This document shows, piece by piece, positions 1-64,000 of a stretch of DNA of 64,000 nt. The stretch lies in assembly GCA_965216945.1 (NCBI GenBank), contig CBDCGU010000003.1, positions 3,526,653 to 3,590,652 on the forward strand, given 5' to 3'. Position numbers and translations under genes: made by a program. How positions within the stretch are numbered: the first letter of the stretch is position 1; each line of letters opens with the position of its first letter. The DNA comes from Acidimicrobiia bacterium (GTDB taxonomy: Bacteria > Actinomycetota > Acidimicrobiia > Spongiisociales > UBA5794). The notes under the pieces are model-generated. The model did no database searches. It was given only the letters and a program-made list of their open reading frames with translations, and had not been told where the DNA came from.

Positions 1-1730
1 AGGTCTTTCCACGCGAGCTCGTCGCCCCCGGCGACAAAACCCTGTGCGGTCCGGACGACCCCTTCTGGAGTCGTCTGCAGCATCGTTGCCGCCCGGGCGA
101 CGGCTTCGTCGACCAGTCGGGAGACGGCGTTCACGATCGCGTTCGTCACGAAGACCGTTGTGCGGCTGGCGAAGGTCCCTTGGCCACCGTCGTGGGCGCG
201 GCTGTCGCCGCTGAGCACGTCTACGCGATCCGGCGACACGCCCAGGGCAGCAGCGAGGACACGGCTTGCCATCACATCGGAGCCTTGACCGACGTCGGTG
301 ACTGTAGTGCCCAACAGAAAGCGGCCCTCCGGAGTCAACTCCAGCTCGAGGGTCTCCTCCTCGCCGAGTGCGGAATGCGTGACGAAGACTCCCCAACCGA
401 GGCCAACTCGCTCCCCTTGTGAGCGCCGGTGCTCGCGCTCCTGCACCCACGTGGCGTAGCGCTCCCGGCGGCAGAGTTCGTCAAGCATTGCCGGGAAATC
501 GCCGCTGTCGAAGATCGGATCGTGATCGTCGCGTCCGAGGTGCTGTCGATATGGGATCTCCTCCGGGCCGATGAGGTTGCGGCGACGCAAGTCGAGCGGA
601 TCCATTCCTATCCGTGCCGCCGCCATGTCGATCATGCGCTCTCGCACCAACGCGGTCTCTCCCGCCGCCGGGCCGCGAACAGTTCCGACCGGCGTCTGCG
701 TGGTGGCTACACCGCGGCACCGAAGGTCGAGACCCTCCCACCGGTAAGGACCGGGCAAGGTCTCGACGATGATCTCCGCCACCCGCCCGCCGATCGGGCG
801 AGGATAGGCGCCCACGTCATAGCGCACATCGTCGCGGAAGTTGAGGAACCGACCGTCCGCGGAGACGGAGATTCTGGCTCGGTGATGCTGCTCGCCGGCG
901 TGGTTGATGGAGATGAGGTGGTCGCGCCGACGCTCGGTCCACCGGACCGGGCGCTGTGTGACTCTTGCGGCCCACGGAACGAGGAAGTCCTCGGGATAGA
1001 GCTCGCCTCGCACACCGAACATCCCGCCCACGTCGACACGGTGGCAGATAACCGATGACGTCGGGATGCCGAAGAAGTCGGCCACGCTCGCCCGGGTGAA
1101 TTGGACGAACTTGGTCGGGCCCCACAGCTCCAGCACGCCGTTGCGCCACTCGGCGACGAGACCGCGCGGTTCGATCGGCAGCCCGGTGTGGCGACTCGTG
1201 GTGAAGGCTGATTCGACGATCACGGCGTCGTCATCGTCGTCGATCTCGCCGAAGGTTGCGGTGATCTCCGACAGCAGGTTGTTGCGGCCGTCGTCCCACA
1301 TTGGGGCTGGGTCGGTGGCGGTCAAATCGGAGACCGCCGGCATTGCATCGATGTCGGCGATCACCAGACTGGCCGCATCCTCTGCTCGGGCGGGTGTGTC
1401 GGCCACGATCACCGCGATCGGTTCCCCGACGTATCGAACCCTGTCAATTGCGATGACCGGCTGACGTCTGCCTGCCATCTGGATGGTCTCGGATTTGCGA
1501 ATCGGGATGGTGGGTACGACAGCGAGGTCTCCCGCCGTAAGCACGGCTTGGACCCCACGCATCGAACGAGCCCCGTCGGTGTCGATGGCGTTGAGCTTGC
1601 CGTGGGCGAAGAGGCTGCGTACGACGCTCATTGCGAGCTCGCCGGGCCGTCGCACGTCGTCGACGTAGCTGCCGAGGCCGCGAACGAAGCGCTCCGGCGG
1701 GGTCATCTTGGCAGCGCGGATCTCGCGCAT
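1..1730 (-). CDS. xanthine dehydrogenase family molybdopterin-binding large subunit (CoxL-like); 3' end cut by window edge; start ATG at 1730 (MREIRAAKMTPPERFVRGLGSYVDD...)
   Basis: Own minus-strand translation. The frame is open to the window edge, so it is absent from the ORF track. N-terminus and internal segments (ETLPGPYRWEGLDLRCRGVATTQTPVGTVRGPAAG; SVICHRVDVGGMFGVRGELYPEDF) parallel the 783-aa paralog at 27441-29792. Confidence 0.65.
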   Translation of the reverse strand, partial: MREIRAAKMTPPERFVRGLGSYVDDVRRPGELAMSVVRSLFAHGKLNAIDTDGARSMRGVQAVLTAGDLAVVPTIPIRKSETIQMAGRRQPVIAIDRVRYVGEPIAVIVADTPARAEDAASLVIADIDAMPAVSDLTATDPAPMWDDGRNNLLSEITATFGEIDDDDDAVIVESAFTTSRHTGLPIEPRGLVAEWRNGVLELWGPTKFVQFTRASVADFFGIPTSSVICHRVDVGGMFGVRGELYPEDFLVPWAARVTQRPVRWTERRRDHLISINHAGEQHHRARISVSADGRFLNFRDDVRYDVGAYPRPIGGRVAEIIVETLPGPYRWEGLDLRCRGVATTQTPVGTVRGPAAGETALVRERMIDMAAARIGMDPLDLRRRNLIGPEEIPYRQHLGRDDHDPIFDSGDFPAMLDELCRRERYATWVQEREHRRSQGERVGLGWGVFVTHSALGEEETLELELTPEGRFLLGTTVTDVGQGSDVMASRVLAAALGVSPDRVDVLSGDSRAHDGGQGTFASRTTVFVTNAIVNAVSRLVDEAVARAATMLQTTPEGVVRTAQGFVAGGDELAWKD

Positions 1731-1808
1731 TGGTGGCGACGAAGGTCTCGGCCCGGGTTGCTCAGTCACGTGCACATCACCCTTTGTGCGAGGAATGCGA
1801 TGTTCTTA

Positions 1809-1817
1809 GAACGTTCG
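1809..1817. promoter_or_regulatory. GAACGTTCG palindromic core (variant of the recurring operator motif) about 80 nt upstream of the truncated CoxL-like gene; overlaps GTTCTTAGAAC near-palindrome (1803-1812)
   Basis: Sequence read directly; shares the CGAACGTTCG core with sites at 24937 and 56437. Confidence 0.35.
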
Positions 1818-1972
1818 GCGGTTGGGAGATTCGGCTGAGAGCCGCGGCAGGCGTCAGCTGGCACCCCGCAACGGCCACCGGAGCCAGGCACGCACTCGTT
1901 GGGAGGGCCCGCGCTGCTTCCCGGGAGGCGGCATCCTGGGCACAGATGTCTGGATCAACCGTGGCGAGCTGC

Positions 1973-3295
1973 TCACCCATCCTCATGCACCGTCCTTCCC
2001 GTTGGTTCCGCTCCCATGGCTGTTCCTGATCCGCCCATGCGAGCACCGGACCTTCTGGCCCAGACCCCCGCGAGGAGGGCAGCCATCAAGGAGACCGCAG
2101 CGATGCAGCCAAAGGCCGGCGCGTAGTCGTTTGTTGCGTCGACTATGAGACCAAACCCGGGCGGTCCGATGGTGTGGCCGGCGAGGAATCCGAGGACGAC
2201 GATCCCAGAGGCGCGTCCGGCCGCCGAGCTTTCTGCCGTGGCAATGGTGGCGAGCATGCCGACGGCCATCCACGATTGCACGCTGGCGCCGGCGAGCCCC
2301 GCTCCGATCCAGATCCAGCGCCCACCCCAGGATTCGGCGCCCCACATGACGCCGCAGGCGAGCATCGAGACGAGTGACAATGCTGCGATCGCCCTCCCAT
2401 AGTGGCTGAGCCGTTCGCTGAAGTGGCCCCAAGTGATTCTTCCCAAGAACCCGACGCCTCCCATGACCGCTGCCGCAGCGCCGGCGAGAGCGACACTGAA
2501 CCCAACCCGCTCCTCGGCATACAGCGGGAGATACGTGAGCAGCGCGCCCCCTACGACTCCCATCGACAAGCCGAGCGACGCTAGCCACCACGCATCTGTC
2601 GGCACCCGGCTCATCGGGGCGGCCTTCGCCCACGAGGCACCCTCGTCCGCTGGGAGGAACACGAGGGTCGAGGCGGCGAGGAGCCAGGCCGCGAGCGCAC
2701 CCAAGGCAAACGTCGGTCGCCAACCAATGCTGGCTGCCCCGACCGGGACGACGAGACCGGCGAGGACTACCCCTAGCTGGACCGCCGATTGCTTGATTCC
2801 GGTCAGCATGCCGCGTTTACCCGGTGGCACGTTGTGGGCGATCACCTTGTTCGTGCTGGGGTTGGCGACCGATTGGGCGACGCCTGCGACAGTCGAAGCC
2901 ACAATCAGCAAGGGGTAGCTGATACCCAGCGCAATGCCGATGAGCCCGATTCCGGCGAGCACGAAGAGCACCACGAGACTCCGCTTGCCGCCGATCCGAT
3001 CGGCCAGCCAGCCGCCGACAGGCGACAGGACGGCACCGGTCAGGGAGTACGCGGAGACGAGATATCCGATCTGCGCTCGGTTGAGCGATAGTTCACCGAT
3101 GAGCAGTGGGGAGAGCACACCGAACGCCACACGGCCGAACACACCGAGCACCATGGCGGCCGACAGGGTGAATGCGAGTCCGGCGCGAGTCAAGAGCGGA
3201 GAGGCCTCTAGGTGTGCCAGTTCAGTGGCCCCGTGACCCTCCGCGATGGCCCGCGCCTGGGCAGCGCCCGTTGACGGATCTTCGGCCGGGCTCAC
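1973..3295 (-). CDS. MFS transporter
   Basis: 440-aa ORF with about 12 hydrophobic segments; Gly/Ala-rich helix pattern typical of the major facilitator superfamily. Confidence 0.75.
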   Translation of the reverse strand: MSPAEDPSTGAAQARAIAEGHGATELAHLEASPLLTRAGLAFTLSAAMVLGVFGRVAFGVLSPLLIGELSLNRAQIGYLVSAYSLTGAVLSPVGGWLADRIGGKRSLVVLFVLAGIGLIGIALGISYPLLIVASTVAGVAQSVANPSTNKVIAHNVPPGKRGMLTGIKQSAVQLGVVLAGLVVPVGAASIGWRPTFALGALAAWLLAASTLVFLPADEGASWAKAAPMSRVPTDAWWLASLGLSMGVVGGALLTYLPLYAEERVGFSVALAGAAAAVMGGVGFLGRITWGHFSERLSHYGRAIAALSLVSMLACGVMWGAESWGGRWIWIGAGLAGASVQSWMAVGMLATIATAESSAAGRASGIVVLGFLAGHTIGPPGFGLIVDATNDYAPAFGCIAAVSLMAALLAGVWARRSGARMGGSGTAMGAEPTGRTVHEDG

Positions 3296-3308
3296 TGGTG
3301 GTTCGCTT

Positions 3309-3320
3309 GCGTGATCACGC
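3309..3320. promoter_or_regulatory. perfect 12-nt palindrome GCGTGATCACGC in the divergent MFS/cupin intergenic region
   Basis: Read directly; lies 14 nt from the MFS start codon and about 180 nt upstream of the first cupin gene. Confidence 0.3.
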
Positions 3321-3497
3321 GAGACCTGTGGCGAAGGCGGACGGCGGTGATCCGGCAGGTGCGACGCGGCGACGGGCGACTCGCGCCTTTACGGTATTGC
3401 CGCTCACCATCATCCGTTGCGGGCACCTCGCTGCACTGGTATACACTACACCGAGCGCCGCGAGCCGCCGCTCGACCGACGAACGGGAGTCAACGCC

Positions 3498-3845
3498 GTG
3501 CATGTGGTCCGCTGGAGAACCGCCGAGCCATATGTTCCGGCGGGGCACGAAGGAGTCGTGAACCGGCTCCTCGCAGGACGGGCCGAAGGTGAGATCGAAG
3601 CTGTCAGCGTGTGGCATGGGACCTTGGAACCGGGCGGCTTTGCCGAGCCACATGTGCACGAGCGCTCCGTCCAGATCTACGTCGGGTTGACCGGGCAGCT
3701 CGAAGTCGAGACTCCTTCGGGAGTCGCCAACATCACGCGCGGTGACGCAGTCATCCTCGCAGCGACCGAGTCCCACGGTATCCGAAACCCGGATGACGTG
3801 GAGATGGCCACCTTGCTCGTCGTCAGCGCCCCTGCGCTGCGGTGA
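3498..3845 (+). CDS. cupin domain protein 1 of 4 (GTG start; RBS GGGAG 9 nt upstream)
   Basis: PHVHE...G cupin motif 1 region; stop overlaps the next start (GTGA). Confidence 0.65.
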   Translation: MHVVRWRTAEPYVPAGHEGVVNRLLAGRAEGEIEAVSVWHGTLEPGGFAEPHVHERSVQIYVGLTGQLEVETPSGVANITRGDAVILAATESHGIRNPDDVEMATLLVVSAPALR

Positions 3846-4255
3846 CGAACGTGTCGACTACGCATCGGCCGGCGGAGCCCTCTCCTGATCGTGTTCGGGT
3901 CCTCGGCAGCGGGCAGCCGCGTCCGCCGGTGGACGTCGTCGTAGGGGCCGGTACGGCCGTGGCGGTCGTGTGGCCGGGCGTCGGCGCTGAGAAACGGTCG
4001 ATGCATCTGGTGTCCCTGGCCGCTCGAGCTCATACTCGGCACCTGCGCCACCGATCCGAAGCCGTGTACTACGTCATCGATGGCACGGGACAGGCATTTG
4101 ACCAGGACGGGTCCGCCGCTTTCGAACTTGGGCCGGGCTCGATGATCCACGTCGAGCCGGGGACCGGCTACAGGTTCGTGGCTGGCACGAATGGTCTCGA
4201 GCTGGTCGGTGGTCCATGTCCGGCGGACTCTCGTCTCTACGGAGACTCGGCGTGA
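3842..4255 (+). CDS. cupin domain protein 2 of 4
   Basis: Small beta-barrel cupin-like sequence; GTGA start/stop overlap with flanking cupins. Confidence 0.65.
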   Translation: MTNVSTTHRPAEPSPDRVRVLGSGQPRPPVDVVVGAGTAVAVVWPGVGAEKRSMHLVSLAARAHTRHLRHRSEAVYYVIDGTGQAFDQDGSAAFELGPGSMIHVEPGTGYRFVAGTNGLELVGGPCPADSRLYGDSA

Positions 4256-4614
4256 GCGAGCGCCTGCACCCGCTGTCGGAATTGGCGTGGGAATCGGTGG
4301 ACGCCCTCGTCGCCAAGAAAGTCATCTCCACCGACCGGATGACGGTCACCCGGTACCGGTTTCAGCCTGGCGGACGTTTCCCGCTGCACGTGCATCCCCA
4401 GCAGCAAGTCACCTTCGTCCTTGCCGGGCGCCTGACATTCACCACGGGCCGGGAGGAGGATGTTGTTGATGCCGAGAATCTGATCGTGATCGAGGAGGGG
4501 GCCCCGCATGTGGCCGTGGCCGGCCCGGAGGGCGCCGAAGTGGTGAGCATCGTCGTGCCGCCGCGTACCGCGTCGGACGGCATCACAATCCTCGAACCAG
4601 GCGGGGGGACGTGA
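4252..4614 (+). CDS. cupin domain protein 3 of 4 (GTG start)
   Basis: HVHPQQQ...G cupin motif; start/stop overlaps on both sides. Confidence 0.65.
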   Translation: MSERLHPLSELAWESVDALVAKKVISTDRMTVTRYRFQPGGRFPLHVHPQQQVTFVLAGRLTFTTGREEDVVDAENLIVIEEGAPHVAVAGPEGAEVVSIVVPPRTASDGITILEPGGGT

Positions 4615-4994
4615 TGGCGATACGGGTGTTCCACAGGGACGAGCCAGATCTGATGATGCCGATGATCGCAGCCGACGCGCGGCTGATCGTCTGGCCGGGT
4701 GTGGGGGCCCACACCGCCAACATGAACTACGTGGACATGCAGCCCGGCGAGTGCAACGTTCCGCATGTGCACGAATCGTCCGAGGACACGCTCTACATCC
4801 TGGATGGGCGTGGCTCGATCGAGGATCTGACCAACGGGGTTCGCCTCGAGTTCGAGGCCGGGGACGCCGTCCATGTCCCGGTTGGGCTGAGGCACGCTGT
4901 GGCGGCTGATCGTGGCTCGCGGATCGAGAGTGTCGGAGGCCCATGCCCTGCCGACCTGGGACTACTGCGTCGCCTCGGCGCCATCCCAGGGTGA
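4611..4994 (+). CDS. cupin domain protein 4 of 4; complete His3Glu metal-binding cupin signature
   Basis: G-x5-HVHESSE motif 1 and GDAVHVPVGLRH motif 2 (G-x5-PxG-x2-H). Confidence 0.7.
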   Translation: MMAIRVFHRDEPDLMMPMIAADARLIVWPGVGAHTANMNYVDMQPGECNVPHVHESSEDTLYILDGRGSIEDLTNGVRLEFEAGDAVHVPVGLRHAVAADRGSRIESVGGPCPADLGLLRRLGAIPG

Positions 4995-5046
4995 GTCGAC
5001 GGCCGTCCCCTGGGCGGAGGGCTGGCCGGAATGAGAAAGGGAGCCC

Positions 5047-5871
5047 ATGCGTATTGCGGATCTGTCGCACACGATGAACATCCACACTCCCGGTTGGGTG
5101 GGATATCCGGGCGGGAAGCTCTACTACACCCAGACGTTGCAGACGAACCGGATCGTCTCGCAGAGGATCGAGACGGCGCTGCACGTCGGCACTCACCTCG
5201 ACGGCGCGCTCCATGCGGCCGATGACGGAGCGAGCATGGCCGACTACGCCCTGACCCAACTCATCGGTCCGGGCGTGATCGTCGACGTCTCCGACGATGT
5301 CGACGACTGGGACGTGATCACGCCCAAGATGATCACCTCGAAAGTCGAGGTGCGTCGCGGGGACATTCTAATCATCCACACTGGTTGGCATCGGTACTAT
5401 GAGGGCCAGCCTCAGCAAGATCTCGTGCGCTACTTCTGCATGCACCCCGGCGGCACGATGGAGCTGGCGCAGTGGATGATCGACATGGAGATCTCGTGGT
5501 GGGGGATTGACGCCGGATCCGGCGACCACCCGATGAACACGACGATCCGCCACATGCGGCCGGATCTAACGGAGCGCTTCGAACAAAAGGTCGGGATGAC
5601 AGCGGCCGAGTTCTTCGGCACGTACCAGTTCACGCACGATCTGAGCGGTCGCGTGGTCGAAGACGATCTGTTCTTGTTCCACCAGATGATGTTTGGCCGG
5701 GGAATTGTGCACGCCGAGAACATCGGCGGGGAGATCGATGCTGTGCTCAACGAGCGCTGCATCGTAGGCGCCTTGCCGTGGAAGTACGAGGGCCTGGAGG
5801 CTTGTCCATGTCGGATCCTGGCCTTCTTCGACGTGGGTGACTCCGTCGAGGAGATCGTCGTCGGTCGATGA
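5047..5871 (+). CDS. cyclase family protein (kynurenine formamidase/arylformamidase-like)
   Basis: HVGTHLDGALH matches the HxGTHxDxxxH signature of the putative-cyclase/KynB family. Confidence 0.8.
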   Translation: MRIADLSHTMNIHTPGWVGYPGGKLYYTQTLQTNRIVSQRIETALHVGTHLDGALHAADDGASMADYALTQLIGPGVIVDVSDDVDDWDVITPKMITSKVEVRRGDILIIHTGWHRYYEGQPQQDLVRYFCMHPGGTMELAQWMIDMEISWWGIDAGSGDHPMNTTIRHMRPDLTERFEQKVGMTAAEFFGTYQFTHDLSGRVVEDDLFLFHQMMFGRGIVHAENIGGEIDAVLNERCIVGALPWKYEGLEACPCRILAFFDVGDSVEEIVVGR

Positions 5872-5955
5872 CCGGTGTACGGCGGACAGGCCATCCGGGC
5901 AACGCGTGCGACATAGGCTCTTCGCCAGCGAAGCGCAACGACGAGAGGATCGGAC

Positions 5956-6603
5956 ATGACCCGACCACCGCAGAGGACGCCGCCCGAGCTGAGATCGGAT
6001 CCGTTCATCCCCTACGCCGATCGCAACGACGTCTCCGATAGGGCAATCGCAGCGTTGCTCGACGGCACCGAGGAGCGAATGGGGTTCCTGCCCAACAGCT
6101 TCCTCCTCTACCTGCATCAGCCCCATCTCCTTCGAGAAGTGACCCGGATGAACAACACCGTGATGCGGCACCCGTCCAATCTGCTGCCCGAAGCCTTCAA
6201 GTACAGGCTTGCGCTTCTCGTGTCTCGCAACCACTCGTGCCGCTACTGCTGTGCTCACGAAGCCCACGTGATGAAGAGGAAGTGGGGCCTCGATGACGAG
6301 CGCATCGACGAGATTCTCCGTCTCCAGAATCCTGAAGATGAGCGCGAAGCGGCCGCGTGGGCATACGTTCATGCCGCTTCGCGCGGCCCCGAGCACGTGA
6401 CCGACGCGATCAGGAGGTGCCTGGCCGACAAGTTCTCGCCTGCGGAGATCATCGAGATTGCGTGCACTCTGGGCTTTTGGACCTTTTACAACCGGGTGCA
6501 CTCGAGCCTTGCAATCCCAATCGAAGAGCACCTTCACCTCGAGGCCCACTGGGTCGACGTGGATTCCCCGGCCCTCTCGGAGATGGACGGCACCGATGGC
6601 TGA
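5956..6603 (+). CDS. carboxymuconolactone decarboxylase (CMD/AhpD-like) family protein
   Basis: HSCRYCCAHEAH Cys/His cluster typical of the CMD/AhpD core domain. Confidence 0.7.
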   Translation: MTRPPQRTPPELRSDPFIPYADRNDVSDRAIAALLDGTEERMGFLPNSFLLYLHQPHLLREVTRMNNTVMRHPSNLLPEAFKYRLALLVSRNHSCRYCCAHEAHVMKRKWGLDDERIDEILRLQNPEDEREAAAWAYVHAASRGPEHVTDAIRRCLADKFSPAEIIEIACTLGFWTFYNRVHSSLAIPIEEHLHLEAHWVDVDSPALSEMDGTDG

Positions 6604-7624
6604 TTCCGCAACGACGACCAGGGCGCTGGGTGTTTGCGACGTGCATGGTCACTTCCTGACACCTGAAGCCATGCCGCTCCTCGGGCACGCCGAGCCCAGG
6701 GTGACGCTCGACACCTACAAGGGCGTACCCGACAACATCCATGTCGCCGGGATGCCGACGGGCGCAACCATCCACCAGCTCAGCTCGATCGAGAGCATGC
6801 TGGAGGACATGGACTCGGCCGGACTCGACCACCGCGTCGTCGCCCCGCCGCCGTTCACGTTTCGCTACTGGGCCGAGCCGTCCTACGGCGTGGAACTGAC
6901 GGCGCTGTTGAACGATGCCACCGCAGCCGCCGTCGCTCAGGCGCCGGATCGGCTCACCGGGTTCGCAACTCTCCCGATGCAGGATCCCGACCTGGCGATG
7001 CGTGAGTTCGACCGTGCCACCGGGGGCCCGGGGCTTCGCGGTGTCGAGCTGAGCGCCTCGGTTGGCGAGCTCAATCTGTCGGACCGGCGCTTTGCGGGTC
7101 TCTTCGCTCACATCGAGCAGTCTGGCCTGCCGATTCTCATCCATCCCGACTTCGTGCCGTACAAGCGGTGGAGGGACTATTACCTCATCAACGTCATGGG
7201 GATGACGGTCGAGACCGGCGCAGCCGTCGCCAACATCATCTTCTCGGGAATGCTCGAGCGAATGCCCGGTCTCCGGTTCTGCTTTGTTCACGGCGGCGGG
7301 GTTGCGCCATACCTGTTCGGGCGTTGGCACAAGTCGTGGGAGGTTCGCGACGAGCCACATCGTGACCTCGACGCCGACTGGCGCGGCTCGCTCCGAAAGA
7401 TGTTCTTCGACTCCTTGACACACTCGCCCAAGGCTATGCGGTTCTTGGTCGACATCGTGGGCGCCGATCGCGTACCCCTCGGCACCGATTATCCGTTCGA
7501 CGTCCGCCATGCTCAACCCGTTCGTGTGCTCGACGAAGTCGAGGGCCTCACCGATGCGCAGCGACAAGCAATCACCGTGGGCGCCGCTCGCGAATGGATG
7601 TACGGCGCCCCGGCGGGGTCCTAG
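6596..7624 (+). CDS. amidohydrolase-2 family protein, ACMSD-like decarboxylase/hydratase
   Basis: N-terminal DVHGHF (DxHxH), internal HGGG and GTDYPF motifs of ACMSD-type amidohydrolases; ATG at 6596 overlaps the CMD stop. Confidence 0.8.
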   Translation: MADSATTTRALGVCDVHGHFLTPEAMPLLGHAEPRVTLDTYKGVPDNIHVAGMPTGATIHQLSSIESMLEDMDSAGLDHRVVAPPPFTFRYWAEPSYGVELTALLNDATAAAVAQAPDRLTGFATLPMQDPDLAMREFDRATGGPGLRGVELSASVGELNLSDRRFAGLFAHIEQSGLPILIHPDFVPYKRWRDYYLINVMGMTVETGAAVANIIFSGMLERMPGLRFCFVHGGGVAPYLFGRWHKSWEVRDEPHRDLDADWRGSLRKMFFDSLTHSPKAMRFLVDIVGADRVPLGTDYPFDVRHAQPVRVLDEVEGLTDAQRQAITVGAAREWMYGAPAGS

Positions 7625-7663
7625 CCGAGTACACCTAGCCGGGGAGATGATCGATTGGATCCG

Positions 7664-9427
7664 CTACGCCGGTGGGATCACGGGCATCAAGAGCTGGCTG
7701 GGATGATCGGGTCCTGTGTGCACGGTCACCTTTCCTCCGAACATCGAGGGTGGCCGGTCCCGTGATTCGTTGTGCCTGAAGGGGCCGACTCCGGTGAAGG
7801 TAACTCCTGAGGTCGCCGTCTTGCCCGGCCGGGCCGGTGGCTGCGGCACCGCCATTTGGTTCATGTAGTCGCGTCCCCGCACGCTCAGACCGAGCCGGTA
7901 CCCGGCCGGGATCACGATGGAAGTGGGCCAGATCTCGATGTCGAGCTCGTAAACCTCCCCTGGAGTGAGGGATTCGGGCGAATCGTGGGTGTGGTACGGG
8001 CGATAGGGCAGCGTGAGGTCCGGATCGAGGGCGCGATGTGACGCCCGAAGCCATCCGTGGGCGATGGGAGTCTGGGGCTCGTTGGCGCCTCGAAACGTGA
8101 TCTCGCTCAGATCGGGGGTAAACACCCGCAGCACGAGAAAGACGTCGGCGTCTTCGGTGTCCGACGAGACGAACAACTTGCAAGCCACCGGTCCGGTAAT
8201 CTCGGTCTCCGCCGCAAGGGGCTCGCTCAGGAAGGTCAGCCCGTTCCCGAACGCCTCGTACGTGCGCTCGTGCGACGTCTCGGGAACCGACTCGTCGAGC
8301 CCGGCGTCGAAGGCGTCGAGGTACCGCTTGGTCCACTGGGTGCGGGCGATCGGCCACTCGTCCTCGGCGCGGAGCTCGAACCGGTTGCCGGGATACCGGA
8401 TGTTGAGGCTGATCTTGGGCTGGTCGGTCCAGCCGGTGTCCTCACCGAGGAGGAAGTGCCCGAAGAACCTCTTTTGCAGATCGACGCCGTAGTCGGTGTA
8501 GAAGTGCGTCCAGTGCTCCAAACCGTGCATCTCGAGCCATTTTTGCTCCGACGCCGACCTCACGAACCCTTCGATGTTGCCTCGCAGATGCAGGCCGGCG
8601 CCTCCCCAGTTTCCAGCAGAGAGGAACGGGACGATGATCTTCGAGTAGTCGGGGATGCGGGCTCGCCAGTAGTCGTCCATGAAGGCATGGGTGAGCAAAT
8701 CCTCACCGAAGTCGGTGGCCATCGCACCCAGAACCTCGTCGATCTCGGTCGATGGGCCTGCGATCCAGTCACCGGTCATCCGGCTGTGCTGACCGCGACT
8801 CCCCAGCCCGTGCTGCTGGGCGAGGACCCGTCCCTGGTACCAGAGGTCTGGGAACGTGCACAGAATGCCGCCGTGGTGTGCGAGGTCGCGATAGAGGTCC
8901 GCAGCCCCCTCCCAAATGCACAACGCAGCGAGGTGTGGTGGCTGCAGCTCCGCCACCTGCCACTGGTTCATTGCGTAGTAGGAGATGCCGTTGATACCGA
9001 CATTGCCGTTGCTCCACTCGCGGGCACCTGCCCACTCGATGCACTCGTACAGATCCCTGGTCTCTCGAGGCGACCAGGGATCGATGAATCCCGGCGATCG
9101 GCCCGTACCGCGGGAGTCGACCCGGACGATGACGAAGCCATCCGGTACCCACTTCTCAGGATCCACGACCTCCCAGCTCTGGTAGGTGTTGGTGGATCCC
9201 TGCGCGGTCTCCGGGTGATCGCTCGTCATTCGGTCCCATTGATATGGAGACCCGTCGGCGAAATGGAGCCACTTCGAATAGGGCCCGTACGAGAGGACGA
9301 CCCCGTGTGTATCGTTGTCGTCAGGTCGGAAGACATCTGCGCGCAACACGAGTCCGTCATCCATCTCGATCGGCACGTCCCATTCGATGCGCATGCCGTG
9401 ACGAACCTCAGAGCGTGGGTAAGTCAT
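7664..9427 (-). CDS. CocE/NonD family hydrolase (S15 X-Pro dipeptidyl-peptidase-like)
   Basis: GISYYA nucleophile elbow, long alpha/beta-hydrolase plus C-terminal beta domain; start moved to MTYPRSE. Confidence 0.7.
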   Translation of the reverse strand: MTYPRSEVRHGMRIEWDVPIEMDDGLVLRADVFRPDDNDTHGVVLSYGPYSKWLHFADGSPYQWDRMTSDHPETAQGSTNTYQSWEVVDPEKWVPDGFVIVRVDSRGTGRSPGFIDPWSPRETRDLYECIEWAGAREWSNGNVGINGISYYAMNQWQVAELQPPHLAALCIWEGAADLYRDLAHHGGILCTFPDLWYQGRVLAQQHGLGSRGQHSRMTGDWIAGPSTEIDEVLGAMATDFGEDLLTHAFMDDYWRARIPDYSKIIVPFLSAGNWGGAGLHLRGNIEGFVRSASEQKWLEMHGLEHWTHFYTDYGVDLQKRFFGHFLLGEDTGWTDQPKISLNIRYPGNRFELRAEDEWPIARTQWTKRYLDAFDAGLDESVPETSHERTYEAFGNGLTFLSEPLAAETEITGPVACKLFVSSDTEDADVFLVLRVFTPDLSEITFRGANEPQTPIAHGWLRASHRALDPDLTLPYRPYHTHDSPESLTPGEVYELDIEIWPTSIVIPAGYRLGLSVRGRDYMNQMAVPQPPARPGKTATSGVTFTGVGPFRHNESRDRPPSMFGGKVTVHTGPDHPSQLLMPVIPPA

Positions 9428-9616
9428 ACACCGGTCTCCTCCCCGATCCGCCGATTGTGGCATACCGGATGCATGTTGTGAGAAGTGACGCGGCTCGCAA
9501 AGGAGCCTCGCAGCTCAGCGGAGAGACGAGCGACGAAGGGCCCTGCGGAACCTGTCGGGTGGAATGCCGTTGAATGAAACGCCGATGCCGCGCGAGTCCG
9601 ACAGAGTTCTCGCGGC

Positions 9617-10063
9617 TCAGATCTCGGTCGGCACCGCCACGATGGGCTTATGCGCCCCGAGTAGAACTTCTTGCGCGACACTGCCCAGGAGCAGTTTGCC
9701 TACTCGAGATCGATTCCGCACGCCGATCACTGCGTAGTCGTAGTTCCCCCTCTCGAACTCCTCGAGGATCTCCACTTCCGGTTGGCCTTCCACCACCTTG
9801 ACGTCCACATGCACATCCTGATCCTCAGCGGCGCCCATCGCCTGTTCGCTGAGGTTCTGCGCGACGTGGCTTACGACCACGTCGACGAATGCTTGATCCT
9901 CGGGGAGCTCGGCGACGGCCTCGGCCATGGCCTCCTCTGTCACGACGTGTATCGATACGACGGTTGCTCCGATGGTTCTCGCCATCCGTACTGCCTCGGC
10001 GGCTACCCGCCCGGAAGCCTCGGTCAGGTCGCTCGCAAGCAGAATTCGGTTGCGGGACTTCAT
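9617..10063 (-). CDS. universal stress protein (UspA family)
   Basis: MKSRNRILLASDLTEASGRV...AVIGVRNRSRVGKLLLGSVAQEVL...PIVAV: classic Usp motifs. Confidence 0.7.
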   Translation of the reverse strand: MKSRNRILLASDLTEASGRVAAEAVRMARTIGATVVSIHVVTEEAMAEAVAELPEDQAFVDVVVSHVAQNLSEQAMGAAEDQDVHVDVKVVEGQPEVEILEEFERGNYDYAVIGVRNRSRVGKLLLGSVAQEVLLGAHKPIVAVPTEI

Positions 10064-10247
10064 CAATACCTGCCCTTCACGGTCTGTCAGCGAAGATACT
10101 GGTGTCGTCACCTGGGTTTGTGGTTTTGACGGGGCCGTCTGAACCTCACCGGGTTTCGCAGAGGTCACTGCCTCCACCGAACTCGGGGAGGTTCATGGTT
10201 CATCCGACGAGTTGCGGTTCGTAGAGCGCCTGCGACGAACCACACCG

Positions 10248-10905
10248 CTAGGGCTGCAGGGTCTCACCCAGTTCCCGACCAAGCGGCCGCCGAAGTGCCA
10301 CTCTGATCTCGAGACGATCTAGTTGTTGTGCGATGTACCGGCCGGTGCCGGGTAGTGGGTTCGCCGTGAGCCATTCGGCGATGTCAGCGGCGACACCTGG
10401 CTCCGAGCGGTGGTACACCAGGTCGAGCATATGCCACTCGTCGCCAGGGTCTATGGCGGCGACTACTTCGTCCCATCGTCCCTTGATGCGTTTCCATGTG
10501 CCTGCACCGGTATCGCGATGGCTCAACAACAGCGCAAGCGTGCTGGCGGAGTCTTGGCGGCGTACGGATCCATCGAGCACCATCTCGAGGGTCCGAGCTG
10601 CGGGCTTGTGTCTCGGGTATTGCGGTGAGCGCCCGCCGTCTCACCAGTTCGACGTCGGTCATACGTGGGTCTGGGCTTTGCGTCCCTAGCGCGGTCCGGA
10701 TGGGGTTACGCGTTGCGGTAACCGACGAGGCTAAACCTCTGAATGGCCCGAGGTACATCGCATATCGGAGTTCCTGAGGATTCAGCGGGACACCACCTGA
10801 GTTGAGTCGGTCGAATACCGTGTGGACGAAGTCATTCGAGCTCCATCCGCGGATCACCATCGCGGCGTAGGGGCGACTTGTCGATGATCGCCTGATCATC
10901 GACAA
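10248..10905 (-). pseudogene. degraded ORF fragments; upstream piece resembles the C-terminal part of a DUF262/ParB-like nuclease domain (FDRLNSGGVPLNPQELRYAMY), frame-broken
   Basis: Two overlapping minus ORFs in different frames; neither alternative frame restores a continuous protein. Confidence 0.25.
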
Positions 10906-10908
10906 GTC
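10875..10908. terminator. perfect 15-bp-arm inverted repeat with 4-nt loop (GACTTGTCGATGATC gcct GATCATCGACAAGTC), 3' of the S8 peptidase gene
   Basis: Read directly; no U-tract, so it may be an intrinsic-like terminator, an RNA processing element or a repeat element. Confidence 0.4.
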
Positions 10909-10988
10909 TTGGTACCGAACGTTGGCGATGCCGGATGTGACGGAGCCCCGCCGGTGCGGGGCTCCGTGCAGTCACGACGTCGGTGTGC

Positions 10989-12374
10989 TCAGCCCTGTGC
11001 GGCTGCCAGCGCATCGACCATTCCGTGCCCGAAGAACGACGTCTTGCCCTTCCCGCCGTAGCAGGTCTCACGCTCGTCGCCGGGGCCCAGAGGCTCCCAG
11101 TCCGGTGGGCAGGTCAGCTCCTGGGCAGTCGACTGGAGTGCCGCCTCGACGGCGCCGGGGGCCCACTTCGGATGCTTCTCGATGATCAGTGCGGCAACTC
11201 CGGCCGCATGCGGTGACGACATCGACGTGCCGTTCAGGTAGACGTATCCATCTCCGGCGTCGACCGTCGTGATGCCGGGGAAGATCGCGTTGAGTGGATC
11301 GAAGCCGGCGAACAACCCACCGTCGACCGGAACCGCACCGAGGACCGCATCCTGCACCGTCCCGGTGGCCCGGAAGTAGTCGCCTCCGGGCGCAGTCACG
11401 TCGACGACGGACATCCCGACCGACGAGTAGTCCGCGATCCACAGGTCGTAGCCTTCGATGCCGATGGGTCCCGTGGCCGATACTGTGACGACACCCGTCA
11501 GCTCGGCGGGCGCCACCCGGCATTCGTTGCCCACGTCACGCTCTTCGGCCGTGCCGGGAGGCCAGTCCGGGCTGATGCCGTCGGTCCCCGGGTGCTGAAG
11601 ATCGGAGGCCTGGTTCCCGGCCGAGGCGACGATCACGACGCCCTGCTGGCGCGCATAGGTGGCGGCGTCCTCGATCTCCTTGAGCATCGCCTTCTGCTCG
11701 GCGTCGGACTTGCAGTAGTAGAGGTACGGATCGGCGAACAGGCTCAGGTTGACCACGTCGAGCTCGGCATCCCCGGCGTAGCGCAGCGCCGCAGCCACCG
11801 AGTCGAGGAAGCAGTACCCCGCAACCGTGCAGGCCTTGAGCGCAACGATGGTCGCATCCGGAGCAATGCCGGCGATGCCGATGCCGTTGATCGGCGCCGC
11901 GATCGTCGATGCGACGTGCGTGCCGTGACCGTACAGGTCCTCCACTGCGGCATTGTTCGTGCAGTCGCCGTTGGCGATCTCGCTTGGATCCGCCGTGGGC
12001 GTGTCGTCGAAGATGAACGAGCACGACAAGTCCAGATCGAGGTTCGGTGCGATGTCGGGATGGTCCGTGTCGATCCCTCCGTCGATCACTCCCACCGTCA
12101 CGCCGGCACCCGTGGCATGCGAGTAGCTCTCGGTTCCTGCGTTGATCAGAGCCATGTCCCACTGACACGGTCCCAAGGGCTCTGCGTTTGGTGTGCCGAA
12201 TGTCGTGCCGTACAACGCCTCGCATATGTCGACGAGGTCGTCCGGTGGCGTCTCTGCCGAGCCCGGCGCCACGGCCGTGGCCGACACGAGACCGACGACT
12301 GCGGCCAGCAAGGCCAGCCTGCGGAATGTCTTCACTCCGTCCCTCCATCTCTGGTCTGGGCCGGAGACTATCAA
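10989..12374 (-). CDS. secreted S8 family (subtilisin-like) serine peptidase
   Basis: Signal-peptide-like N-terminus; Asp (VIDGGID), His (HGTHVAS), Ser (GTSMSSPH) catalytic triad motifs. Confidence 0.85.
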   Translation of the reverse strand: MIVSGPDQRWRDGVKTFRRLALLAAVVGLVSATAVAPGSAETPPDDLVDICEALYGTTFGTPNAEPLGPCQWDMALINAGTESYSHATGAGVTVGVIDGGIDTDHPDIAPNLDLDLSCSFIFDDTPTADPSEIANGDCTNNAAVEDLYGHGTHVASTIAAPINGIGIAGIAPDATIVALKACTVAGYCFLDSVAAALRYAGDAELDVVNLSLFADPYLYYCKSDAEQKAMLKEIEDAATYARQQGVVIVASAGNQASDLQHPGTDGISPDWPPGTAEERDVGNECRVAPAELTGVVTVSATGPIGIEGYDLWIADYSSVGMSVVDVTAPGGDYFRATGTVQDAVLGAVPVDGGLFAGFDPLNAIFPGITTVDAGDGYVYLNGTSMSSPHAAGVAALIIEKHPKWAPGAVEAALQSTAQELTCPPDWEPLGPGDERETCYGGKGKTSFFGHGMVDALAAAQG

Positions 12375-12432
12375 ATAGGCGACATTCTTCGCTCGGCCGT
12401 GTGGCGCAGCAGCCGACCTGGGGGCGTCCCGT

Positions 12433-13800
12433 TCAGTCGGCTCCGGCGTTGATGACCACCTGGAGCTCGTCGATCGTGGCCGCTCGGCTCACCACACCAC
12501 AGGTGCTCGTTGCGGGGCACGACACACCCACCACAAGCCCGAACTGCACCTCGGGACCCGATACGAGATCGATTGCGGCGTCGCCGATCGGCGAGAAGTC
12601 GGCGGCGACCAGCGTCACCTCACCCGACACCGGCTGCCCGGCTGCGATGGTGAATGGCGCCGCGACGTATACCTGGCCGGAGATGAACAATGCGGGCCGG
12701 ACGGCAACGTTTCCTCGATCGCCTTCCCGTCCTGTGGCGGCGACGACGAAGGCGAGGGTGTTGATCGGCCCCTCGGTGCACGGATCGTGGACGTGACCCT
12801 CCATCACGAGGCCGACCAGATGTGCGCCCACCCCTTCTGCGTCGATCGTCGTGGTCCGTCCCGTGAAGACGTGCGACGACTCGGGATACGTGGCGAGGAC
12901 GATCTCGTCGAGCAATGGTCCACCACCAAGGGTGAACGCCCGCTCGGCAGGCGGCACCGCCGTACACGACGGCGCTTGCGTGACCTCTGCCTCCGCCTCG
13001 GGAGGGGCGGCGAACGCCACGGTGACGCTGACGCTGTCGTCCACGGGGGTCAGAGAGCCCTTGGTGGCGTGGGCGGAGACGGCGACGGTGGCGAGGCCCA
13101 GTGCGGGGCCGGTGCGGGTCACGGTGAACCGGCAGCCGCCTACGTCGACGTCGAACCATTCGCATCGGTCGGGATCGATCGTGACCGCGTCGCCGCTGCT
13201 GGCGGAGATGACCAGAGCCGACTCGCGAGCCTCACCTCCCGACATCCCCGCCGTGGCGTCGACGATCACCGTCTCCCCATCCACGCTTGTCACCACCGGC
13301 TCCTCGATCTCGACCCGGAAGTTGGTTTGGACATGCTGTTGCGCCGACGCCGCTGCGGCCGTGAGTGCCGCCACCACGATCGCGACCATCCTCACCGTCC
13401 GTCGCCGGTGAACAGGTCTCTCCCGTGGTCGCCCGATCGGAATCACCCCCAAGCCGACGCCGGCGGCACCGAACATGGCGTCGACCGGATCGAACGTTCC
13501 CCACCCCGCAAGCGGGCCATATACCTGCGACATCTCGATCGCCGTCACGGCGATCGTGGCGATCGTGGCGATCCAGAGGCGTCGAGCCCCGGGTGCGGCC
13601 CACGACGCACCGAGGACGAGCGCGGCCGCATACAGCCCGCTGGGAAGTGAACCGGTGAACCAGTGCGGGGCTGCGCCGATCGACGAGACGCCGACGAGCG
13701 GCACCGGGTCGCGGAAGACGAGATAGAAGGCACCGCCGAAACCCAGGAGGGCGAGTGCGGCTGCGCCCCGACGGACGTGCTCAGGTCGTGTCCCCGCCAC
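12433..13800 (-). CDS. membrane protein: N-terminal VanZ-like domain fused to an extra TM/signal-like segment and a roughly 320-aa extracytoplasmic domain of unknown function
   Basis: GTFDPVDAMFGAAGVGLG resembles the VanZ C-terminal motif; internal RRRTVRMVAIVVAALTAAAASA; 58 nt upstream of the S8 gene on the same strand. Confidence 0.55.
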   Translation of the reverse strand: MAGTRPEHVRRGAAALALLGFGGAFYLVFRDPVPLVGVSSIGAAPHWFTGSLPSGLYAAALVLGASWAAPGARRLWIATIATIAVTAIEMSQVYGPLAGWGTFDPVDAMFGAAGVGLGVIPIGRPRERPVHRRRTVRMVAIVVAALTAAAASAQQHVQTNFRVEIEEPVVTSVDGETVIVDATAGMSGGEARESALVISASSGDAVTIDPDRCEWFDVDVGGCRFTVTRTGPALGLATVAVSAHATKGSLTPVDDSVSVTVAFAAPPEAEAEVTQAPSCTAVPPAERAFTLGGGPLLDEIVLATYPESSHVFTGRTTTIDAEGVGAHLVGLVMEGHVHDPCTEGPINTLAFVVAATGREGDRGNVAVRPALFISGQVYVAAPFTIAAGQPVSGEVTLVAADFSPIGDAAIDLVSGPEVQFGLVVGVSCPATSTCGVVSRAATIDELQVVINAGAD

Positions 13801-13995
13801 AAACGAAGCGTAGCCACGCCGTCCGCCGAATCACCGGGGACCTCTACGAGAATCCGCCGACCCCCGAGCGCTCGCGACGTCCTCGGGCCACGTCTCCGCG
13901 CTCAGGGCCGGTGGCCACCTCTACCGATCGCCCCCGCTCGACCGCCTTCCTCCCAGTCTCGCGGCGAGGAGGGCGGCGCTGCGGAGCCCGGGCGT

Positions 13996-15288
13996 CTACC
14001 GGTTGACCCCCTCGTGGAGGCGGGCGACGGCTTCGAGCTCGGCGGCAACGTCGAACCTGGTGCGCTCTTCGGCAATCGCCGCCGCCATGCGCCGAGCCGC
14101 TTCGGCGTACGTACGGTCGGCGAGGAGGCGGTCCACCGCCCGGCCGATCTTCGCCGGTGAGGCAGTGGGGGAGAGCCGCACCCCTGCTCCGTGGTGGACG
14201 ACCCGGGCTGCGATGTCGTTCTGGTCCCGTCCCATGGGGATGCACAGCAACGGGACACCGGCGGCGAGCGCTTTCAGCGTCGTGCCGTGCCCGCAGTGAG
14301 TGATCACCAGCGCGGCCCGTTCGAGGATGGGTGTGTGGGGTGCCGAGGCGATCACATGAACGTTGCGGCGTGCCGGCACCTCGGCCGGATCGAGCATCTG
14401 GCCCAGCGTGACCACCGCCTGCACGGGTCTCTGCGCCAAGGCCGCAACCACCCGGCGCAGCAGGGGGCCCTGGTTCTGGTAGGTGGAACTGAACGCCACC
14501 AAGACGACCGGATCCTCGTTGTCCTCGGGCCACGGCGGCGCCCACGATTCAGCCCACGACGGGTCGTCGAGGATGGGCCCGAAGTAGTGGGCCTTCGCCG
14601 GGACGGTTGGTGATGCAAAGTCGAAGGTGGGGCTGGTGAAGACGAGGATGCGGTCGGTGACGAGGACCTGGTCCCAGAACGCAGCGAGCGGCGCGAGGCC
14701 GTGGACGGCTCGCGCCGCGTTCAGCGTGGGGAGGGCCCGATCGAAGATCCGGTTGGCCAAGGCCAGCATGGCGGTGTTCCGGGTGCGGCCGAGCGCGGTC
14801 TTGGGTGGTGCGAAGCCCGGTCCGATGGCGGGCGCCCCCTTGGTGGGCAGCATCCAGATGCTGGGCATCATCGGGGCGGTCGGGAGCCGGGCTGCCTCGG
14901 CGGCGATGATGGCGCCGAAGATCATGAAGTCGGGCACCACCACGTCGGGTCGCACCGTTTCGATCGCCTCGGCGGCGTCGGCGGCGAACAGTGTCGCGGG
15001 CCCGGCTACGAATAGGTCGCGGACCCGGCGCAGCATGGCGAGCGGACTGCGGAGCTCCCAGTCCTTGATGATGTCCTGGTCCGGGTCGAGCGCTGTGCGA
15101 TGCGGGGCCCGCTGCCACGCCGAGAACGTGCAGCCGGCGGCGAGGGCATCGTCTTCGACCGTCGGGTCGGCCAGGACATGGACCCGGTGCCCGCGATCGA
15201 GAAGCCGCCGAGCCACGCCGAGCTGGGGCGGAATCGTGCCGCCGCCCTCCCACATGGGGAACAGGAACTGAAGTTTGTGGGCCGTCAT
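13996..15288 (-). CDS. GT1 family glycosyltransferase (MGT/UDP-glycosyltransferase-like)
   Basis: C-terminal HCGHGTTLKALAAGVPLLCIPMGRDQ UDPGT-like nucleotide-sugar binding motif. Confidence 0.8.
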   Translation of the reverse strand: MTAHKLQFLFPMWEGGGTIPPQLGVARRLLDRGHRVHVLADPTVEDDALAAGCTFSAWQRAPHRTALDPDQDIIKDWELRSPLAMLRRVRDLFVAGPATLFAADAAEAIETVRPDVVVPDFMIFGAIIAAEAARLPTAPMMPSIWMLPTKGAPAIGPGFAPPKTALGRTRNTAMLALANRIFDRALPTLNAARAVHGLAPLAAFWDQVLVTDRILVFTSPTFDFASPTVPAKAHYFGPILDDPSWAESWAPPWPEDNEDPVVLVAFSSTYQNQGPLLRRVVAALAQRPVQAVVTLGQMLDPAEVPARRNVHVIASAPHTPILERAALVITHCGHGTTLKALAAGVPLLCIPMGRDQNDIAARVVHHGAGVRLSPTASPAKIGRAVDRLLADRTYAEAARRMAAAIAEERTRFDVAAELEAVARLHEGVNR

Positions 15289-15872
15289 CGATCGCTCCCC
15301 TCATCGCTGGTAGTGGTGCAGATGACCCCGTCGACGAGGCGGCGGATGATCCGCTCCGTGACGGTGGCGGTGAGATCGAAGTCGCGGCGCAGCAGCTTCC
15401 ACTGCATGACATCGGTGGCGGCGTACAGGGCCATGATCAGTCCTTCCCTATCCGGGGAGCCGGGGGCGGGCAGCCAGGGAGCGAAGACGTGCTCGATCCA
15501 CCCGCGGTGTGCGGAGCGGCCCCGCTTGAGCAAGTGATCCATGGCGTCGACACGGCCCTCGAGCTCCAGGGTGCGGACGTTGGCGTCGCCCATCCGCTCG
15601 TACTGATCGACCAGCCTGGATATGGCTCCGTCCACGTCGCCCGGTTCGACCAGCGTCTCGGCTTCGCCTTCGGGCCCCTTCCACTCGGCGGCCGCCATCA
15701 GCAGCTCGTCCTTGGTGCCGAACTGCCGGTACACCGTCTGCCGCGACACGCCGGCCCGTTCGGCGACATCCGCCAGCGTCACCTCGTCGTAGTGGCGGGT
15801 GAGCCAGAGCTCCGTCATGGCCTCAAGGATCCGCTCTCGGGTCTGGTCGACGGCGTCCCGGCGGGCCCGCAT
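15285..15872 (-). CDS. TetR/AcrR family transcriptional regulator
   Basis: HTH (TLADVAERAGVSRQTVYRQFGTKDEL); stop overlaps the GT start (ATGA). Confidence 0.8.
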   Translation of the reverse strand: MRARRDAVDQTRERILEAMTELWLTRHYDEVTLADVAERAGVSRQTVYRQFGTKDELLMAAAEWKGPEGEAETLVEPGDVDGAISRLVDQYERMGDANVRTLELEGRVDAMDHLLKRGRSAHRGWIEHVFAPWLPAPGSPDREGLIMALYAATDVMQWKLLRRDFDLTATVTERIIRRLVDGVICTTTSDEGSDR

Positions 15873-15952
15873 CTCGTAGCGTCTCGTCGATTCGGTGTGT
15901 GCGGAAGAAGACGTTGCGTTCCTTTTCATATGACAAAGAGTTGCACGAATAT

Positions 15953-15964
15953 ATTGACGTGTCA
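15953..15964. promoter_or_regulatory. inverted repeat TTGAC-GT-GTCAA within an unusually AT-rich divergent intergenic region (about 15900-15990) between the TetR and Memo-like genes
   Basis: Read directly; candidate TetR operator/promoter. Confidence 0.3.
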
Positions 15965-16004
15965 AGCCGTATCACGAAAAAGTGCGAGGCGGTAGCGTTG
16001 GGAC

Positions 16005-16793
16005 GTGAGCGCAATCCGACCCCCGGCGGTTGCGGGGAGCTTCTATCCCGCCGATGCGGGCCGCCTGGCCGGGGAGGTGCGGGCGTTGCTCGACGCCGCC
16101 ACCCCGCCGGTCGTGGAGCTCGGCGTGCGGATGGTGATCGTGCCGCACGCCGGCTACGTGTACTCGGGGCCGGTGGCCGCCACCGCCTACGCGTTTCTCG
16201 AAGGGCGTGTGGGTGGGGATGTCCTGCTGCTCGGCCCTGCACACTTCGCCCGCTTCACCGGTCTGGCGATCTCGGATGCGGTTGCGTTCCGTACGCCGCT
16301 CGGCGACGTCGCAGTCAGCGATGGCTTACGCCAACGGTCGGGCGACGTGGCGTCGGTCCGCCCCCAACCCCACCTCCGCGAGCACAGTCTGGAGGTGCAA
16401 CTGCCGTTCCTCCAGATCATTGCGCCCGAGAGCGCCTGCCTGCCCGTGCTCACCGGAGACGACGATCCCGAGACGGCGTCACAGATCATCGAGAGGGCCG
16501 TGGCGGATCCGGCGCTGACCGTCGTGGTGAGCACCGATCTCTCCCACTACCTGGACCACGACACCGCAACACGTCTGGACAAGGAGACGGCGCAGGCGAT
16601 CGTGGCGCTGGACGAGGCCGGAGTGCCGTCGGGCAGCGCCTGCGGGCGAACCGCGGTGCGGGGGGCGATGCGGGCGGCGGCCCGGCTCGGATGGCGGTGT
16701 GCGCTGCTGGATCGGCGCACCTCGGGCGAGACCGCCGGCGACCCTGCCCGGGTCGTCGGCTACGGAGCGTTTGCGCTCGGAGCCGGGGGCTGA
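16005..16793 (+). CDS. AmmeMemoRadiSam system protein B (MEMO1-like)
   Basis: VAGSFYP, IVPHAGYVYSG, HSLEVQLPFL and DLSHY motifs of the Memo family; GTG start. Confidence 0.8.
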   Translation: MSAIRPPAVAGSFYPADAGRLAGEVRALLDAATPPVVELGVRMVIVPHAGYVYSGPVAATAYAFLEGRVGGDVLLLGPAHFARFTGLAISDAVAFRTPLGDVAVSDGLRQRSGDVASVRPQPHLREHSLEVQLPFLQIIAPESACLPVLTGDDDPETASQIIERAVADPALTVVVSTDLSHYLDHDTATRLDKETAQAIVALDEAGVPSGSACGRTAVRGAMRAAARLGWRCALLDRRTSGETAGDPARVVGYGAFALGAGG

Positions 16794-17881
16794 CCACGCA
16801 GCCGGCTGCGCCTGATCCGCACAGGTCGGCGTCGTGATCCCCATCCACCCGGGCTTGCCTCGAAGACCCCGGCGCAGCGTTCTCCGCATGCGACGCAGTC
16901 ACCGTCTTCGTCCAACCCCCAACCCCCGAGCTCGTAGCCGCGGCGGGCGATCAGCACGTGGCCGCATGCATGGCAGCACGTCGCTTGCGCCGCGGGGTCG
17001 AACACATTGCCGACATAGGCGTGGCGGACGCCGTTGTCGCGAGCGATCTGCCGGGCCCGGAGCAACGTCGCCGCCGGCGTTGGTGGCGGGTCGCGCAACT
17101 TGAAGTCGGGATGGAAGGCCGTGAAGTGGTGGGGCACCGATGGTCCGAGATGCTCCACCACCCAGCGGGTCATCGTATCGAGCTCGGTGTTCGAGTCGTT
17201 GCGATCCGGAATGAGGAGCGTCGTGATCTCCAACCAGACCTCGGTCTCGTGCCGCACGTACTCGAGCGTGTCGAGTACGGGTGCCAGGGACCCGGCGCAG
17301 ACCCGGTGGTAGAACTCGTCGCTGAAGGCCTTGAGGTCGATGTTGACGGCGTCCATCACCGAGTAGAACTCGGCCCGAGGGGCGGGGTGGACATACCCGC
17401 TGGTCACCGCCACGGTGCGCACGCCCTCCTCGCGGCAGGCTGCAGCGACGTCGATGGCGTACTCGTGGAACACGATGGGGTCGTTGTAGGTGAAGGCGAC
17501 ACTGCGACAGCCGAGCTCCGCCGCGGTTCGAGCGATCTCCTGAGGAGATGCCGAATCGGCGAGCACGTCGTGGTCCCGCGCCTTGGAGATGTCCCAGTTC
17601 TGGCAGAAGCGACACGCCAGGTTGCACCCGGCAGTGCCAAAGGACAGCACCGACGTCCCCGGCAGGAAGTGGTTGAGCGGCTTCTTCTCGATGGGGTCGA
17701 TGCAGAATCCGCTGGAGCGGCCATATGTGGTGAGCACGATCTCACCATCCTGGCTGGCCCGGACGTAACACAGCCCGCGCTGGCCCTCGCGCAGCTTGCA
17801 CTCACGGGGACACAGGTCGCACTGCACCCGACCGTCGCCGAGGCCATGCCAGTACTTGGTTGCGGCCAAACCGGCGGTCAT
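16760..17881 (-). CDS. AmmeMemoRadiSam system radical SAM enzyme
   Basis: CNLACRFCQNW (CxxxCxxC) radical SAM cluster motif plus C-terminal CxxC pairs; 3' end overlaps the convergent Memo gene by about 34 nt. Confidence 0.8.
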   Translation of the reverse strand: MTAGLAATKYWHGLGDGRVQCDLCPRECKLREGQRGLCYVRASQDGEIVLTTYGRSSGFCIDPIEKKPLNHFLPGTSVLSFGTAGCNLACRFCQNWDISKARDHDVLADSASPQEIARTAAELGCRSVAFTYNDPIVFHEYAIDVAAACREEGVRTVAVTSGYVHPAPRAEFYSVMDAVNIDLKAFSDEFYHRVCAGSLAPVLDTLEYVRHETEVWLEITTLLIPDRNDSNTELDTMTRWVVEHLGPSVPHHFTAFHPDFKLRDPPPTPAATLLRARQIARDNGVRHAYVGNVFDPAAQATCCHACGHVLIARRGYELGGWGLDEDGDCVACGERCAGVFEASPGGWGSRRRPVRIRRSRLRGQPPAPSANAP

Positions 17882-17981
17882 GCGGTAACTGTACGTGAGC
17901 CGCTTGATCGCCGGAGGACAGCTCGGCGCCGCCCTTCAGGCTGCGCGGAGAGCGCAGACCGTCGGTCGGCGAGGGTGATCG

Positions 17982-18974
17982 TCATCCGTGTGAGGGGGTC
18001 CTGTCGGTGATGATCTCGAACGCCGCCCGATTCTCTGTCGCGAGTTCCCTGGGAGCTTGTCCCTTGCGCTCGATGCGGACACGACACGACGCAAGCTTGC
18101 TGTTGTGACACGTCTTGACGCCCCCGGGCGGGTTCCGGTAGCTCAGGACCGCAAAGGTGGCGGCTTGTCCCTCGAATCGTGCCGAGATGCCGATGTCGCG
18201 GTCACGGGTTGCAGCCGACCACTCGTAGAAGCCGAATGAACCCTTCGCTCGAACACCCTGGTGTAGTGAGTTCAATGCATATTCGTGACCTCGATAACGG
18301 AGAACCGCCAGAGTCAGACGCGGGGTCCAGACCGGCCCCAGCTTGAGCTGTGCGGTGGCGCACTCGAGGAAAGCGTCGGGCTCGCCGTCGAAACCGGCGA
18401 CCTGGCCCCACGCATAACGATCGGTGTGGCGCACGCCCCAGTTGTGGTTCTGACTGCCGATCCAGCCTTCGACGTCGTGCCGATCGTCGTCGATCGACAG
18501 CGCGCCGTCGAAGACGGCATTGGGCATCGCCACCAGAGCCTTGGCCTTGGGGAACCCTCCGTCGTACATCGTTTCGGGTAGCAGAAGCAACGGCGGCTCG
18601 TCACCGGCCCATCTGAGCGACCAACGCAGTTCTCGTCCGGCGGACCGGGCGCCTCCATCCACCTCGCCATCCCGCAACCACGAAGAACCGATCCGAAGGT
18701 CCAGCCCGGACCTCGAAAACGAGCACTCGCGCAACGGGTGGGCCTGGTAGACGGAGACCGATTCCGCTGCTTCGCCGTCGAACCATATTCCCCACAGTTC
18801 TCCTTGCGCCTGCCCGGGATCGCCCTTGGGCGCAAAGATCGTGTACCGGATCCAAAAGGCCAGCGGACGCTGGGGATGATTGGCACGGAGGAACCAACTC
18901 TCGTAGTGGCCACCTGTGGCGCCTTCTGGCATACGGAGTGCGTTCCATCGCTCCCGATCGACTCCCTTGCTCAT
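17982..18974 (-). CDS. hypothetical protein (330 aa), Trp/aromatic-rich, possible lipocalin-like/CrtC-like fold
   Basis: Long ORF with coding-like composition; no motif I can name confidently. Confidence 0.45.
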   Translation of the reverse strand: MSKGVDRERWNALRMPEGATGGHYESWFLRANHPQRPLAFWIRYTIFAPKGDPGQAQGELWGIWFDGEAAESVSVYQAHPLRECSFSRSGLDLRIGSSWLRDGEVDGGARSAGRELRWSLRWAGDEPPLLLLPETMYDGGFPKAKALVAMPNAVFDGALSIDDDRHDVEGWIGSQNHNWGVRHTDRYAWGQVAGFDGEPDAFLECATAQLKLGPVWTPRLTLAVLRYRGHEYALNSLHQGVRAKGSFGFYEWSAATRDRDIGISARFEGQAATFAVLSYRNPPGGVKTCHNSKLASCRVRIERKGQAPRELATENRAAFEIITDRTPSHG

Positions 18975-19151
18975 CCAATCAGGGTACGCAGAGCGGCCAC
19001 GCCATGGCCACGACCGACGTCCGTTGCGATCCGGCGGCAGCGGGACCGTCCGTATGCGTGTCGACTCGCCCCTCAGGTCGCAATGCGCGACACGTCGCCG
19101 GTCGATCGCATAGGGTGTCGATCAACCGGTGACGAGCGAGAGGAGACCGGC

Positions 19152-19523
19152 GTGGCGTCACACAAGATCGTGCATTGGGAGTTGATGGGGCCGGATGCAG
19201 CCGCCCTCAACAGCTTCTACAACGAGTTGTTCGGATGGAAGGGCGAAGAGGTGCCCGGATTCGGCGGGTACACCATGATCTCGGGCGACGACGCCGGCGT
19301 CGGCGGGGCCATCGGGGCGGGCAACGAGCACATGCCGGCGTACCAGACCGTCTACATCGAGGTCGAGTCGATCGACGAGCACCTCGGCAAAGTCGAGGCC
19401 GGCGGCGGCACCACCGCGATGCCGCGCACGGTCATCCCCGGGATGGTCACCTTCGCCATGTTCCACGATCCCGCGGGGAATCTGGTCGGCCTCGTCGAAG
19501 CGGAGACGCCACCCGCCGAGTGA
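19152..19523 (+). CDS. VOC (glyoxalase/bleomycin-resistance/dioxygenase) family protein
   Basis: GTG start with AGGAGA RBS; IVHWELMGPDAAALNSFYNELFGW...AMFHDPAGNLVGLVE VOC pattern. Confidence 0.7.
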   Translation: MASHKIVHWELMGPDAAALNSFYNELFGWKGEEVPGFGGYTMISGDDAGVGGAIGAGNEHMPAYQTVYIEVESIDEHLGKVEAGGGTTAMPRTVIPGMVTFAMFHDPAGNLVGLVEAETPPAE

Positions 19524-19587
19524 TCACGGTCCTCGTCCGAGGTCACAACGGAGAGGTCTGCAGGGGCCGGTCCCACCCGTCCGGGGA

Positions 19588-20406
19588 TCACGACCAGGGT
19601 GTCACCGGCCGCTCCAACAACTCGCCGTCGACCTCGATGTCGACCCGCTCGTTGTAGAAGGCGATGAGATCCTTGATCTTCGGGTTCTCCGGTATGGGAT
19701 CCGGGTAGCTCCACGCGACATTGCGGCCCGGCCGACCTCCATCGCCCAGCGACCAGAACCTGGCCACGCCCTTGTACGGGCAGCGGGTGACGAGATCCGA
19801 CGGCTCGAGCAGGTCGAGGTTCACATCCTGCGGCGGCAGGTAGTAGCGCACGGGCAGCGTGGTCTCGAACAGAAGGTGGGGCCGATCCGATGCGGCCAGC
19901 GCCTCGCCTTCGAAGCGCACGACCACACGGCGAGTGGATGCGATGACATCCACCCTGTGTTGCGGGTCCCTGGCATGCTCGAAGACCTCCTCCGCCTCTT
20001 CGAACCAGGCATCCATCTGGTCCCAATCAAAGGTCAGATGATCGGCGAGCGCCGCAGTGGTGCCGGCCGGGTTCGAATAGGCCCATGCCGCGTACTCCCT
20101 GACCTCGTCACCAACCCTGGCGTGCCACCACGTGCGCTCCCCGATACTCCCGGCCCGAGTGAGGACATCGGTTGCGACGTCCTCGAACGGGAAGAAGTAG
20201 CCGGGGAGGAGAGGTTTGCCGGAACCGGGTCGAACCGGCTTGCCGTATGCCACGTGCAGCATGGCTCGCTTGGAGTCTGCGACGGTTCGTTCCCCCAGAA
20301 CGGTGCGCACCCAGCGCGGTGAGGGCTCGACGCGAACCGGGGGAGCGAAGTCGGCCACGTCCGGGGTCCACGTCGCATCGTCGCCGATGACGCCTTCAGT
20401 GTCCAC
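19588..20406 (-). CDS. DUF427 domain protein (two tandem DUF427 repeats)
   Basis: CPYKGVARFWS and FYNERVDIEVDG motifs; paralog of 21764-22561. Confidence 0.65.
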   Translation of the reverse strand: MDTEGVIGDDATWTPDVADFAPPVRVEPSPRWVRTVLGERTVADSKRAMLHVAYGKPVRPGSGKPLLPGYFFPFEDVATDVLTRAGSIGERTWWHARVGDEVREYAAWAYSNPAGTTAALADHLTFDWDQMDAWFEEAEEVFEHARDPQHRVDVIASTRRVVVRFEGEALAASDRPHLLFETTLPVRYYLPPQDVNLDLLEPSDLVTRCPYKGVARFWSLGDGGRPGRNVAWSYPDPIPENPKIKDLIAFYNERVDIEVDGELLERPVTPWS

Positions 20407-20560
20407 CGTGGCAAGCTACCAGGGTCGGCGTGGCCCGCGAGTCCATGATCCGGCACGATTTCCGTGATTTGGCGCGCCCGTCCCAGTTTCATCACGTTTG
20501 ATGATGCGCCGCGGGCAGCCACGGGAATAAGTTCGACAGTGGTAGGGCAACGTTGGGAGT

Positions 20561-20845
20561 ATGCCAATGTTTCGAGAAGTTCGGCACGAGCGTGCTCCGA
20601 GTCCGGGACGCATCACGCTTGGCATGGTGCTCATGGTGCTGGTGGCCATGTGGACCTTCGCTTCGCCAGGCTTTCAAGCGGGCGAGACGGCGGCAGAAGT
20701 CGTCATCGCCGAGATCCTGCATACGCCGGATGCTGTGGTGGACACGGCGAGCGAACGGCTCGATGTACGCAACCAGGGACCGGCACCGCTCGATCTCACG
20801 GCCGCCTGTGCGGCGTGCCGGGACGGTCAGGTTCCGATCGACTAG
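20561..20845 (+). CDS. hypothetical small membrane protein (94 aa; one TM; C-terminal CAACRDG)
   Basis: GGGAG RBS 5 nt upstream of ATG; reasonable GC3; no homology recognised. Confidence 0.3.
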   Translation: MPMFREVRHERAPSPGRITLGMVLMVLVAMWTFASPGFQAGETAAEVVIAEILHTPDAVVDTASERLDVRNQGPAPLDLTAACAACRDGQVPID

Positions 20846-20932
20846 CGACGGACTGCACGAACGACCAGGAGAGGGAGCCGCCCGGCAGGTCTGGGCGGCT
20901 TTCCTCGATGAGCGTGTGGAACGATCGCTTGC

Positions 20933-21433
20933 TCATCGGTCTGATCCGGGTGGCGTTCCTCTGACGATCGAACCGACCAGGGACGCCAGTGTCGTGCGCA
21001 GGTGTTCGAGATCGCCGGAACCCACGACGTCCACCAGATCCTTCTCGATCGAAGCGAATGCCCGCATCGTCGCCTCGTGTGACTGCAGGCCCCTTTCTGC
21101 CCACGTGATCAGTTTGGCGCGGCCGTCGCTCGGATCGGCTTTGCGCACGAAATAGCCCCGCTCGACCAGGTCATCGACGAGTTCGCCCATCGCCTGCTTC
21201 GACATGCCAGCAGCTGCCGCCAGGTCGGTGAGACGAATCCCTTCTGCGGGCACGTTGATGAAGACGGCATTGTGGGCGCGGCGCACGTCATCGAAGCCCG
21301 CCTCGGCCATGAGCTCCAGATGTCGCGTCTCCCACCAGCGTTTGAGGACATCGAGCAGCGCGGGCAAGGGGATCGAGTCGGGGGAACCGCTCAGCATTCC
21401 CGCTGAAGCAGCCGTGATCAATGAATCGGTCAT
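20933..21433 (-). CDS. MarR family transcriptional regulator
   Basis: Winged-HTH region (LTDLAAAAGMSKQAMGELVDDLVERGYFVRKADPSDGRAKLI). Confidence 0.8.
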   Translation of the reverse strand: MTDSLITAASAGMLSGSPDSIPLPALLDVLKRWWETRHLELMAEAGFDDVRRAHNAVFINVPAEGIRLTDLAAAAGMSKQAMGELVDDLVERGYFVRKADPSDGRAKLITWAERGLQSHEATMRAFASIEKDLVDVVGSGDLEHLRTTLASLVGSIVRGTPPGSDR

Positions 21434-21763
21434 GGTGACTGCCGGATCATAGTGCACCTTGACGGACCAGTCAGGTAGCCGTATTATCTAGTCAGGAAAC
21501 CAGACGAATGCGAGGAGAGGGGTGATGCACGGCGGTGTGAATGTTCGCTGGAACCGGCCGCCGCGGACGGCGGCTGGTCCAAGCCGCAGGCGCCAGTCTC
21601 GGGCGAGGCGGGGCCCGTCGCGCCTACGCATGAGGGTCGTTCTGGTCGTATTACACCGCACGTTGCCGTTTGGGGAGCTCTTCGTCCTCGGCCCACCGGC
21701 ATCCGCATATCGGGCGATCGGCCGCACCGGTGCGGAGCGAGCCATGGAATCGGAACAGCGGCG

Positions 21764-22561
21764 GTGAAGGAGCTCGTGGTGGCCGATGAGGCGAAGTCGC
21801 CGACCGGGATGCGCCCGTGGTGGCCGGCCGTCGAGTCGACGGCGCGCTGGGTCCGGGTGCGTCTGGGTGACGTGGTGATTGCAGACAGCAGGAGAGCGCA
21901 GCTGCTCATCGAGTACGGGGCGCCACCGGCGTTGCCGACATATTTCTTCCCGTTGGACGACGTCGACACGGATGCGCTGGTGGATCGCAGCACACTCGAC
22001 GATGGTTCGATCCGCTGGTCCGTGCAGGCGGGTGATCGACGGGTGATCGATGGGGCTTGGACGCACCCAGCGGCCGATGGGCGCTTGGCAGGCATCGCCG
22101 GGATGGTTTCGTTCACTTGGACCGATCAATTGCAGTGGCTGGAGGAAGAGGAAGTTCTGTTTGCGCATGCCCGAGATCCGCACAAGCGGGTGGACGTCGC
22201 GCCCAGCTCGCGCCACGTACGAGTGCTGGTCGCCGGCGTCGAGGTCGCCAACAGCCGTCGACCGTTGCTGCTGTTCGAGACCATGCTCCCGACTCGCTTC
22301 TACCTCCCGCCGGACGATGTGCAGATGGAGATGCTGGTACCGAGTGCCACCGTCACCCAATGCCCTTACAAGGGCACCGCCACCTACTGGTCCGTGACGG
22401 TGGACGGAGTCGTGCACGACGACCTGGCTTGGTCCTATCGGGATCCCGTCCCCGAGAACCCTCGGATCTGCGATCTGATTTGCTTCTACAACGAGTCTGT
22501 CGAGATGGTCGTCGATGGCGAGGCTCTGAGCCGTCCGGTGACTCCCTGGTCGTCCCCATAG
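21764..22561 (+). CDS. DUF427 domain protein (paralog)
   Basis: CPYKGTATYWS and FYNESVEMVVDG motifs; divergent from MarR. Confidence 0.65.
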   Translation: MKELVVADEAKSPTGMRPWWPAVESTARWVRVRLGDVVIADSRRAQLLIEYGAPPALPTYFFPLDDVDTDALVDRSTLDDGSIRWSVQAGDRRVIDGAWTHPAADGRLAGIAGMVSFTWTDQLQWLEEEEVLFAHARDPHKRVDVAPSSRHVRVLVAGVEVANSRRPLLLFETMLPTRFYLPPDDVQMEMLVPSATVTQCPYKGTATYWSVTVDGVVHDDLAWSYRDPVPENPRICDLICFYNESVEMVVDGEALSRPVTPWSSP

Positions 22562-22639
22562 CCGGGCACGCCGGCTTGCTCGACGTGCGCTTCTCAGGCG
22601 AACCGGCCGCAGGGCGGCACGAAGGCCGACCGTTCTTCA

Positions 22640-23060
22640 GGTCGGGCCCGATCACCGCCCCCTGAGACGGCGACCGGGCCGGCCGGAGCTGCTCGACATC
22701 TGCTCGCTGGGTACGACCTCACCCGCGACGAGTTGTACGGGCACCTCGAGAAGCGCAAGGCCCGGACCCAGTTCCTCGAGTTCTGCCGGTACCTCCGGTC
22801 CCTCTACCCCGCCGGAGGTGCGGATCGCCATCGTGAGCGACAACTTCACCCCGCACTTGTCAACCCGCCGTGACACCCGAGTGAGGTTCCCCCGGTTTCC
22901 CGGATTGTTTGGGTTGGGTGATCATGCCACGGCCTCGAGGGCGGTGTGGCGCTGTTCGTAGTCGATGGGTGATCGGCAGTCGAGGCTGCTGTGTCTGTTC
23001 CCGGTGTGGCACGAGGCTTCGACGACCGGCTGGCGCTGGCCGCGTCGGCTTTCATCGCTG
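22640..23060. mobile_element. degraded transposase remnants: IS630-family-like DDE_3 fragment on + (about 22700-22880; YDLTRDELYGHLEKRKARTQFLEFCRYLRSLYP / PEVRIAIVSDNFTPHLSTRRDTRV, frameshifted) and C-terminal tail of an rve-type transposase on - (about 22922-23060; ...NRHSSLDCRSPIDYEQRHTALEAVA*)
   Basis: Own translations of both strands; no intact transposase ORF or obvious terminal inverted repeats. Confidence 0.45.
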
Positions 23061-23096
23061 GTTGATTCGCGGTGAGCTCGGGTCTAGGGTTCGATG

Positions 23097-23114
23097 CGAA
23101 CGTACGTACGTTCG
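23097..23114. promoter_or_regulatory. perfect 18-nt palindrome CGAACGTACGTACGTTCG, about 40 nt upstream of the amidohydrolase gene; member of the recurring operator family
   Basis: Read directly. Confidence 0.5.
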
Positions 23115-23155
23115 TCCGCCTGGTTTGCGTCCGATCGTGTTGCCTGGAGTGAGCT

Positions 23156-24019
23156 GTGATCATCGATTTCAGGGTGCGCCCGCCCTACAAGGGTTTCGTG
23201 AAGCTGCACCTCTACCGTCCGCGTCCGAGCACACCCGATCCCGTGGTGTCGAGTGGACTTCTCCTTGATCTTCCGCGATACCGCTCGTTCGAGGAGCGGT
23301 CCATGGAGGCCTTCGTCGAGGAGATGACCGATGCCGGCGTCGACGTGGCCGTTGTCATGGGACGTCAGGCGCCGAACCACTACGGATGGATCCCCAACGG
23401 CGACGTCGCTGGCCTAGTTGAGGACTACCCCGGACGATTCCAAGGGTTCGGCGGAGTGAACGGCGCCGTCGAGTCCGACGCCCTGCGCGAGATTGAGAAG
23501 TGCGTCGACTTCGGGTTTAAGGGAATATGTCTCGACAATGGCTGGAACGATCCGCCGATGTATGACGACGACGAACGGCTATATCCGCTGTACGAGAAAG
23601 CCGAGGTGGCTGGGCTGATCGTGTCCCTCACGAGCAGCATCTTCGTTGGCCCCGATCTGACATACTGCATGCCGGTTCATATCCAGAGGGTAGCTCGCCG
23701 CTTTCCTGCGCTCACGATCGTCGTGCCACATGGCGGATGGCCGTGGACTACTGAGATGTGTGCCGTGGCGTTTCAAAACCCTAATCTCTACCTCGTTCCC
23801 GACTTCTACGGTCATATTCCGAACATGCCGGGCAGTGAGCAGTACGTTAGATCGGCGAACTACTTCCTGAGCCACCGTCTCATGTACGCCAGTAGCTATC
23901 CGGTCCGACCTCTCGGGCAGAGTGTCGAGCAATTCAAGGCGCTCCCGTTCGAGTCCGATGAGATCAGGGCTCGCTGCCTTGGCGGAAACGCGGCACGGCT
24001 ACTGGGCCTTGCCAGCTGA
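23156..24019 (+). CDS. amidohydrolase-2 family protein
   Basis: MIIDFRVRPPYKG N-terminus (TIM-barrel metal-dependent hydrolase type); paralog at 41540-42388. Confidence 0.7.
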   Translation: MIIDFRVRPPYKGFVKLHLYRPRPSTPDPVVSSGLLLDLPRYRSFEERSMEAFVEEMTDAGVDVAVVMGRQAPNHYGWIPNGDVAGLVEDYPGRFQGFGGVNGAVESDALREIEKCVDFGFKGICLDNGWNDPPMYDDDERLYPLYEKAEVAGLIVSLTSSIFVGPDLTYCMPVHIQRVARRFPALTIVVPHGGWPWTTEMCAVAFQNPNLYLVPDFYGHIPNMPGSEQYVRSANYFLSHRLMYASSYPVRPLGQSVEQFKALPFESDEIRARCLGGNAARLLGLAS

Positions 24020-24027
24020 GGCATCCA

Positions 24028-24909
24028 TTGGACGTTGGAATCAACCTGCCAAACGCAGGACCGAAAGCGACAAGGGCCAACATCGAAGCGGTCGCCGAGC
24101 GGGCCCAAGCGCTCGGGTTCGGGTCGTTGTGGGTTACGGACCATGTGATCCTGGCGGAGACCATCACTTCGCCCTATCCCTATCGCGACAACTACCTGTG
24201 GGACTACCCAACGGACGTGCTCTGGCTGGATCCCTTGATCTCGCTTGCCGTCGCCTCCAGTGTTGCCCCCAACCTCGCGGTTGGCACTTCCGTGCTCATC
24301 GGACCATTGCGCAACCCGGTGTTGGTGGCAAAACAAGTAGCCACTCTCGACTACCTGACCGGTGGTCGAGCGATTCTCGGGTTGGGAGCCGGTTGGAACG
24401 AGGAGGAGTTCGCCCTCGTCGGTGTGCCGTTTGCCGAACGAACGCGTCGGCTGCTTGAGATGGTCGGTGTCATGCGCGCCCTGTGGACCGGCGAGTCGAT
24501 CGACTTCGAGGGCGAGTATTGGAGTCTTCGGGACGCCCGTATGTATCCCGTGCCGGTCAACCACAAGGTTCCGATCCTTTTCGGCGGTCATAGCGACGCT
24601 GCGTTACGGCGTGTAGCGAAGGTGGCTGACGGGTGGTTGCCGACGCAGCTCACTCTTGCGCAGCTTCAAGACGGAGTGGAGCGGCTGCGCCGCTATTGCG
24701 ACGAAGCCGGGAGAGATCCCGATGAGATCACTGTCGTTGCCTGGCCGGGCAAGACGTATGAGTTGACGCCGGAGTCGCACGCAGCCCATGTTGAACTCGG
24801 TTTGGACGGCGTCATTGGCAGCACGCTCATCAGCGATCCAAGCGTCGACATGTTGATGGACACGATGGAGGAGTGGGCTGAGATTTGTGGGTTGGAGTCG
24901 ATCGGGTGA
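24028..24909 (+). CDS. LLM class (luciferase-like) F420-dependent oxidoreductase
   Basis: GFGSLWVTDHV, LGLGAGWNEEEF and ILFGGHSDAALRRVAKVADGW motifs; TTG start. Confidence 0.8.
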   Translation: MDVGINLPNAGPKATRANIEAVAERAQALGFGSLWVTDHVILAETITSPYPYRDNYLWDYPTDVLWLDPLISLAVASSVAPNLAVGTSVLIGPLRNPVLVAKQVATLDYLTGGRAILGLGAGWNEEEFALVGVPFAERTRRLLEMVGVMRALWTGESIDFEGEYWSLRDARMYPVPVNHKVPILFGGHSDAALRRVAKVADGWLPTQLTLAQLQDGVERLRRYCDEAGRDPDEITVVAWPGKTYELTPESHAAHVELGLDGVIGSTLISDPSVDMLMDTMEEWAEICGLESIG

Positions 24910-24933
24910 GCTCTTCGGTGAAGATGCGGTCGT

Positions 24934-24949
24934 GAACGAACGTTCGCTC
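24934..24949. promoter_or_regulatory. GAACGAACGTTCGCTC operator variant followed by CTTCCC, about 60 nt upstream of the second LLM gene
   Basis: Read directly; near-identical to the 56434 site, including the downstream CTTCCC. Confidence 0.45.
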
Positions 24950-25005
24950 TCTTCCCATGGGCGATGGGCGCTCCGCGGCGGCGGTGTCAGTGTGCGCCCG
25001 TCGAG

Positions 25006-26055
25006 ATGATGGAAGTCGGCATCCGCGTACCCGGTTCGGAATCGGTCGACGAGGTCGCCTCGTTCGTGGCGGAGCTGGAGGGTCGTGGGTTCTCTTCGGC
25101 GTGGGTCCCCGATTCGCAGCTGCTCTGGCGCGACGTGTGGATCACACTGGCCGCAGCAGCCCAATCAACGCAGCGGATCGCCCTGGGGACCGCCGTTGCC
25201 AACCCGGTGACTCGGCACGGATCTGTTACGGCCACGGCGGCGAGGACCGTGGACGAACTGGCCGGCGGACGCATCCAAGTCGGGATCGGCCTTGGGGGAA
25301 CGGCCACCTCTTCTGTGGGACTCGATCCGGCAACGGTGCGCACGTTCGAAGGATTCGTCAACGGCCTTCGCACCTTCCTGAGCCAGCAGCTCGCGCTCGA
25401 TGCAATCGAGAGCGACACCACCCAGCGGTCCCGGATCCCGCTCCTTGTCGGTGCGTCGCGCCCGAGGATGATCCGACTGGCCGGTCGAGTGGCGGACGGT
25501 CTCATCTACCCAGGGCCGTTTACGGAGGAAGCCGTGAGGGGCGCGCTACGTCTTGCGCGTGAAGCTGCAAGGCAAGCCGGTCGCAACCCGTCGCGTCTGA
25601 AGTGTGTGCTCGCACCACTGACCCATGTGGGCGACGAGCCGCTCGGCGAGTTGGCCGATCTTGGTCCCCACGTGCTCCAATCGATTGCCAAGGATGCAGA
25701 TCATGCCTCAAATGCTCACGCCGCCGCCATCGGTCATCGGACGTTCCCCGATTTGAGTCACGCCGTCGATTGGGACCACGCCGTGCTAGCTGCCACCGAC
25801 GTGGATCAGGCCACGATTGCGACGTACGCCGATGAGATGTGTCTCATCGGCACTCCGCGTGACGTGGCGCGACGGATCGAGGCCTTCGGATCGTGGGGCG
25901 TCGACGGCGTCATCCTCCGCGGTCTCCACCCGCATCGGCTGCCTCGCGAGCTCAGCTGCACGGTCGCAACCGACGTTCTGCCACGGATCGGCACCGATGA
26001 CATCGTGCCGTCCGGCCATGAGCTCGCCGAGGAGAAACCGAAGGCGGCACGGTGA
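25006..26055 (+). CDS. LLM class flavin/F420-dependent oxidoreductase
   Basis: Luciferase-like TIM-barrel pattern (GFSSAWVPDSQ, IGLGG). Confidence 0.75.
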   Translation: MMEVGIRVPGSESVDEVASFVAELEGRGFSSAWVPDSQLLWRDVWITLAAAAQSTQRIALGTAVANPVTRHGSVTATAARTVDELAGGRIQVGIGLGGTATSSVGLDPATVRTFEGFVNGLRTFLSQQLALDAIESDTTQRSRIPLLVGASRPRMIRLAGRVADGLIYPGPFTEEAVRGALRLAREAARQAGRNPSRLKCVLAPLTHVGDEPLGELADLGPHVLQSIAKDADHASNAHAAAIGHRTFPDLSHAVDWDHAVLAATDVDQATIATYADEMCLIGTPRDVARRIEAFGSWGVDGVILRGLHPHRLPRELSCTVATDVLPRIGTDDIVPSGHELAEEKPKAAR

Positions 26056-26942
26056 AGCCCGCACCGTTCTCCTACCACGCCCCGACCGACCTGGATGAGG
26101 CGATCGCGACTCTCGTCGAAGAAGGCGCCGCCGCCAAGCTTCTGGCCGGCGGCCAGAGCCTCGGACCTCTGCTCAATCTGCGGCTGGCGAGCCCATCGAC
26201 CCTCGTCGATCTCAATCGGATCCCTGATCTCTCCACAATGACGGTTGACGAGAAGGACTGGATCCGGATCGGTGCCATGACCCGTCAGCGGAACCTCGAA
26301 CGTTCGGAAATGGTGGCGACTCTGTCGCCGCTGTGGACAGAGGCGGTCCGGCACGTCGGCCACGCTTCAGTGCGCAATCGAGGCACCGTCGGCGGCAGCC
26401 TGTGTCACGCAGATCCCAATGCGGAGTTGCCCGCAGTTGCCCTGATAACCGGAGCTCGCATGGTCTTACGAGGGCCCGACGGCGATCGAACTGTCGATGC
26501 GGACGACTTCTTCGTCACGTATCTCACAACCGCTGCTGCTCCCGATGAGGTACTGCGTGAGATCCGGATCCCCCCGAGCCCGCGCCGCTCCGGCTCTGCA
26601 TGGGTCGAGTTCTCCGTTCGGCACGGTGACTTTCCAATCGTTGGTGTTGCGGTCGCGCTCGACGCTGACGCAAGCGGTGAGATCATTTCGGCCCGCGCTG
26701 TTCTTGCAGGCGTCGCGGGCAGGCCGGTCACCGCGAGTCCCGCCATCCTCGCTGGGCTTTGCGGCCAGGGTGTCGGGCATATCGCGACCGATGTCGCGGC
26801 AGAGGTCGCCGGAGCGATTGGCGACGAAACCGAGCCAAACCCGGATCTCATCGCCGGGCCCGACTACAAGCGCCGGCTCGTCCGCCATCTGAGTGTCGTC
26901 GCGATCAAGACGGCCGAATCGAGAGTTGCAACTGATGAGTGA
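26052..26942 (+). CDS. molybdenum hydroxylase FAD-binding medium subunit (CoxM/XdhB-like)
   Basis: LLAGGQSLGPLLNLR FAD-binding motif; GTG start overlaps the previous stop. Confidence 0.8.
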   Translation: MKPAPFSYHAPTDLDEAIATLVEEGAAAKLLAGGQSLGPLLNLRLASPSTLVDLNRIPDLSTMTVDEKDWIRIGAMTRQRNLERSEMVATLSPLWTEAVRHVGHASVRNRGTVGGSLCHADPNAELPAVALITGARMVLRGPDGDRTVDADDFFVTYLTTAAAPDEVLREIRIPPSPRRSGSAWVEFSVRHGDFPIVGVAVALDADASGEIISARAVLAGVAGRPVTASPAILAGLCGQGVGHIATDVAAEVAGAIGDETEPNPDLIAGPDYKRRLVRHLSVVAIKTAESRVATDE

Positions 26943-27444
26943 CCCCACCGCGAACATCGTGGCCACCATCAACGGTCGCACCCACAGTGCAAGCGTGGAG
27001 CCCAGACTGACGCTGGCCGACTTCTTGAGGGAGCGTCTGGGTCTCACGGGAACGCACCTCGGATGCGAGCACGGGGTCTGCGGTGCCTGCACCGTGCTCG
27101 TCGACGGGTCTGCGATCCGCAGCTGCATTCTGTTTGCGGTCCAAGTCGATGGTTGCGTCGTGGAGACGGTCGAAGGTCTCGATGACGGCGGTCGGCTCAG
27201 CCCGATCCAAGAGGCCTTCAAGACGAACCAAGGGTTTCAGTGTGGCTTCTGCACCCCGGGCATCATCATGATGGCGACCGAGTTGTTACGCGAGGGCGGA
27301 CCTTTGACGAGGGAGCAGGTTCGTCAGGAGATGAGCGGGAACCTCTGCCGGTGCACGGGCTACCAAGGCGTGATCGATGCAATCGTGGCTGCTGCTGCCG
27401 CGAGAGACATCACACCATCGCGTGATTCTGAGACTGCATCATGA
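26935..27444 (+). CDS. (2Fe-2S)-binding small subunit (CoxS-like)
   Basis: CEHGVCGACTV and CGFCTPG, NLCRCTGY iron-sulfur motifs. Confidence 0.85.
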   Translation: MSDPTANIVATINGRTHSASVEPRLTLADFLRERLGLTGTHLGCEHGVCGACTVLVDGSAIRSCILFAVQVDGCVVETVEGLDDGGRLSPIQEAFKTNQGFQCGFCTPGIIMMATELLREGGPLTREQVRQEMSGNLCRCTGYQGVIDAIVAAAAARDITPSRDSETAS

Positions 27445-29792
27445 TTCGGGAGCCGGTCTTCGGGTCGCCGATCGATCGCATCGATGCGGACCGTATGCTC
27501 TCCGGACGCGGCGAGTTCGTCGCCGACGTGATGCGGCCAGACATGCTGCACGCCGTATTCGTGCGCAGCCCGCTGGCGCATGCCACCGTCGGTACGATCG
27601 ACATCCAGTCCGCCGCGGCGCTCCCCGGGGTGGTGGCCGTTCTAACCGCAGATGACTTTCCGGCGACGGCCCTGTCGAGCGGTGCGCGCCGTGAGGGTCT
27701 GCAGGAAACGCCGCAACCGATCCTCGCCAGAGATCGTGTCAGGTTCGTAGGTGAGGCGGTCGCGATCGTCGTTGCGGAGAACCGTTACGTCGCCGAGGAT
27801 GCGTCGAGGCTCGTGGTAGCCGATTACGAAGCGTTGCCCGTGTCGATCGATCCCATGGCTCGAAGCCGTGACGACCACGAGCCGCTGTGGCCGCACCTCG
27901 ATGACGACGTGGTGTTCCGGGAGGACGCAGTCTTTGGCGACCCCAGCGCTGCGTTTGCGTCCGCCGCCCACGTCGCGTCGGCCACGCTGGACATGAGCCA
28001 TGTGAGCGCGGCGCCGATTGAGACGCGAGGGTGCGTGGCTGAGTACGACCCGGCAACGACCACACTCACATTTTGGAGTTCGACCCAGGCTCCACACCGG
28101 CTTCGCAACAGTCTCTCCGGCCTCACGGGACTAGCCGAGCACCGCATCAACGTGAAAATGCACGATGTGGGAGGTGCGTTCGGCTCGAAGATCCCGCTTT
28201 CGCCGGAGGAGGTGGTGGTCGCCTTGACATCGCTGCGGCTCCATCGACCCGTCAAGTGGATCGAAGACAGAAGAGAGAGCCTGGTTGCCGCGCCACACGC
28301 CCGCGGCACTTCGGCGGACGTTCAGCTTGCCCTGGGACCGCGTGGTGAGCTGCTCGGCGCCAAGGCGCGGTTCGTGGGTGATGCGGGTGCATACTCCTAC
28401 AACAGTGGGAGTGCCCTCGTCGAGGCGTTCATCGCCGCTCGACGCTTTCCCGCGTGCTACCGCCTCGAGCACTACTCGTACACGGTCGAGGTCATTCTCA
28501 CCAACAAGTCCCCGATCGCCCCGTTCCGAGGCGTCGGCGACGTGTGTGCGACGACGATTCGTGAGCTTGGGCTCGACGCCGCGGCGCGTGAGGTTGGTGT
28601 CGATCGGGTAGCCATCCGCCGGCGAAACCTCGTTACGTCCGAAGAACTGCCGTACACGTCGTGCACCGGGTTCGTACTCGACAGCGGCAGTTTCCTGGAG
28701 GCGTTCGACAAGCTCGTCGACATCGTCGGCTATGACCGGTGTGTCGCTGATCATGGCGAGGAGAGCAAGGTAGGACGCACCCTCGGGGTCGGCCTGAGCG
28801 TCTTCATCGAGGCCTCCGGCGACGGAGCCGAGCGCGGTCGACATCTCTGGGGCCGTCCGACGACCGTCATGGAGACAGCTCGAGTGGCGCTCAATGCGTC
28901 GGGTACAGCAACGGTGTCCTTCGGTACGACGTCGCAAGGTCAGGGTATCGAGACGGCGATGTGTCAGATCGCGGCGGATGTTCTTGGTCTCTCGATCGAT
29001 GACGTCGATGTCGTGTTGTCGGACACCGCCACCAGCCCGGTGAGCACCGGTGGGACGCGCGCGAGCAGGGTCGCAGTTGTCACGGGAGGCGCCGTGGGAC
29101 GAGCCGCCGAAGCGGTGCGCGAGCAGATTCTCCGCGCCGCGTCCCATCTGTACGAGGTGGCGGTGGGCGATCTCGAGGTCATCGGCCGGGAGCTGATGGT
29201 CGTCGGGGCTCCGTCGACGGCCACCCCCATGAAGGTCGTCATCGCCGACGCATTCCGATCTCCGCTTGTGCGGGAACGCGAGCCGGACCTCACATTCTCC
29301 GCTACTCGGGCGTACGACATGGGATCGACGTTCGGCAACGGCGCTATCGGCTGTGTCGTCGAAGTTGATACCGACACCGGACGGATCATCCCAAAGAGGG
29401 TTGTCGTCGTTGACGATTGCGGCACGGTGATCAACCCCGCCAGCGTCGACGGTCAGGTGCGAGGCGGCGTTGTGCAGGGGATTGGATCAGCTCTGTACGA
29501 GCGGGTTCATTATGACGAGAACGGCCAGATCATGACGGCGACTCTCTTCGATTACCTCCTGCCGGTGGCTGCCGATGTGCCCGACATCGACGTATATCAC
29601 GTCTCATCTCCATCTCCGAACACCTGGCGTGGGATCAAGGGAGCAGGTGAGGGTGGGAGCATTGGGACGCCAGCGGCGGTGCTTGCGGCCGTAGCAGATG
29701 CATTGGCGCCGCTCGGTGTGGACATCGCGAACATGCCGTTGCTGCCTGAGCTGGTGAGCTCGCTGGTCGAGGCCAAGCTCACGGACACATGA
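27441..29792 (+). CDS. xanthine dehydrogenase family molybdopterin-binding large subunit (CoxL-like; not a form I CODH signature)
   Basis: 783 aa; ATGA overlap with the small subunit; active-site loop reads IAPFRGVG rather than VAYRCSFR. Confidence 0.85.
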   Translation: MIREPVFGSPIDRIDADRMLSGRGEFVADVMRPDMLHAVFVRSPLAHATVGTIDIQSAAALPGVVAVLTADDFPATALSSGARREGLQETPQPILARDRVRFVGEAVAIVVAENRYVAEDASRLVVADYEALPVSIDPMARSRDDHEPLWPHLDDDVVFREDAVFGDPSAAFASAAHVASATLDMSHVSAAPIETRGCVAEYDPATTTLTFWSSTQAPHRLRNSLSGLTGLAEHRINVKMHDVGGAFGSKIPLSPEEVVVALTSLRLHRPVKWIEDRRESLVAAPHARGTSADVQLALGPRGELLGAKARFVGDAGAYSYNSGSALVEAFIAARRFPACYRLEHYSYTVEVILTNKSPIAPFRGVGDVCATTIRELGLDAAAREVGVDRVAIRRRNLVTSEELPYTSCTGFVLDSGSFLEAFDKLVDIVGYDRCVADHGEESKVGRTLGVGLSVFIEASGDGAERGRHLWGRPTTVMETARVALNASGTATVSFGTTSQGQGIETAMCQIAADVLGLSIDDVDVVLSDTATSPVSTGGTRASRVAVVTGGAVGRAAEAVREQILRAASHLYEVAVGDLEVIGRELMVVGAPSTATPMKVVIADAFRSPLVREREPDLTFSATRAYDMGSTFGNGAIGCVVEVDTDTGRIIPKRVVVVDDCGTVINPASVDGQVRGGVVQGIGSALYERVHYDENGQIMTATLFDYLLPVAADVPDIDVYHVSSPSPNTWRGIKGAGEGGSIGTPAAVLAAVADALAPLGVDIANMPLLPELVSSLVEAKLTDT

Positions 29793-29815
29793 GCCCGGAG
29801 GCTTCGTTGCCAGGA

Positions 29816-31618
29816 TCAGACCCCTTGCCCGGGAGTCCCCTTGAAGTCTCCGGCGAGTGTGCCGCGCGTGCGGGAACGACTGAGGATCAATCGCATCACC
29901 ACGTATACGACTCCCATCAGCCCGACAAGGATGATCGCGAGCGCTGAGCTAGGGCCGGTCAAGCCCTCACCCCACAGGAAGAAGACTCGTTGCGAAAGCG
30001 TGGATGTCGCGGACGTTCCCGTGCCGAGGAACAGCGGTGTGAGAAGGTCCCTCATGCTGGCCATCCAGAGCAGGAGGAACGTGGCGATCGCGACTGGCTT
30101 GATGGCAGGTAGTGTGACAGACCTGAGCACGTCGAACGTGCCCGCACCACAGGTCCGTGCCGCGTCCTCGAGATCGGGATGGAGTTGATCGAGCCCGTCA
30201 CGCAGGTGCTGGATGCCCAGGGGCAGGAAACGGGCGAGCTGAGCCAGGATGATGATCCACATCGTGCCGTAAAGGATGACGGGCGACCTCAACCAGGCCC
30301 AGGCCACACCGATCACGAAGGCAACGGCGGGCACAGCCGCCATGAACGTCCCACCGAATGTGAGACTCTCCTTCACGAATCCACGGCCGCGAAGGTCGGT
30401 CCAGGCGATGACCAGGCTGAGGGCGATCCCCACGACCGACATGAAGACCGCGGCCTGCAGCGTGTTGACGAGAATTTCCCGGAACACGTCGCCGGTGAAG
30501 TGGTCGAGGTAATGGTCGAGGCCAAGATTCGACAGTGAAAAACCCTGGTAGATGCTCTTTCGGATCGAGAGCGAGAAGATCACCCCGTAGGGCAGGAACA
30601 GGGCCAAGGTCACGACGATGACGTTGAATGCCGCGAACACATGGCGGATCGGTCCTACCTTCATCCGAACGGACCGATGGCCCTTGCCTCCGATCACGTG
30701 GTAACGGCCGGCACCTCCCCGACGGGCAAGTCGCAGCCCAAGCCATGCGAGGACACCCGCGGTCAGGGCGAAGAAGACACCAATCGCGGCAGCGAGCGCC
30801 AAATCGGGCGGGGGAGTATTGATCAGGCGGTAGAGATAGGTGGCAAAGACGTAGACCTTTCCCGGCGTGCCGAGAATGGCTGGAATGGTGAAGAATCCCC
30901 ACATGATGATGATCGAGAAGATTCCTCCGGTGATCATGGCCGGCTTCACGAGCGGGAGCGTCACGGTTCGAAGGACCCTCATCGGTGAGAGCCCCGATGC
31001 GAGCGCTGCTTCCTCGTACGAGCTGTCCATGCTCTCGAGAGCTGAGCTGATCGTCAGGTAGAGATATGGGTAGAGAAACAGAGACGCCACGAATATCATC
31101 GTGATCATCGAAAAGGCGTTGAAAGGCTTGATGCCAAAGAGGTTGTCCATCACCGAGTTTGCGATGCCAGCATTGGGTGACAGGAGCCAGGCGTACGACA
31201 TTGCCATGATCCACGGTGGGTTGACGAAAGCGATCACGCTCGAGATCCTGATGAATCGGCTAAATGGTGTGTTGAGGCGTGTCGTTGATAGCGCAGATAT
31301 CACCGCCATCGCAAAACCCAGGACCAGTGCGAAGAACGCAAAGATGACCGAGTTCTTGACGGCCTCGATCGGCCCGAAGCTCGAGAGGAGTTCGCCGTAC
31401 TTGGCAAGGGAAGGCTGCACTCCCGTCCCACCGAGACTCCCGAGGAACAGCCAGACCATTGGGTAGATGTTCAGAATGAGCAGCAGGATCCCCGCCACGG
31501 CAACCATCGTGCCCTGCTGGGTATCCCGGACTCCGAGGAGTCGAAGCAGTCGTCCCTTCGGTTTCGATGGGGCCGGTCCGAGGAGTTCCGGTTCCGTCGG
31601 AGCCGTGAGATCTGTCAT
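29816..31618 (-). CDS. ABC transporter permease (two fused transmembrane domains; Fe3+/polyamine/thiamine type)
   Basis: Duplicated binding-protein-dependent inner-membrane component pattern; ATGA overlap with the ATPase gene. Confidence 0.8.
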   Translation of the reverse strand: MTDLTAPTEPELLGPAPSKPKGRLLRLLGVRDTQQGTMVAVAGILLLILNIYPMVWLFLGSLGGTGVQPSLAKYGELLSSFGPIEAVKNSVIFAFFALVLGFAMAVISALSTTRLNTPFSRFIRISSVIAFVNPPWIMAMSYAWLLSPNAGIANSVMDNLFGIKPFNAFSMITMIFVASLFLYPYLYLTISSALESMDSSYEEAALASGLSPMRVLRTVTLPLVKPAMITGGIFSIIIMWGFFTIPAILGTPGKVYVFATYLYRLINTPPPDLALAAAIGVFFALTAGVLAWLGLRLARRGGAGRYHVIGGKGHRSVRMKVGPIRHVFAAFNVIVVTLALFLPYGVIFSLSIRKSIYQGFSLSNLGLDHYLDHFTGDVFREILVNTLQAAVFMSVVGIALSLVIAWTDLRGRGFVKESLTFGGTFMAAVPAVAFVIGVAWAWLRSPVILYGTMWIIILAQLARFLPLGIQHLRDGLDQLHPDLEDAARTCGAGTFDVLRSVTLPAIKPVAIATFLLLWMASMRDLLTPLFLGTGTSATSTLSQRVFFLWGEGLTGPSSALAIILVGLMGVVYVVMRLILSRSRTRGTLAGDFKGTPGQGV

Positions 31619-32757
31619 GGCTTGCTGCTTGCGTTTGCGTGCCGCGAAGGGGCTACCTCTTCGGATGTTCCGTGGAGCAATGAGAGATGCGGGGTTCTGA
31701 ACCCAACATGAACGGTTGCGCCGGCTCGCCAGTCCTCGATGCCGGGAACGAGCGCGCGTATGGTGAGATCGCGGATCTCGACGAGGCAATCGAGCACGGA
31801 ACCCAAGTACGTCACTCGGCTGAGCGTTCCGCGGATGGTCTCCGCACCCTCCTCATGCTCGAGGCGAACGGCGCCCGGTCTGACCGCAACCCAGACCTGT
31901 TCACCGACGTCGGCCTCGTCCTCCACCCGGACGCCGTGATCCCAACCTTCGACCTGCACGACGACGTGATCGGCTTCAATGCGAACCACTTGCCCGCTGA
32001 GAAGATTCGAGACGCCGAGGAAGTCGGCGACGAACGGGTGCTTCGGGTTGTGATAGACATCGCGGGGGTCTCCCTGCCGAAGGATCTCACCCTCTTTGAG
32101 GACGAGGATGTCGTCGGACAATGCCATTGCCTCGGCTTGGTCGTGTGTGACGTAGATCGTCGTCAGGCCGTACCGTTGCTGAACCTCTCGAACCTCAAAG
32201 CGCATGCTTTCGCGCAGCTTCGCATCGAGATTCGCCAGTGGCTCGTCGAGAAGGAGCACTCTCGGTCGATAAACGAGCGAGCGGGCGAGGACAACGCGCT
32301 GCTGCTGACCGCCGCTGAGCTCCGACGGATAGCGGTTCTCATAGCCCTCCATTCCGACGCTGGTGAGCACCTCTCGGACCTTCGTTCTGACCTGGTCCTT
32401 GCCAGCAGAGTTCCCTTCGCCCTTGCCAGTGAGCTTGAGCGGAAGCGCAACGTTCTGGAACACGGAGAGATGTGGCCATATCGCATATGACTGGAACACC
32501 ATGCCGATCGTTCGCTTGTCGACGGGCACGTTGATACTCGCGGTGCTGTCGAAGACGACCTCGTCACCGAGCTTTATTCGCCCCGACGTCGGCTGCTCAA
32601 GGCCGGCGATGCACCTGAGGATCGTGCTCTTGCCACATCCAGACGGACCGAGGAGGGTCAGCACCTGACCCTCCTCGACCGTGAATGAGACATCTCCGAC
32701 CGCAGTGACGTCGGCACCGAACTGTTTGACGAGGTTCCGAACCTCTACGCGAGCCAT
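31615..32757 (-). CDS. ABC transporter ATP-binding protein (PotA/FbpC-like)
   Basis: Walker A (GPSGCGKST), signature (LSGGQQQRV), Walker B (LLLDEP); C-terminal TOBE-like domain. Confidence 0.85.
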   Translation of the reverse strand: MARVEVRNLVKQFGADVTAVGDVSFTVEEGQVLTLLGPSGCGKSTILRCIAGLEQPTSGRIKLGDEVVFDSTASINVPVDKRTIGMVFQSYAIWPHLSVFQNVALPLKLTGKGEGNSAGKDQVRTKVREVLTSVGMEGYENRYPSELSGGQQQRVVLARSLVYRPRVLLLDEPLANLDAKLRESMRFEVREVQQRYGLTTIYVTHDQAEAMALSDDILVLKEGEILRQGDPRDVYHNPKHPFVADFLGVSNLLSGQVVRIEADHVVVQVEGWDHGVRVEDEADVGEQVWVAVRPGAVRLEHEEGAETIRGTLSRVTYLGSVLDCLVEIRDLTIRALVPGIEDWRAGATVHVGFRTPHLSLLHGTSEEVAPSRHANASSKP

Positions 32758-32826
32758 GTCGGCACCTCTTCACCAAACCTCTGCGCTTGGTGACATCGTT
32801 GAACGCCGTCGCTTCCCGGCCTTCGA

Positions 32827-33957
32827 TCAGCCAGCGAGTGACCTCCACAGGTCGACGATCCGGTCCCTCGTTTCCATGAGTGTCTGAATCGGGATGTCCG
32901 TCGGGTTGAGTGGGGTCAGATCCGGGAAGCCCTCAGGTGGTGTGACGTCCTGCACGACCGGGTTGATCCTGAGCTGGTCCGCAGCTCGCTGCTGGTGCTC
33001 CACGGACAGGAGGAAGTTGACGAAGAGTCGCGCGGCATTGGGATGCGGAGCATCCGTCGGAATGACTGCGACGTACGTCGAGTTCAGCACCCCTTCCGGC
33101 CAATGGAAACCGAGCGGTGCACCAGCCTCCAACTGAGCTGCTGGAGCCGTTTGGCTGATGACAGCCACCTCCCGCTCACCCCTCGCCACGAAGTCGGCGG
33201 CTTCCACCTCACGCTCTGTCTCGAGGAGGTCTTGGTTTGCGAACGCCTCGACCCATTCTTGACCGAACGCTTGCTCGGCCGCATAGATGAAGGCCGCAGC
33301 TGCGAAGGAGTTCTCCGGCGTGCCGAACGCCAGCTTCCCCGTCCATCGCGGGTCGGTCAAGCCCTCGTACGAGGTTGGGAGCTCCGACGGATCAACGAGA
33401 TCTGTGTTGTACACGAGTGGGTATGCCGACGAGACGATCGTATGGAACTTCGGATCGTCGACCGTGTAGATGTCGAGCAGGTTGGCGTCGTTGACAGTCT
33501 CGTAGTCCGCCAGCAAGTCCAGCGGTGCGCCCTCTGCGATGGCGCGCCCAATCTGCATGACGTCGACGAGGTTCTGGCCCGCTTCAACCTCGGTTAGCCA
33601 GGACTGGAGCGTTGGTGGCGAGCCGCCCTTTCGGGAGTAGTCCACCGTGATGCCGTACTTCTCTTCGAACTCCTTGAAGAGCTCCGCCTCCACGGACTCA
33701 GGGAACACGCTACGTACGGATATCGATCCTTCGGCTTGTGCCGCGGCGATCAGGTCAGCCATGGGGTCAGCAGGGGCCGCAGTGGTTGTTGCCCCTTCTG
33801 TCGTTGTTGCGCCCGCATCATCGGCCGCGGGCGCAGTGGTTGTTGCCCCTTCTGTCGTTGTTGCGCCCCCCTCAGTCGTCGAACTGTCATCGTCTCCGCA
33901 TGCGGTGGCGATGAGCAAGATCGCTGCCGCTGCTGCTACTAGACGGCGTGCTCTCAT
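32827..33957 (-). CDS. ABC transporter substrate-binding lipoprotein (family 1 solute-binding protein) with Thr/Ala-rich repetitive linker
   Basis: Lipobox LIATAC; periplasmic binding protein architecture. Confidence 0.75.
   Translation of the reverse strand: MRARRLVAAAAAILLIATACGDDDSSTTEGGATTTEGATTTAPAADDAGATTTEGATTTAAPADPMADLIAAAQAEGSISVRSVFPESVEAELFKEFEEKYGITVDYSRKGGSPPTLQSWLTEVEAGQNLVDVMQIGRAIAEGAPLDLLADYETVNDANLLDIYTVDDPKFHTIVSSAYPLVYNTDLVDPSELPTSYEGLTDPRWTGKLAFGTPENSFAAAAFIYAAEQAFGQEWVEAFANQDLLETEREVEAADFVARGEREVAVISQTAPAAQLEAGAPLGFHWPEGVLNSTYVAVIPTDAPHPNAARLFVNFLLSVEHQQRAADQLRINPVVQDVTPPEGFPDLTPLNPTDIPIQTLMETRDRIVDLWRSLAG
33779..33868. repeat. two perfect copies of a 36-nt unit, 54 nt apart, inside the substrate-binding-protein gene (encodes repeated DAGATTTEGATTTAAPAD linker)
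   Basis: Read directly: 33779-33814 and 33833-33868 are identical. Confidence 0.7.
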
Positions 33958-34043
33958 GAGCCTCTCCCTCTTTTCGCTGGACGACCCTTGCTGGTCTCAG
34001 CTTCAGGACTCGGACGCTGAACCAACGTTGCCCTCACGTCGCG

Positions 34044-34061
34044 AGAACGTACGCTCGTTCG
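34044..34061. promoter_or_regulatory. operator-family site (minus-strand CGAACGAGCGTACGTTCT; 17/18 identical to the 41496 site), about 85 nt upstream of the ABC transporter operon
   Basis: Read directly. Confidence 0.5.
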
Positions 34062-34296
34062 TCGGAATCGTTCCTGAGGATAGCTGGCCCAGTCGCGTGA
34101 TTTCAATCGGATTCTTCGCAGGGCCGACAATCGGCATATGAGCCCTCTCCGCAAGCCACTGCGGATGGACCACCTGCCAGGCCGCTCGGGGACTCGGGCC
34201 TCGGTTCTTTCTGCGCCTCCGTCGACGAACGACCGCTCGACGACCGGGGCCCAATAGGATCATGGCGCTACCACCCACCCGGGCGCCGACGCCACC

Positions 34297-35046
34297 CTAT
34301 GTGAGCCAGCCCCCGTCCACGGCCAGCACGTGGCCGGTCACGTAGGAAGCTGCATCCGAGCACAAGAACGAAACGGCTGAGGCCACATCGTTGACGGTTC
34401 CGAGTTGGCCGAGCGGAATCCACTCGTGGATCGATTGCTCGACCGCTTGAACGCTCTCTGCGGCCGCCCACATCGCCTCTGTCGAGATCGTCCCCGGTGC
34501 GACGGCATTTACCCGGATGCCCAATGGGGCGAGTTCGCGAGCCGCCGTGATGGTCAGCATCCGCACGGCTCCCTTCGACGTGTCGTACACGCTGTTTGGG
34601 ACCGTGGACGCTCGGAAGCCGGAAGTCGAGGATATGTTGACAATCGATGGCTCGTCGCCGGCGGACATCACTGACGCTGCGGCTTGGATGCCGAAGAAGA
34701 CACCACGGACGTTGACGTCCATGACCCGGTCGTACTCCTCAGGAGTCACGTCGGTGATTCGCTTTCGCAACCTGAGGCCCGCGTTGTTGACGTACAGCCT
34801 CAGCGGCCGCTGCGACGAGACCTCCTCGCAGAGCTCGTGAATGGCCGCCGCATCGGTCACGTCCAATTCTGCGAAGTCGGCCTCGAGGCCCCGAGCGCAC
34901 AGGGCCGATGCACGTTGCGCTGCCTCCTCGGCGCTCACATCGCCGAGAGTGACCGCATAGCCATCGACTGCGAGACGTTCGGCGATTCCAAAGCCGATAC
35001 CGCGTGCAGCCCCGGTGACGATGGCGGCACCTGCGGACCTGGTCAT
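34297..35046 (-). CDS. SDR family NAD(P)-dependent oxidoreductase
   Basis: TGAARGIG Rossmann motif, NNAG, YxxxK region. Confidence 0.8.
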   Translation of the reverse strand: MTRSAGAAIVTGAARGIGFGIAERLAVDGYAVTLGDVSAEEAAQRASALCARGLEADFAELDVTDAAAIHELCEEVSSQRPLRLYVNNAGLRLRKRITDVTPEEYDRVMDVNVRGVFFGIQAAASVMSAGDEPSIVNISSTSGFRASTVPNSVYDTSKGAVRMLTITAARELAPLGIRVNAVAPGTISTEAMWAAAESVQAVEQSIHEWIPLGQLGTVNDVASAVSFLCSDAASYVTGHVLAVDGGWLT

Positions 35047-35281
35047 AGTCTTCCGTTTCTGATCGGGCGGTTGGGGGTGGAAGAAGCAAGAAGGTGGCGG
35101 CCAGTCCGGGCACTGTAGCGCAGCGCAGTCCACGGCCGAAGGCCCGGCGGCAGTACGAAGGGGCTGATGCCCCGTACCCCCTCGTCGGTTGTGAGTGCGG
35201 CGTGTTGACTTGACGGCGCTCGGCAATATTGGCGATGCTCGATGCCGTCGGCCACTTGCGACGAGAAGATCGGACCCTGAC

Positions 35282-36076
35282 ATGGAACGGACAGCGACAT
35301 CGGACGGTGGAGAGCTGAGTCGATGTCAACGACTCATCGGAACGCGTTGCTTCGTGACCGGGGCAGCATCCGGTATCGGTCTCGGCGTCGCTCGCCGCTT
35401 TGCGCAGGAGGGTGCATTGACAACCCTTGCAGACATCGATGCGACAGGGGTTGTCGATGCGGCGCTTGCGGTTGCCGAGTTCGGCGAGACGTATTCAGTG
35501 GTCGTGGACGTCGCCTCCAAGCCGTCCGTGCTTGCGGCGATGGCCGAAAGCGTTGAGCAGATGGGGGGAGTCGACGTTGTCGTCAATTGCGCCGGCATTG
35601 AGAGTCACCACACTCCTTACGACCTGCCCGTGGAAGAGTGGGACCGAGTATTTGCAGTGAATGCACGGGGAACGTTTTTGGTCGCACAAGCGGGCGCTCG
35701 GCAGATGCGAGAGCAGGGGACAGGCGGGTGCATCATCAACATCTCGTCGGTTCAGGCCGAGGTTGCCACTGGGGAGATTGCCCACTACGCGGCCTCGAAG
35801 GGTGCCGTTCGTCAGCTCACCAAGGCCCTCGCCGTGGGTTTCGCCCGAGACGGGATCCGTGTGAACGCAATTGGTCCAGGTCCTGTGGCGACTGGCATGT
35901 CGAGTTGGCTCCACGATTCGGCACAACGCGCACGAATCCTCGGACGACTGCTCAGCGAGCGTCCCGGTACTCCCGACGACATCGCGGCAGCTGCAGCGTA
36001 CTTGGCTTCCGACGATGCCGGATTCGTGACTGGTACGACGCTATACGTCGACGGTGGTGTCTTGGCGGTCAGATGA
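35282..36076 (+). CDS. SDR family NAD(P)-dependent oxidoreductase
   Basis: VTGAASGIG, NCAG, SSVQ...YAASK motifs; start position approximate. Confidence 0.75.
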   Translation: MERTATSDGGELSRCQRLIGTRCFVTGAASGIGLGVARRFAQEGALTTLADIDATGVVDAALAVAEFGETYSVVVDVASKPSVLAAMAESVEQMGGVDVVVNCAGIESHHTPYDLPVEEWDRVFAVNARGTFLVAQAGARQMREQGTGGCIINISSVQAEVATGEIAHYAASKGAVRQLTKALAVGFARDGIRVNAIGPGPVATGMSSWLHDSAQRARILGRLLSERPGTPDDIAAAAAYLASDDAGFVTGTTLYVDGGVLAVR

Positions 36077-36095
36077 GCGGAGGCTGGCTGCCGGC

Positions 36096-37169
36096 TCACA
36101 CGTCGAGGCGTGAACGTAGCTGCAACATTGCTGCCGCTGCCCCTTCGAGATCGTCGACGTGGAAGCCTTCGGCAAGATCAGGGTCGAGCGCGGCGAGGGC
36201 TTCTCTCACGGATCCGTTGTAGACAACCCGACCCTCTTTCGTGACTTGGGTGCCGTGTTCGTTCTCAAACTGGGAGTTCCAGGCGACGGCAGCGTCCTCG
36301 TCCAGGCCTGGGGGGAGATCGAGCGACAGCTCCCCCTTGTCGATCCTGATCGGATAGCCGCCAGGGAGTCCGGCCGGTCCGGGGACGTGGTCGAAGTGGT
36401 CGCTACCTCGAGCCAGCGCCACGATCAAAGGCACTGTTACGAGAGCTGCTACGAGGTTGTGGGGCTCGATACGGCCCAGCTCTGCCTTGCGGAATTGGTC
36501 GTACACATCGTCGACCTCGCGGCCATCGATCCATACTCGCGGGGGCTGGCCTTCTCGATCGGCGGCGGGCTCCTGCCATGTGGCCGATTGTCTATGGTGC
36601 GCCAGCATTTGAAGCTTCGTCCGTGCAGGGAGTGTTTCCCTGAACGCGGCAGCAAGGATCTGGATGTTGCCAACACCACACGTGACCGGAAGGCGCTTCG
36701 CAGCCAGGATTTGGTTGACAACGTCCGGGAAGGAACAGTTGACGTAGGGCGGCACGTCGTCCAAGAGCAACAACGCTTGACCGATCCGAGCGGCCAGGAG
36801 TGCCTGTAGAGGCGAAGCAACCGTGAGACCGGTCTCTCTGAGAAAGGTCGACCATTGCGAATCGCGGGTCAGCGACATCAGGGGAGGTTGCACTGTCGCC
36901 GCATTCACGACCAAGCGGGGGCCGAGCGATTGGATGGTCTCTGCAATCGTCGACGGACTCGACCAGTCGATCAGAACCGGGGAGAAGCGGACCTCGCAAC
37001 CTGCGGCGATCGACCGTACGTTTCCCGTATACGTCAGGTCCGTCAGTGTCTCACTATGGCGCCCTCCAACGGCGACTCGCAGCGGGCCATCAGGGACGAG
37101 CGCCAGATCGTGCACGATCTGCGTCGCATAGAGCCCGCTACCCGCCAGAAACACGTCACATGATGTCAT
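36096..37169 (-). CDS. hypothetical NAD(P)-binding protein (saccharopine dehydrogenase-like N-terminus?)
   Basis: VFLAGSGLYATQIVHDLA Rossmann-like start; otherwise unrecognised. Confidence 0.4.
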   Translation of the reverse strand: MTSCDVFLAGSGLYATQIVHDLALVPDGPLRVAVGGRHSETLTDLTYTGNVRSIAAGCEVRFSPVLIDWSSPSTIAETIQSLGPRLVVNAATVQPPLMSLTRDSQWSTFLRETGLTVASPLQALLAARIGQALLLLDDVPPYVNCSFPDVVNQILAAKRLPVTCGVGNIQILAAAFRETLPARTKLQMLAHHRQSATWQEPAADREGQPPRVWIDGREVDDVYDQFRKAELGRIEPHNLVAALVTVPLIVALARGSDHFDHVPGPAGLPGGYPIRIDKGELSLDLPPGLDEDAAVAWNSQFENEHGTQVTKEGRVVYNGSVREALAALDPDLAEGFHVDDLEGAAAAMLQLRSRLDV

Positions 37170-37236
37170 TGGTCACTCCTCCCGATCCTGTGAGCCGAAC
37201 AGCCCGACGAGACTGCTGGGGCTATCACACTCCTAT

Positions 37237-37971
37237 TCATGGCACCAACAGGCGAACACCGGCAAGCGTTACGACGGAAGCCAGCAAGATCCTGAAGAGG
37301 CTGGGGCTCATCTTGCCGAGCAACCGCTTTGCGTACGAGGTCGCGATCAGAATTGCGACCGATAACAAGGCAATCGCCGGTATGAATTCGGCAACCAGAA
37401 GGCCCGACGCCGAGTAGACAGCGGTCTTGGCGAGTACTGTCGTGACAGCCATCAGTGCCATCGTCGAGACGAACCGTTCCTTCTCGAGACCGCGACGCGT
37501 CAAGAAGGGCGCGATGATGGGGCCTGAACCACCGACCGTTGCGGCAACGAATCCTGAGACTGCTCCGACCGCTGAGAATGGGCGATGGCTCATCGCCTGC
37601 CGTGATGTAGCTCGGTGCCATCTCGCACCGGCCACGATCACGCTGCCGAGGAGGAATGTGCCCATGGCAACCTCGAGGGCACGCTGCGGTATCTGCGTCA
37701 GCAGCAGGCCACCGACGACGACGCTCGGGATCATCCCCATGGCAAACCAACCCACCGCCTTGCCATCCACGTCGCGTCGGAACAACCACGACCTGAGGAG
37801 GCTTCCGACCAACAAGACAGGCGCAGTCACCACGACCACCGTTTGTGGCGGCAGGAAGGCCGACAGGACGGCGATCATCAGCAGTCCCCCTCCGAGGCCG
37901 ACGATGCCATCGAGTGCGCCGGCTCCCAGGCCGATGAGCAGCAACAGAAGCACGGCCACCGGAGTGCTCAT
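37237..37971 (-). CDS. sulfite exporter TauE/SafE family membrane protein
   Basis: Two-repeat 4-TM pattern with GxGGG segments (LGGGLLMIAVL; VGGSGPIIAPFL). Confidence 0.75.
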   Translation of the reverse strand: MSTPVAVLLLLLIGLGAGALDGIVGLGGGLLMIAVLSAFLPPQTVVVVTAPVLLVGSLLRSWLFRRDVDGKAVGWFAMGMIPSVVVGGLLLTQIPQRALEVAMGTFLLGSVIVAGARWHRATSRQAMSHRPFSAVGAVSGFVAATVGGSGPIIAPFLTRRGLEKERFVSTMALMAVTTVLAKTAVYSASGLLVAEFIPAIALLSVAILIATSYAKRLLGKMSPSLFRILLASVVTLAGVRLLVP

Positions 37972-37985
37972 GCCATCGAGAGGCG

Positions 37986-38465
37986 TCACTTCGATCGATG
38001 CTTCGGGAGGCGGCGAGGGTAGTTGCGATGGTCGAGCGGCTCCGAGTTGAGCATCACCGTCGTCTCGGTGGGCACTTCGGCGGTCGCAAGGGCCCGCGCA
38101 TGACACCCGGCCTCGGCAGTCTGGATCAAGGCTGCCACTTCCGAAGGGTCATCTGGAGATTCGACATGTAGCTCGATGCGGACGCCACGACACTCCGAGT
38201 TCAGGGTTCCGGCAAGTACCGACCCGCTGGTGGCCCAATCGATCTCGACCGAGCAGCGTGCGGACTCCACCGTGACCTTCATGAGTTCCGCATATCTGAG
38301 CACCATGCTGGCCAGGCACATCCCCACGCCGGCCGCGACGTAGTGCAACGGATACGGGTGGGCGTCCCCGCCGCCGGCATCTACCGGTTCGTCCGCGAGG
38401 AAGGTGTGGTCCCCAACCGTCGCCTTCATGACGAGGCCGGCGATATGCGAGACACTGACCTGTAC
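37986..38465 (-). CDS. OsmC/Ohr family peroxidase-like protein (start approximate)
   Basis: DEPVDAGGGDAHPYPLHYVAAGVGMCLASMV and AEAGCHARA: the two conserved Cys regions of OsmC. Confidence 0.55.
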   Translation of the reverse strand, partial: VQVSVSHIAGLVMKATVGDHTFLADEPVDAGGGDAHPYPLHYVAAGVGMCLASMVLRYAELMKVTVESARCSVEIDWATSGSVLAGTLNSECRGVRIELHVESPDDPSEVAALIQTAEAGCHARALATAEVPTETTVMLNSEPLDHRNYPRRLPKHRSK

Positions 38466-38529
38466 GCCGACCGATCGTCGTGGTGCGTATCGGGAACACT
38501 CACCTGCTGCGGTCACGATGCGACGGGCC

Positions 38530-39453
38530 TCACGCACCCAATCTCGAGTCCGCTTCCCGCAGAACCTCGCACACCTGATCGTGGTCACCCGTTGCCCAAT
38601 CGGTGTCAACGACGACCTCGGTGAGGCCGGTCGCCACGAGATCGGCCCATTGCTCGGCGATCGCATCAGCGCGGCCCTGGGACCGGCTCAAACGTAGCGC
38701 AAAACGCAGCGTGGCCGGGTCGCGGCCGACCGATTCGGCTTCGTGTTTCATCTGCTCGAAACCCTCGCGCAGCTCCTCGAGATAGAGCTGATCGGCGCGA
38801 CGAACCGGGTTCCAGGCGCCGTTGGGTATTCGGCCCGCACGGCGGATCGCGTACTTGCTGTTTCCTCCGATGAACACGGGGATCTCGTGCAGGGGTGTCG
38901 GGTAGGCGAGGGCACCCTCTCCCAAGCTGTAATGCTTGCCATTGAAGGGCGACGTGTGCCCCTTCCAGCATTCCTGCATCAGGGCGATTCCCTCGTCCAG
39001 CAGCTTGCCACGTTCCTCGAACGGCACGCCGAGAAACTCGAACTCCTGTGCGAGCCACCCTGCGCCGACGCCGAAGCCTTCGACCCTCCCGTTCGACAGA
39101 TGGTCGATGGAGGCAACCTGTTTGGCGACCACGATGGGGTGCCGGTAGGGGAGCACGAGGACCGTTATGCCGAGTTCGACTCGATCCGTCACGGCAGCCA
39201 TGGCCGCGAGGGTCGTCATGGCGTCGTGCCACGGGTTGAGCGTGTAGGCGGAGTCGGCCTCCTTTCCCCAGAACCCGCCCTCGACGAACCGGTCTCTCCT
39301 GGGTGTGGTGATCTTCGTCGGAAGCACGACATGGTCGCGGCACCACATGGAATCGAACCCGGCCTGCTCGAGGATTCGGGCCATTGTCGTGATACCGATC
39401 TCCTCCGGAAGCGGCCCGCTGTTGGGCAGCATCACTCCAATCTTGGTCGGCAT
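38530..39453 (-). CDS. LLM class F420-dependent oxidoreductase
   Basis: Luciferase-like pattern; RBS GGGAGAAGAGG before ATG 39453. Confidence 0.8.
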   Translation of the reverse strand: MPTKIGVMLPNSGPLPEEIGITTMARILEQAGFDSMWCRDHVVLPTKITTPRRDRFVEGGFWGKEADSAYTLNPWHDAMTTLAAMAAVTDRVELGITVLVLPYRHPIVVAKQVASIDHLSNGRVEGFGVGAGWLAQEFEFLGVPFEERGKLLDEGIALMQECWKGHTSPFNGKHYSLGEGALAYPTPLHEIPVFIGGNSKYAIRRAGRIPNGAWNPVRRADQLYLEELREGFEQMKHEAESVGRDPATLRFALRLSRSQGRADAIAEQWADLVATGLTEVVVDTDWATGDHDQVCEVLREADSRLGA

Positions 39454-39466
39454 GTGCCTCTTCTCC

Positions 39467-40501
39467 CTAGTCGTTGCGTCGGTCGGCTTGCTGATGTTCT
39501 TGGGTCCTGTTTCCCACGATCGGTCGCTCGACGAGTGGTCGCTCCGCGAGTCGCAAGCGAAAGGCGACATCGGCCGGAGGCCAACACTCGATCATCGTGC
39601 ACGCCTGGAACATGACGGTTCCCTGAATCGTCACGTCCCCACCTCCTGGCTCGCCGGAAAACGTCAGTGGTTGGTAGCCACGCACCATCCTCTGGTAGCC
39701 GACGTAGGACCCGTCCCCGTCGCTCATCACGATCGGCGACGCCGGTGGCCACTCCGTTGCCCCGATCTCCACGCCGGGTATCGGATCAATGCGCACGACG
39801 AGTGGTTGGCATCCCTCGGGCACGGGGGAGGCGTAGATGTGAACATCGTCCGAGAGTTCGATGTCGTAGATGAGCCAGATCCGCTGGAAGTGTCCGTAGG
39901 TTGGCGAGTCGGCCCGTACCGTGACGTTGACCGGGCCCGACCCAAGGTCGACGCGTGGCCCGCCATGTGGTGCGGCGATCCCGAGGGCTCGCTCGAGCAA
40001 GCCGGAGCCGGTCTCGCGCTCGCGGTAGCTCTGGTGGAACCGCTTGTCCACCACCGTGCTACCTCTGATGACGAACACGCCAGGGTACGGGACACCCTCG
40101 TGGTGTGGCTTGGGCGAGATGCCGTAGGCTGCGTGCTGTTCCTCGACGTGAACGTTGAGAAGGCCGAGACGCTCGATGACACGTCCTCCTGCATCACTCA
40201 GCAGCGGGAACTTGATGCCGTGGCGCGCGGAGAACGACGCAAGTACCTCCGAGGTATCGGGGCTCACTGCGACGACGCAATAGCCGGCGCTCTCCAGCAC
40301 TTCTCGCACTCCCTCCAACTCGACCAGCTGGGTCTTGCAGAAGGGTCACCACTCGGCACTGCGGTAGAAGAGGACGATGGCGTTTTCGGCCGAGCAGTGA
40401 TCGGAGAATCTCGCCGTCCGGCCGAACTGATCCGGAAGCTCGAAGTCTGGCCAGGCTTGACCAACCAGCGGACCGATCGCATCGAAGTCGAGCTCAATCA
40501 C
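39467..40501 (-). CDS. peroxiredoxin (AhpC/TSA/redoxin) with C-terminal extension; single in-frame TGA (40346-40348) exactly at the peroxidatic Cys of FYRxxWCPxC (reads FYRSAEW-TGA-PFCKTQL). Either a selenocysteine candidate or a nonsense-disrupted pseudogene
   Basis: Same reading frame on both sides of the TGA; GTG start with N-terminus GQAWPDFELPDQFGRTARFSDH typical of Prx. Confidence 0.5.
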
Positions 40502-40541
40502 CTTGGTGCAGCTTCCATGGAGTCGGATCCGGGAGGCGGCT

Positions 40542-41429
40542 TCACGCTGGCTCGATCTCGAGCTCGGTCGCAAGTTCCTCGATGGCGCGCAGCGACTCGT
40601 CGAGAGTCCGCTTGCGATAGTCGACGTCGACGACGAGGTCGTGAACACCAAGTGCTTCGTATTGGGCCGCCAATTCTCTGGTGTGCGGCCAGTTCTTGAG
40701 GGAGGGGTTCACGACGATCCGCAGCTCATCGAAGGGGCGCTCCGCACCCTCGGCGAAGGCACGGAGTCGTCGGAGTCCATCGGCCACCTTGTCGGGTGAG
40801 TCGCCAGCGGGATTCCAGCCGTCGCCAACGGCGACGACTCGGCGGAGTGCTGGATTGCTCGAACCGCCGATGAGGACGGGGACGTGGGCTCCCTGTGCGG
40901 GCTTTGGCTGTTGGTAGAACGTCGTGTCGTCGTGGAAGCGCTTGTCCTCCAACGTGACGGGGTCGTTGCCCCAGACGTCGCGCAGAACCTCGATTGCCTC
41001 GGTCGTGAACGGGCCCCGGTCGGCGAACGAGGCACCGACGAGCGAGAACTCCTTTTCGTTCCACCCGGCCCCCACACCGAGCCAAAGCCGGCCATCTGAG
41101 AGAACATCCAGCGACGCCGCGAGCTTGGCGACCACCAACGTGGGGCGATAGGGCAGCACCAGAACTGTGATACCCAAACTGACGCGCTCTGTGTGAGCGG
41201 CGACCCATGTCAGCGCCACAAACGGGTCGAGCCGAGGGGTATCCAGGGGAAACTCCATGCCGCCGTGGGAGCTATAGGGATAGACGGTGCCGTCGAGGTC
41301 TGGCAAGGCGACGTGGTCCGTCGACCACAAGGACGTGTAGCCCGCGCTCTCTGCCAGCGTGGCGACCGCGGTGAGCGCTTCGACGCTCATCAACGGCCCA
41401 TGGCTCGGCAACTTGAGTCCGAATCTCAT
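40542..41429 (-). CDS. LLM class F420-dependent oxidoreductase
   Basis: MRFGLKLPSHGP start; luciferase-like motifs. Confidence 0.8.
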   Translation of the reverse strand: MRFGLKLPSHGPLMSVEALTAVATLAESAGYTSLWSTDHVALPDLDGTVYPYSSHGGMEFPLDTPRLDPFVALTWVAAHTERVSLGITVLVLPYRPTLVVAKLAASLDVLSDGRLWLGVGAGWNEKEFSLVGASFADRGPFTTEAIEVLRDVWGNDPVTLEDKRFHDDTTFYQQPKPAQGAHVPVLIGGSSNPALRRVVAVGDGWNPAGDSPDKVADGLRRLRAFAEGAERPFDELRIVVNPSLKNWPHTRELAAQYEALGVHDLVVDVDYRKRTLDESLRAIEELATELEIEPA

Positions 41430-41495
41430 GTCAGTCCTCGATTCTCCTCGTCGTGATCTCAACGGCCCGTCCGCCCAAGACACTACCTCGCAATC

Positions 41496-41513
41496 CGAAC
41501 GAGCGTACGTTCG
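41496..41513. promoter_or_regulatory. operator-family site CGAACGAGCGTACGTTCG, about 65 nt upstream of the LLM-Prx-LLM-OsmC-TauE operon
   Basis: Read directly. Confidence 0.5.
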
Positions 41514-41539
41514 ATGAAGACGCCACCTGCTGCTCTGAA

Positions 41540-42388
41540 CTACGTGGTTGCCGATTGCGCCAAGCCGAGCACGTTCGCTGGGTTTTCGAACAGGAGCTTC
41601 CGCAGAACGTTCGGTTCGAATGGAAGCTGCCGAAACCGGTCGATTGTGTCGAGACCATTGAAGGGAAAAGCACTGGCGTAGAGCACCTGATTCTGGATGA
41701 CGGAGTTTGCGGCCGCAATGACAGGCTCGGCCCCCGGGAGGAACTCGTACAACGAAAGCTCGAGGTAGACGTTGGGGTGGCGGTAGGCGAGGCCAATCAA
41801 CTCTGTCACCTGTGGCCAGCATCCGTGCGAGCACACGATCGTCAGCTCGGGGAAGTCCTCCGCCACCCGGTCAACGGCGGCAGGATTGGCGAATCTCCCT
41901 ACCAGCGGTCCCAAGGTCAGCACGACCGGGACACTTCGCTCGGCTGCCGCTGCATAGATCGGATAGAAGATGCGGTCGTCTGGACAAGACTTGGCCGCAT
42001 CCGGATCCAGCGCCACGCCGGCAAGCCCAAGCTCTCCGACCGCCCGATTGACTTCAGCGACCGCAGCTACGATGCCATCGGTCGGGTCGACGCCTGCCAC
42101 CCCGATCAGGCGTCCGGGGTAGCGTCGCACACAGTCGGCGATGTAGTCATTGTCGACACCCCTCGTCAGGGCGCCGTTGGTGCGTCGCTGCCGGCCCGTG
42201 AAGACGGCGTGATCGATGCCGTTCTCTTCCAACGCGGCGACGTAGTCCTTCAAGGCAACACCGGTTGGGGCCAGGTGGTCGAAGAACTCCCACATCCGCT
42301 CAGTGCCTTCCCCGACATAGTCTTTCATGACCTGTGCGGTGTTTGGTCTCGCTCGGAAGTCGATGATCGGGTAGCTCTCTTTAGGCAT
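41540..42388 (-). CDS. amidohydrolase-2 family protein (paralog of 23156-24019)
   Basis: MPKESYPIIDFRARP start parallels MIIDFRVRPP. Confidence 0.7.
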   Translation of the reverse strand: MPKESYPIIDFRARPNTAQVMKDYVGEGTERMWEFFDHLAPTGVALKDYVAALEENGIDHAVFTGRQRRTNGALTRGVDNDYIADCVRRYPGRLIGVAGVDPTDGIVAAVAEVNRAVGELGLAGVALDPDAAKSCPDDRIFYPIYAAAAERSVPVVLTLGPLVGRFANPAAVDRVAEDFPELTIVCSHGCWPQVTELIGLAYRHPNVYLELSLYEFLPGAEPVIAAANSVIQNQVLYASAFPFNGLDTIDRFRQLPFEPNVLRKLLFENPANVLGLAQSATT

Positions 42389-43349
42389 CGGTGCTCCTAT
42401 CCCTTGGCGACAATCTGGACATGACATCGGCGGAGAAGTCCATGAAGAAGCGCTGCTGGGCAACACGTGAGGCTCCTTCCAGCATGACTCTGCAGACGAT
42501 CTGGCTGGCATCGATGTCAGCCATTGCTGCCAAGGCAGACGCCACGTGGTCGGCGTCGCCGACGATTGCTGTGCCCACCGCCTTGTCGAGCGCGTCTTCG
42601 ACCTCGGCGCGAAAATCCATCGCCGAGTGCTCTCCTTGTGCGTCCATCGCCCAGCCAAGACCTGCGTAGAGCACATAGCTGGCTCGGAGCCAGCTCAGGA
42701 CGGCCTCGCGCTCGGCTTCGCTACGGACGATCCATGTGTTTCGCATGAGTACGAATCCCGGCCTTGACTGCGCCGTTCCGGACTGAGCCCAGCCGTCGAG
42801 CTGGGCGGACCGCAGGTCGCGCGCCCTTTCGATCGGGGTGGCTCCCGACATGATCAGCGCCCTTCCGTGGCGACCAGCACGTCTTGCGCCCGCGGTGGTG
42901 GATGTGCCAACGACCACACCAAACCCGGCGTTCTCGAGGCGAGAGCACAGCGCCTCGTGTCGCGCCACGCGTTCGCTCCGGAGGATGCCCTTGCCGTCGA
43001 ACTCTGGATCGCGGTACCCAAGGCCGAGTCCGATGTCGATACGCGGGCCGTAGCTTTGCACGAGTTGATCGGCGATCCGCACCACTCGGTCTGGATCCTG
43101 AAGCGGAGCCAGCAGCACACCGGTGCCAACTCGGATGCGCTCGGTCGAGGCAAGCGCACTGGCTGCAGCCGGAAGAAGGGCTGGGCAGTACCCGTCATAG
43201 AAGAAGTGGTGCTCGGAGAGCCAGAGTTCGTCGAACCCCAGGCTCTCCAGCATGACAGCAGAGTCTCGTAACTGCTGGTAGGCAGCGACGTGGTGCATTG
43301 GCCTGGTCGCCGTGGACTGAAGGCAATAGAGTCCGACGCCGAACTTCAT
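42381..43349 (-). CDS. LLM class flavin-dependent oxidoreductase
   Basis: MKFGVGLY start; luciferase-like pattern. Confidence 0.75.
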   Translation of the reverse strand: MKFGVGLYCLQSTATRPMHHVAAYQQLRDSAVMLESLGFDELWLSEHHFFYDGYCPALLPAAASALASTERIRVGTGVLLAPLQDPDRVVRIADQLVQSYGPRIDIGLGLGYRDPEFDGKGILRSERVARHEALCSRLENAGFGVVVGTSTTAGARRAGRHGRALIMSGATPIERARDLRSAQLDGWAQSGTAQSRPGFVLMRNTWIVRSEAEREAVLSWLRASYVLYAGLGWAMDAQGEHSAMDFRAEVEDALDKAVGTAIVGDADHVASALAAMADIDASQIVCRVMLEGASRVAQQRFFMDFSADVMSRLSPRDRSTDA

Positions 43350-43371
43350 GCGAGCCCAATACTCGAAGAGG

Positions 43372-43389
43372 CGAACGAACGTACGTTCC
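43372..43389. promoter_or_regulatory. operator-family site CGAACGAACGTACGTTCC, 23 nt upstream of the LLM start (inside the ORF-track's extended ORF)
   Basis: Read directly. Confidence 0.45.
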
Positions 43390-43578
43390 GAGTGGCGTCT
43401 CCGACGCAACGAGGTCGCCCTGACAACGTGTGCCACGCTGCTCCTGGCTTGGCGATCCAGTTTCGGGGAAGGAGCCGCCGGGCCATCTTGAGGTCCATGT
43501 CTCTGGGGGATCTACTCACCAGCGAATGTCGGGCCTTGCGACGACTCGCCGATTCCCGAGTGCCGATGCTGCAACTGC

Positions 43579-44700
43579 TCATGAGGGCTTCGGGTCGGGC
43601 CACGCCGGCTTCTTCAAACGGCTCGGATGTGCCATGCGGTACTGCTTTGGGTATGAAAGGTCGATACCCAGCCTGTCGGCTGCGTGCCATGCCCAGCGCG
43701 GATCGTCGAGCATGCCACGGGCAAGTGCAACGAGGTCGGCTTTGCCAGAATTGACGACCTCATCTGCCTGGAACGGCTCAGTGATCATCCCGACTGCGAT
43801 CACGCGTATGCCGGCTTCGTTTCGGATGCGTTCGGCGAATGGGACTTGATATCCGGGCCCGGTAGCGATTCGTTGTTGTGGCGCCAGACCACCCGATGAG
43901 ACATCGATGAAGTCGCATCCCAGCTCGCGCAGCTCGCGGGCAAGTACAACGCTCTCGTCGATGTCCCACCCACCGGGAACCCAGTCCGAGGCAGAGATTC
44001 GCACGCCGAGCGGCTTGTGGCGCGGCCACTCGGATCGCATCGCAGCGAACACCTCGAGTACGAGTCGCATCCTGTTGACCAGCGACCCGCCGTAGGAGTC
44101 GGTCCGCTTGTTGCTCAGGGGCGACAGGAACTGGTGGAGCAGATAGCCGTGAGCGGCGTGCAACTCCACGACGTCGAATCCGATTCGTTCGGCACGCCTG
44201 ACCGCTCCGACGAATGCGGCCACGATTCGCTGCAACCCCTGCGACTCCAGAGCCACCGGGGGAGGGTCTTTTGGGTCGTAGGGGATGGCCGAAGGGGCAC
44301 TGCATTCCCACCCGCCTTCGTCCGGCATGATGAAGCCATAGCCTTCCCAGGGTGGGCGGGTCGACGCCTTCCTTCCGGCATGTGCCAGTTGGATCCCGAG
44401 TGAAGCCGAGCCGTGTCGACGGCAGAAGTCAACAACGCGCGTGATGGCGTCTTCCGTAGCGGTGGAATGAAGTGAGGGACACCCTGGGCTGATCCGGCCC
44501 TCGGGCTCGACAGCGGTTGCTTCCGTGAATACGAGGCCGGCACCGGAGACCGCATATTGGCCGAGGTGCATGAGATGCCAGTCCTGCATGAGGCCGTCAA
44601 CTGCGCTGTACTGGCACATCGGCGAGACAACGATCCTGTTCTCCAGTTCAACCGAGCGGAGCGCAAGCGGCGTGAAGAGGGCGGCCTTCGAGTCGGGCAT
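43579..44700 (-). CDS. NADH:flavin oxidoreductase (Old Yellow Enzyme family)
   Basis: LALRSVELENRIVVSPMCQY...HAAHGYLLHQFLSPLSNKRTDSYGGSLVNR OYE motifs. Confidence 0.8.
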   Translation of the reverse strand: MPDSKAALFTPLALRSVELENRIVVSPMCQYSAVDGLMQDWHLMHLGQYAVSGAGLVFTEATAVEPEGRISPGCPSLHSTATEDAITRVVDFCRRHGSASLGIQLAHAGRKASTRPPWEGYGFIMPDEGGWECSAPSAIPYDPKDPPPVALESQGLQRIVAAFVGAVRRAERIGFDVVELHAAHGYLLHQFLSPLSNKRTDSYGGSLVNRMRLVLEVFAAMRSEWPRHKPLGVRISASDWVPGGWDIDESVVLARELRELGCDFIDVSSGGLAPQQRIATGPGYQVPFAERIRNEAGIRVIAVGMITEPFQADEVVNSGKADLVALARGMLDDPRWAWHAADRLGIDLSYPKQYRMAHPSRLKKPAWPDPKPS

Positions 44701-44747
44701 CTCGCACCTTTCCCTTGGAGAGAGTAGATTCACCACGCGAACGGACG

Positions 44748-44761
44748 TTCGTATGACCGTG
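44748..44761. promoter_or_regulatory. operator variant CGAACGGACGTTCG (followed by TATGA) in the divergent OYE / cupin-SO intergenic region
   Basis: Read directly; resembles the 60523 site CGAACGAACGATCGTATGA. Confidence 0.4.
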
Positions 44762-44922
44762 CTACGACAGCGTAGCCCATTTGTCCGGGCGCAAGGCTCG
44801 CTGCAAGCGGGAGCTGGCCCACTATGCCACCGGCGGCAATCGCATGGCTCACCGGACTCGAGGAATGCGGTCGCGAACGGCCGCTCGATGCGGCAGTGCG
44901 TAGAGACAGCGAAGGCGGACCG

Positions 44923-46425
44923 ATGCCGATCGTTCAACATGACCGTGATACGGCCATCCCAGGGGAGAACCGTGTCTCCCTGCGCGACCTGGTCACCCAA
45001 CAACAGGGGGCGACGTCGTTGAATGTCACGGAGTTGGTGATCGAGCCAGGAGTTCGGCGGAGCTTCTCAGGTCAACCGGTAGAGACTGCATACATGCTCG
45101 TCGAAGGCTCGATACAGATGGTGGTCGGAGACGAGCGCCGCACCGTCTGCGCTGGCTCGACGCTGCTGGCGCCGGCGGACACAGCGCACGAGCTCGTAAA
45201 CGACACCTGGGTTGACGCCAGGCTCGTTGTGATCACCACGGTGGAACGAGGTCGCAGAGCACCCGGGCTCGCCACCCTCGCGTCACCTGGGCCAGCGGAT
45301 GAGACCGCCTCGATGCCGCATCGGGAGGAAGGGCATCTGATACCTACGGACGGCGATGGCCGCTCGTTTGCTACGCCACCCGGTGCGCTGCGCGACGTTG
45401 TCGTGCCAAATCACAGGTTCTACGTTCGCAACCATTGGGAAGGCGCACCTCATGTCGATCGCGACACGTATCGGCTCGACGTCAGCGGTGACGTTTCACA
45501 CCCCCTGCAACTGAGCATGGACAGATTGCTGGCGCTGCCCAGTAAGCGACTGGAAGTCACTCTCGAATGTTGTGGCAACAGCCCAGTACCCCATTTCTGG
45601 GCGCTACAAACGCGACCGGCAATGGACAAGGTCTCTGGTCACGGACTCGTCGGCAACGCCGTGTGGCGTGGGGTGCCTCTGGCCCAGGTCCTCGAAATGG
45701 CTGCCATCAACGAGAGTGCCGTCGAGGTGGTGTTCACAGGTGCTGACCATGGGCCGGATGAAGTAGCAGGCGAGCCACCGGATGTGACCTACGAACGCAG
45801 TCTGCCGATTGCCAAGGCCACACATCCGGACACGTTGTTGGCCTACGAGATGAACGGTGAACCCCTCCCGCCACTGCACGGATCACCACTGCGCCTTATC
45901 GTTCCCGGCTGGTACGGCATGACCTCGGTCAAGTGGCTGGTCGGCGTGACGGCGATCGACCACACGTTCGCTGGGTTCTACCAAACGAGCCGTTACATGG
46001 TCGCAAACGGCCCCGCCGCTGAGCACTACTACACGTATCTGACGGAGATGCGTGTCAAATCGATCATCACGAGTCCCGCCCCCGGTGAGAGCGTGCCGCT
46101 CGGAACATACCGGATCGCCGGCGCCGCGTGGTCCGGCACAGACGAGATCATCGGCGTCGAAGTGAGCTCCGACGCAGGTCTCACGTGGTGGGGTGCGCAC
46201 CTCTCGCCGCGGACCGACTATTCCTGGCAGCGGTGGGAAGCCGAGTGGACGCCTCAGACGGCCGGTAGGTATACCCTCATGTCGCGGGCCACGAACAGCA
46301 GCGGTGAGACCCAGCCGATGGAGTTCCCCAATGTCTGGGATGGTCGCAGCTATGGGAACAACATGGTCTTCTCACGCATCGCCGAGGTTCGGGACGTGAC
46401 GGCGGCGAGGTCCTGGCACCATTGA
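44923..46425 (+). CDS. fusion protein: N-terminal cupin domain plus sulfite-oxidase-family molybdopterin oxidoreductase (Mo-binding and dimerisation domains)
   Basis: Single uninterrupted frame; cupin-like N-terminal 140 aa, then SO-family region (LECCGNSPVPH...GWYGMTSVKWL). Confidence 0.65.
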   Translation: MPIVQHDRDTAIPGENRVSLRDLVTQQQGATSLNVTELVIEPGVRRSFSGQPVETAYMLVEGSIQMVVGDERRTVCAGSTLLAPADTAHELVNDTWVDARLVVITTVERGRRAPGLATLASPGPADETASMPHREEGHLIPTDGDGRSFATPPGALRDVVVPNHRFYVRNHWEGAPHVDRDTYRLDVSGDVSHPLQLSMDRLLALPSKRLEVTLECCGNSPVPHFWALQTRPAMDKVSGHGLVGNAVWRGVPLAQVLEMAAINESAVEVVFTGADHGPDEVAGEPPDVTYERSLPIAKATHPDTLLAYEMNGEPLPPLHGSPLRLIVPGWYGMTSVKWLVGVTAIDHTFAGFYQTSRYMVANGPAAEHYYTYLTEMRVKSIITSPAPGESVPLGTYRIAGAAWSGTDEIIGVEVSSDAGLTWWGAHLSPRTDYSWQRWEAEWTPQTAGRYTLMSRATNSSGETQPMEFPNVWDGRSYGNNMVFSRIAEVRDVTAARSWHH

Positions 46426-46540
46426 TGCTCAACGCACGATCGGGGGCTGAACGCTCGGTATACTCTGTGCTCAGTGAGGGTGGTTTGCGATCGCCTGATT
46501 GCGCCTCGCCATTTCAACGCCGAGATGAGGACACCAGGAG

Positions 46541-47170
46541 ATGTCGCTGCGTACGACAGCCGGAGCCAACGACGCGATCTACCCAGCTGCGATCGATCTT
46601 TTTGCCGAACACGGGTACGAGGCAACGACCCTGAGAATGCTCTCAGACGCGGTCGGGCTTCAGGTGGGGAGTCTCTACAACTACATCGTGTCCAAAGAAG
46701 ATCTTCTCTTTTCGATCATGCGAAACGTCATGGTCGCCCTGTGCGAAGAGGCGGAGGAGGCGGTGTCGCAGAGCAGCGATCCTGCGACGCAGATCGATCT
46801 CTTCTTTCTTCACGCGGTCCGATTCCACGCAGACCGCAAGAAGGAGACGTTCGTTGGCAACACCGAGTTGAGAGCTCTGTCGCCGGCGAATAGAGCAACG
46901 ATTGTCGGTCTCAGGGACCGGTACGAATCGATTCTCCGAGTCGCACTCCGCGCATGTGCTGCGAAGGGCCTCTTGCCGCCGAGCGACGTGCGTCTCGCAA
47001 CCTACGCGGCAATCGCCATGGCCACGCACGTCTCGACATGGTATCGAGACGACGGTGAGCTCTCGATCGAGGAGGTTGCGCTCGGCTTGCGTCGGATGTA
47101 CGCACCCTTCTCAGATCTGGAAGATGCCGCCGACCAGGTGCGCGACAGCCAAGAGAAGTCGTCACGCTGA
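46541..47170 (+). CDS. TetR/AcrR family transcriptional regulator
   Basis: HTH TLRMLSDAVGLQVGSLYNY; AGGAGA RBS. Confidence 0.8.
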   Translation: MSLRTTAGANDAIYPAAIDLFAEHGYEATTLRMLSDAVGLQVGSLYNYIVSKEDLLFSIMRNVMVALCEEAEEAVSQSSDPATQIDLFFLHAVRFHADRKKETFVGNTELRALSPANRATIVGLRDRYESILRVALRACAAKGLLPPSDVRLATYAAIAMATHVSTWYRDDGELSIEEVALGLRRMYAPFSDLEDAADQVRDSQEKSSR

Positions 47171-47324
47171 ATACCCATCGACTGGGCCTACCGCGATCAT
47201 TGATGCAGTAGGAATGTTGCACGGCTCGATCGTCGCTGCGGCATGAGTTCGGCTGATCCATACCTACGGCGTAACAGCACAAATGTGCGCTCTGTGTCGC
47301 TGTACCGTCGCGGTATCGTCGGTG

Positions 47325-48536
47325 TCACACTCGGACGATCACGGCCTCAGCCTCGCCGATCCCTCCACATATGGACACCAATCCGACGAGTCGACGGCTG
47401 CCTGCGAGCGCGGCTCTCTGCCTCCTGAGCTCCAAGATTGCCGTCATTACGAGACGGGCAGCCGTTGCACCTGTGGGATGGCCGATCGCAATGGAGCCAC
47501 CATTCGGGTTGGTTCGGTTGCGGATGTCGACGACAAGTTCCGGGTCCTCGTCGGCCAGGAGCAGGGTCGATACCAGGGGAACGGCGGCGAATGCTTCGTT
47601 GATCTCGATCAGGTCGACATCCTCGAGATCCGTACCTGTTTTCTCGAGCGCCATGCGTGCAGCCACGGCCGGAATCGATGCGATCCGGTCGGGGTGCCCT
47701 GATGCCATCGACCATCCGTGAAGCGTCGCCAGGGGCTCGAGACCCCTTGCTTCAGCCTCACCAACCCGCATGAGTACGAGCGCACTCGCTCCCGAGCTCA
47801 ATCCAGGTGCGTTCCCTGCCGTGACCGTGGGGCTGCCGTAGATGGTCGGCAGAGCAGCGAGCTTCTCCATCGAGCTATCCGGACGGATCGACTCATCGCT
47901 GTCGAAGGTCCGCATCCCGCCGCGTTCCGAGATCTTCATCGGGACGATCTCGTCCACGAACTTGTGCTCGTCGACGGCGTGCTGGACGCGGAGGTGACTG
48001 CGGACTGCCCAGGCATCTTGTTCCTCGCGAGAGATGCCGTATTCGACTGCCTCCTCGCCGGCTTGGAGGGCCCTGGGCTTTCCGGTCATGGGGTCGGCGA
48101 TGACGAGTTGGTCCTTGAGAGTGACATCGCCGAGTTTGCTGCCCCATCGCTGGCGGGTGAGGAAATACGGAACGATGGACATGTTCTCGGTCCCGCCCGC
48201 CACGCCGATTCGTGCTTCGTCCAGCCGGAGTGATCGAGACACCATCGTTATGGCGGCGAGCGAAGAGCAACACGCTCGATCCACGGTATATGCGACTTTG
48301 CTCTCGGGGATTCCGGATTCGATCAGGACCTGGCGTGCGACCGATCGATCAGCTCCCGGCAGGTTGACGCCCATCCCGACCTCGTCGACATCGTCAGGCT
48401 CGAGTCCAGAGCGTTCCAGGGCAGCAGTAACGGCGACCGCACCGAGTTCCGGGAGGCTGAAATCGCGCAACGAGCCTCCAAACCGGCCAAATGGTGTGCG
48501 CGCAACGCCCACAACGGCGATGTCAGTCCTATCCAT
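47325..48536 (-). CDS. thiolase (acetyl-CoA C-acyltransferase) family protein
   Basis: VDRACCSSL active-site Cys region; C-terminal GGGIG. Confidence 0.85.
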   Translation of the reverse strand: MDRTDIAVVGVARTPFGRFGGSLRDFSLPELGAVAVTAALERSGLEPDDVDEVGMGVNLPGADRSVARQVLIESGIPESKVAYTVDRACCSSLAAITMVSRSLRLDEARIGVAGGTENMSIVPYFLTRQRWGSKLGDVTLKDQLVIADPMTGKPRALQAGEEAVEYGISREEQDAWAVRSHLRVQHAVDEHKFVDEIVPMKISERGGMRTFDSDESIRPDSSMEKLAALPTIYGSPTVTAGNAPGLSSGASALVLMRVGEAEARGLEPLATLHGWSMASGHPDRIASIPAVAARMALEKTGTDLEDVDLIEINEAFAAVPLVSTLLLADEDPELVVDIRNRTNPNGGSIAIGHPTGATAARLVMTAILELRRQRAALAGSRRLVGLVSICGGIGEAEAVIVRV

Positions 48537-48547
48537 CGTTCCTCCAG

Positions 48548-49780
48548 TCAGACAATCCCGCGCTCGACCAGTGCACGTACCTCGGATGCCCCGAGTCCTA
48601 TCTCGGCCAAGACCTCGCCCGTATGCTCGCCGAGAGCCGGGGGTGGTTCCGAACGGTTGGCGGCAGCACCGGACATCTTCACCGGCGAACCAACGACCCT
48701 CACGGTTCCCATCACCGGGTCGTCGATGTCGAGCATCAGCTGGCGTGCGGCCACGTGCGGGGAGTCGAAGACGTCATGGGCCGTATGGACGGGGCCGGCT
48801 GGCAGCCCTGCTTGGTCGAGGGCCGCGAGCGCCTCGGCCTTGGACCGCTCGTGGAACCATGTGCGGATCAAGTCGCCGAGCCAGCCGTCCATATTGCTGG
48901 CACGTTCGGTCCCGGACTCCGTTCCGGTTGCTCCCACGAGATCGGTTCGGCTGATCGCGTTGCAGAACCGTTGCCAATCCCGCTCCGTGGCGACGATCAA
49001 TGCGATCCACCCGTCGCGACACTCGAACGGTCCCCACGGTGCCATGAACGGTTCATTGCCTCGCTCCAGCACCCGACCGGTCAGCGAGTACGCGGTGACC
49101 GACCGCTCGGCCAGTGCCACCATCGAATCGAGCATCGCAACATCGACGTACTGGCCGATCCCCGTCTGTTGGCGATGGTAGAGAGCCAGCGTGATCGCAT
49201 GCGCGGCGTTCATGCCGGAGACGATGTCCCCCAAGGCAACGCCGAGCCAGGTGGGCGGCCCGCCGGCTTGACCACACGTGTTCATGAGTCCGCTCATGGC
49301 CTGGGCGACAATGTCGTACGCCGGGCGACCGCTGTAGGGTCCCTCGAAGCCCTCCGTGCTACCGAAACCGGTGATGCTGGCGAAGATCAATCCCGGGTTG
49401 TCGCCCTTCAAGTCGGCGTAGCCGAGTCCGAGGCTCGCCAACACTCCAGGCCTGAAATTCTCGATCACGACGTCCGAACGGGCCGCGAGGCGCCGAAACA
49501 CGTCCTGACCCTCTGCCGTCTTTATGTCGAGCGTGATGCTTCGCTTGTTGCGGTTGAAGCGGAGGAAGTAGCCGCTGCGACTATCACCGTCGTCATTGGT
49601 GACGATCGGTGCTCCGTGTCGAGCGGTGTCACCCGTACCAGGACGCTCGACCTTCACCACATCTGCACCTCGGTCGGCGAGCATCATCGAGCAGTAGGGG
49701 CCCGCGACCTGGATTTCGAAACTCAGTACCTTGATCCCGTCGAGGGGGAGTCCCATGGTGCCCAAGGCAGACGCCGTCAC
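48548..49780 (-). CDS. CaiB/BaiF family (class III) CoA-transferase
   Basis: GIKVLSFEIQVAGPYCSMMLADRGADVVKVERP N-terminal signature. Confidence 0.8.
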   Translation of the reverse strand: MTASALGTMGLPLDGIKVLSFEIQVAGPYCSMMLADRGADVVKVERPGTGDTARHGAPIVTNDDGDSRSGYFLRFNRNKRSITLDIKTAEGQDVFRRLAARSDVVIENFRPGVLASLGLGYADLKGDNPGLIFASITGFGSTEGFEGPYSGRPAYDIVAQAMSGLMNTCGQAGGPPTWLGVALGDIVSGMNAAHAITLALYHRQQTGIGQYVDVAMLDSMVALAERSVTAYSLTGRVLERGNEPFMAPWGPFECRDGWIALIVATERDWQRFCNAISRTDLVGATGTESGTERASNMDGWLGDLIRTWFHERSKAEALAALDQAGLPAGPVHTAHDVFDSPHVAARQLMLDIDDPVMGTVRVVGSPVKMSGAAANRSEPPPALGEHTGEVLAEIGLGASEVRALVERGIV

Positions 49781-50103
49781 TCCAGTTCCCCTGCGAGAAA
49801 TGCCGGGATCTCGAGTCTCAGGAGGGCCGTCGACATGGCCTTTCCCGTCTGGTCGAGGCGAAGGGTGCGCGTGGCACCGCCGCCGAGAGCGGACCTGCAG
49901 ACCACGTTGTACGAATGGATATTCGGCATTGGGTACACCTCGACATCGCCCTCGACCCAGCCGGCGAAGTGAGTCTTGATACGATCGGGCGTCAGCAGCT
50001 TGCCGATGGCATCGTAGAAGGCGGGCTCTTTGGCGATAACTCCGATGTTCGATACGTCTCCTTTGTCGCCCGACCGGGCAAACGCGATATCACGAAGCTG
50101 CAT
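49777..50103 (-). CDS. small DUF4387-like protein (the usual partner of AtuA-family proteins)
   Basis: 108 aa, LRDIA...SGDKGDVSN start; recalled family resemblance, not verified. Confidence 0.45.
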   Translation of the reverse strand: MQLRDIAFARSGDKGDVSNIGVIAKEPAFYDAIGKLLTPDRIKTHFAGWVEGDVEVYPMPNIHSYNVVCRSALGGGATRTLRLDQTGKAMSTALLRLEIPAFLAGELE

Positions 50104-50878
50104 CGTGATTCCCCTTCCATGATGGTGGACGCTTCTCGAGGAAAGACCGCACTCCCTCTCTCAACTCGGGGGAGTGGAGGAACGCCGGCCGTATCGCCTG
50201 ACCAAAAGCCACCGCATCGCGATAGGTCAGGTCTCTGATCTGGTTCAGATAGCGCCTACCGAGGGCGAGGGCCGCCGGGGGCTGGGCAGCGAGGCCGGTT
50301 GCGATCTCCATCGCCGCCGGAAGCAGGTCGTCGTGGGGGACCACCCGCGATATCAGGCCCATCGCCGCGGCTTCATCGGCGCCGAAGATCCGCCCGGTCA
50401 AGGCGAGCTCGCGGGCGATGCGGTCACCGACGGCCAGCCGCACGGCGGGCCAAACCATCAACGGAAAGAGCCCGATCCGAATCTCTGTGAGGCCGAATCT
50501 CGCACGGTCCGAAGACAGCGCGACATCGGCGAGGGCAACGATGCCACATCCGCCGGCCATGGCGGCGCCGTTGACGGCGCACACGACTGGGATCCCGAGG
50601 GCCGGCATCTCGACGAAGAGATCGTGCCAGCCGGCGCCGGAGGTCCACATCTCGCTGGCCGATTCGTCGAGTTCCAGCTCGAACTGTGCGAGGTCCGCAC
50701 CGGCCGAGAAGACAGATCCGGCTCCGGTGATCACCACACAACGTACGTCGGGGGCGCTGTCGGCCGCCTGCAGGTGTCTGAGGAGTTCAGCAACTCCGTC
50801 GTAGTCGAGTGCGTTCCGCTGATCTGGATCGTTGAGCGTTAGAAGCCGAACGGCGCCGCGAGTCTCGACCTCAATCAT
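50090..50878 (-). CDS. enoyl-CoA hydratase/isomerase (crotonase) family protein
   Basis: VITGAGSVFSAGADL and CAVNGAAMAGG oxyanion-hole motifs. Confidence 0.8.
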   Translation of the reverse strand: MIEVETRGAVRLLTLNDPDQRNALDYDGVAELLRHLQAADSAPDVRCVVITGAGSVFSAGADLAQFELELDESASEMWTSGAGWHDLFVEMPALGIPVVCAVNGAAMAGGCGIVALADVALSSDRARFGLTEIRIGLFPLMVWPAVRLAVGDRIARELALTGRIFGADEAAAMGLISRVVPHDDLLPAAMEIATGLAAQPPAALALGRRYLNQIRDLTYRDAVAFGQAIRPAFLHSPELREGVRSFLEKRPPSWKGNHDAAS

Positions 50879-52238
50879 CGACGCGATGCATCTTGGTTTC
50901 GACGTTGACGGCGTCTCGGTCGATGAGTGTTGGCCAGAGGCTGATGACCCGCCGCGGCCTCCCAGGCGGCGCAATCGCCGAGCCGACGCCGCCAAGCGTC
51001 CACAGGTGTAGCACCTCGCGCCGCACGGCGTCGGCCTCCTCGGCGGAGTCGCAGTGTGCTGCGACCCGCAAGCCCACCTCGTTGGGTTCGCAGGCGGGGT
51101 CGGGAGCGGACGGGCCGTGGAGCGTGTCGATGCCGACGTACTCGAAGTTGACGTCGCGTGGGTGGACGTCAACCGTCTTCAGCCGCTGTCTCACGATCTC
51201 CTCTCCCCGGCGTGCCTTGAGGTGTGCATCCGGCCAGGAGAACATGGCCATGCCCTCGCCGATCCACCCATCTTCGTACCCGACGCACACCTTGAGCTGG
51301 TCGGGCCGCGTCCGACCTGTCATTCCCGTGACCCGAACACGATCGTCGCCGAGATCCCGAATGGAAGGCTTGGTGAAGTCGGCGATCCCGTCTGGCATCA
51401 CGTAGCTCGCCGGATCGATGACCTCGTACAGCAGTTGCTCCTTGACGGTACGTTCGTTGAGGAGCCCGCCGGTGCCGTCGAGCTTGTGGAACTCGGCGTT
51501 GCCCGAGGCATCGACGTCAGCCATGGGGAAGCCGATGTTCCAGATGTCCGGTGCGTCATTCCAGAAGTTGGAGAGGGAGCCAGTGAGGAGAGCGGCACAC
51601 TCGAGCAGGTGACCGATGGTCACAGCCGCTCCACACAGCTCCGGCTGATCGTATGTCCATCCGAACTCGTGCATCATGGGGCCGACGTAGAGTGCGTTGT
51701 CCGATACACGCCCTGCGACAACCACGTGTGCGTCGTTCACGAGCCCCGCAACGATGCCTTCTGCGCCGATGTACGCATTGGCCGCCACGATCCGGGACTC
51801 GATCCTGGTGATATCGGTCTCGCCCGTGTCGAGGTTCGGAAACTTGGTTCCGCCGGACCAGAGCTCCCGCATCGTCTCGAGAACATCGTCGCCGGTCACG
51901 ACAGCGACCCTGGTGTCGTTGAGCCCGAACTCGGTGGCGATGCGAAGCACCTGTTCGGCTGCAGCGGGTGGATTGGCACCACCGGCGTTGGTGATCAGGC
52001 GGGTTCCCTGCGTGCGGGCTGTGGGGAGGATTGCCCGCATCCACGGCACGATGTCGCGGATGTAGCCGCGGTTTGGATCGGAGTTTCGCTGGCGCTGGAG
52101 GATGGCAAGCGTCAGCTCGGCGAGGTGGTCGAAGCAGAGGTAGTCCAGGTTTCCGCGTTCGGCGAGCTGGACGGCCGGCTCGAGCAAGTCGCCCCAGTAC
52201 GCCGAGCCGCTGCCGAGGCGGATGGTATGGCTTGTCAC
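50871..52238 (-). CDS. acyclic terpene utilisation AtuA family protein (DUF1446)
   Basis: HTIRLGSGSAYWGD N-terminal AtuA pattern; start moved downstream so the operator is not translated. Confidence 0.65.
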   Translation of the reverse strand: MTSHTIRLGSGSAYWGDLLEPAVQLAERGNLDYLCFDHLAELTLAILQRQRNSDPNRGYIRDIVPWMRAILPTARTQGTRLITNAGGANPPAAAEQVLRIATEFGLNDTRVAVVTGDDVLETMRELWSGGTKFPNLDTGETDITRIESRIVAANAYIGAEGIVAGLVNDAHVVVAGRVSDNALYVGPMMHEFGWTYDQPELCGAAVTIGHLLECAALLTGSLSNFWNDAPDIWNIGFPMADVDASGNAEFHKLDGTGGLLNERTVKEQLLYEVIDPASYVMPDGIADFTKPSIRDLGDDRVRVTGMTGRTRPDQLKVCVGYEDGWIGEGMAMFSWPDAHLKARRGEEIVRQRLKTVDVHPRDVNFEYVGIDTLHGPSAPDPACEPNEVGLRVAAHCDSAEEADAVRREVLHLWTLGGVGSAIAPPGRPRRVISLWPTLIDRDAVNVETKMHRVDD

Positions 52239-52254
52239 GGTTTCACCCACCCAA

Positions 52255-52274
52255 GAACGAGCGTTTGTTCGAAC
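52255..52274. promoter_or_regulatory. operator-family site GAACGAGCGTTTGTTCGAAC abutting the AtuA start
   Basis: Read directly. Confidence 0.4.
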
Positions 52275-52358
52275 CATAATGGTAACGACGTCTGCGGAAT
52301 CCAGTCAATACGGCAGAGGCCCTCTGATCGAGCGCTTTGGCCACCGATCGTGCGGGCG

Positions 52359-53972
52359 TCAGTTCGGCTCGGTCGACCGGCTCGTGGGTGTCCATGGCAG
52401 CTGCCGGTCCCGCAAGCTGCGTTTGAGGACCTTGCCGCTCGGGGATACCGGGATGTCAGAGAGAGGAACCAAGGCGACCTTCTTCGGAATCTTGTAGCCC
52501 GCGAGGTGTCGTCTCAGGTACGCATCCAGCTCGTTGAGGGTCAGGTCACGCCCGGCCCGAAGTGCAACCACGGCACGGACCTCCTCGTCCCACTCTGCAC
52601 TGGGATATCCCAAGATCGCTGCTTCGGCGATGGAGGGGTGTGAATAGAACACCTGCTCGACCTCAGCCGAATACACGTTCTCCCCTCCGGACTTGATCAT
52701 GTCCTTCGCCCGGTCCCTGAAGAAGAAGTACCCGTCGGCGTCACGGGTCCCGAGATCGCCGGTGCGCAGCCAGCCACCCCGCAGTGCCGCGCTCGTGGCG
52801 TCCGGGCGTCGGAAATACCCCTGCATCACGTTGGGGCCGCGGACGCACAACTCCCCAACCTCGTCACTCGGGAGTTCTTCGTCTGACTCGGGATCGAGCG
52901 ATCGGACGGTCGCCTCCGTCAGCAGGAACTCCTGTCCGATCGAGCCGTCGATGTCGGTGCGGAACATGTCGGCGGGAAGAAGGCGAGTCACGATGGGACC
53001 TGCTTCGGTGAGGCCGTACTGGTAATAGATCTCCGTATCCGGCAGCGCAAGTCTGACGAGGTCCTTGTCCGGCATGCGCCACGTCGAACCCCCCGTGTAC
53101 AGGCGGGCCAGCGACGCCATCCTGCCGTGCTCGACGGCACCGCTCGCCAGGAGTCGCCTGATCATGTTTGGGACGAAGAAGCCGTTCGTCACGCCATGGC
53201 GTGCGATCAAGTCGACGGCATGTTCCTCATCGAAGGCTCTCATGAGCACGCTGGTTGCGCCCAGAAGGAGATGCGGAGCGAACCAACACAACAGCGATGC
53301 CGAGTGGAACATGGGTGCGATCAGGAGCGTGACGTCGCCAGGATGCATATTGGTGTCGATCGTCTCGTTGAGAGCGTTCGTCATGGCGTTCTGGTGCGTG
53401 AGTACGACACCCTTGGGGAAGCCGGTGGTGCCGCCGGTATAGATGATCACCATCGGCGAATCGGGAGTGATCGGTGCGGCTGGGTCGCCTGCCGAACTGA
53501 GAGTTTCATCGAGAGCCGGCCCACCGACGATTGTCTGTTCCAGTAGCTCGAGTTGACCGCTGTCTCGCGACGCCGTCACGAGGTCGACGAACTCGCTCTC
53601 GACGAGCAGGACCCGAGCCATCGAGTCATTCAGCGCAAAGACCAGCTCAGGCGTCGCCCACCTCGAGTTGTATTGAACGGCCACGGCACCTGCGCATGTG
53701 ATAGCAAGAAACGCCTCGACGGCAAAGACGCTGTTGCCGGACAGGAGACCAACCGCATCCCCAGGCTCGACTCCGCACCCGAGCAACATTCGGGACATCG
53801 CCCATACACGGCTGGCGAGGGTCTCGAAGGTCCGTTGCTCGCCATGGTCGTCGATGACCGCCACCTTGGAGGGGCTCCGTCGGCTGTTGATTCTCAGGAT
53901 GTCAGCGAACGTCAACATGGCTCTCTCCACATCAGGCTCGGCTCCGCGGGGCAGTGGGTCGATCACGTCCAT
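52359..53972 (-). CDS. AMP-dependent acyl-CoA synthetase/ligase
   Basis: IIYTGGTTGFPKGV AMP-binding motif; start may be the internal Met at 53918. Confidence 0.8.
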   Translation of the reverse strand: MDVIDPLPRGAEPDVERAMLTFADILRINSRRSPSKVAVIDDHGEQRTFETLASRVWAMSRMLLGCGVEPGDAVGLLSGNSVFAVEAFLAITCAGAVAVQYNSRWATPELVFALNDSMARVLLVESEFVDLVTASRDSGQLELLEQTIVGGPALDETLSSAGDPAAPITPDSPMVIIYTGGTTGFPKGVVLTHQNAMTNALNETIDTNMHPGDVTLLIAPMFHSASLLCWFAPHLLLGATSVLMRAFDEEHAVDLIARHGVTNGFFVPNMIRRLLASGAVEHGRMASLARLYTGGSTWRMPDKDLVRLALPDTEIYYQYGLTEAGPIVTRLLPADMFRTDIDGSIGQEFLLTEATVRSLDPESDEELPSDEVGELCVRGPNVMQGYFRRPDATSAALRGGWLRTGDLGTRDADGYFFFRDRAKDMIKSGGENVYSAEVEQVFYSHPSIAEAAILGYPSAEWDEEVRAVVALRAGRDLTLNELDAYLRRHLAGYKIPKKVALVPLSDIPVSPSGKVLKRSLRDRQLPWTPTSRSTEPN

Positions 53973-54001
53973 CCGTTGGGCCGGGGTGTGCTCTGCTGTC
54001 G

Positions 54002-55141
54002 TCAGGCGAGCGGTGCTCGCTCGATGATGCGGCTGAGTCCGGCGCGCAACGTTTCTTCGCCGGTCGCCAGAGACACCCGCAGATGGTCTCGCGCCCTATT
54101 CCCGAAGGCGCTGCCAGGGGCGACCGCCACTCCGTGATCGATGAGCTTCAGCGCCGTCAGGCGAGAGTCCGTGTCCGGCACCAGCGGTAGCATCACGTAG
54201 AACGCACCCCCCGGTCTGCGCACAGGGTGACCGGCGTCGGCGAGGAAATCGACCACGAGGTCACGTCTCGATCGATAGGCAGCACGCATTTCGGCGACGC
54301 AATCCTGTGGTCCGGTCACAGCGGCTACCGCGGCGGCCTGGACGACAGAGGACACGCACGTGATGAGGGGCTCTTGGAGCACCCACAAGATCGGTGCCAA
54401 CCAGCGGGGTGCCACGACATACCCGATTCGCCACCCCGTCATCGCATACGTCTTCGACAAGCTGTACACGCCGACGACATGCTCCTCGTCGTACTGGTAG
54501 GCGTTGGCGGGGCTACCTTCGTAGACCAATTCGTCGTAGACTTCGTCAGAGATCACGGTGATATCGTGCTCCGCCGCGATCTCGACGATCCGTCGCACGA
54601 CGTGGGGTGGAAACACCGCTCCGGTGGGGTTCGAAGGTGAGTTGAGGCAGATGGCCGCGGTTCGATCCGTCACGAGGGACTCAATGTCCTCGGGGTTCGG
54701 CACGAAGTCGTTGTCCGGTCGTTGCGGGTAGGGGACTGCATCGGCGCCAAAGAGCGAAGCCAGCATCCCATAGTTTGGATAGCCTGGATCAGGCACGAGC
54801 ACCTCGCTGCCTGGGGTGACCAGCGCGGCAAATGCGAGCGAACATCCCTGCATGCCTCCACTGGTGACGACGATCTGGTCCTCGGCGACGTCGAGCTCAG
54901 AGTTCGCCCGGAGCTTGGTTCGGATCGCGGACCGCAACTCGGCTGAGCCGCCGCTCGCCGTGTATCCGGATCCCGTCGAGGCTGCCTTGTGTGCGGCCTC
55001 GACGATGTGCCACGGTGTTGAGAAATCCGGCTCGCCGATCTCGAGTCGGAGAATGTCGTCGCCGCGCTCGATCACGAGGTGCACGATCTCGCGGATTCCG
55101 GACGGAACGACGTTCGTGGCTCGGCTCGACGCTGTAGGCAT
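54002..55141 (-). CDS. pyridoxal phosphate-dependent aminotransferase (class I/II)
   Basis: Fold-type I aminotransferase pattern (SLSKTYAMTGWRIGY with Lys); AGGAGA RBS before ATG 55141. Confidence 0.8.
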   Translation of the reverse strand: MPTASSRATNVVPSGIREIVHLVIERGDDILRLEIGEPDFSTPWHIVEAAHKAASTGSGYTASGGSAELRSAIRTKLRANSELDVAEDQIVVTSGGMQGCSLAFAALVTPGSEVLVPDPGYPNYGMLASLFGADAVPYPQRPDNDFVPNPEDIESLVTDRTAAICLNSPSNPTGAVFPPHVVRRIVEIAAEHDITVISDEVYDELVYEGSPANAYQYDEEHVVGVYSLSKTYAMTGWRIGYVVAPRWLAPILWVLQEPLITCVSSVVQAAAVAAVTGPQDCVAEMRAAYRSRRDLVVDFLADAGHPVRRPGGAFYVMLPLVPDTDSRLTALKLIDHGVAVAPGSAFGNRARDHLRVSLATGEETLRAGLSRIIERAPLA

Positions 55142-55212
55142 GGTGCCCCTTCTCCTCATTCATCCCGGTACTGTTCCGAGCGGTCCATCCATCACCTTCA
55201 CGACACACGTTT

Positions 55213-56394
55213 CTAGAACGACCGAGGGAAACCAAGGAATCGCTCACCAAGGTGGTTACGTGCCATCTCGTTCGAGATCGGCGCGAACGTGTAGAGCCGT
55301 GCGTCTCTGAAATGGCGTTGTACTGCTATCCCTCGAGCGAACGCTGCTCCGCCGAACACCTGCATGGCGTCGGTTGTCGCCTTGATGGCGGCCTCGCTTG
55401 CGGCGATCTTGGCCATGGAAGACAGGAGATCAGCTCGACCTCCGGCGGCCTCGACTTCGGCAGCTCGGACCATCAGGCCTCTCGCTGCCTCAAGCGCGAT
55501 CGCTGCATCGACCAAGCGGTGCTGGAGGGCCTGAAAACTCCCGATCGCCTTGCCAAACGCAGTTCGCTCCGAGGCGTACTCCACAGCAAGCTCGAGCGCA
55601 CCACGTCCGATGCCGATGGCGGCGGCCGCGGCGTTGATACGCTCCTCGTTCAGCGTGTCGAGGACCTGTCGGAATCCCATGTGGATGTCACCCAACATGT
55701 CGTCCTTGCCGACGCGAACGTCGTCGAGGAAGACCTCGGACGTGTCGAGACCATGGATGCTCAGCGTCGCAAGAGGAGTCGTCTTCAGACCGGCGGCGCC
55801 GCCGTCGACCAGGAACATCGTGATTCCGTCGATTGGTGAACCTTCCGAGGTAGCCGTTCGCGCCAGCACTATCAGCACATCGGCTTGGCTCGCTCCTGAG
55901 ATCCACATCTTCGAGCCTGACAGAATCCAGTCATCGCCGTCAGGCGTCGCACGTGTCTTCATGGCTGCTGCAACGTCCGTGCCACCCCCCGGCTCCGTCA
56001 GAGCGAAGGCGACCTTGAGATCGCCGTCGATGAGTTGCTCGAGCATGTTCGAACGGTGCCCACGAACGGTCGCGGTCGACAAGAGGTGGGCCGCCATGTA
56101 GTGGACGATGACGTACACGGCCATCGACGTTGGTCCGGCAGCCAGCTCTTCGACAACAACCGTCTGATCTCGGATGTTTCCCTCGGCGGTTCCGATACCG
56201 AGGATTCCCATCTCGGCGAGTTGGCCGAAGAGCGGCGCATCGAAACGTTCCTCTTCATCGAGTGCCGCCAGACGTTCTGGTGGAGAGGTCGATGCAATCA
56301 TGGTGCGCAAGGTCGATCGCAGCTCGCGCCGCTCAGGGGAATCGGCAGTGGGATCTGATTGGAGCCCGAGAGAATCAGTTAGTTGCACTGCCAC
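55213..56394 (-). CDS. acyl-CoA dehydrogenase family protein
   Basis: ACAD N, middle and C-terminal patterns (MFLVD...; QVFGGAAFARG). Confidence 0.85.
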   Translation of the reverse strand: MAVQLTDSLGLQSDPTADSPERRELRSTLRTMIASTSPPERLAALDEEERFDAPLFGQLAEMGILGIGTAEGNIRDQTVVVEELAAGPTSMAVYVIVHYMAAHLLSTATVRGHRSNMLEQLIDGDLKVAFALTEPGGGTDVAAAMKTRATPDGDDWILSGSKMWISGASQADVLIVLARTATSEGSPIDGITMFLVDGGAAGLKTTPLATLSIHGLDTSEVFLDDVRVGKDDMLGDIHMGFRQVLDTLNEERINAAAAAIGIGRGALELAVEYASERTAFGKAIGSFQALQHRLVDAAIALEAARGLMVRAAEVEAAGGRADLLSSMAKIAASEAAIKATTDAMQVFGGAAFARGIAVQRHFRDARLYTFAPISNEMARNHLGERFLGFPRSF

Positions 56395-56433
56395 CGCACA
56401 GGGTCGGATTGAGACGTTAACCTTAGCGAATGC

Positions 56434-56449
56434 GTACGAACGTTCGCTC
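56434..56449. promoter_or_regulatory. GTACGAACGTTCGCTC operator variant plus CTTCCC, in the divergent ACAD / LLM intergenic region
   Basis: Read directly. Confidence 0.45.
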
Positions 56450-56509
56450 GGCTTCCCCTGAGGCCTGCAATATCAGCATGATGTCCTGTGCTCTGGGGAC
56501 CGAGCCACC

Positions 56510-57274
56510 GTGAGGATCGGGTTGGTGCTGCCGGCGGAAGACCAGGCGACGGTGGCGATCGCGGCAGAAGAGGCTGGGCTCTTCGGTGTCATGGTGGATG
56601 GTGACGGAAGAGGATCTGGGGTGGTGGTGGCTGCCGGGATCGCGGCTCGCACTTTTGCGGTGCGCATCGTGGTGCTCGTCCGCCTGGATAGCGAGCACCC
56701 CGTCACGCTTGCGGAAGAGCTTGCGGTCCTGGACAACATCTCGAACGGCCGGTTGATCGTTGCGGTGGACCCGGGTCAGCTGACAGTCGCCCAAGCTGCC
56801 GAGGCGATCCTGTTGGTGCGCGAGTGTTGGTCTGGCCGACCGGTGCGGCATCGAGGTCCCCATTGGAGGGTCCCGGCCAACCTTCCCGGTCACGAGGCAC
56901 CGAGAAGCATCGTTGTCACTCCAAAGCCCGCCCAGATCGAGCCACACATATGGCTTGGTACGGCGGCCGATTCTGATTTGGCGGAGCTCACAGGCCTTCC
57001 GGTCATCGTGACGTCGCCGCTGGCAGAGCAGCAGCCGGGGCATGTTCAGCCGGGAAGGCTCCGTATCGCAGGTGACGCGGAGATCGATCGGCCGAGCGTG
57101 ACCGAGTGGGCGGACCGGGGTGCGACGCACCTGCTGCTCGATCTCGATGAAGTGCCGACGCCGGATACGCTCGCATACGTCGCCCGCTCTCTCGTACCCG
57201 TTGCCATGATGCCGGGCTTTCCCGAGGTTGTGGCCGAGCTCACCAACCCGCTACCTTGGCCGTCCGATCCCTGA
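56510..57274 (+). CDS. LLM class flavin-dependent oxidoreductase (short form)
   Basis: GTG start; luciferase-like N-terminal pattern. Confidence 0.55.
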   Translation: MRIGLVLPAEDQATVAIAAEEAGLFGVMVDGDGRGSGVVVAAGIAARTFAVRIVVLVRLDSEHPVTLAEELAVLDNISNGRLIVAVDPGQLTVAQAAEAILLVRECWSGRPVRHRGPHWRVPANLPGHEAPRSIVVTPKPAQIEPHIWLGTAADSDLAELTGLPVIVTSPLAEQQPGHVQPGRLRIAGDAEIDRPSVTEWADRGATHLLLDLDEVPTPDTLAYVARSLVPVAMMPGFPEVVAELTNPLPWPSDP

Positions 57275-57313
57275 CCAATCGGAAATAACCGATGGTGCAG
57301 AGTCGTCGACGAA

Positions 57314-57550
57314 TCAGCTCGGTACGCTTCGTTGCTCGCGTTCCTCGATCGTGGCGATCAGCTGATGTTCCTGGATGGATTCGCCTTCTGTGACGTGGAG
57401 TCGCGCAGTTCCGCTGGCAGGGCTCTCGATCGGAATCTCCATCTTCATCGATTCGAGAATGACGAGGGTGTCGCCGGCGGCGACTGTCGACCCCGTCTCG
57501 GTGGCGGTCTTCCACACGTTGGCAGCCATCTCGGCTCGAACTTCAATCAT
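57314..57550 (-). CDS. biotin carboxyl carrier protein (stand-alone biotin/lipoyl attachment domain)
   Basis: ILESMKMEIPI biotinylation motif. Confidence 0.75.
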   Translation of the reverse strand: MIEVRAEMAANVWKTATETGSTVAAGDTLVILESMKMEIPIESPASGTARLHVTEGESIQEHQLIATIEEREQRSVPS

Positions 57551-57565
57551 TGAGCGCCTCAGTCA

Positions 57566-58924
57566 TCACGATCGCATCATCGATACGAGATTGGTGGTGT
57601 ATGCGCCTTGGACAAAGGAAGGAGTGGTGAGCACCTCTTCGAGGAATGGCAGGTTCGTTTCGACGCCATCGATCACGAACTCACCCGCGGCGCGGCGGGC
57701 GCGAAGGATCGCATCGGGACGACTCTGGCCCCAAGCGACAACCTTGGCTAGCAGTGGATCATAGAAGGGCGTGATCTCGTCACCCTTGCGGTAACCAGAG
57801 TCCACGCGGATACCGTCGCCCGTCGGCTCGATCCACTCCGTAACAGGACCAGGTCTGGGGAGGAACCGTTGCGGGTCTTCGGCGTAGACCCGCAGTTCGA
57901 TGGCGTGACCCTTGGGCTGAGCGTCGTCGAGCGTTGGCGTCCGTGTGCCGCCACCCGCGATCCGAAGCTGTTGTTCAACGAGGTCCACTCCATGGACGGC
58001 CTCGGTGACAGGATGCTCGACCTGAATCCTTGCGTTCACCTCGAGGAACGAGAACTCATCACCGTGCAGCAAGAACTCGAAGGTACCTGCATTCTGGTAG
58101 CCGATCGCACGAGCTCCCTCACTGGCCGCGGTCTGCAGTCGTTCCCTCAACTCTTCCCCGATGCCAGGAGCCGGCGTCTCCTCCACTACCTTCTGGTGCC
58201 GGCGTTGTACCGAGCAATCTCGCTCCAGGAAGGTCACGACTTGCCCGTCCGGCATGCCAAGTATCTGGACCTCGATATGGCGTGCGTCCGGGTAGTACTT
58301 CTCCAGCAGCAGGCCCCCACCCCCGAAGAATCTGAGGGCCTGATCGCGAGCCTTGTCGATCGCCGGCAGCAAAGCTGCGGGGTCTTCGATGATGTGCATG
58401 CCGATGCCTCCGCCGCCGGCGGAGGCCTTGAGCATCACTGGAAATCCGATTTCAGCAGCGAGCGCGACGGCGTCGCTGTCGTCCGCAACGGGCCCTCCCG
58501 CACCCACCGGCACGTCGGCTTCCGCCATTCGACTGCGCGCCGCATTCTTGTCGCCAACAGTGGCGATCGATTCCGGGGACGGTCCCACCCACGTCATGCC
58601 TGCCGCCTCGACAGCCCGAGCAAACGGTGCGCTCTCGGCCAGGAACCCGTAGCCGGGGTGGACGGCGCGAGCTCCGCCGAACGTGGCCGCCCTCATGATG
58701 GATGCGATGTCCAGATACGACTCCGCCGGCGGCGGGGGGCCGATGACGTGGTAGCTGTCTGCCTCTGCGACGTGCCGGCTGGCCTCATCGGCGGTGGAGC
58801 AGACCGCGATGGTCTGAATGCCCAGCTTGCGAGCCGTCTCGATCACGCGACACGCGATCTCGCCGCGATTGGCGATGAGGAGAGGACTGAGCGATGTCAA
58901 AGACTCGCTAGACGGGATAGACAC
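57566..58924 (-). CDS. acyl-CoA carboxylase biotin carboxylase subunit
   Basis: ATP-grasp motifs (MLKASAGGGGIGM; EVNARIQVEHPVTE). Confidence 0.85.
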   Translation of the reverse strand: MSIPSSESLTSLSPLLIANRGEIACRVIETARKLGIQTIAVCSTADEASRHVAEADSYHVIGPPPPAESYLDIASIMRAATFGGARAVHPGYGFLAESAPFARAVEAAGMTWVGPSPESIATVGDKNAARSRMAEADVPVGAGGPVADDSDAVALAAEIGFPVMLKASAGGGGIGMHIIEDPAALLPAIDKARDQALRFFGGGGLLLEKYYPDARHIEVQILGMPDGQVVTFLERDCSVQRRHQKVVEETPAPGIGEELRERLQTAASEGARAIGYQNAGTFEFLLHGDEFSFLEVNARIQVEHPVTEAVHGVDLVEQQLRIAGGGTRTPTLDDAQPKGHAIELRVYAEDPQRFLPRPGPVTEWIEPTGDGIRVDSGYRKGDEITPFYDPLLAKVVAWGQSRPDAILRARRAAGEFVIDGVETNLPFLEEVLTTPSFVQGAYTTNLVSMMRS

Positions 58925-60470
58925 CGTTGCGCCGATCTCGTCGACCGATCGGTCGGGTGCTGTAGAGCTCGAAGCGGCGGATCAGCTCTTCACGCAGCTC
59001 TTCACCCGGCACGACAGCCTCGACGGCGTTGTCGGATGCCACCTCGAGGATGTCGATCTCTTCCTCGTACTCGGCTTGCTTCTTCATGACGAATCGTCTG
59101 CGCTCATCGAGGTCCGTGATCTCCTCCAGTCTTCTGGCGTAGATGGCATTGATGGCCGCCGCCGGGCCCATGAGCGCAGGCCGAGCCGTGGGGAGTGCGA
59201 TGAGCGCATCTGGCCCTGTGGGAGCGCCCGACATCGCGAGATAGCCACCGCCGTAGGCCTTGCGGACCATGACGGCGATCCGGGGTACGGTCGATTCGCA
59301 TACGGCGAAGAGCAGCTTCGCACCATGCCTGATGATGCCGTTCCTCTCGACGGCACTGCCGACCATGAACCCCGAGATGTCCTGGAGGAAGAGCAGCGGG
59401 ATGCCGAAAGCGTTGCAGAGCCAAATGAACCGCGCGGCCTTGTCGGACGAATCCGGGAACAGCACACCGGCACGAATCCGAGAGTTGTTGGCAACGATGC
59501 CGACCGATCTGCCACCCAACCTCGCGAAGCCGGTGATCAACTCCTTGGCGAACAGCTCTTTGATCTCGAAGAACGAACCTTCGTCGGCGAGCGCTTTGAT
59601 CAACTCGTGCATGTCAAAGGCAAGGTTCTCGCGTGTTGGCACGATCTCCTCGATCGATGGACCGGGAGCCGGCTCCTTAGCCTCGATCAATCGTTGGGGA
59701 CCGTCCCACCGCGCTGGAACGTAGGACAGGTACTGGCGGAGCGCGCCGATCGCCTCTTCGTCAGTCTCGACGAGCATGTCGCCGAGACCCGAGACGGAGC
59801 AGTGCATCCGCGCGCCGCCCATCTCCTCGAGAGTGACCTTCTCACCAGTGGCCATCTCGGCGAGGCGGGGGGACCCGATGTAGGCGGTGGCCCGGACATC
59901 CACCATCACGATGAAGTCACAGAGAGCGGGGACGTACGCAGACCCCGCGGGACTCGGCCCAAACATCGCGCAGATCTGCGGTACCCGGCCGGACAGCTGG
60001 ATCTGGTTGTAGAAGATGTTGCCCCACGCACGGCGCCCGACGTAGCTCTCGAATTGCTCGTTGATCCGTGCACCTGCGGAATCGACGAGGTACACGACCG
60101 GCGCACCGGCTTCAACGGCGACCTCTTGGATGCGGGTGATCTTCTCGAACGTCTTGCGGCCCCACGTGCCTGCTTTGACCGTGTAGTCGTTGGCGATGAC
60201 GGCCACCAGTGAGCCGTCGACCTTGCCAAACGCCGTCACGACCGCGTCGCCCGGCAGATTCTCGCTCGTGCGTGCCAACAGTCCATCCTCGATCTGCCAT
60301 CCGTCGTCGAACAACAGATCGAGCCTGTCTCTCACCAGCATCTTGCCCGCGACGAGCTGCTTGCGTCGTGCCTCTTCGGACCCGCCGAGCCGTGCGGACT
60401 CGTTGGCCCGGCGAACGGTGTCGGATACCGACTCGTGTTCGGGTCGTGTTTCGCCAGTTCTCGATACCAT
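58908..60470 (-). CDS. acyl-CoA carboxylase carboxyltransferase (beta) subunit
   Basis: Carboxyltransferase N and C domain pattern; start at MVSRTGETRP. Confidence 0.85.
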   Translation of the reverse strand: MVSRTGETRPEHESVSDTVRRANESARLGGSEEARRKQLVAGKMLVRDRLDLLFDDGWQIEDGLLARTSENLPGDAVVTAFGKVDGSLVAVIANDYTVKAGTWGRKTFEKITRIQEVAVEAGAPVVYLVDSAGARINEQFESYVGRRAWGNIFYNQIQLSGRVPQICAMFGPSPAGSAYVPALCDFIVMVDVRATAYIGSPRLAEMATGEKVTLEEMGGARMHCSVSGLGDMLVETDEEAIGALRQYLSYVPARWDGPQRLIEAKEPAPGPSIEEIVPTRENLAFDMHELIKALADEGSFFEIKELFAKELITGFARLGGRSVGIVANNSRIRAGVLFPDSSDKAARFIWLCNAFGIPLLFLQDISGFMVGSAVERNGIIRHGAKLLFAVCESTVPRIAVMVRKAYGGGYLAMSGAPTGPDALIALPTARPALMGPAAAINAIYARRLEEITDLDERRRFVMKKQAEYEEEIDILEVASDNAVEAVVPGEELREELIRRFELYSTRPIGRRDRRNGVYPV

Positions 60471-60522
60471 GCAGTCCACAGCCTTCTCGTCGGCATCCAG
60501 CGGCACAGGACGCTGAGAGCGA

Positions 60523-60540
60523 CGAACGAACGATCGTATG
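60523..60540. promoter_or_regulatory. operator variant CGAACGAACGATCGTATG in the divergent carboxyltransferase / MaoC intergenic region
   Basis: Read directly. Confidence 0.4.
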
Positions 60541-60662
60541 ATCAGGAGCCTAGGGACGAGCACTTGCACCCGCAACCGCAGACGTCGGCGTGTGCGGAGC
60601 GTGTGCGGAGGAGCGGGGCGGCGCCGCAGTGTATCGTCATGCGGCCGCACCTGAGAGGTACG

Positions 60663-61163
60663 ATGTCAACCACTCCACAGAACGGCGGTCCGGCGGAATC
60701 CGCCGATCGAGGACTCTACGATCGATTCTGGGAAGACTTCCCGAGAGGACGGTCTATCACCACGCGTGGCGTCACCGTCACGGAAGCGCACATTGTGGGT
60801 TGGGCGAATCTTGCAGGCGACTGGCTACCTATTCACGTTGACCAGAACGTCTCCTCCCAGAACCACTTTGGTGGCGTGGTGGCACACGGGCCGCTCACCT
60901 TTGCGCTTGCGCTCGGCCTCGTCACACAGAGCGGCATATTTGGTGACGGTGTCCTCGCATGGCTCGGTGTGGACGACCTGCGGCTTCCGCGACCGGTTCG
61001 GCCCGGCGACACTATCTACGTGGACGTCGAAGTGCTCGAGCAGGCGGAGACGTCACGACCCGAACGGGGCAGGGTGACGCTTCAATACACCGTGAACAAC
61101 CAGCACGGTGAGACGGTTATTCACTTCCGATCGACCCTACTCATGAGGAGGGTCGGCGGCTGA
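60663..61163 (+). CDS. MaoC family dehydratase (hot-dog fold, R-specific enoyl-CoA hydratase-like)
   Basis: HVDQNVSSQNHFGGVVAHGPLT hot-dog motif. Confidence 0.75.
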   Translation: MSTTPQNGGPAESADRGLYDRFWEDFPRGRSITTRGVTVTEAHIVGWANLAGDWLPIHVDQNVSSQNHFGGVVAHGPLTFALALGLVTQSGIFGDGVLAWLGVDDLRLPRPVRPGDTIYVDVEVLEQAETSRPERGRVTLQYTVNNQHGETVIHFRSTLLMRRVGG

Positions 61164-61262
61164 GAGCTTTCTGTCCGGTCATGACGAGTCGGCGCCGGGA
61201 GTGGCACATTGCTGGTCGCCAGGAACTGACACCGGTCCGACCACAGGCTATTCTCGCAAAAG

Positions 61263-61280
61263 CGAACGAACACTCGCTCG
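61263..61280. promoter_or_regulatory. operator variant CGAACGAACACTCGCTCG about 50 nt upstream of the 2-oxoacid dehydrogenase E1 alpha gene
   Basis: Read directly. Confidence 0.35.
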
Positions 61281-61329
61281 GTGAGCTTGGTCGAAGCTCT
61301 ACCGGACCGATGGTCGTCTCGACCCAGCC

Positions 61330-62388
61330 ATGAGGAGAGAGCGCTTGCTGCAGATTCTCGATGAGCGTGGACACCTTGTCGGCCCTGTTCCGGAGGGTCT
61401 GGACGAAGGAGTGCTCACTTCGATGATGCGTCTCATGCTCTTGGGCCGTGAGATCGACGGCAAGGCAGTGTCGCTTCAGCGGCGAGGCAAACTAGGCACT
61501 TATGCCCCACTGTCGGGACAAGAAGCGTGTTCGGTCGGCAGTGCGTTCGCAGTTGTTCCCGGTGTGGACTATCTCGTGCCGCAGTATCGGGAACAGCTGG
61601 CGATGTTGCGCTTCGGGTTGCCTCTCGGCATCTATCTTCTCCAACGTTACGGGCACCCGCTCGGCGCCCAACTCCCCGACCACGGCACGCTGTTCCCTCA
61701 GCAGGTCGCTCTCGGTTCTCACCTGCCCCACGCCACCGGGCTCGCCTGGGGGCTTCGGTTGCGAGGAGTGAGCGCTGTCGTCTTGTGTCACTTCGGAGAC
61801 GGTGCCAGCTCGCAAGGCGACTTTCACGAGGCGCTCAACCTTGCCGGCGTGAAGAAGGCGCCAGTGATCTTCTTCTGCCAGAACAACCAATGGGCCATCT
61901 CTGTGCCCACGCGTGAGCAGACCGCCGCCACCGCAATCGCAGATCGTGCTACAGGGTTGGGCGTTTTCGGTCAGCGGGTCGACGGAAACGACATCCTCGC
62001 GGTCTATGAGGCAACGCGCGTCGCAAAAGCGAGAGCGCTTGCTGGCGACGGACCAACCCTGATCGAAGGAGTGACCTACCGTCTTGGTGCGCACACGACC
62101 GCAGATGATCCGACGCTGTACATCGATGCAGCGGAGCTCGACGAGGCCCGGAGCCGTGATCCCATCTCGCGATTCCGGACGTGGCTCACTGCCGAAGGGC
62201 TTTGGGACGAGACGCTCGAGGCGAAAGCGGAAGAAGAGATCGAACGCGTGATCGAGGATGCGATCGAGGTCTTCGATGCCGCCGGTGAGGCCGACCCCAC
62301 AGCGATGTTCGCCCACGTCTACGCGGAGGATTCCCAGCGTCTCATCCGACAGCGAGAGGAATTCGAAGCCTCTTTGGGAGAGGCGTAA
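61330..62388 (+). CDS. thiamine-diphosphate-dependent 2-oxoacid dehydrogenase E1 component alpha subunit (branched-chain/pyruvate type)
   Basis: GDGASSQGDFHEALNLA TPP-binding motif. Confidence 0.85.
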   Translation: MRRERLLQILDERGHLVGPVPEGLDEGVLTSMMRLMLLGREIDGKAVSLQRRGKLGTYAPLSGQEACSVGSAFAVVPGVDYLVPQYREQLAMLRFGLPLGIYLLQRYGHPLGAQLPDHGTLFPQQVALGSHLPHATGLAWGLRLRGVSAVVLCHFGDGASSQGDFHEALNLAGVKKAPVIFFCQNNQWAISVPTREQTAATAIADRATGLGVFGQRVDGNDILAVYEATRVAKARALAGDGPTLIEGVTYRLGAHTTADDPTLYIDAAELDEARSRDPISRFRTWLTAEGLWDETLEAKAEEEIERVIEDAIEVFDAAGEADPTAMFAHVYAEDSQRLIRQREEFEASLGEA

Positions 62389-63365
62389 TGGCCGTTCTCA
62401 CCATGATCGAGTCAATTCGGCATGCGCTCGAGTTCGAGTTGGAGCGGGATCCGCGGGTGATGTTGTTCGGCGAGGATGTTGGGCGGCTTGGTGGGGTCTT
62501 CCGCGCGACGCAAGGTCTGCGCGACAGGTTCGGAGCGGAGAGGGTCGCCGATACGCCGGATTCGGAGAGTGCGATCATCGGCGCAACGATCGGGCTTGCT
62601 GCTGCCGGGCTCGTTCCGGTCGCTGAGATTCAGTTCCTTCCGTTTGCCCATCACGGCTTCCACCAGCTCGGTTTCCAGTTGGCAAGGTTTCGATATCGAA
62701 CGCTGGGCAAGTTCCCCCTTCAGGTCACGATCCGCGCCCCGTATGGCGGCAGTGTCCACGCACCGGAGCTGCATTCGGACGCATTTGAGTCCATGCTCGC
62801 CAACGGCCCTGGGCTCAAGATCGTCGCGCCGTCGACGGCCGCCGATGCGAAGGGTCTCCTACTGTCGTCGATTCGCGATCACGACCCCGTGGTGTATATG
62901 GAGCCGCTTAAGGGCTACAGGCTGGTGAAGGACGATGTGCCCGACGGGGATCACACGGTGCCCCTCGGCGTCGCGCGGGTTGCGAGGAGAGGTAGCGACG
63001 TGTCTGTGTTCGCTTGGAGCTACCAGGTCCACAATGCCTTGGAGGCCGCCGAGCTCGCCGAGAGGCTTGGCATAAGTGTGGAAGTAGTCGACCTTCGGTC
63101 GCTCGTGCCGCTCGACGAGGCTGCAATTGCCGAGTCCGTCACGAAGACGGGCCGAGCAGTTGTCGTCGAGGAGGCGCCGCGGACGGCCGGTTTTGGGGCT
63201 GAAGTTGTGGCCACCATCCAGGATCTCGTGTTCCTCGACCTCGAGGCTCCCGTCCGCCGTGTGTCCGGATACGACATACCGTACCCGATGCCGCTGCTCG
63301 AGAATTACCACATTCCAACGCCGCAGCGGATCCTCGGTGCGGTTGCGAAGACCGTGGAGTTCTAG
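62388..63365 (+). CDS. 2-oxoacid dehydrogenase E1 component beta subunit
   Basis: Transketolase-like pyrimidine-binding and C-terminal domains; TAATG overlap with the alpha subunit. Confidence 0.85.
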   Translation: MAVLTMIESIRHALEFELERDPRVMLFGEDVGRLGGVFRATQGLRDRFGAERVADTPDSESAIIGATIGLAAAGLVPVAEIQFLPFAHHGFHQLGFQLARFRYRTLGKFPLQVTIRAPYGGSVHAPELHSDAFESMLANGPGLKIVAPSTAADAKGLLLSSIRDHDPVVYMEPLKGYRLVKDDVPDGDHTVPLGVARVARRGSDVSVFAWSYQVHNALEAAELAERLGISVEVVDLRSLVPLDEAAIAESVTKTGRAVVVEEAPRTAGFGAEVVATIQDLVFLDLEAPVRRVSGYDIPYPMPLLENYHIPTPQRILGAVAKTVEF

Positions 63366-63368
63366 GCG

Positions 63369-64000
63369 GTGGCTCTGGAGTTCCGGCTGCCCGATGTCGG
63401 GGAGGGTCTGGCCGAGGCCGAGATCGTGCAATGGCGAGTTGCTGCTGGTGACGTGGTTGCGATGGACTCGGTCCTCGTTGAGATCGAGACGGATAAAGCG
63501 ATCGTCGAGATCCCGGCGCCCGTCGATGGCACGATCCTTCGCCTCGGAGCTGAAGAGGGCGAGACCATCGCGGTTGGAAGTATCTTGGTTGTCATCGATG
63601 ACGGGAGTGACGACGCGGATAGCGAGACCATTGCGCCCGCTGTAATCCCGGCCTCGACTTCGGACGTGCCATCGGCCGGCGTGTCAAGAAGGCCGACACC
63701 CCACAGGCCAAGGGCGACACCGGCGACGCGCAGTCGAGCACGCAAGCTCGGTGTAGACCTGGCCGACGTCACGCCCACTGGTCCGGGAGACCGCATCACG
63801 GATGCAGATGTCGAGCGGGCCGCTGCCGCTGAGGTCGTCGTGTCCGCCTCCACGATGCCTTCCTCCGCGGAACCAACTGGATTGCACGAGGCTCCACTCG
63901 CTGGTGACAAGCGTGTTCCGCTCAAGGGCGTGCGTGCTACCACGGCACGAGTCATGCTCGAGTCATGGCAGTCGGTACCCCACGTCTCGTCGATGCACGA
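63369..64000 (+). CDS. dihydrolipoamide acyltransferase E2 component, 3' end truncated by window edge (GTG start)
   Basis: Own translation: lipoyl domain (VEIETDKAIVEIPAPVDGTI), then E3/E1-binding domain (ARKLGVDLADVTPTGPGDRITDADVE). Not in the ORF track because the frame is open at the window end. Confidence 0.7.
   Translation, partial: MALEFRLPDVGEGLAEAEIVQWRVAAGDVVAMDSVLVEIETDKAIVEIPAPVDGTILRLGAEEGETIAVGSILVVIDDGSDDADSETIAPAVIPASTSDVPSAGVSRRPTPHRPRATPATRSRARKLGVDLADVTPTGPGDRITDADVERAAAAEVVVSASTMPSSAEPTGLHEAPLAGDKRVPLKGVRATTARVMLESWQSVPHVSSMH

Follow-up and report, generated by a model that had tools for sequence, protein, structure and literature searches.

An in-frame UGA codon in a Prx-like gene on the minus strand of our window (the whole 64-kb stretch of DNA analysed, numbered from its first letter) is almost certainly read as selenocysteine (Sec) and is not a nonsense mutation. 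We base this reading on comparative sequence data, because TGA stands at the same spot in 99/99 related genes and is then followed by a conserved RNA hairpin. It is very probable that the locus is an intact selenoprotein gene that was cut short by gene callers. What is annotated as a 277-aa fragment would thus be a 344-residue selenoprotein, and the organism would therefore decode UGA as Sec and need selenium. The gene and the codon are located as follows.

39467..40501, minus strand: predicted selenoprotein gene, a fusion of a Prx-like and a DsbD-alpha-like domain (translation, Pfam, homologue N-termini)
40346..40348, minus strand: in-frame UGA, residue 52, predicted to be read as Sec (codon conserved in relatives)

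Translation bore out the initial annotation in that the two minus-strand ORFs at 40346-40651 and 39467-40318 lie in one frame, with the TGA at 40348-40346 as the sole interruption. Read across the TGA, the joined product runs ...AIVLFYRSAEW-(TGA)-PFCKTQLVELEG..., and neither half of the split gene contains a further stop or a frameshift. The most plausible start is the GTG at 40501 (V/M-IELDFDAIGP...) because it agrees with the N-termini of homologues (MPLPPRDF..., MPTLDF...); from there the gene (40501-39467, minus strand) comprises 344 codons and stops at TAG (39469-39467). Public annotation of the locus is limited to P0001, the 277-aa fragment 3' of the TGA. A paralogue on the same 4.16-Mb contig, P0014, is annotated with the same N-terminal truncation. 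Most ORFs of the window end in TGA as their ordinary stop, the adjacent upstream LLM gene among them, and the genetic code is therefore the standard one. A codon-usage scan of the window for further in-frame TGA genes otherwise returned only antisense-shadow candidates.

Conservation of the UGA codon and of its flanks

Related loci were retrieved without regard to the codon at the TGA position. The set consists of 17 genome-derived and 80 metagenomic loci plus loci L098 and L099 (97 distinct contigs), which share 39-56% protein identity with the window protein and come from Chloroflexota, Methylomirabilota, and soil metagenomes. All 99 loci carry TGA at the homologous codon and none has TAA, TAG, or a sense codon there, an agreement that is far beyond chance. 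The tblastn matches to these relatives run from residues 4-5 to past residue 310, across the UGA. Cys forms at the UGA column were found at four loci, with TGT in L100 and L101 and TGC in L102 and L103. Two of them (L100/L101, TGT) pair with the closely related L004 and L038, which have TGA, and such Sec/Cys pairs are a hallmark of selenoproteins. The initial annotation had taken TGC in close relatives as a refutation of Sec, a criterion that is mistaken because Sec/Cys pairs typify selenoproteins.

The coding sequence on both flanks of the UGA is under purifying selection, with pN/pS of 0.20 over the 50 codons upstream and 0.27 over the 40 codons downstream (31 independent pairs). The upstream 51 codons and the remainder of the gene are conserved to about the same degree. 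Orphan ORFs of 51-76 aa that end in ...RSAxW make up more than 1,200 database clusters, and ~90 of the best 120 C-terminal homologues begin just past the UGA site; the split is therefore family-wide. A profile search with the N-terminal fragment returned nothing from the window's own contig among its best 120 matches.

This would mean that more than 1,000 public orphan ORFs of ~53 aa (named 'peroxiredoxin' or 'hypothetical') and a set of N-terminally truncated proteins are the two halves of one selenoprotein. Since no NCBIfam model rescues them, the Prx-like family and the adjacent Sec-OsmC-like genes seem to be overlooked as a rule in Chloroflexota and Methylomirabilota from soil. In an NCBIfam search with the window protein, no model reached its cutoff.

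A SECIS-type hairpin downstream of the UGA

Two hairpins can be drawn 3' of the codon.

40315..40331, minus strand: candidate SECIS-type hairpin CCAGCU-GGUCG-AGUUGG, nt +18 to +34 from the U of the UGA (family register)
40311..40345, minus strand: competing hairpin CCCUUC..GACC-CAGCU-GGUC..GGAGGG (MFE fold of the free RNA, window-specific)

The consensus hairpin of the family, GCAGCUC-GUN-GAGCUGC, has 7 bp, the loop GUN at 21 nt past the UGA, and a free energy of -11.6 kcal/mol. RNAalifold and the structure we derived both pair 18-24 with 28-34 in a 66-sequence alignment, where 99.1% of cells are paired, compared with 92.8% in shuffles (0/500 as high) and 10-53% with slid partners. Compensatory changes occur at three pairs (CG:45 vs GC:18; GC:61, AU:3, GU:2; GC:64, CG:1), although these counts overstate independent events, given the shared ancestry of the 66 sequences. 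Only within the stem of the hairpin are synonymous sites frozen. Specifically, the Gln codon in the stem is CAG in 63 sequences and CAA in 3, all three of them compensated, and at the following Gln codon, which lies beyond the stem, CAG occurs in 37 and CAA in 26. The second Leu is never CUC, though CTC makes up 38% of the Leu codons in these genes, and the Val codon of the loop is free to vary.

Part of the hairpin arises simply because GC-rich codons specify the conserved peptide TQLVELQ. An identical hairpin is present in the Cys form L102, and the hairpin sequence alone is therefore no proof of SECIS function. We thus rejected the argument from hairpin conservation by itself; the case rests on the covariation and the frozen synonymous sites.

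Published bSECIS criteria (PMC13188914, Fig. 2 legend) comprise an apical loop of 3-9 nt, an upper stem of 4-16 bp, a UGA-to-loop distance of 16-37 nt, a G among the first two loop nucleotides, and an MFE <= -7.5 kcal/mol. Applied by hand, all four published criteria place the family hairpin within their limits. The window hairpin (6 bp including one G-U; loop GGUCG at 40321-40325; spacing 20 nt) also passes by hand, if marginally, at -7.9 vs the threshold of -7.5 kcal/mol. It contains one G-G mismatch and is the weakest hairpin in the family. Its CUG-GUC-GAG variant is shared by L083 and L088, and the closest relative (L098, 56% identity) has a perfect 7-bp hairpin with the C18-G34 pair as in the window.

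The competing hairpin is the one drawn in the initial annotation. It exists, in that it is the MFE fold of the free window RNA (-16.8 kcal/mol; 99% of the ensemble), but it is conserved in no relative of the 66-sequence alignment. We rejected it as a SECIS element because neither of its first two loop nucleotides is G and its spacing is 15 nt, so that it fails two of the four criteria. The two hairpins are mutually exclusive. Once nt 1-12 are occluded, the family-register hairpin becomes dominant in the window RNA, with a pair probability of at least 97%.

Within the 64-kb window, Pfam searches of ~40 ORFs detected no selA, selB, or selD, and likewise no fdhA. ARAGORN found no tRNA-Sec in the window and in 24 related loci, and no Rfam model matched anywhere in the window at its gathering threshold. 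Because the machinery is absent from the 64-kb window, the range searched, we only infer that this particular organism decodes Sec.

It is unlikely that the gene is a selenoprotein relic whose lineage no longer decodes Sec, with the UGA either terminating translation or being read through at a low level by near-cognate tRNAs (Trp/Cys). The window hairpin is the most eroded of 67 distinct versions (G-G, G-U, -7.9 kcal/mol) and faces a much stronger competing fold, which speaks for such a loss, but it still passes the four bSECIS criteria and has a loop variant in common with two other members. The Sec-type OsmC partner gene found in most relatives is also missing from the window. However, the paralogue in this genome (P0014) is truncated as well, which speaks for retention of the trait. 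Loss of Sec is normally followed by conversion of the codon to Cys, as seen in L100 (TGT), or by loss of the gene, whereas the window ORF is undamaged both before and after the UGA.

One base change would be enough for a nonsense pseudogene, in which a single TGC-to-TGA mutation killed a Cys-type redoxin gene and left two decaying halves. The truncated public annotation (P0001, 277 aa) and the Sec machinery not being seen in the window would both suit this scenario, which we nonetheless regard as very improbable. The same TGA recurs in 99/99 relatives from at least two phyla, and the halves contain no other stop or frameshift. The upstream 51 codons are conserved like the rest of the gene and lie, in this family, under purifying selection; moreover, a SECIS-type hairpin stands at the expected distance and the same-genome paralogue P0014 is truncated alike. 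Of the two options given in the initial annotation, Sec is borne out and a pseudogene is effectively ruled out at the family level, by the 99/99 TGA codons, the purifying selection, and the hairpin.

Active site and domain architecture

The selenoprotein reading gives the following features of the protein.

40337..40351, minus strand: redox motif W-U-P-F-C (UxxC) with predicted Sec52 and Cys55 (translation, family motif)
40049..40465, minus strand: AhpC/TSA (Prx-like thioredoxin-fold) domain, residues 13-151 (Pfam)
39566..39883, minus strand: DsbD-alpha-like immunoglobulin-fold domain, residues 207-312 (Pfam DsbD_N)
39584..39601, minus strand: Cys301-x4-Cys306 pair (CTMIEC) in the motif QACxxxxCxPP of the DsbD-alpha-like domain (translation)

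The family motif is RSAxW-U-P[FY]C[KR], and U-P-[FY]-C is present in 97/97 regex-matched loci as well as in L098 and L099. When the protein was aligned by phmmer with the solved peroxiredoxins 5xbs, 5epf, and 2e2g, the Thr of PxxxTxxC was matched by Sec52 and the peroxidatic Cys by Cys55. Both the Pro and the Thr of PxxxTxxC are absent, since the window sequence YRSAEW-U-PFC has Ser in the Pro column and Sec in the Thr column. The TGA is thus not at the peroxidatic Cys, where it had initially been placed. UxxC vs TxxU is the distinction that separates 'Prx-like' selenoproteins from Sec-peroxiredoxins (PMC1088965; PMC13188914). Judged by its active site, the window protein is a 'Prx-like' selenoprotein and not of the PrxU class because its motif is UxxC, not TxxU.

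A selenoperoxiredoxin of the PrxU type, with Sec in place of the peroxidatic Cys and direct reduction of peroxides, is highly doubtful here. This model would draw on the AhpC/TSA assignment by Pfam, on nearest structures that are BCP- and AhpE-type peroxiredoxins, and on the OsmC-type peroxidase genes close by. Nonetheless, Sec aligns with the Thr, the peroxidatic position is taken by Cys55, both Pro and Thr of the catalytic motif are missing, and UxxC differs from the TxxU of Sec-peroxiredoxins (PMC1088965; PMC13188914); the PrxU-type placement of Sec proposed in the initial annotation is not what we found. A reassigned code (TGA as Trp or Gly), which one database entry that shows W at the UGA position (P0005, JGI) might suggest, or two separate polypeptides that assemble post-translationally can practically be dismissed, given that TGA ends most ORFs of the window, including the upstream LLM gene, that the break would fall inside the active site of a thioredoxin fold, and that no start is conserved after the TGA (called starts lie at +4 to ~+30 codons).

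The redoxin domain is a strong match to Pfam AhpC-TSA (PF00578; E 1e-24; 87.3 bits vs a cutoff of 26), and the C-terminal match to DsbD_N (PF11412; E 4.5e-5) is just below threshold, with 23.9 bits vs a cutoff of 25. PF11412 is precomputed on most homologues. The C-terminal domain has the immunoglobulin-like fold of DsbD-alpha, and the structure modelled was that of the Cys homologue P0083. The motif QxCxxxxCxxP is kept in 70/92 complete family genes and the Cys pair is lost in 22/92; a two-centre relay would therefore not be universal. Sequences of the window protein and of the other Sec forms, read by eye, showed no signal peptide, hydrophobic N-terminus, or transmembrane segment, and signal-peptide-like N-termini occur only in the distant Cys forms P0083 and P0086. 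The 344-residue protein is probably cytoplasmic because it has no N-terminal signal peptide or hydrophobic stretch.

Gene neighbourhood and proposed function

The Prx-like gene is flanked by the following genes.

40542..41834, minus strand: upstream F420-dependent LLM-class oxidoreductase (TIGR03619; maximal ORF coordinates)
38530..39453, minus strand: downstream second F420-dependent LLM-class oxidoreductase (TIGR03619; ATG 13 nt past the Prx-like stop)
37986..38429, minus strand: OsmC-related protein, Cys form of NF041052 'OsmC-related (seleno)protein' (Pfam OsmC; 134 bits vs a cutoff of 95)
37237..38106, minus strand: TauE/SafE-family anion (sulfite) exporter, the last identifiable gene of the cluster (PF01925, E 7.6e-34)

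The redox operon described initially holds for LLM, Prx-like, LLM, OsmC, and TauE, all on the minus strand, but the 'NAD-binding protein' reported with them was recovered only as an SDR on the plus strand (35198-36076). Two minus-strand ORFs (36099-37169 and 37169-37789) gave no Pfam match. The stop of the upstream LLM gene lies 40 nt ahead of the GTG start of the Prx-like gene; the order LLM then Prx-like also occurs in L098, where TauE is near the gene too. The true start of the OsmC gene is probably upstream of the ATG used for 37986-38429. We also considered whether this OsmC gene is itself split by a TGA, which it is not, being a Cys form. In L069, L072, and L081, an OsmC gene of this type closely follows the Prx-like gene.

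In most relatives, a second selenoprotein gene, of the OsmC-like type, immediately precedes the Prx-like gene. This Sec-containing OsmC-like gene ends at a constant 142 nt before the Prx-like UGA in 66 relatives, which points to two genes that overlap and are co-transcribed. With only 23.5 bits vs NF041052, the Sec-OsmC-like protein of the relatives therefore represents a separate subfamily.

With regard to mechanism, the ribosome would meet the UGA at 40348-40346, with the mRNA hairpin at nt +18 to +34 presenting G-U in its loop; this translation step is modelled on the established bacterial mechanism. In the folded protein, W-U-P-F-C may act as a thioredoxin-type UxxC centre in which Sec52 attacks and Cys55 resolves the product as a selenenylsulfide. 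The protein is most likely a selenol/thiol-disulfide oxidoreductase and not a classical peroxidase. Reducing equivalents could pass from the UxxC centre, via or with the help of the DsbD-alpha-like domain as a docking domain, to a partner protein, and the best candidates for this partner would be the adjoining OsmC-family hydroperoxide reductases (Cys-type in the window, Sec-type OsmC-like in most relatives). The combination of a UxxC redoxin, a DsbD-alpha-like domain, and an adjacent OsmC offers a testable hypothesis for a 'Prx-like' function that has only been predicted in the literature.

It is possible, though we suggest it only tentatively, that the Prx-like/DsbD-alpha proteins form an undescribed, almost exclusively Sec-containing subfamily, that a relay with Sec-OsmC runs in their operon, and that the window lineage has been rewired, all three together. 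On this proposal the family would span over 1,200 database clusters, most of them from Methylomirabilota and Chloroflexota of soils, and most members would share an operon dedicated to two selenoproteins with a Sec-containing OsmC-like protein that is likewise undescribed. The pair might constitute a cytoplasmic, selenium-based relay for hydroperoxide reduction, in which the UxxC/DsbD-alpha protein serves as the specific reductase of the Sec-OsmC peroxidase. The window lineage could then have been rewired to a Cys-type OsmC within a cluster of F420-LLM, TauE, and sulfite-oxidase-type genes.

Comparison with known systems

The closest published description is that of the 'Prx-like 1' thiol:disulfide oxidoreductase selenoproteins of Zhang, Gladyshev and co-workers, which are 'predicted with high confidence' (PMC13188914). 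UxxC together with PF00578 describes this family (PMC2398784, Table; PMC1088965), and 225 Sec and 2,740 Cys sequences of Prx-like were counted in the GOS data set (PMC2398784). The likeness, which we draw from the published description (published representative WP_010940744.1), covers PF00578, Sec as the first residue of UxxC, Cys homologues, a bSECIS-type hairpin just downstream, and a predicted function. Unlike Prx-like 1, the window protein adds a ~190-residue C-terminal DsbD-alpha-like domain with CxxxxC. The selenoprotein fusions listed in PMC2398784 do not include one with DsbD-alpha, and its list of neighbouring selenoprotein pairs has no OsmC-like/Prx-like pair.

PrxU, the Sec-containing peroxiredoxin of Eubacterium acidaminophilum (Sohling et al. 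2001, as cited in PMC13188914), and other Sec-Prx (PxxxTxxU) share with the window protein the Pfam family, the overall fold, and a Sec in the active-site turn. However, the Sec of PrxU is peroxidatic (TxxU), whereas the predicted Sec of the window protein is three residues earlier and a Cys occupies the peroxidatic position.

In DsbD, a gamma thioredoxin-like domain passes electrons to an alpha immunoglobulin-like domain. The window protein differs from DsbD/ScsB in having no transmembrane beta domain, in its order of redoxin then alpha, and in its Cys spacing (Cx4C). Furthermore, the Sec forms have no signal peptide by eye and the Cys pair is missing in 22/92 members; a DsbD-type periplasmic placement with a transmembrane domain does not describe the window protein. 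ResA, TlpA, and CcmG, extracytoplasmic thiol-disulfide oxidoreductases with WCxxC, are also among the closest known systems. As for the neighbouring gene, 'OsmC-like' selenoproteins have been reported in the Sargasso Sea and GOS surveys. The window OsmC is a Cys-form member of the NF041052 OsmC family, and the relatives pair their Prx-like gene with an OsmC-like gene of the Sec form.

Reading frame and protein class

Translation of the window gave a single 345-codon frame for the Prx-like gene (40501-39467, minus strand), with the TGA at 40348-40346 as its sole interruption (...AIVLFYRSAEW-*-PFCKTQLVELEG...). This confirmed the initial annotation, which had described one frame broken only by this codon. 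Most ORFs in the window end in TGA as an ordinary stop, and the genetic code is therefore standard. The GTG at 40501, located 40 nt past the stop codon of the upstream LLM-class oxidoreductase (LLM) gene, is the likely start of the Prx-like gene because the N-terminus read from it (M/V-IELDFDAIGP...) lines up with how homologous proteins begin (MPLPPRDF..., MPTLDF...). Pfam assigned AhpC-TSA to residues 13-151 (E 1e-24) and placed DsbD_N (PF11412) at residues 207-312, just below its cutoff (23.9 vs. 25 bits). NCBIfam returned no model at cutoff for the window protein, the best being BCP (46/140 bits) and a SelL-related redox protein (33.7/120 bits). This missing model may explain the truncated NCBI-sourced entry (P0001, 277 aa).

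The selenocysteine (Sec) had been proposed to lie exactly at the peroxidatic cysteine, as in the Sec-peroxiredoxin PrxU. Our alignment with solved peroxiredoxins (FSHPADF-T-PV-C-TTE and FFYPAAM-T-PG-C-TKE) does not bear this out: in FYRSAEW-U-PF-C-KTQ, the residue opposite the conserved Thr of PxxxTxxC is Sec, and the one opposite the peroxidatic Cys is Cys55. Both the Pro and the Thr of PxxxTxxC are absent from the window protein, and the active-site motif is a thioredoxin-type UxxC.

The DsbD_N match (residues ~200-320) is marginal in the window protein, and PF11412 is precomputed on most homologues. Cys301-x4-Cys306 is retained in the window within QACTMIECWPP; the corresponding QxCxxxxCxxP was kept in 70 of 92 complete family genes, with one or both Cys lost in 22. 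When the sequences were read by eye, Sec forms carried no signal-peptide-like N-terminus, and only the distant Cys-form proteins P0083 and P0086 showed signal-peptide or lipoprotein-like N-termini. Both of these Cys forms have the two-domain architecture, and the gene of P0083 (locus L102, 1501-2580) is flanked by lgt and an ECF sigma factor gene.

Conservation of the UGA across the family

The joined sequence, carrying C at the stop position, served as query against 5.8 billion proteins. About 90 of the best 120 homologues were 244-277 aa long and spanned only the region 3' of the stop, and few were full length; the called starts of the shortened homologues lay 4 to ~30 codons past the TGA site. 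Related DNA was collected regardless of that codon and comprised 17 loci from a species-representative genome collection (all metagenome-assembled genomes, from Methylomirabilota/'Rokubacteria' and Chloroflexota/Dehalococcoidia), 80 further loci from metagenomes, and L098/L099, the closest relative (56% identity), by exact look-up. The UGA is conserved: all 99 loci (97 distinct contigs) carried TGA at the homologous codon, with no TAA, TAG or sense codon, in the local motif RSAxW-TGA-P[FY]C[KR].

Same-frame homology reached ~50 codons 5' of the TGA in related loci. In 31 phylogenetically independent close pairs, pN/pS was 0.20 in the 50 codons 5' of the TGA and 0.27 in the 40 codons 3' of it; these low values on either side indicate that both sides are translated in one frame. 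A profile of the 51-residue N-terminal piece matched 1,229 database clusters, the best 120 of which were all orphan ORFs of 51-76 aa; each of the eight sequences read among these 120 finished in ...RSAxW. The clusters (P0123-P0242 and ~1,100 more), for which 'peroxiredoxin' and 'hypothetical protein' are the usual labels, are N-terminal halves of the Prx-like selenoprotein that gene callers treated as genes of their own.

Sec is paired with Cys in the same alignment column, where the codon was TGT in L100/L101 and TGC in L102 and L103. The TGT-bearing gene (L100, 1501-2517; L101, 506-1522; protein P0003) is otherwise close to the TGA genes of L004 and L038 and still has an intact hairpin after the codon, which looks like a recent Sec-to-Cys conversion. 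P0003 also lacks both Cys of the DsbD-alpha-like motif (YQAGDDTSRLVP), and the OsmC-like gene 5' of it retains its TGA. Two other entries stand apart. The full-length JGI protein P0005 (342 aa) has W at the Sec position (FHRSAEW-W-PFCK), probably because gene calling at the source rendered the TGA as Trp. In L017 (~6500-7018; a metagenome-assembled Chloroflexia contig), C-terminal homology stops past ~residue 165, an early end that may reflect a frameshift or an assembly error.

Hairpins downstream of the UGA

The 54 nt from the UGA onward gave 66 distinct sequences in a gap-free alignment, for which RNAalifold and a hand-drawn structure yielded the same single helix (nt 18-24 with 28-34, the U of UGA being nt 1; consensus GCAGCUC-GUN-GAGCUGC). 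Paired cells amounted to 99.1%, vs. 92.8% in column shuffles (0/500 as high), and fell to 10-53% when the 3' partners were slid by 1-3 nt. The helix covaries, with two-sided changes at three of its seven pairs: 24-28 (C-G 45, G-C 18), 21-31 (G-C 61, A-U 3, G-U 2) and 18-34 (G-C 64, C-G in the window and likewise in L098, which lies outside the alignment); as the 66 sequences are related, these counts do not represent independent events.

Since the peptide TQLVELQ is itself conserved, codon choice is a fairer test. The Gln codon in the stem was CAG in 63 sequences and CAA in three, all three matched by UUG on the opposite arm; the next Gln codon, just beyond the stem, was split between CAG (37) and CAA (26). 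Although CTC accounts for 38% of the Leu codons of these genes, the second Leu codon was CUG (61) or UUG (5) and never CUC. For the first Leu, the codon was CUC opposite GAG (45) or CUG opposite CAG (18), with only three exceptions, and the Val codon in the loop is free to vary (GUC 39, GUU 14, GUG 13).

The published consensus for bacterial SECIS elements (bSECIS) has a loop of 3-9 nt, a stem of 4-16 bp, a UGA-to-loop distance of 16-37 nt, an MFE ≤ -7.5 kcal/mol and a G within the first two loop positions, usually G then G or U (PMC13188914, Fig. 2 legend). The family hairpin is of this type and falls within all four published criteria (3-nt loop GUN, 7 bp, 21 nt, -11.6 kcal/mol). After the TGC of the Cys forms, the hairpin of L102 is identical to that of Sec forms and that of L103 is lost; the hairpin is thus in part a consequence of the encoded peptide, or else a fossil.

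Two folds occur in the window itself:

40315-40331, minus strand: family-register hairpin, CCAGCU-GGUCG-AGUUGG, 6 bp including one G-U
40311-40345, minus strand: hairpin of the initial annotation, CCCUUC..GACC-CAGCU-GGUC..GGAGGG, 12 bp, interrupted, window-specific

In the first, a G-G mismatch widens the loop to GGUCG, and the hairpin (spacing 20 nt, -7.9 kcal/mol) falls within the bSECIS criteria by a narrow margin; its CUG-GUC-GAG variant is also present in L083 and L088. The second, drawn earlier 3' of the UGA, does exist: at -16.8 kcal/mol it is the MFE structure when the RNA is free, and it makes up 99% of the ensemble. We rejected it as a SECIS, as it departs from two criteria (no G in loop positions 1-2; spacing 15 nt) and none of the relatives carries it. 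The two folds are mutually exclusive. With the UGA in the A site, nt 4-12, which form the lower stem of the competing fold, would be held in the mRNA channel of the ribosome, and with nt 1-12 occluded the family hairpin was computed to form with a pair probability of at least 97%. This switch, computed here from sequence, agrees with the general description of the lower SECIS helix being unwound on ribosome arrival (PMC13188914).

Probable Sec decoding, gene neighbourhood and known systems

A conserved UGA together with Cys homologues and coding conservation across the stop is the standard comparative signature of selenoproteins. On this basis, the UGA of the Prx-like family almost certainly encodes Sec, and the window gene is very probably a functional selenoprotein in its host. 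The main rival, a relic gene whose host lineage no longer decodes Sec, would fit the comparatively eroded hairpin of the window but not the intact ORF, and we consider it improbable. The 64-kb window contained no tRNA and no Rfam match, and no selA, selB, selD or fdhA was found among the ~40 window ORFs scanned. The 4,156,462-bp contig that carries P0001 also encodes a paralogue, P0014 (256 aa; 46% identity by tblastn), whose annotated form is cut short at the N-terminus in the same way. This suggests that the genome has a second in-frame stop, and it is the sole indirect hint that Sec decoding is maintained there. A private nonsense mutation is ruled out by the family-wide UGA, the Cys forms and the two-sided coding conservation.

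The predicted selenoprotein gene lies in the following surroundings:

44824-46425, plus strand: sulfite-oxidase-type molybdoenzyme (Oxidored_molyb, Mo-co_dimer and cupin domains), divergent from the cluster
43582-45003, minus strand: OYE-family flavoenzyme
42384-43436, minus strand: LLM
41543-42676, minus strand: amidohydrolase_2
40545-41834, minus strand: TIGR03619 F420-dependent LLM, upstream of the Prx-like gene
38530-39453, minus strand: second TIGR03619 LLM, downstream of the Prx-like gene
37986-38429, minus strand: OsmC, a Cys-form member of NF041052 ('OsmC-related (seleno)protein'; 134 bits vs. cutoff 95)
37240-38106, minus strand: TauE/SafE sulfite-exporter family, end of the cluster

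The molybdoenzyme, TauE/SafE and the several LLM genes hint at an organosulfur or sulfite context. In L098, as in the window, an LLM gene precedes the Prx-like gene; the two also share TauE, an ABC transporter and an amidohydrolase. Elsewhere, the window carries two genes with tandem DUF427 (NTP_transf_9) domains (19591-20415, minus strand; 21479-22558, plus strand). Its first half also encodes a radical SAM protein, a Memo-like protein, a xanthine-dehydrogenase-family molybdoenzyme (27432-29789) and, at 23153-26052, another two LLM proteins together with an amidohydrolase_2.

The OsmC neighbourhood is recurrent. The window OsmC lies two genes past the Prx-like gene, and since its NF041052 match begins at profile position 17, its true start is probably 5' of the ATG used. 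L069, L072 and L081 have an OsmC gene of the same type immediately 3' of their Prx-like gene. Another OsmC-like gene lies near the Prx-like gene in 73 related loci, directly upstream on the same strand in 66 of them, for example:

L001, 1206-1712
L007, 5487-5996
L100, 1008-1517

It carried an in-frame TGA in 73/73 loci (HIVAAVAG-U-MYGTLRGA), followed ~21-25 nt 3' by a hairpin with a G-rich loop (GCGCCCU-GGC-AGGGCGC; compensatory variant in L011). From its stop to the Prx-like UGA the distance is a constant 142 nt in 66 loci, which indicates that the two genes overlap; in L100 the OsmC-like gene overlaps the Prx-like start by 17 nt. With only 23.5 bits on NF041052, the Sec type is outside the coverage of current models. 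In most relatives, this gene is a predicted second selenoprotein gene beside the Prx-like gene; none of the Sec-OsmC type was found within the 64-kb window.

We propose that Sec52 would be inserted SelB-dependently and would form a selenenylsulfide couple with Cys55. With a CxxC-like motif and neither the Pro nor the Thr of peroxiredoxin catalysis, the protein would be a thiol-disulfide oxidoreductase and not a peroxidase. By analogy with the gamma-to-alpha relay of DsbD, the DsbD-alpha-like domain may serve as an internal electron acceptor or a partner-docking module, although the Cys pair is missing in a quarter of the family and such a two-centre relay cannot be universal. OsmC-family hydroperoxide reductases would be the likely clients.

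We found no description of the DsbD-alpha fusion or of a tight operon pairing the gene with a Sec-containing OsmC-like one in PMC2398784 and PMC13188914 (BSepDB and supplementary tables were outside this scope). The former catalogues other fusions and other neighbouring selenoprotein pairs, and the latter mentions a single fusion, the rhodanese/DsbD-like TsoB; that the two features are truly uncatalogued is at best an even call. Prx-like UxxC proteins that contain Sec have been on record since the early 2000s. 'Prx-like 1, pfam00578, UxxC' is an entry of the GOS survey, which counted 225 sequences with Sec and 2,740 with Cys (PMC2398784), and a 2026 review rates the prediction of 'Prx-like thiol:disulfide oxidoreductase, PF00578, UxxC' as one of high confidence (PMC13188914). 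We regard the finding as solid and useful for annotation, and as only moderately surprising to a selenoprotein specialist. The window gene lacks both PrxU features compared (Sec at the peroxidatic position; catalytic Pro and Thr), whereas it has both defining features of the Prx-like class (PF00578, UxxC), and it joins this known class.

Follow-up and report, generated by a model that had tools for sequence, protein, structure and literature searches.

A cupin domain joined in frame to a heme-less sulfite-oxidase-family molybdoenzyme, and the conserved SAR202 gene pair from which it probably derives

The gene described here occupies positions 44923 to 46425, on the plus strand, of a window of 64,000 nucleotides, this being the whole stretch of DNA that was analysed. 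It is a continuous open reading frame of 500 codons plus TGA (54.7 kDa), and it encodes a cupin, a linker and a sulfite-oxidase (SO) family molybdoenzyme. An earlier reading of the locus, made from the sequence only, had proposed one unbroken frame of 500 amino acids, and this is borne out: translation from the ATG at 44923 to the TGA at 46423–46425 meets no stop, and a hidden stop or frameshift was looked for and none was found. Pfam returns the domains in the order that had been read, namely Cupin_2, Oxidored_molyb (Moco-binding) and Mo-co_dimer (dimerisation). Cupin_2 spans residues 40–104 of the 500-residue form and scores 26.9 bits, where the gathering score is 27.2, or 29.6 bits when the N-terminal 130 residues alone are the query. 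The two molybdoenzyme domains are recognised with 168.9 bits (Oxidored_molyb, PF00174; gathering score 24; residues 175–353, 45445–45981, plus strand) and 46.6 bits (Mo-co_dimer, PF03404; gathering score 22.7; residues 373–483, 46039–46371, plus strand). The cupin had been put at about 140 residues; the fold assignment stands and the size does not, the region being made of a core of about 105 residues (1–105, 44923–45237, plus strand) and a linker of about 33 (TVERGRRAPGLATLASPGPADETASMPHREEGH, 45238–45336, plus strand).

On one side the gene is divergent, as had been noticed, from an Old Yellow Enzyme (OYE) family gene on the minus strand (43579–44691; 370 aa, beginning MPDSK), identified by Pfam (Oxidored_FMN, 203.6 bits) and NCBIfam. 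On the other side, immediately downstream, is a TetR-family regulator (46541–47170, plus strand; Pfam TetR_N and TetR_C_24, and NCBIfam). The region between the OYE and cupin genes does contain an operator-like palindrome, although it lies at 44738–44754 (CGAACGGACGTTCGTAT, no strand assigned) and not at 44748–44761 as first given, a displacement of about 9 nt. The site reads CGAACG-GA-CGTTCG, a perfect 6+2+6 palindrome. It is separated from the OYE ATG by 47 nt and from the cupin ATG by about 170 nt, and it is a variant, with an atypical right half, of a GAACG-N6-CGTTC motif that is enriched across the window and has a perfect copy at, for example, 43373–43388. A second, degenerate copy (CGAACGGCCGCTCGATG, 44874–44890, no strand assigned) is found 33–49 nt upstream of ATG 44923. 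The exact 14-mer of the sequence-only reading is not a repeated operator, with two matches against 5.6 expected, and the adjacent element ATGACCGTG likewise lacks any window-wide enrichment. The adjacent TetR protein may be what binds these palindromes.

Where does translation start? The longest form of the frame has 533 residues and begins at ATG 44824; it has the same sequence as the public protein P0001, which is annotated from that ATG and is found on one contig. Three observations make ATG 44923 the most likely true start: the resulting N-terminus, MPIVQH, fits the MPII[E/D]H of the cupin family discussed below; the stretch 44824–44922 has a non-coding-like GC content at the three codon positions (0.79/0.64/0.61, versus 0.68/0.44/0.74 for the cupin core); and the same stretch holds an operator-like site. 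The cupin ATG is preceded by AAGG, which is typical of its own genome as judged from other genes of the window.

The SO part retains the hallmarks of the family. The Mo-coordinating cysteine, a check that the sequence-only reading had called for, is C216 (TGT, 45568–45570), which aligns with C104 of SorA. Neither C216 nor its neighbour C217 varies among 45 relatives. In the alignment to the SorA structure (2BLF), R169 and H171, just upstream of the Oxidored_molyb domain, and Y358, just downstream of it, correspond to SorA R55, H57 and Y236, and all three are invariant in 45 family members. The substrate pocket differs at one point: in the motif CCGNSP, P221 takes the position of SorA R109 in the alignment, with an insertion of 4 residues behind it. 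Proline is nearly invariant here across the clade, so that the second substrate-pocket arginine of C-x-G-N-x-R is absent. We take this position, from the motif CAGNRR, to be the equivalent of chicken R190.

The NCBIfam models place the protein at a distance from the named enzymes, with 227.3 bits for SorA, 168.4 for SorT and 206.8 for SoxC against equivalog cut-offs of 600, 570 and 420, respectively. It also falls outside the MsrP/YedY sulfoxide reductases (56.2 bits, with the MsrP equivalog cut-off at 207), which are Tat-exported and have no dimerisation domain, whereas the window protein has a dimerisation domain by Pfam and, by inspection of its sequence, no signal peptide. Pfam detects no heme domain in the frame, and there is no cytochrome gene adjoining it in the window or among the conserved neighbours of its relatives. 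Lacking a Tat signal, the SO part is predicted to be cytoplasmic. That its substrate is sulfite we infer only, because proline replaces the equivalent of SorA R109 and because the NCBIfam scores lie far below the SorA, SorT and SoxC cut-offs. The enzyme would then work as a dimer in the cytoplasm, oxidising sulfite or a close sulfur oxyanion to sulfate and passing the electrons to an acceptor, which may be O2 or a soluble carrier. Such an activity agrees with the role proposed for SAR202 sulfite oxidase, that of removing or using sulfite from organosulfur compounds (PMC5395668, PMC5864207).

SAR202 is relevant because the nearest relatives of the gene belong to SAR202/Dehalococcoidia. In these organisms the two parts are separate: all 46 related loci carry a cupin gene, for a product of 116–117 aa, next to the SO gene on its upstream side, and they do so in every case with upstream sequence to examine and irrespective of the other genes nearby. 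The stand-alone cupins, of 116 aa, begin MPII[E/D]H and finish with the tail YP-x2-[E/D]-L-E-T-x2-L-E, after which comes the stop. A Shine-Dalgarno (SD) sequence of AGGAG type (at least 5 nt, placed 5–10 nt upstream of the SO ATG) precedes the SO gene in 44 of the 46 and is missing in the window. The relatives also show a sulfur-related setting, with a protein of four rhodanese domains encoded in 25 of 42 loci and AprAB in one (L084); the rhodanese gene is absent from the window locus. The idea that a cupin fusion is uncommon was upheld by a search for the same architecture, which returned no other fused copy among the 46 related loci or in the large protein databases searched (HMMER scan of representatives and family-profile search). 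Seven fusions suggested by tblastn as single HSPs over residues 1–490 (L001–L006 and L028) were discarded, since translation of each shows that the cupin frame ends in a stop. In the literature, no account was found of a cupin-SO fusion or pairing. As far as these sequences can tell, the fusion of the conserved pair is a recent, lineage-specific event and not an established architecture.

The cupin part belongs with the stand-alone proteins. It is 49–53% identical to them without gaps over 104 residues (53% to L086), its N-terminus is kept as MPIVQH, and the conserved tail and the stop are absent; by these marks it is a derived, fused member of the SAR202 116-aa cupin family. In the AF2 model, residues 30–108 form a barrel with pLDDT 86–95, and the top Foldseek matches are the monocupins TM1459 (1VJ2) and TTHA0104 (1V70), with E ∼1e-5 and probability 1.00. 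The metal site has changed. The canonical ligands H-H-D-H, which form an intact 3His-1Asp site (H-x-H-x2-D) in 40 of the 46 family cupins, that of L081 among them, read S49, Q51, E54 and H89 in the window, so that two of the three canonical histidines are gone and Asp has become Glu. In terms of cupin motif 1 (G-x5-H-x-H-x3,4-E-x6-G), the window sequence is G43-VRRSF-S49-G-Q51-PV-E54-T-AYMLVE-G62, which departs from the pattern. For motif 2 (G-x5-P-x-G-x2-H-x3-N) it is G78-STLLA-P84-A-D86-TA-H89-ELV-N93, where His and Asn are kept, the glycine of P-x-G is now Asp, and PPG has become PAD. Given S-x-Q-x2-E...H in place of H-x-H-x2-D...H, the tethered domain would most likely be a non-catalytic partner acting in binding, scaffolding or gating. 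Loss of canonical histidines is compatible with function: dN/dS is 0.09–0.12 among the cupins of L082, L084 and L086, whose site reads Q-H-D...Y.

What, then, might such a cupin do? One proposal is that it is catalytically active through a non-canonical site and hands its product to the tethered SO site, for example as an oxygenase or lyase that processes a thiol, persulfide or sulfinate and releases sulfite. The flexible N-terminal tether recalls the b5 tether of animal SO. The relatives' pair clusters with the four-rhodanese protein, the site is intact in most of the family, as counted above, and there is a precedent in the sulfite-producing pathways that combine cupin thiol dioxygenases, a rhodanese and a Mo oxidoreductase (PMC5373536). 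However, the window cupin keeps just H89 and one acidic residue, its locus lacks the rhodanese gene, and its structural neighbours are generic monocupins whose function is engineered or unknown. Identification with a thiol dioxygenase (CDO, MDO or Msdo) was rejected, since neither the window domain nor its stand-alone relatives match these families in Pfam or NCBIfam and since 105–116 residues are far below the ∼190–200 of these enzymes with their 3-His Fe site. Bifunctional channelling is quite unlikely. A DMSP lyase was rejected as well: no family match was obtained, and DddK is merely a generic fold neighbour at Foldseek rank 31.

The junction holds the evidence on how the two parts came to be joined. 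According to the alignments, the linker takes the place of the ...ELETxxLE-stop tail, of the intergenic spacer and of the SO ribosome-binding site. It is predicted to be disordered (AF2 pLDDT <50) and its GC content by codon position is atypical (0.76/0.76/0.64). Within it, an internal ATG (M131; 45313–45315, plus strand) falls at the ancestral SO start position, with no SD upstream of it. An SD-like sequence, GGGAGGAAGGG (45323–45333, with GGAGG at 45324–45328), is located 3' of M131 and 8 nt before an in-frame CTG at 45337, and separate initiation of the SO part may occur from this pair. In the coding frame, MAFFT pairs just PADETAS, weakly, with the family tail.

A first worry with a metagenome-assembled genome (MAG) is that there are two real genes here, and that the stop was deleted, or the frame displaced, by a consensus error. 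Only one assembly shows the fusion, as a singleton, while all 46 relatives have two genes, and a single indel within 45238–45299 would bring back the stop-spacer-ATG layout, as the +1 frame holds a TGA at 45300–45302, 10 nt before ATG 45313. Three-frame translation of 45200–45360, however, reveals no ELETxxLE-like remnant in either alternative frame, so that a hidden frameshift was discarded, and the SD motif is gone too, which an indel would not cause. The junction contains no homopolymer longer than 3 nt. Neither conserved block changes frame against the 46 relatives, and alignments to the relatives and SorA show no frame disruption elsewhere in the 1.5-kb gene. A single-base assembly error cannot explain the fusion, because the tail and spacer differ in both sequence and length, because no ELETxxLE remnant is left in the other two frames and because a long homopolymer is lacking; an assembly or sequencing artefact is very unlikely.

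A second possibility is that the frame is real and the cupin is a decaying, functionless relic, with a 41-kDa SO protein initiated internally at M131 or nearby and the upstream frame open merely because stop codons are rare in a genome of 64% GC. Several traits of the locus fit such a remnant: the replacement of H, H and D by S, Q and E and of PPG by PAD, the vanished tail, and the SD-like GGAGG ahead of the in-frame CTG. Cupin distances are largest on the window branch, the identity of the window cupin lies below the regression prediction (mean z −1.3), and a stretch of 25 codons would stay open by chance with a probability of ∼0.63. For 130 codons, however, this probability is merely ∼0.09, and the canonical SD of the relatives is missing before M131. 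The cupin core has the full codon-position GC signature of the neighbouring genes, no indels over its 104 aligned residues and a confidently predicted fold. Intact lineages span a range of relative rates that takes in its own, the cupin/SO branch-length ratio being 1.9–2.2 in the window and 0.9–2.2 in other lineages, and purifying selection acts on ligand-eroded cupins in other loci, as mentioned for the three Q-H-D...Y proteins. Rate and composition tests do not support outright pseudogenisation, with early decay a possibility, and the remnant as a whole is unlikely.

The explanation that we favour, with modest confidence, is a genuine translational fusion, specific to one lineage, of a conserved SAR202/Dehalococcoidia two-gene module. 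Its product would be a sulfite-type oxidoreductase, cytoplasmic and without heme, to which a probably non-catalytic cupin is tethered. The ancestor would have had two adjoining genes, the first for a 116-aa monocupin and the second, next downstream, for a heme-less SO-family enzyme of ∼368 aa without a signal peptide. The last ∼11 codons of the cupin, its stop, the short spacer and the SO Shine-Dalgarno would have been lost or overwritten, so that translation from ATG 44923 would run via the flexible linker of ∼33 residues into the SO enzyme. Ordinarily, the cupin would act together with the SO enzyme, and the strict pairing together with the fusion suggests that the two proteins interact physically. 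In the full-length AF2 model, for which the alignment covered the SO part only, neither the cupin and linker nor the packing of the domains can be relied on, and there is no usable interdomain geometry; in a combined cupin and SO alignment, MAFFT misplaced one group or the other.

A bolder proposal, which we regard as possible but tentative, is that an SO-family enzyme of the cytoplasm, widespread in marine SAR202, has the 116-aa cupin as an obligate subunit whose partnership has so far been overlooked. The cupin may be a module that delivers or generates sulfite, or a partner that handles electrons or oxygen for the heme-less SO. Should this be the case, the window fusion would be a natural “Rosetta stone” for a two-component system.

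In the dark ocean, SAR202 bacteria rank with the most abundant cells. Published work predicts that they oxidise the sulfite set free from organosulfur compounds (PMC5395668, PMC5864207). The question addressed by the present locus is that of the mechanism and the electron acceptor of their heme-less cytoplasmic SO-family enzymes. Pairing in 46 of 46 loci and fusion in one lineage lead to a testable hypothesis, that cupin and SO are a working unit, and they nominate an uncharacterised cupin family for biochemical study. Since the event is confined to a single genome and the metal site of its cupin is eroded, the main value of the fusion is as a pointer to the gene pair and not as a new enzyme class.

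Among known systems, the closest to the SO part are SorA of Starkeya novella (2BLF) and SorT of Sinorhizobium meliloti (4PW3), which have the same Moco-binding and dimerisation domains; of all PDB entries, SorA gives the best match (E = 4e-54, residues 158–483). The window protein differs from them in having no Tat signal and, in the neighbourhoods inspected, no cytochrome c partner gene, in the Pro at the equivalent of SorA R109, in the 4-residue insertion after CCGNSP, in its low NCBIfam scores and in the added N-terminal cupin. Plant SO (1OGP) and a putative SO from Thermus (6Y0K) are also heme-less and share the two-domain core, but they have no cupin partner and low sequence identity to the window protein; the plant enzyme uses O2.

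On the cupin side, the TM1459-type monocupins (1VJ2, and TTHA0104, 1V70) have the same single barrel of ∼110 aa. The stand-alone cupins of the family share their His-rich site, whereas the window domain keeps one canonical His. To our knowledge, the biological function of TM1459-like proteins is unknown, and none is known as the partner of a molybdoenzyme. A parallel at the level of gene content comes from the mercaptosuccinate dioxygenase (Msdo) clusters of Variovorax paradoxus B4 and Advenella, where organosulfur breakdown links a sulfite-oxidising molybdoenzyme functionally to a cupin and a rhodanese (PMC5373536). A similar trio occurs in the relatives of the window gene, although Msdo, CDO and MDO are the larger 3-His enzymes mentioned above and the family cupin is a small protein of 116 aa whose metal site is eroded in the window.

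In overall plan, a counterpart is animal sulfite oxidase, as in chicken (1SOX; Moco match E = 1e-35). Its accessory domain is a cytochrome b5 heme domain where the window protein has a cupin on a tether of ∼33 residues, and the equivalent of R190 is missing in the latter; the two proteins nevertheless share one design, in which a small N-terminal domain is followed by a tether, the Moco domain and the dimerisation domain.

The ORF at 44923-46425 runs on the plus strand from ATG 44923 to TGA 46423-46425 without interruption, and the sequence-only reading was right both about the continuous 500-aa frame and about the order cupin, Mo-binding, dimerisation. In the Pfam parse of the 500-aa product all three domains fall in a single protein: Cupin_2 at residues 40-104 (26.9 bits, gathering score 27.2), Oxidored_molyb at residues 175-353 (168.9 bits, gathering score 24), and Mo-co_dimer at residues 373-483 (46.6 bits, gathering score 22.7). 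A scan restricted to the first 130 aa raises Cupin_2 to 29.6 bits. The public annotation (P0001, 533 aa) starts at ATG 44824, which is probably 33 codons too early. ATG 44923 is preferred because the product then opens MPIVQH, in line with MPII[E/D]H, the N-terminus found invariantly in the cupin family, because an operator-like site falls within the extra 99 nt, and because the GC1/2/3 of 44824-44922 (0.79/0.64/0.61) looks non-coding; the values are 0.68/0.44/0.74 for the cupin core, 0.64/0.50/0.73 for the sulfite-oxidase (SO) part, and 0.67/0.50/0.72 for the neighbouring Old Yellow Enzyme (OYE) gene.

The best solved relative of the protein is SorA, the Starkeya novella sulfite dehydrogenase (2BLF; E = 4e-54, residues 158-483). 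The Mo-coordinating Cys is present, since C216 aligns with the Mo-ligating C104 of SorA, and R169, H171, and Y358 align with R55, H57, and Y236. The two enzymes differ at Pro221, where SorA has R109: here the motif is CCGNSP, followed by a 4-residue insertion. C216, R169, H171, Y358, and Pro221 are invariant or nearly so among 45 close homologues. By NCBIfam, the protein is nearest to SorA, SoxC, and SorT, with scores far under their equivalog cut-offs. Inspection of the fusion and of the N-termini of the relatives' SO proteins (e.g., MALPQIGTKAEPQIIPTNAG) found no Tat or Sec signal, which points to a cytoplasmic enzyme.

Does the same fusion occur in other genomes? None was found among the related loci or among the best 120-150 matches inspected from each database search. 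A search of 5.8 billion proteins returned 2,946 homologues, and the best 120 are, bar the query itself, all SO-only proteins of ~367 aa with at most 68% identity; a profile of 32 family cupins run against the same set gave stand-alone cupins of 116-124 aa as all of its best 120. In a full HMMER scan the cupin part matched 86 of 1.84 billion cluster representatives, the longest of 418 aa and none of ~500 aa; at 50% clustering an unfused representative can mask a fused protein, as happens to the query itself. Scans of GTDB species genomes and JGI metagenomes place the relatives in Dehalococcoidia/SAR202 MAGs, and cupin and SO are two genes in all 46 loci where both are visible, a layout also seen around the three nearest database matches. 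The translated cupin is always its own ORF, 116 aa long except for one locus with 117 aa, and it ends in ...[Y/F]P-x2-[E/D]-L-E-T-x2-L-E-stop; the SO gene follows after a spacer of 22-1013 nt. With 46 of 46 two-gene loci and no fused copy in the searches, the fusion is a singleton, seen on one contig, and its claimed rarity holds.

Query residues 1-490 were matched by tblastn in many loci. Where cupin and SO share a reading frame and are split by a stop and a short spacer (L001-L006, L013, L016, L028, and L081), a single HSP can span both and mimic a fusion; those in L001-L006 and L028 were rejected, as an in-frame stop lies within the span. Where the spacer is short and stop-free, one stop-codon mutation would join the two genes.

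In 44 of the 46 related loci an AGGAG-type Shine-Dalgarno (SD) motif of at least 5 nt lies 5-10 nt ahead of the SO ATG. M131 of the window ORF (ATG 45313) sits exactly at the position of this start codon, and the 22 nt upstream of it hold no SD. The conserved cupin tail and stop are absent, and TVERGRRAPGLATLASPGPADETAS is found there instead. MAFFT paired PADETAS weakly with the P-x-x-ELET tail, so that one possible route would be a small deletion of xxLE-stop-spacer-SD plus, further upstream, an insertion or sequence divergence. The GC1/2/3 of the linker is atypical (0.76/0.76/0.64), and disorder is predicted for it (pLDDT <50). Could the junction be an error? The frame is unbroken, neither alternative frame of the junction encodes a tail-like peptide, and the longest homopolymer is at most 3 nt. 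A one-base sequencing error would not explain all of the junction differences; that the assembly itself created the fusion, which is seen on one contig, is judged improbable. A somewhat less doubtful alternative, although still unlikely, is that the cupin is a decaying remnant and the SO product arises by internal initiation. This is kept alive by a strong SD-like GGGAGGAAGGG inside the ORF (45323-45333), just 3' of M131 and 8 nt upstream of a CTG (45337) that is in frame and encodes the Leu of the conserved LIPT motif.

The state of the cupin bears on this point. Its core can be aligned over 104 residues with no gap, has normal coding composition, and is predicted as a barrel (pLDDT 86-95), with the minimal monocupins TM1459, TTHA0104, and XC5357 as the nearest structures. 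The cupin/SO branch-length ratio in three-taxon comparisons is 1.9-2.2 for the window and 0.9-2.2 for other branches, and a regression over 276 relative pairs puts the window, by extrapolation, ~1.3 sd below expectation. Overall, these values suggest mild acceleration with no clear pseudogene signature. The canonical ligands, H-x-H-x2-D ... H in 40 of 46 relatives, read S49-Q51-E54 ... H89 in the window, and the conserved PPG reads PAD. Canonical metal-dependent activity therefore looks unlikely in this copy, and a bifunctional enzyme with a still-active cupin is given little credence. Eroded ligands need not mean a dead gene, however: L082-L086, the five loci whose cupins come closest in sequence (47-53% identity), have Q-H-D ... 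Y, one other locus has H-H-D ... Y, and the stand-alone Q-H-D-Y cupins of L082, L084, and L086 (e.g., L086:3444-3791) are under strong purifying selection (dN/dS 0.09-0.12). Given this constrained Gln/Tyr subclade, the conserved role of the family may not need the classical metal site.

Another point concerns the neighbourhood. The divergent OYE-family gene is present as described (43579-44691, minus strand), and the fusion lies between it and a TetR regulator gene (46541-47170), with luciferase-like monooxygenase, amidohydrolase, thiolase, and CoA-transferase genes nearby. Among the relatives, cupin and SO form the constant core, frequently in the order 4x-rhodanese protein (577 aa; 25 of 42 loci), second SO paralogue (~400 aa; 30 additional SO-family ORFs over the 42 loci), cupin, SO, as in L004:4221-5951, L082:4281-5471, and L007:1330-2664. 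Beyond the SO gene, 23 of the 42 loci have an MFS transporter, 26 a cyclase-family protein, and 24 a Ham1-family protein. The window has no rhodanese gene, SO paralogue, or 192-aa protein (a conserved ORF upstream of the paralogue in the relatives), and since the pair is kept amid different neighbours, it travels as a unit.

At the position of FYVRNHW in the SO enzyme, the paralogue has FYVVQHF; lacking the equivalent of SorA R55, it may act on a different substrate. The 192-aa protein (L082:3592-4170; also L006, L083-L086) has no Pfam or NCBIfam match and carries an SPHDHG motif with a possible resemblance to cupin thiol dioxygenases. In L084 (1-1764), an APS reductase gene pair, AprA-like FAD_binding_2 plus AprB-like APS-reductase_C, adjoins the paralogue-cupin-SO cluster together with an IclR regulator, and this locus may encode two different sulfite oxidation routes. 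Genome analyses predict that SAR202 free sulfite from organosulfur compounds and oxidise it (PMC5395668, PMC5864207), and mercaptosuccinate breakdown links a cupin dioxygenase, rhodanese, and a Mo oxidoreductase (PMC5373536).

As for regulation, the window holds 34 CGAACG-N2-CGTTCG-like sequences (9.4 expected; 0 of 100 shuffles reach 34). The underlying unit is GAACG-N6-CGTTC, also written (gc)GAACG-N2-CG-N2-CGTTC, with perfect copies at 23098-23113, 34045-34060, 41497-41512, and 43373-43388 and near copies at 24934-24949, 52255-52270, 56434-56449, 60524-60539, and 61264-61279. Most lie just 5' of predicted gene starts, mostly catabolic; the copies resemble the operators of a single regulon, for which the TetR protein is a possible binder. 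Between OYE and cupin-SO lie the copy GAACGGACGTTCGTAT (44739-44754), embedded within the perfect palindrome CGAACGGACGTTCG (44738-44751), and a degenerate copy at 44874-44890, upstream of ATG 44923. A putative shared operator-like site is hence present; the operator proposed at 44748-44761 covers only its 3' half, and the 14-mer at those coordinates is not repeated above chance. A direct repeat of 14 nt, ATGACCGTG[C/A]TACG (13/14 identical), occurs at 44753-44766, abutting the palindrome, and 186 nt away at 44939-44952, within cupin codons 6-10; CGTTC precedes both copies, and the window has no further one.

Collectively, the fusion is confirmed as an observation and its interpretation is in part supported. 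The fusion adds a domain architecture, seen once, to a known enzyme family; the more useful outcome is the strictly conserved, unstudied cupin-SO gene pair of SAR202, and a literature search found no paper describing such a fusion or pairing. The reading favoured, by a little over even chances, is one polypeptide in which a tethered, probably non-catalytic cupin partner accompanies a dimeric Moco enzyme that would turn sulfite, or a similar S-oxyanion, into sulfate. This arrangement resembles animal SO, where the same two-domain core carries a tethered N-terminal domain, b5, but unlike the animal enzyme the window fusion has no heme.

Follow-up and report, generated by a model that had tools for sequence, protein, structure and literature searches.

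What reaction sequence is encoded by a dense cluster of acyl-CoA genes at the end of a 64,000-nt stretch from an Acidimicrobiia bacterium (GCA_965216945.1 CBDCGU010000003.1:3526653-3590652), and on which substrate does it act? This whole stretch is referred to as the window, and coordinates are counted within it. A first-pass annotation had described an Atu/Liu-like catabolic cluster of unusual composition, followed by a BCKDH operon. The cluster is real and co-regulated, and most likely it serves to remove a methyl branch that blocks the breakdown of molecules resembling fatty acids, for instance those derived from leucine, by adding CO2 and water and splitting off acetate.

Gene content and operators

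Every cluster gene listed in the first-pass annotation was recovered as an intact ORF and matched Pfam strongly (Table 1), and start codons were refined for CT, MaoC, crotonase and AtuA. The plus-strand order of MaoC, E1alpha, E1beta and E2 after the minus-strand run was confirmed by ORFs and Pfam. The LLM gene had been assigned to the minus-strand run, but lies on the plus strand; its profile match spans residues 10-155 only, i.e. the N-terminal half, and LLM genes recur next to the module in loci L084, L085 and L012. A stand-alone BCCP is present as predicted, the correct ORF being the 78-aa one with the motif ESMKMEI; a longer overlapping ORF had no Pfam match and was rejected as the carrier gene. 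The small protein thought to be DUF4387-like matched PF23544 (AtuA ferredoxin-like domain) and not PF14330/DUF4387, so that the crotonase was correctly placed between AtuA and its partner but the partner was misnamed. NCBIfam equivalog cut-offs were reached by none of the cluster enzymes, and all specific enzyme names are therefore putative.

Table 1. Features of the cluster and of its flanking regulator, with coordinates in the window.
Feature	Coordinates	Strand	Evidence or position
TetR-family regulator (TetR_N + TetR_C_24)	46541-47170	+	Pfam
Thiolase, acetoacetyl-CoA thiolase type	47325-48536	-	Thiolase_N + Thiolase_C
Class III CoA-transferase	48548-49780	-	CoA_transf_3, 412 bits
AtuA-type lyase small subunit	49777-50103	-	PF23544, E 2.5e-28
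Crotonase-family enoyl-CoA hydratase	50090-50878	-	ECH_1, 177 bits
AtuA-family lyase large subunit	50871-52238	-	439 bits (Pfam)
Operator-like palindromic site	52254-52271		16 bp 5' of AtuA start codon
Acyl-CoA synthetase (AMP-ligase)	52359-53972	-	AMP-binding + AMP-binding_C
Class I/II PLP aminotransferase	54002-55159	-	Aminotran_1_2, 221 bits
Acyl-CoA dehydrogenase (ACAD)	55213-56394	-	four ACAD domains
Operator-like site, divergent ACAD/LLM intergenic region	56433-56450		best consensus match, zero mismatches
Short luciferase-like (LLM) protein	56510-57274	+	Bac_luciferase, E 2.5e-14
Stand-alone BCCP, 78 aa	57314-57550	-	Biotin_lipoyl; MKM motif
Biotin carboxylase (BC), 452 aa	57566-58924	-	Biotin_carb_N, CPSase_L_D2, Biotin_carb_C
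Carboxyltransferase (CT), YngE lineage	58908-60470	-	Carboxyl_trans, 481 bits
Operator-like site, divergent CT/MaoC intergenic region	60522-60540		pattern match
MaoC-type (R)-specific enoyl-CoA hydratase	60663-61163	+	MaoC_dehydratas, 82 bits
Operator-like site	61266-61280		50 bp 5' of E1alpha
2-oxoacid dehydrogenase E1alpha (PDH/BCKDH type)	61330-62388	+	E1_dh, 268 bits
2-oxoacid dehydrogenase E1beta	62388-63365	+	Transket_pyr + Transketolase_C
2-oxoacid dehydrogenase E2	63369-64000, gene runs past window end	+	Biotin_lipoyl, E3_binding, start of 2-oxoacid_dh

The four operator sites proposed earlier (52255, 56434, 60523 and 61263) were present, with agreeing coordinates and far above chance: the pattern ACGAACGNTCGNTCG, with at most two mismatches, matched 32 times in the window, where 6.05 +/- 3.0 matches were expected, and none of 100 shuffles reached 32. 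The same operator occurs at at least seven sites between 23 and 45 kb, before LLM, amidohydrolase, SDR and OYE genes. In related Nitriliruptoria loci the motif precedes atuA, maoC and the CT gene; equivalents of the atuA-upstream operator were found in L001, L002, L006 and L041, and of the CT- and MaoC-upstream operators in L002 and L006.

A tblastn search of the 64 kb window detected no second TetR homologue, and orthologues of the sole one (42-51% identity) are embedded in the module or adjoin it in L002, L006, L007, L085, L090 and L091. Motif enrichment, conservation in relatives and the single TetR support the earlier proposal that operators and regulator tie the cluster to a larger regulon. 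The TetR gene does not take an AtuR-like position: it converges on the thiolase gene instead of diverging from atuA. This TetR is a candidate repressor for the operator motif.

A YngE-type carboxylase linked to an AtuA-type lyase

The carboxylase subunits resemble those of Bacillus, with identities of 52% (CT to YngE), 45% (BC to YngH) and 41% (BCCP to YngHB), and CT grouped with YngE in all 100 bootstrap replicates, in an unrooted tree that does not resolve a sister relationship to MCC. BCCP matched NF004547 (84 bits, cut-off 75 bits), and BC carries no BT or BCCP domain. The CT was 40% identical (335-360 bits) to PCC-beta types versus 34-37% (278-310 bits) to MCC-beta/AccD1. Its N-domain loops and the 'LLFLQDISGFMVG' segment, with a 3-residue insertion, are MCC-like, its C-domain motif RKAYGGGYLAMSG is PCC-like, and Leu occupies the position of PccB Asp422; taken together, its motifs are a hybrid of the two types. 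The match to ordinary PCC specificity residues that the first-pass annotation had named as counter-evidence was thus not seen. Assignment to ordinary PCC-beta was rejected because of the Leu, and assignment to the MCC/GCC-beta lineage because the protein falls in the Bacillus YngE lineage. This placement indicates a parallel version of the pathway and not a rearranged Atu or Liu cluster; the carboxylase-hydratase-AtuA lyase logic of the proposed Atu/Liu likeness was supported by the linked loci and the AtuA tree described below.

In Bacillus, the YngE-type carboxylase is operonic with ACAD, acyl-CoA synthetase, crotonase and HMG-CoA lyase, whereas in Amycolatopsis the same lineage shares its operon with MaoC hydratases and an HpcH/CitE-type lyase. 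Together with the AtuA context, this means that one carboxylase lineage occurs in combination with a hydratase and with a C-C lyase that comes from any of three unrelated families. HMG-CoA lyase homologues were absent from the window and from every type-1 locus, and AtuA with its small subunit fills the place of HMG-CoA lyase in the Bacillus operon.

In 51 non-duplicate related loci, AtuA and the small partner have a biotin carboxyltransferase gene next to them. They are linked to CTs of three different lineages, and the AtuA tree tracks the type of linked CT, pointing to a long-standing functional coupling between AtuA and carboxylase. The small subunit joins AtuA in nearly every related locus and has the invariant motifs RSGDKGD and GGGAT.T...D.TGK. 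Proteins of the AtuA family are now recognised as C-C lyases acting on tertiary 3-hydroxy acids with release of acetate; the sole solved enzyme of the family is a citramalate lyase, and CmlAB converts citramalate to pyruvate and acetate. The present AtuA showed a fold match to the solved lyase, and its profile (A1) matched CmlA (E 7e-6, GR..D and ECAA motifs common to both), but identity to CmlA was only 18%, compared with 48-54% to AtuA of classical-type loci. ThnQS converts a tertiary-alcohol carboxy-acyl-CoA to a 3-oxoacyl-CoA, which is then split by thiolase (PMC12016498).

The supposedly unusual composition turned out to be an architecture conserved over several phyla. The order CoAT3-thiolase-AtuA-crotonase-(MaoC)-small subunit-CT-BC-BCCP was found in Nitriliruptoria, Chloroflexota and Armatimonadota, often adjoining E1alpha/E1beta/E2, and was kept in part in Dormibacterota, Bacillota and Atribacterota. 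Separate BC and BCCP, class III CoA-transferase, thiolase and interposed crotonase all belong to this shared layout. In Armatimonadota the genes form a single same-strand operon, also with E1alpha/E1beta/E2 and amino-acid transport genes. Ortholog identities were 56-77% for CT, 52-73% for AtuA and 62-68% for thiolase, which adjoins AtuA in 13 of the 26 type-1 loci and here scored 361 bits to TIGR01930 (cut-off 240.55). Orthologues of the CoA-transferase (56-69% identity) occur in 12 and of MaoC in 18 of these loci, MaoC lying between crotonase and small subunit in Chloroflexota and Armatimonadota. The crotonase start codon (ATG, 50878) and the AtuA stop codon overlap; in Nitriliruptoria, Chloroflexota and Armatimonadota, too, the crotonase gene separates the two lyase genes. 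Gene content upstream of the module varies among relatives.

Proposed pathway and its feeder genes

The cluster is best explained, with somewhat more confidence than doubt, as a TetR-controlled Liu/Atu-type bypass for acyl-CoAs in which a 3-methyl (or 3-alkyl) branch blocks beta-oxidation. Gene content, homology, synteny, the AtuA fold match, and operator enrichment and conservation were observed directly; substrates, step order, carboxylation regiochemistry and the pairing of repressor with operator were inferred. The branched acyl-CoA would be formed either by the acyl-CoA synthetase, as entry point for a free acid, or by transamination of an amino acid and oxidative decarboxylation of the 2-oxoacid by E1alpha/E1beta/E2. 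The ACAD is proposed to convert it to 3-methyl-2-enoyl-CoA, whose methyl group would be carboxylated by the three-subunit YngE/YngH/YngHB-type enzyme (CT, BC and the 78-aa BCCP), giving 3-alkylglutaconyl-CoA. Hydration by crotonase, the proposed hydratase of the carboxylated enoyl-CoA, and/or by MaoC would yield the tertiary alcohol 3-hydroxy-3-alkylglutaryl-CoA. While HMG-CoA lyase forms acetyl-CoA and a free 3-oxoacid, the two-subunit AtuA-type lyase would cut on the free-carboxyl side, releasing acetate and a 3-oxoacyl-CoA to be split by the adjacent thiolase. The class III CoA-transferase may re-activate acetate or move CoA from one carboxyl group to another. Leucine- or isovalerate-derived 3-methylcrotonyl-CoA is the likeliest substrate, in which case HMG-CoA would give acetate and acetoacetyl-CoA, and finally two acetyl-CoA.

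Among the feeder genes, the E1alpha/E1beta/E2 set was confirmed, but the BCKDH label could not be kept, as the scores of E1alpha in a PDB comparison (Geobacillus PDH, 255 bits; Thermus BCKDH, 228 bits; human BCKDH, 213 bits) do not separate BCKDH from a Gram-positive-type PDH. E1alpha orthologues (45-63% identity) adjoin the module in L029, L032, L033, L039 and L041, and L084 likewise has E1/E2 genes by Pfam only. Aminotransferase orthologues (41-47% identity) occur in 7 of 26 type-1 loci, and in Dormibacterota the gene is divergent from a small-subunit-CT-AtuA operon. The ACAD is of a generic short-chain type and is 54% identical to that of the Rhodococcus koreensis CT cluster. Acyl-CoA synthetase orthologues (49-56%) adjoin the same CT type in Dormibacterota, Rhodococcus and Amycolatopsis.

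Several observations count against the bypass. The CT is, over its whole length, slightly nearer to PCC-beta-type enzymes than to MCC-beta or AccD1, and its C-domain motif is PCC-like. E1alpha is nearest to PDH, the best ACAD match is not isovaleryl-CoA dehydrogenase, and the aminotransferase is of class I/II, whereas the usual branched-chain aminotransferase belongs to class IV. For the ACAD, acyl-CoA synthetase and crotonase, identity to YngJ, YngI and YngF is no higher than 28-34%, and what the Bacillus yng operon does is itself only predicted (PMC517825). The scheme also does not account for the CoA-transferase, the use of two hydratases or the LLM protein.

Alternative substrates and chemistries

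A large subunit of a B12 mutase with the MCM-type carboxylate-binding Tyr and Arg was present in 15 of the related loci examined, which fits alpha-carboxylation and rearrangement better than Liu logic and also counts against the bypass. It is conceivable, though rather unlikely, that the carboxylase acts on the alpha-carbon of propionyl- or butyryl-CoA, with the product passing to such a mutase (PCC/MCM or ethylmalonyl-CoA routes), while CoA-transferase, MaoC and AtuA handle C5-dicarboxylates (mesaconate, itaconate or citramalate, for example); a CmlAB-like cleavage of citramalate would then supply acetate, and pyruvate for E1/E2 acting as PDH. The overall proximity of CT to PCC-beta-type structures and its C-domain motif agree with this, as do the Geobacillus-like E1alpha, the citramalate-cleaving activity of the solved AtuA-family enzyme, and the HpcH/CitE-type lyase that ends the Armatimonadota operon. 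The best NCBIfam matches of the CoA-transferase were succinyl-CoA:mesaconate, the top one, and succinate-glutarate CoA-transferases, both under cut-off, and MaoC weakly matched itaconyl- and mesaconyl-CoA hydratases. However, no B12 mutase gene was found in this window, and the tightly linked thiolase, which comes after the lyase in the Thn pathway, would have no role. The Leu and several MCC-like loops of CT, the operonic HMG-CoA lyase of its Bacillus counterpart, and the distance of AtuA from CmlA also argue against it, and the Cml-like E. coli locus has a DUF4387-type small subunit (PF14330) in contrast to PF23544 here. A true acyclic-terpene (citronellol/geraniol) Atu cluster with geranyl-CoA carboxylase is very improbable. 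AtuA, the ferredoxin-like partner, crotonase, ACAD, acyl-CoA synthetase, biotin carboxylase and TetR do parallel atuA-H plus atuR, but the CT falls outside the MCC/GCC clade and scored 227 bits to Pseudomonas GCC-beta versus 360 bits to 1vrg, the crotonase scored 138 bits against the 426-bit cut-off of gamma-carboxygeranoyl-CoA hydratase, and BC and BCCP are separate proteins without a BT domain. The module is, moreover, tied to a 2-oxoacid dehydrogenase and an aminotransferase, and is found across Chloroflexota, Armatimonadota and Dormibacterota MAGs.

The same carboxylation, hydration, loss of acetate and thiolysis might instead be applied to a larger methyl-branched or alicyclic acid from the co-regulated upstream genes, the cluster serving as the final module of a specialised catabolic island, in the way of ThnQS in anaerobic naphthalene degradation or AtuA in terpene degradation. 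These upstream genes include several LLM monooxygenases, amidohydrolases, SDRs, an OYE, a molybdenum hydroxylase, an ABC transporter and sulfite-handling genes, and shared regulation with the LLM, OYE, amidohydrolase and sulfite-handling genes hints that the substrate may not be leucine. The recurrent operator upstream, the conserved acyl-CoA synthetase with its implied free-acid input, the non-IVD-like ACAD, and the OYE, SDR, LLM, EthD and acyl-CoA synthetase genes adjoining this CT lineage in L002, Rhodococcus and Amycolatopsis are consistent with this. Such an island is nevertheless unlikely, since the upstream genes differ from relative to relative, the Bacillus counterpart has HMG-CoA lyase, and high conservation of the module in distant phyla, beside E1/E2, amino-acid ABC transporters and LivJ-like binding proteins, suggests a common metabolite. 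For the methyl-branch bypass itself, a larger methyl-branched acid produced by the co-regulated upstream genes has to be taken seriously as a substrate in place of 3-methylcrotonyl-CoA. The cluster is a widespread, unstudied variant of a known pathway and not a new kind of system.

Gene content and conservation of the module

All genes that the first-pass annotation had listed between 46.5 and 64 kb were recovered; each has an intact reading frame that matches Pfam strongly, and the G+C content was about 63% throughout the window. The minus strand carries genes for a thiolase, a class III CoA-transferase, a 108-aa AtuA ferredoxin-like protein (here called the small subunit, a putative partner of the AtuA lyase), a crotonase, AtuA, an AMP-forming acyl-CoA synthetase, a class I/II aminotransferase, an acyl-CoA dehydrogenase (ACAD), a biotin carboxyl carrier protein (BCCP), a 452-aa biotin carboxylase (BC) and a carboxyltransferase (CT). 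The plus strand has a short luciferase-like monooxygenase protein (LLM), located between ACAD and BCCP, and then MaoC, E1alpha, E1beta and E2, the last of which runs past the window end and is partial. The LLM had been counted in the minus-strand run; it is present, but on the opposite strand. The stand-alone BCCP also exists, although the correct ORF is the one in the table below and not a longer overlapping one. The small protein described as DUF4387-like matches PF23544, not PF14330. With refined start codons, the ATG of the crotonase and the stop codon of AtuA overlap, and AtuA starts at the same position as in a 100% identical database protein. No protein of the cluster reached an NCBIfam equivalog cut-off, and for this reason all specific enzyme names used here are ones that we infer. 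A megablast search of the region against plasmids gave no useful match.

Positions of features in the window and in fetched genome loci
Feature	Sequence	Position	Strand	Remark
TetR	window	46541-47170		candidate repressor
AtuA, start	window	52238	minus	
BCCP	window	57314-57550	minus	78 aa, ESMKMEI
Operator site	window	from 52254		16 bp upstream of AtuA
Operator site	window	from 56433		ACAD/LLM divergent region
Operator site	window	from 60522		CT/MaoC divergent region
Operator site	window	from 61266		50 bp upstream of E1alpha
Overlapping operator-pattern matches	window	23097-23118		four matches, from an (ACGT)n-like stretch, ACGTACGTACGTTCG
Operator-sharing block	window	23000-46500		
B12 mutase, large subunit	L084 (Armatimonadota)	5871-7547		
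HpcH/CitE-type lyase	L084 (Armatimonadota)	16064-16846		after BCCP gene, AtuA in same operon
HpcH/CitE-type lyase	L091 (Amycolatopsis)	17156-18037		same CT lineage, without AtuA
ECs_0759/ECs_0760	L086 (E. coli O157:H7 Sakai)	46933-48617		

Eighty genome loci with AtuA relatives were fetched, and the window proteins were mapped onto them by tblastn. The nearest AtuA relatives (about 75% identity) are in Euzebyales and Nitriliruptorales MAGs. At 26 non-duplicate loci (type 1) the CT was 56-77% identical to the window CT, and the genes around it recur in the order CoA-transferase III, thiolase, AtuA, crotonase, (MaoC), small subunit, CT, BC, BCCP. This order is present in Nitriliruptoria, Chloroflexota and Armatimonadota and is partial in Bacillota, Atribacterota and Dormibacterota. 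The Dormibacterota core consists of small subunit, CT, AtuA and LLM. It is accompanied by an aminotransferase gene in divergent orientation and, close by, by genes for an acyl-CoA synthetase and a TetR; their products share 41-56% identity with the window counterparts. An Armatimonadota contig carries, on one strand, LLM, E1alpha, E1beta, E2, B12 mutase, CoA-transferase, thiolase, AtuA, crotonase and MaoC, and further along the same run small subunit, CT, BC, BCCP and HpcH lyase, followed by amino-acid ABC transport genes and a gene for a LivJ-like binding protein. The link of the 2-oxoacid dehydrogenase to the module is kept in this locus (L084) and in L029, L032, L033, L039 and L041.

Separate genes for BC and BCCP, a CoA-transferase, an aminotransferase and an interposed crotonase all recur in relatives and are therefore ancestral to the module. 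The features that had been called an unusual composition are thus real, but they belong to a module conserved across phyla and are not peculiar to this cluster. No description of an AtuA-coupled, YngE-type module was found in the searchable literature.

At 25 further loci, from Proteobacteria, Nocardioides, Gordonia and Terrabacter, the CT was only 34-39% identical to that of the window. The CT of one such classical-type locus, L061, scored 537 bits to Pseudomonas MCC-beta, 494 to M. tuberculosis AccD1 and 454 to GCC-beta. A third CT group, which belongs to neither the MCC/GCC type nor the YngE type, is found in Deltaproteobacteria and Myxococcota; L048 and L071 represent it in the CT tree, and its other loci were assigned by identity and by the AtuA tree. 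This group (L046, L048-L051, L058, L065, L071 and L075) has motifs of its own, GGCAAGQAYSPLL and RKAYGGTLPIF. The AtuA tree follows the CT types, and lyase and carboxylase have therefore stayed together over long evolutionary times.

The carboxylase, the lyase and the accompanying enzymes

Against solved structures the window CT scored 360 bits to the Thermotoga PCC-beta-like protein (1vrg), 335 to Streptomyces PccB, 310 to AccD1, 272-278 to MCC-beta and 227 to GCC-beta (5ikl_B). It lies outside the MCC/GCC clade, which was recovered in 100 of 100 bootstraps, as was the MCC/AccD1 clade (100/100, NJ). In its specificity residues it is not an ordinary PCC-beta either: the position of PccB Asp422 is occupied by Leu (GGGYLAM), and the loops of the N-domain are MCC-like. 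The motifs of its clade are hybrid, with YLVDSAGAR... bearing a 3-residue insertion, AYVPAL and LLFLQDISGFMVG of MCC type, and RKAYGGGYLAMSG of PCC type.

The type-1 CT clade is common in cultured Actinomycetota (65-70% identity), and a database search returned one member named 'Carboxylase YngE'. The yng operon of Bacillus amyloliquefaciens, found by tblastn of annotated records, has the order ACAD, AMP-ligase, BC (449 aa), BCCP (70 aa), HMG-CoA lyase, crotonase, CT. The window CT is 52% identical to YngE over 512 aa, its BC 45% to YngH and its BCCP 41% to YngHB; YngE shares the hybrid motif set and joins the type-1 CT clade in 100 of 100 NJ bootstraps. As in Bacillus, the carboxylase has three subunits: the BC contains the three BC domains only, and the BCCP is a separate 78-aa protein with an MKM motif. 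The CT tree is unrooted and has no outgroup, and we therefore claim a separate CT lineage, not a sister group of MCC. The bootstrap split between YngE clade plus MCC and PCC plus delta clade is uninformative in this respect, since with four groups it equals the grouping of PCC with the delta clade. The earlier proposal of a geranyl/methylcrotonyl-type carboxylase pathway holds for the Atu/Liu logic but not for the MCC/GCC lineage, as the CT belongs to the YngE clade.

The partners of this carboxylase vary. A tblastn search with Bacillus YngG detected no HMG-CoA lyase homologue in the window, nor in any of the type-1 loci. In Amycolatopsis, members of this CT lineage occur with two MaoC hydratases and an HpcH/CitE-type lyase; the Rhodococcus partners are an acyl-CoA synthetase, an ACAD and a TetR, with 42-54% identity to the window proteins. 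YngE-type carboxylases thus pair with a hydratase and a C-C lyase of one of three unrelated families, HMGL, HpcH/CitE or AtuA, and this is the strongest argument that the product is 3-alkylglutaconyl-CoA and not methylmalonyl-CoA.

Some of these loci have further features. In the Armatimonadota locus the operon has the HpcH/CitE-type lyase gene in addition to AtuA, so that two different lyases may act in one module. The Rhodococcus loci L088 (R. ruber pmega_1) and L090 (R. koreensis) carry the YngE-type CT on a megaplasmid with a fused BC-BCCP and without AtuA, flanked by SDRs, OYE, EthD proteins, a thioesterase and an acetate symporter (ActP/DUF485), and so show this carboxylase lineage in another setting. 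Two Bacillus 'plasmid' records, NZ_CP154897.1 (L087) and NZ_CP093325.1, contain chromosomal housekeeping operons (yng, bio, galU), one of them being 5.5 Mb long, and are probably mislabelled chromosomes or chromosome fragments.

The window AtuA (PF07287, 439 bits) and the small subunit (PF23544, 99 bits) correspond to the AtuA-family protein and the AtuA ferredoxin-like domain of the Atu pathway, the latter on a separate gene. A single-sequence PDB search with AtuA gave no match, whereas fold and profile searches did match a solved AtuA-family structure. The profile search returned 'Citramalate lyase, subunit A (cmlA)' (E 7e-6), which shares the GR..D and ECAA motifs; the fold and conserved motifs of the large subunit of AtuA-family two-subunit C-C lyases are thus present. 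The chemistry shared by these lyases is a retro-aldol cleavage in which a tertiary 3-hydroxy acid loses an acetate unit; a CoA-ester substrate is left as a 3-oxoacyl-CoA. The window AtuA fits the CoA-ester type, because it is 48-54% identical to AtuA from classical-type loci and adjoins a thiolase.

Citramalate lyase CmlAB (PDB 9ERQ/9EVF; the Raoultella enzyme was used in bioRxiv 10.64898/2026.01.16.699985) has an AtuA-family subunit A, to which the window AtuA is only 18% identical. Unlike the window system, Cml has a free dicarboxylate as its substrate, and its glutamate/mesaconate context includes neither a carboxylase nor a thiolase. The partners also differ, the Cml-like pair of E. coli O157 (ECs_0760/0759) having a PF14330 (DUF4387) protein in place of PF23544. 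These two small proteins are of the same size, and hhalign of the small subunit against ECs_0759 gave no significant match (probability 3.7%). A PDB profile search with the small subunit found no real match, and its single-sequence model was poor (pLDDT 55). At the E. coli locus, the RefSeq name of the AtuA-family gene is '3-methylaspartate ammonia-lyase', and that of the 105-aa DUF4387 gene is 'acyl-CoA synthetase'. Judged by position and family, the pair appears to be a citramalate lyase of the CmlA/CmlB type, and both names look misannotated.

Another parallel is the 'AtuA-like lyase' ThnQ/ThnS of anaerobic naphthalene degradation (PMC12016498, citing unpublished data). It is likewise two-component, and its substrate, a CoA ester in which a carboxyl group neighbours a tertiary hydroxyl, is converted to a 3-oxoacyl-CoA that is split by the cluster-encoded thiolase ThnV, and its operon also contains a CoA-transferase, an ACAD and a hydratase (PMC12016498). 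In contrast to the window system, the hosts are anaerobic Deltaproteobacteria, and the substrate is alicyclic and has its carboxyl group from the outset, so that no carboxylase is needed.

Among the remaining enzymes, Pfam identified a heterotetramer-type E1alpha/E1beta and an E2 in which lipoyl, E3-binding and catalytic domains were recognised; the window does not include E3. E1alpha matched best to Gram-positive PDH (255 bits, Geobacillus) followed by BCKDH of Thermus (228) and human (213), and scored 396 bits to TIGR03181 against a cut-off of 411. The predicted BCKDH operon is thus confirmed as a set of E1alpha/E1beta/E2 genes, but the branched-chain label is less certain than stated. The ACAD does not look specifically IVD-like (139-153 bits to IVD structures, 170-184 to the FadE3/SCAD type). 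The crotonase scored 138 bits to NF004227 (gamma-carboxygeranoyl-CoA hydratase; cut-off 426), and comparisons of ACAD and crotonase with PDB sequences revealed no substrate.

A B12 mutase large subunit is found in the module at 15 of the fetched related loci and is absent from the window. This protein of about 525-560 aa (L084, and also L002, L006, L007, L008-L010, L019, L029, L032, L036, L037, L039 and L055) has 2-hydroxyisobutyryl-CoA mutase HcmA as its best PDB match, with Tyr and Arg in place of HcmA Ile90 and Gln208 and without Asp117.

The operator and its candidate repressor

The operator sites named by the first-pass annotation proved sound. They share a palindromic core (roughly AACGAACGyTCGyTnG), and the pattern ACGAACGNTCGNTCG with up to two mismatches had 32 matches in the window against 6.05 +/- 3.0 expected, a number reached by none of 100 shuffles. 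Besides the four sites of the cluster, at least seven more lie at 23-45 kb, near 23.1, 24.9, 34.05, 34.2, 41.5, 43.4 and 44.7 kb. The (ACGT)n-like stretch with overlapping matches may be a composite or double operator, or a low-complexity coincidence. In related Nitriliruptoria loci the motif is found upstream of atuA (L001, L002, L006, L041), maoC (L002, L006) and the CT gene (L002), and this conserved position argues for a real cis-element.

By tblastn the TetR is the sole TetR homologue within the window, and orthologues with 42-51% identity lie inside or beside the module in other loci. It is the obvious candidate repressor for the operator. The AtuR-like position ascribed to it was not borne out, because the gene is convergent with the thiolase gene and about 5 kb from atuA.

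The operator-sharing block upstream of the cluster encodes at least five LLMs, two Amidohydro_2 proteins, two SDRs, an ABC transporter, and a molybdenum hydroxylase (FAD-binding and MoCoBD subunits). It also has genes for a TauE sulfite exporter, an OYE flavoprotein and a Mo enzyme that resembles sulfite oxidase and bears a cupin at its N-terminus. The block may be a catabolic island for organosulfonates or alicyclic compounds that feeds the cluster.

The proposed pathway, its rivals and its meaning

A mechanism of the Liu/Atu class is considered somewhat more likely than not; homology and synteny are observed, and each step beyond them is a proposal. The synthetase would form branched acyl-CoA from the free acid, or the aminotransferase and E1/E2 would do so from an amino acid, and the ACAD would dehydrogenate it. 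The YngE-type carboxylase would then carboxylate the 3-methyl group, and the crotonase and/or MaoC would hydrate the product. AtuA with the small subunit would cleave this to acetate and a 3-oxoacyl-CoA, which the thiolase would split; in the case of leucine, HMG-CoA would yield acetate and acetoacetyl-CoA. The Atu/Liu-like logic suggested earlier is upheld by the joint presence of carboxylase, hydratase and AtuA lyase, and by the pairing of YngE-type carboxylases with C-C lyases elsewhere. The ACAD, the PDH-like E1alpha and the class I/II aminotransferase fit this mechanism poorly, and it leaves the CoA-transferase, the second hydratase and the LLM without an explained role.

The Pseudomonas Atu system (atuA-H/atuR) shares with the window the AtuA-family large subunit, the AtuA ferredoxin-like domain, BC, crotonase, ACAD, acyl-CoA synthetase and TetR, and the same logic of carboxylating, hydrating and removing acetate. 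It differs in having AtuC, a geranyl-CoA carboxylase beta subunit of the MCC/GCC clade, and in its fused BC-BT-BCCP alpha subunit of about 650-700 aa. In the window the lyase is encoded by two genes with the crotonase between them, and a class III CoA-transferase, thiolase, MaoC, aminotransferase and E1/E2 are added. AtuR is a TetR repressor that is divergent from atuA and binds inverted repeats in the atuR-atuA region; the window TetR is not divergent.

The Liu system (LiuA-E, leucine/isovalerate) likewise combines a 2-oxoacid dehydrogenase, ACAD, BC, hydratase and C-C lyase, and its substrate is most likely the same. The Mycobacterium tuberculosis version is BCKDH-CitE-MaoC-FadE19-AccA1-AccD1, the hydratase of mycobacteria being of the MaoC type. 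In contrast, the window has no HMGL-type or CitE-type lyase, its CT is only 34-37% identical to MCC-beta/AccD1 and forms a separate clade, and cleavage is predicted on the free-carboxyl side, to acetate and acetoacetyl-CoA instead of acetyl-CoA and acetoacetate.

Bacillus yngJIHGFE, whose function is itself a prediction (PMC517825), with 3-methylcrotonyl-CoA as predicted substrate, has the same carboxylase architecture and lineage (BC YngH, BCCP YngHB, carboxylase YngE) alongside an ACAD, an acyl-CoA synthetase and a crotonase (YngF). The window ACAD, synthetase and crotonase are only 28-34% identical to these; AtuA plus small subunit, thiolase and CoA-transferase replace the HMG-CoA lyase YngG, and MaoC, aminotransferase, LLM and E1/E2 are added. 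Two other assignments were rejected: a steroid C/D-ring (KstR2-type) cluster, because such clusters lack a carboxylase, and a glutaconyl-CoA decarboxylase, since BC is present and the membrane subunit absent.

The main rival to the Liu/Atu-type mechanism is alpha-carboxylation followed by rearrangement through the B12 mutase. The MCM-type carboxylate-binding Tyr and Arg of the module mutase speak for it, but the mutase is missing from this window, and this route is considered unlikely. That the mechanism is as proposed but the physiological substrate is a larger branched acid is quite unlikely; the LLMs, amidohydrolases, SDRs, OYE, molybdenum hydroxylase, ABC transporter, TauE and sulfite-oxidase-like protein encoded by the operator-sharing upstream genes hint at such a substrate. 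A true geranyl-CoA Atu cluster is highly improbable, considering the low score of the CT to GCC-beta compared with 1vrg and its place outside the MCC/GCC clade.

Returning to the Liu/Atu-type mechanism, a broader reading is put forward tentatively: many Chloroflexota, Armatimonadota, Dormibacterota, Nitriliruptoria and other Actinomycetota might degrade 3-methyl-branched acyl-CoAs (leucine, isovalerate, others) by an undescribed route with a third CT lineage and an AtuA-type lyase. The YngE-type CT, with its hybrid PCC/MCC motifs and separate BC and BCCP, would perform the gamma-carboxylation, and the two-subunit lyase would replace HMG-CoA lyase, cleaving HMG-CoA or a 3-alkyl analogue on the free-carboxyl side. 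The conserved B12 mutase and class III CoA-transferase would have novel functions.

If the mechanism is true, YngE-type carboxylases, which occur widely in Bacillus and Actinomycetota under no more than the generic annotation 'acyl-CoA carboxylase subunit beta', would gain a physiological role. AtuA-family lyases, a recently recognised group that includes CmlAB and ThnQS, would extend to central branched-chain catabolism, and the passage of several poorly studied phyla past the beta-methyl block without an HMG-CoA lyase (absent within the fetched loci) would be explained. A defined operator with its candidate TetR would come with it, for a regulon that spans 38 kb or more, and the three-subunit carboxylase and acetate-releasing CoA-ester lyase could serve pathway engineering. 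If it is false, the region still stands as a conserved module with clear limits that merits consistent annotation. The interest of the module lies mainly in its breadth over little-studied phyla and in the chance of functions for two poorly characterised enzyme families.
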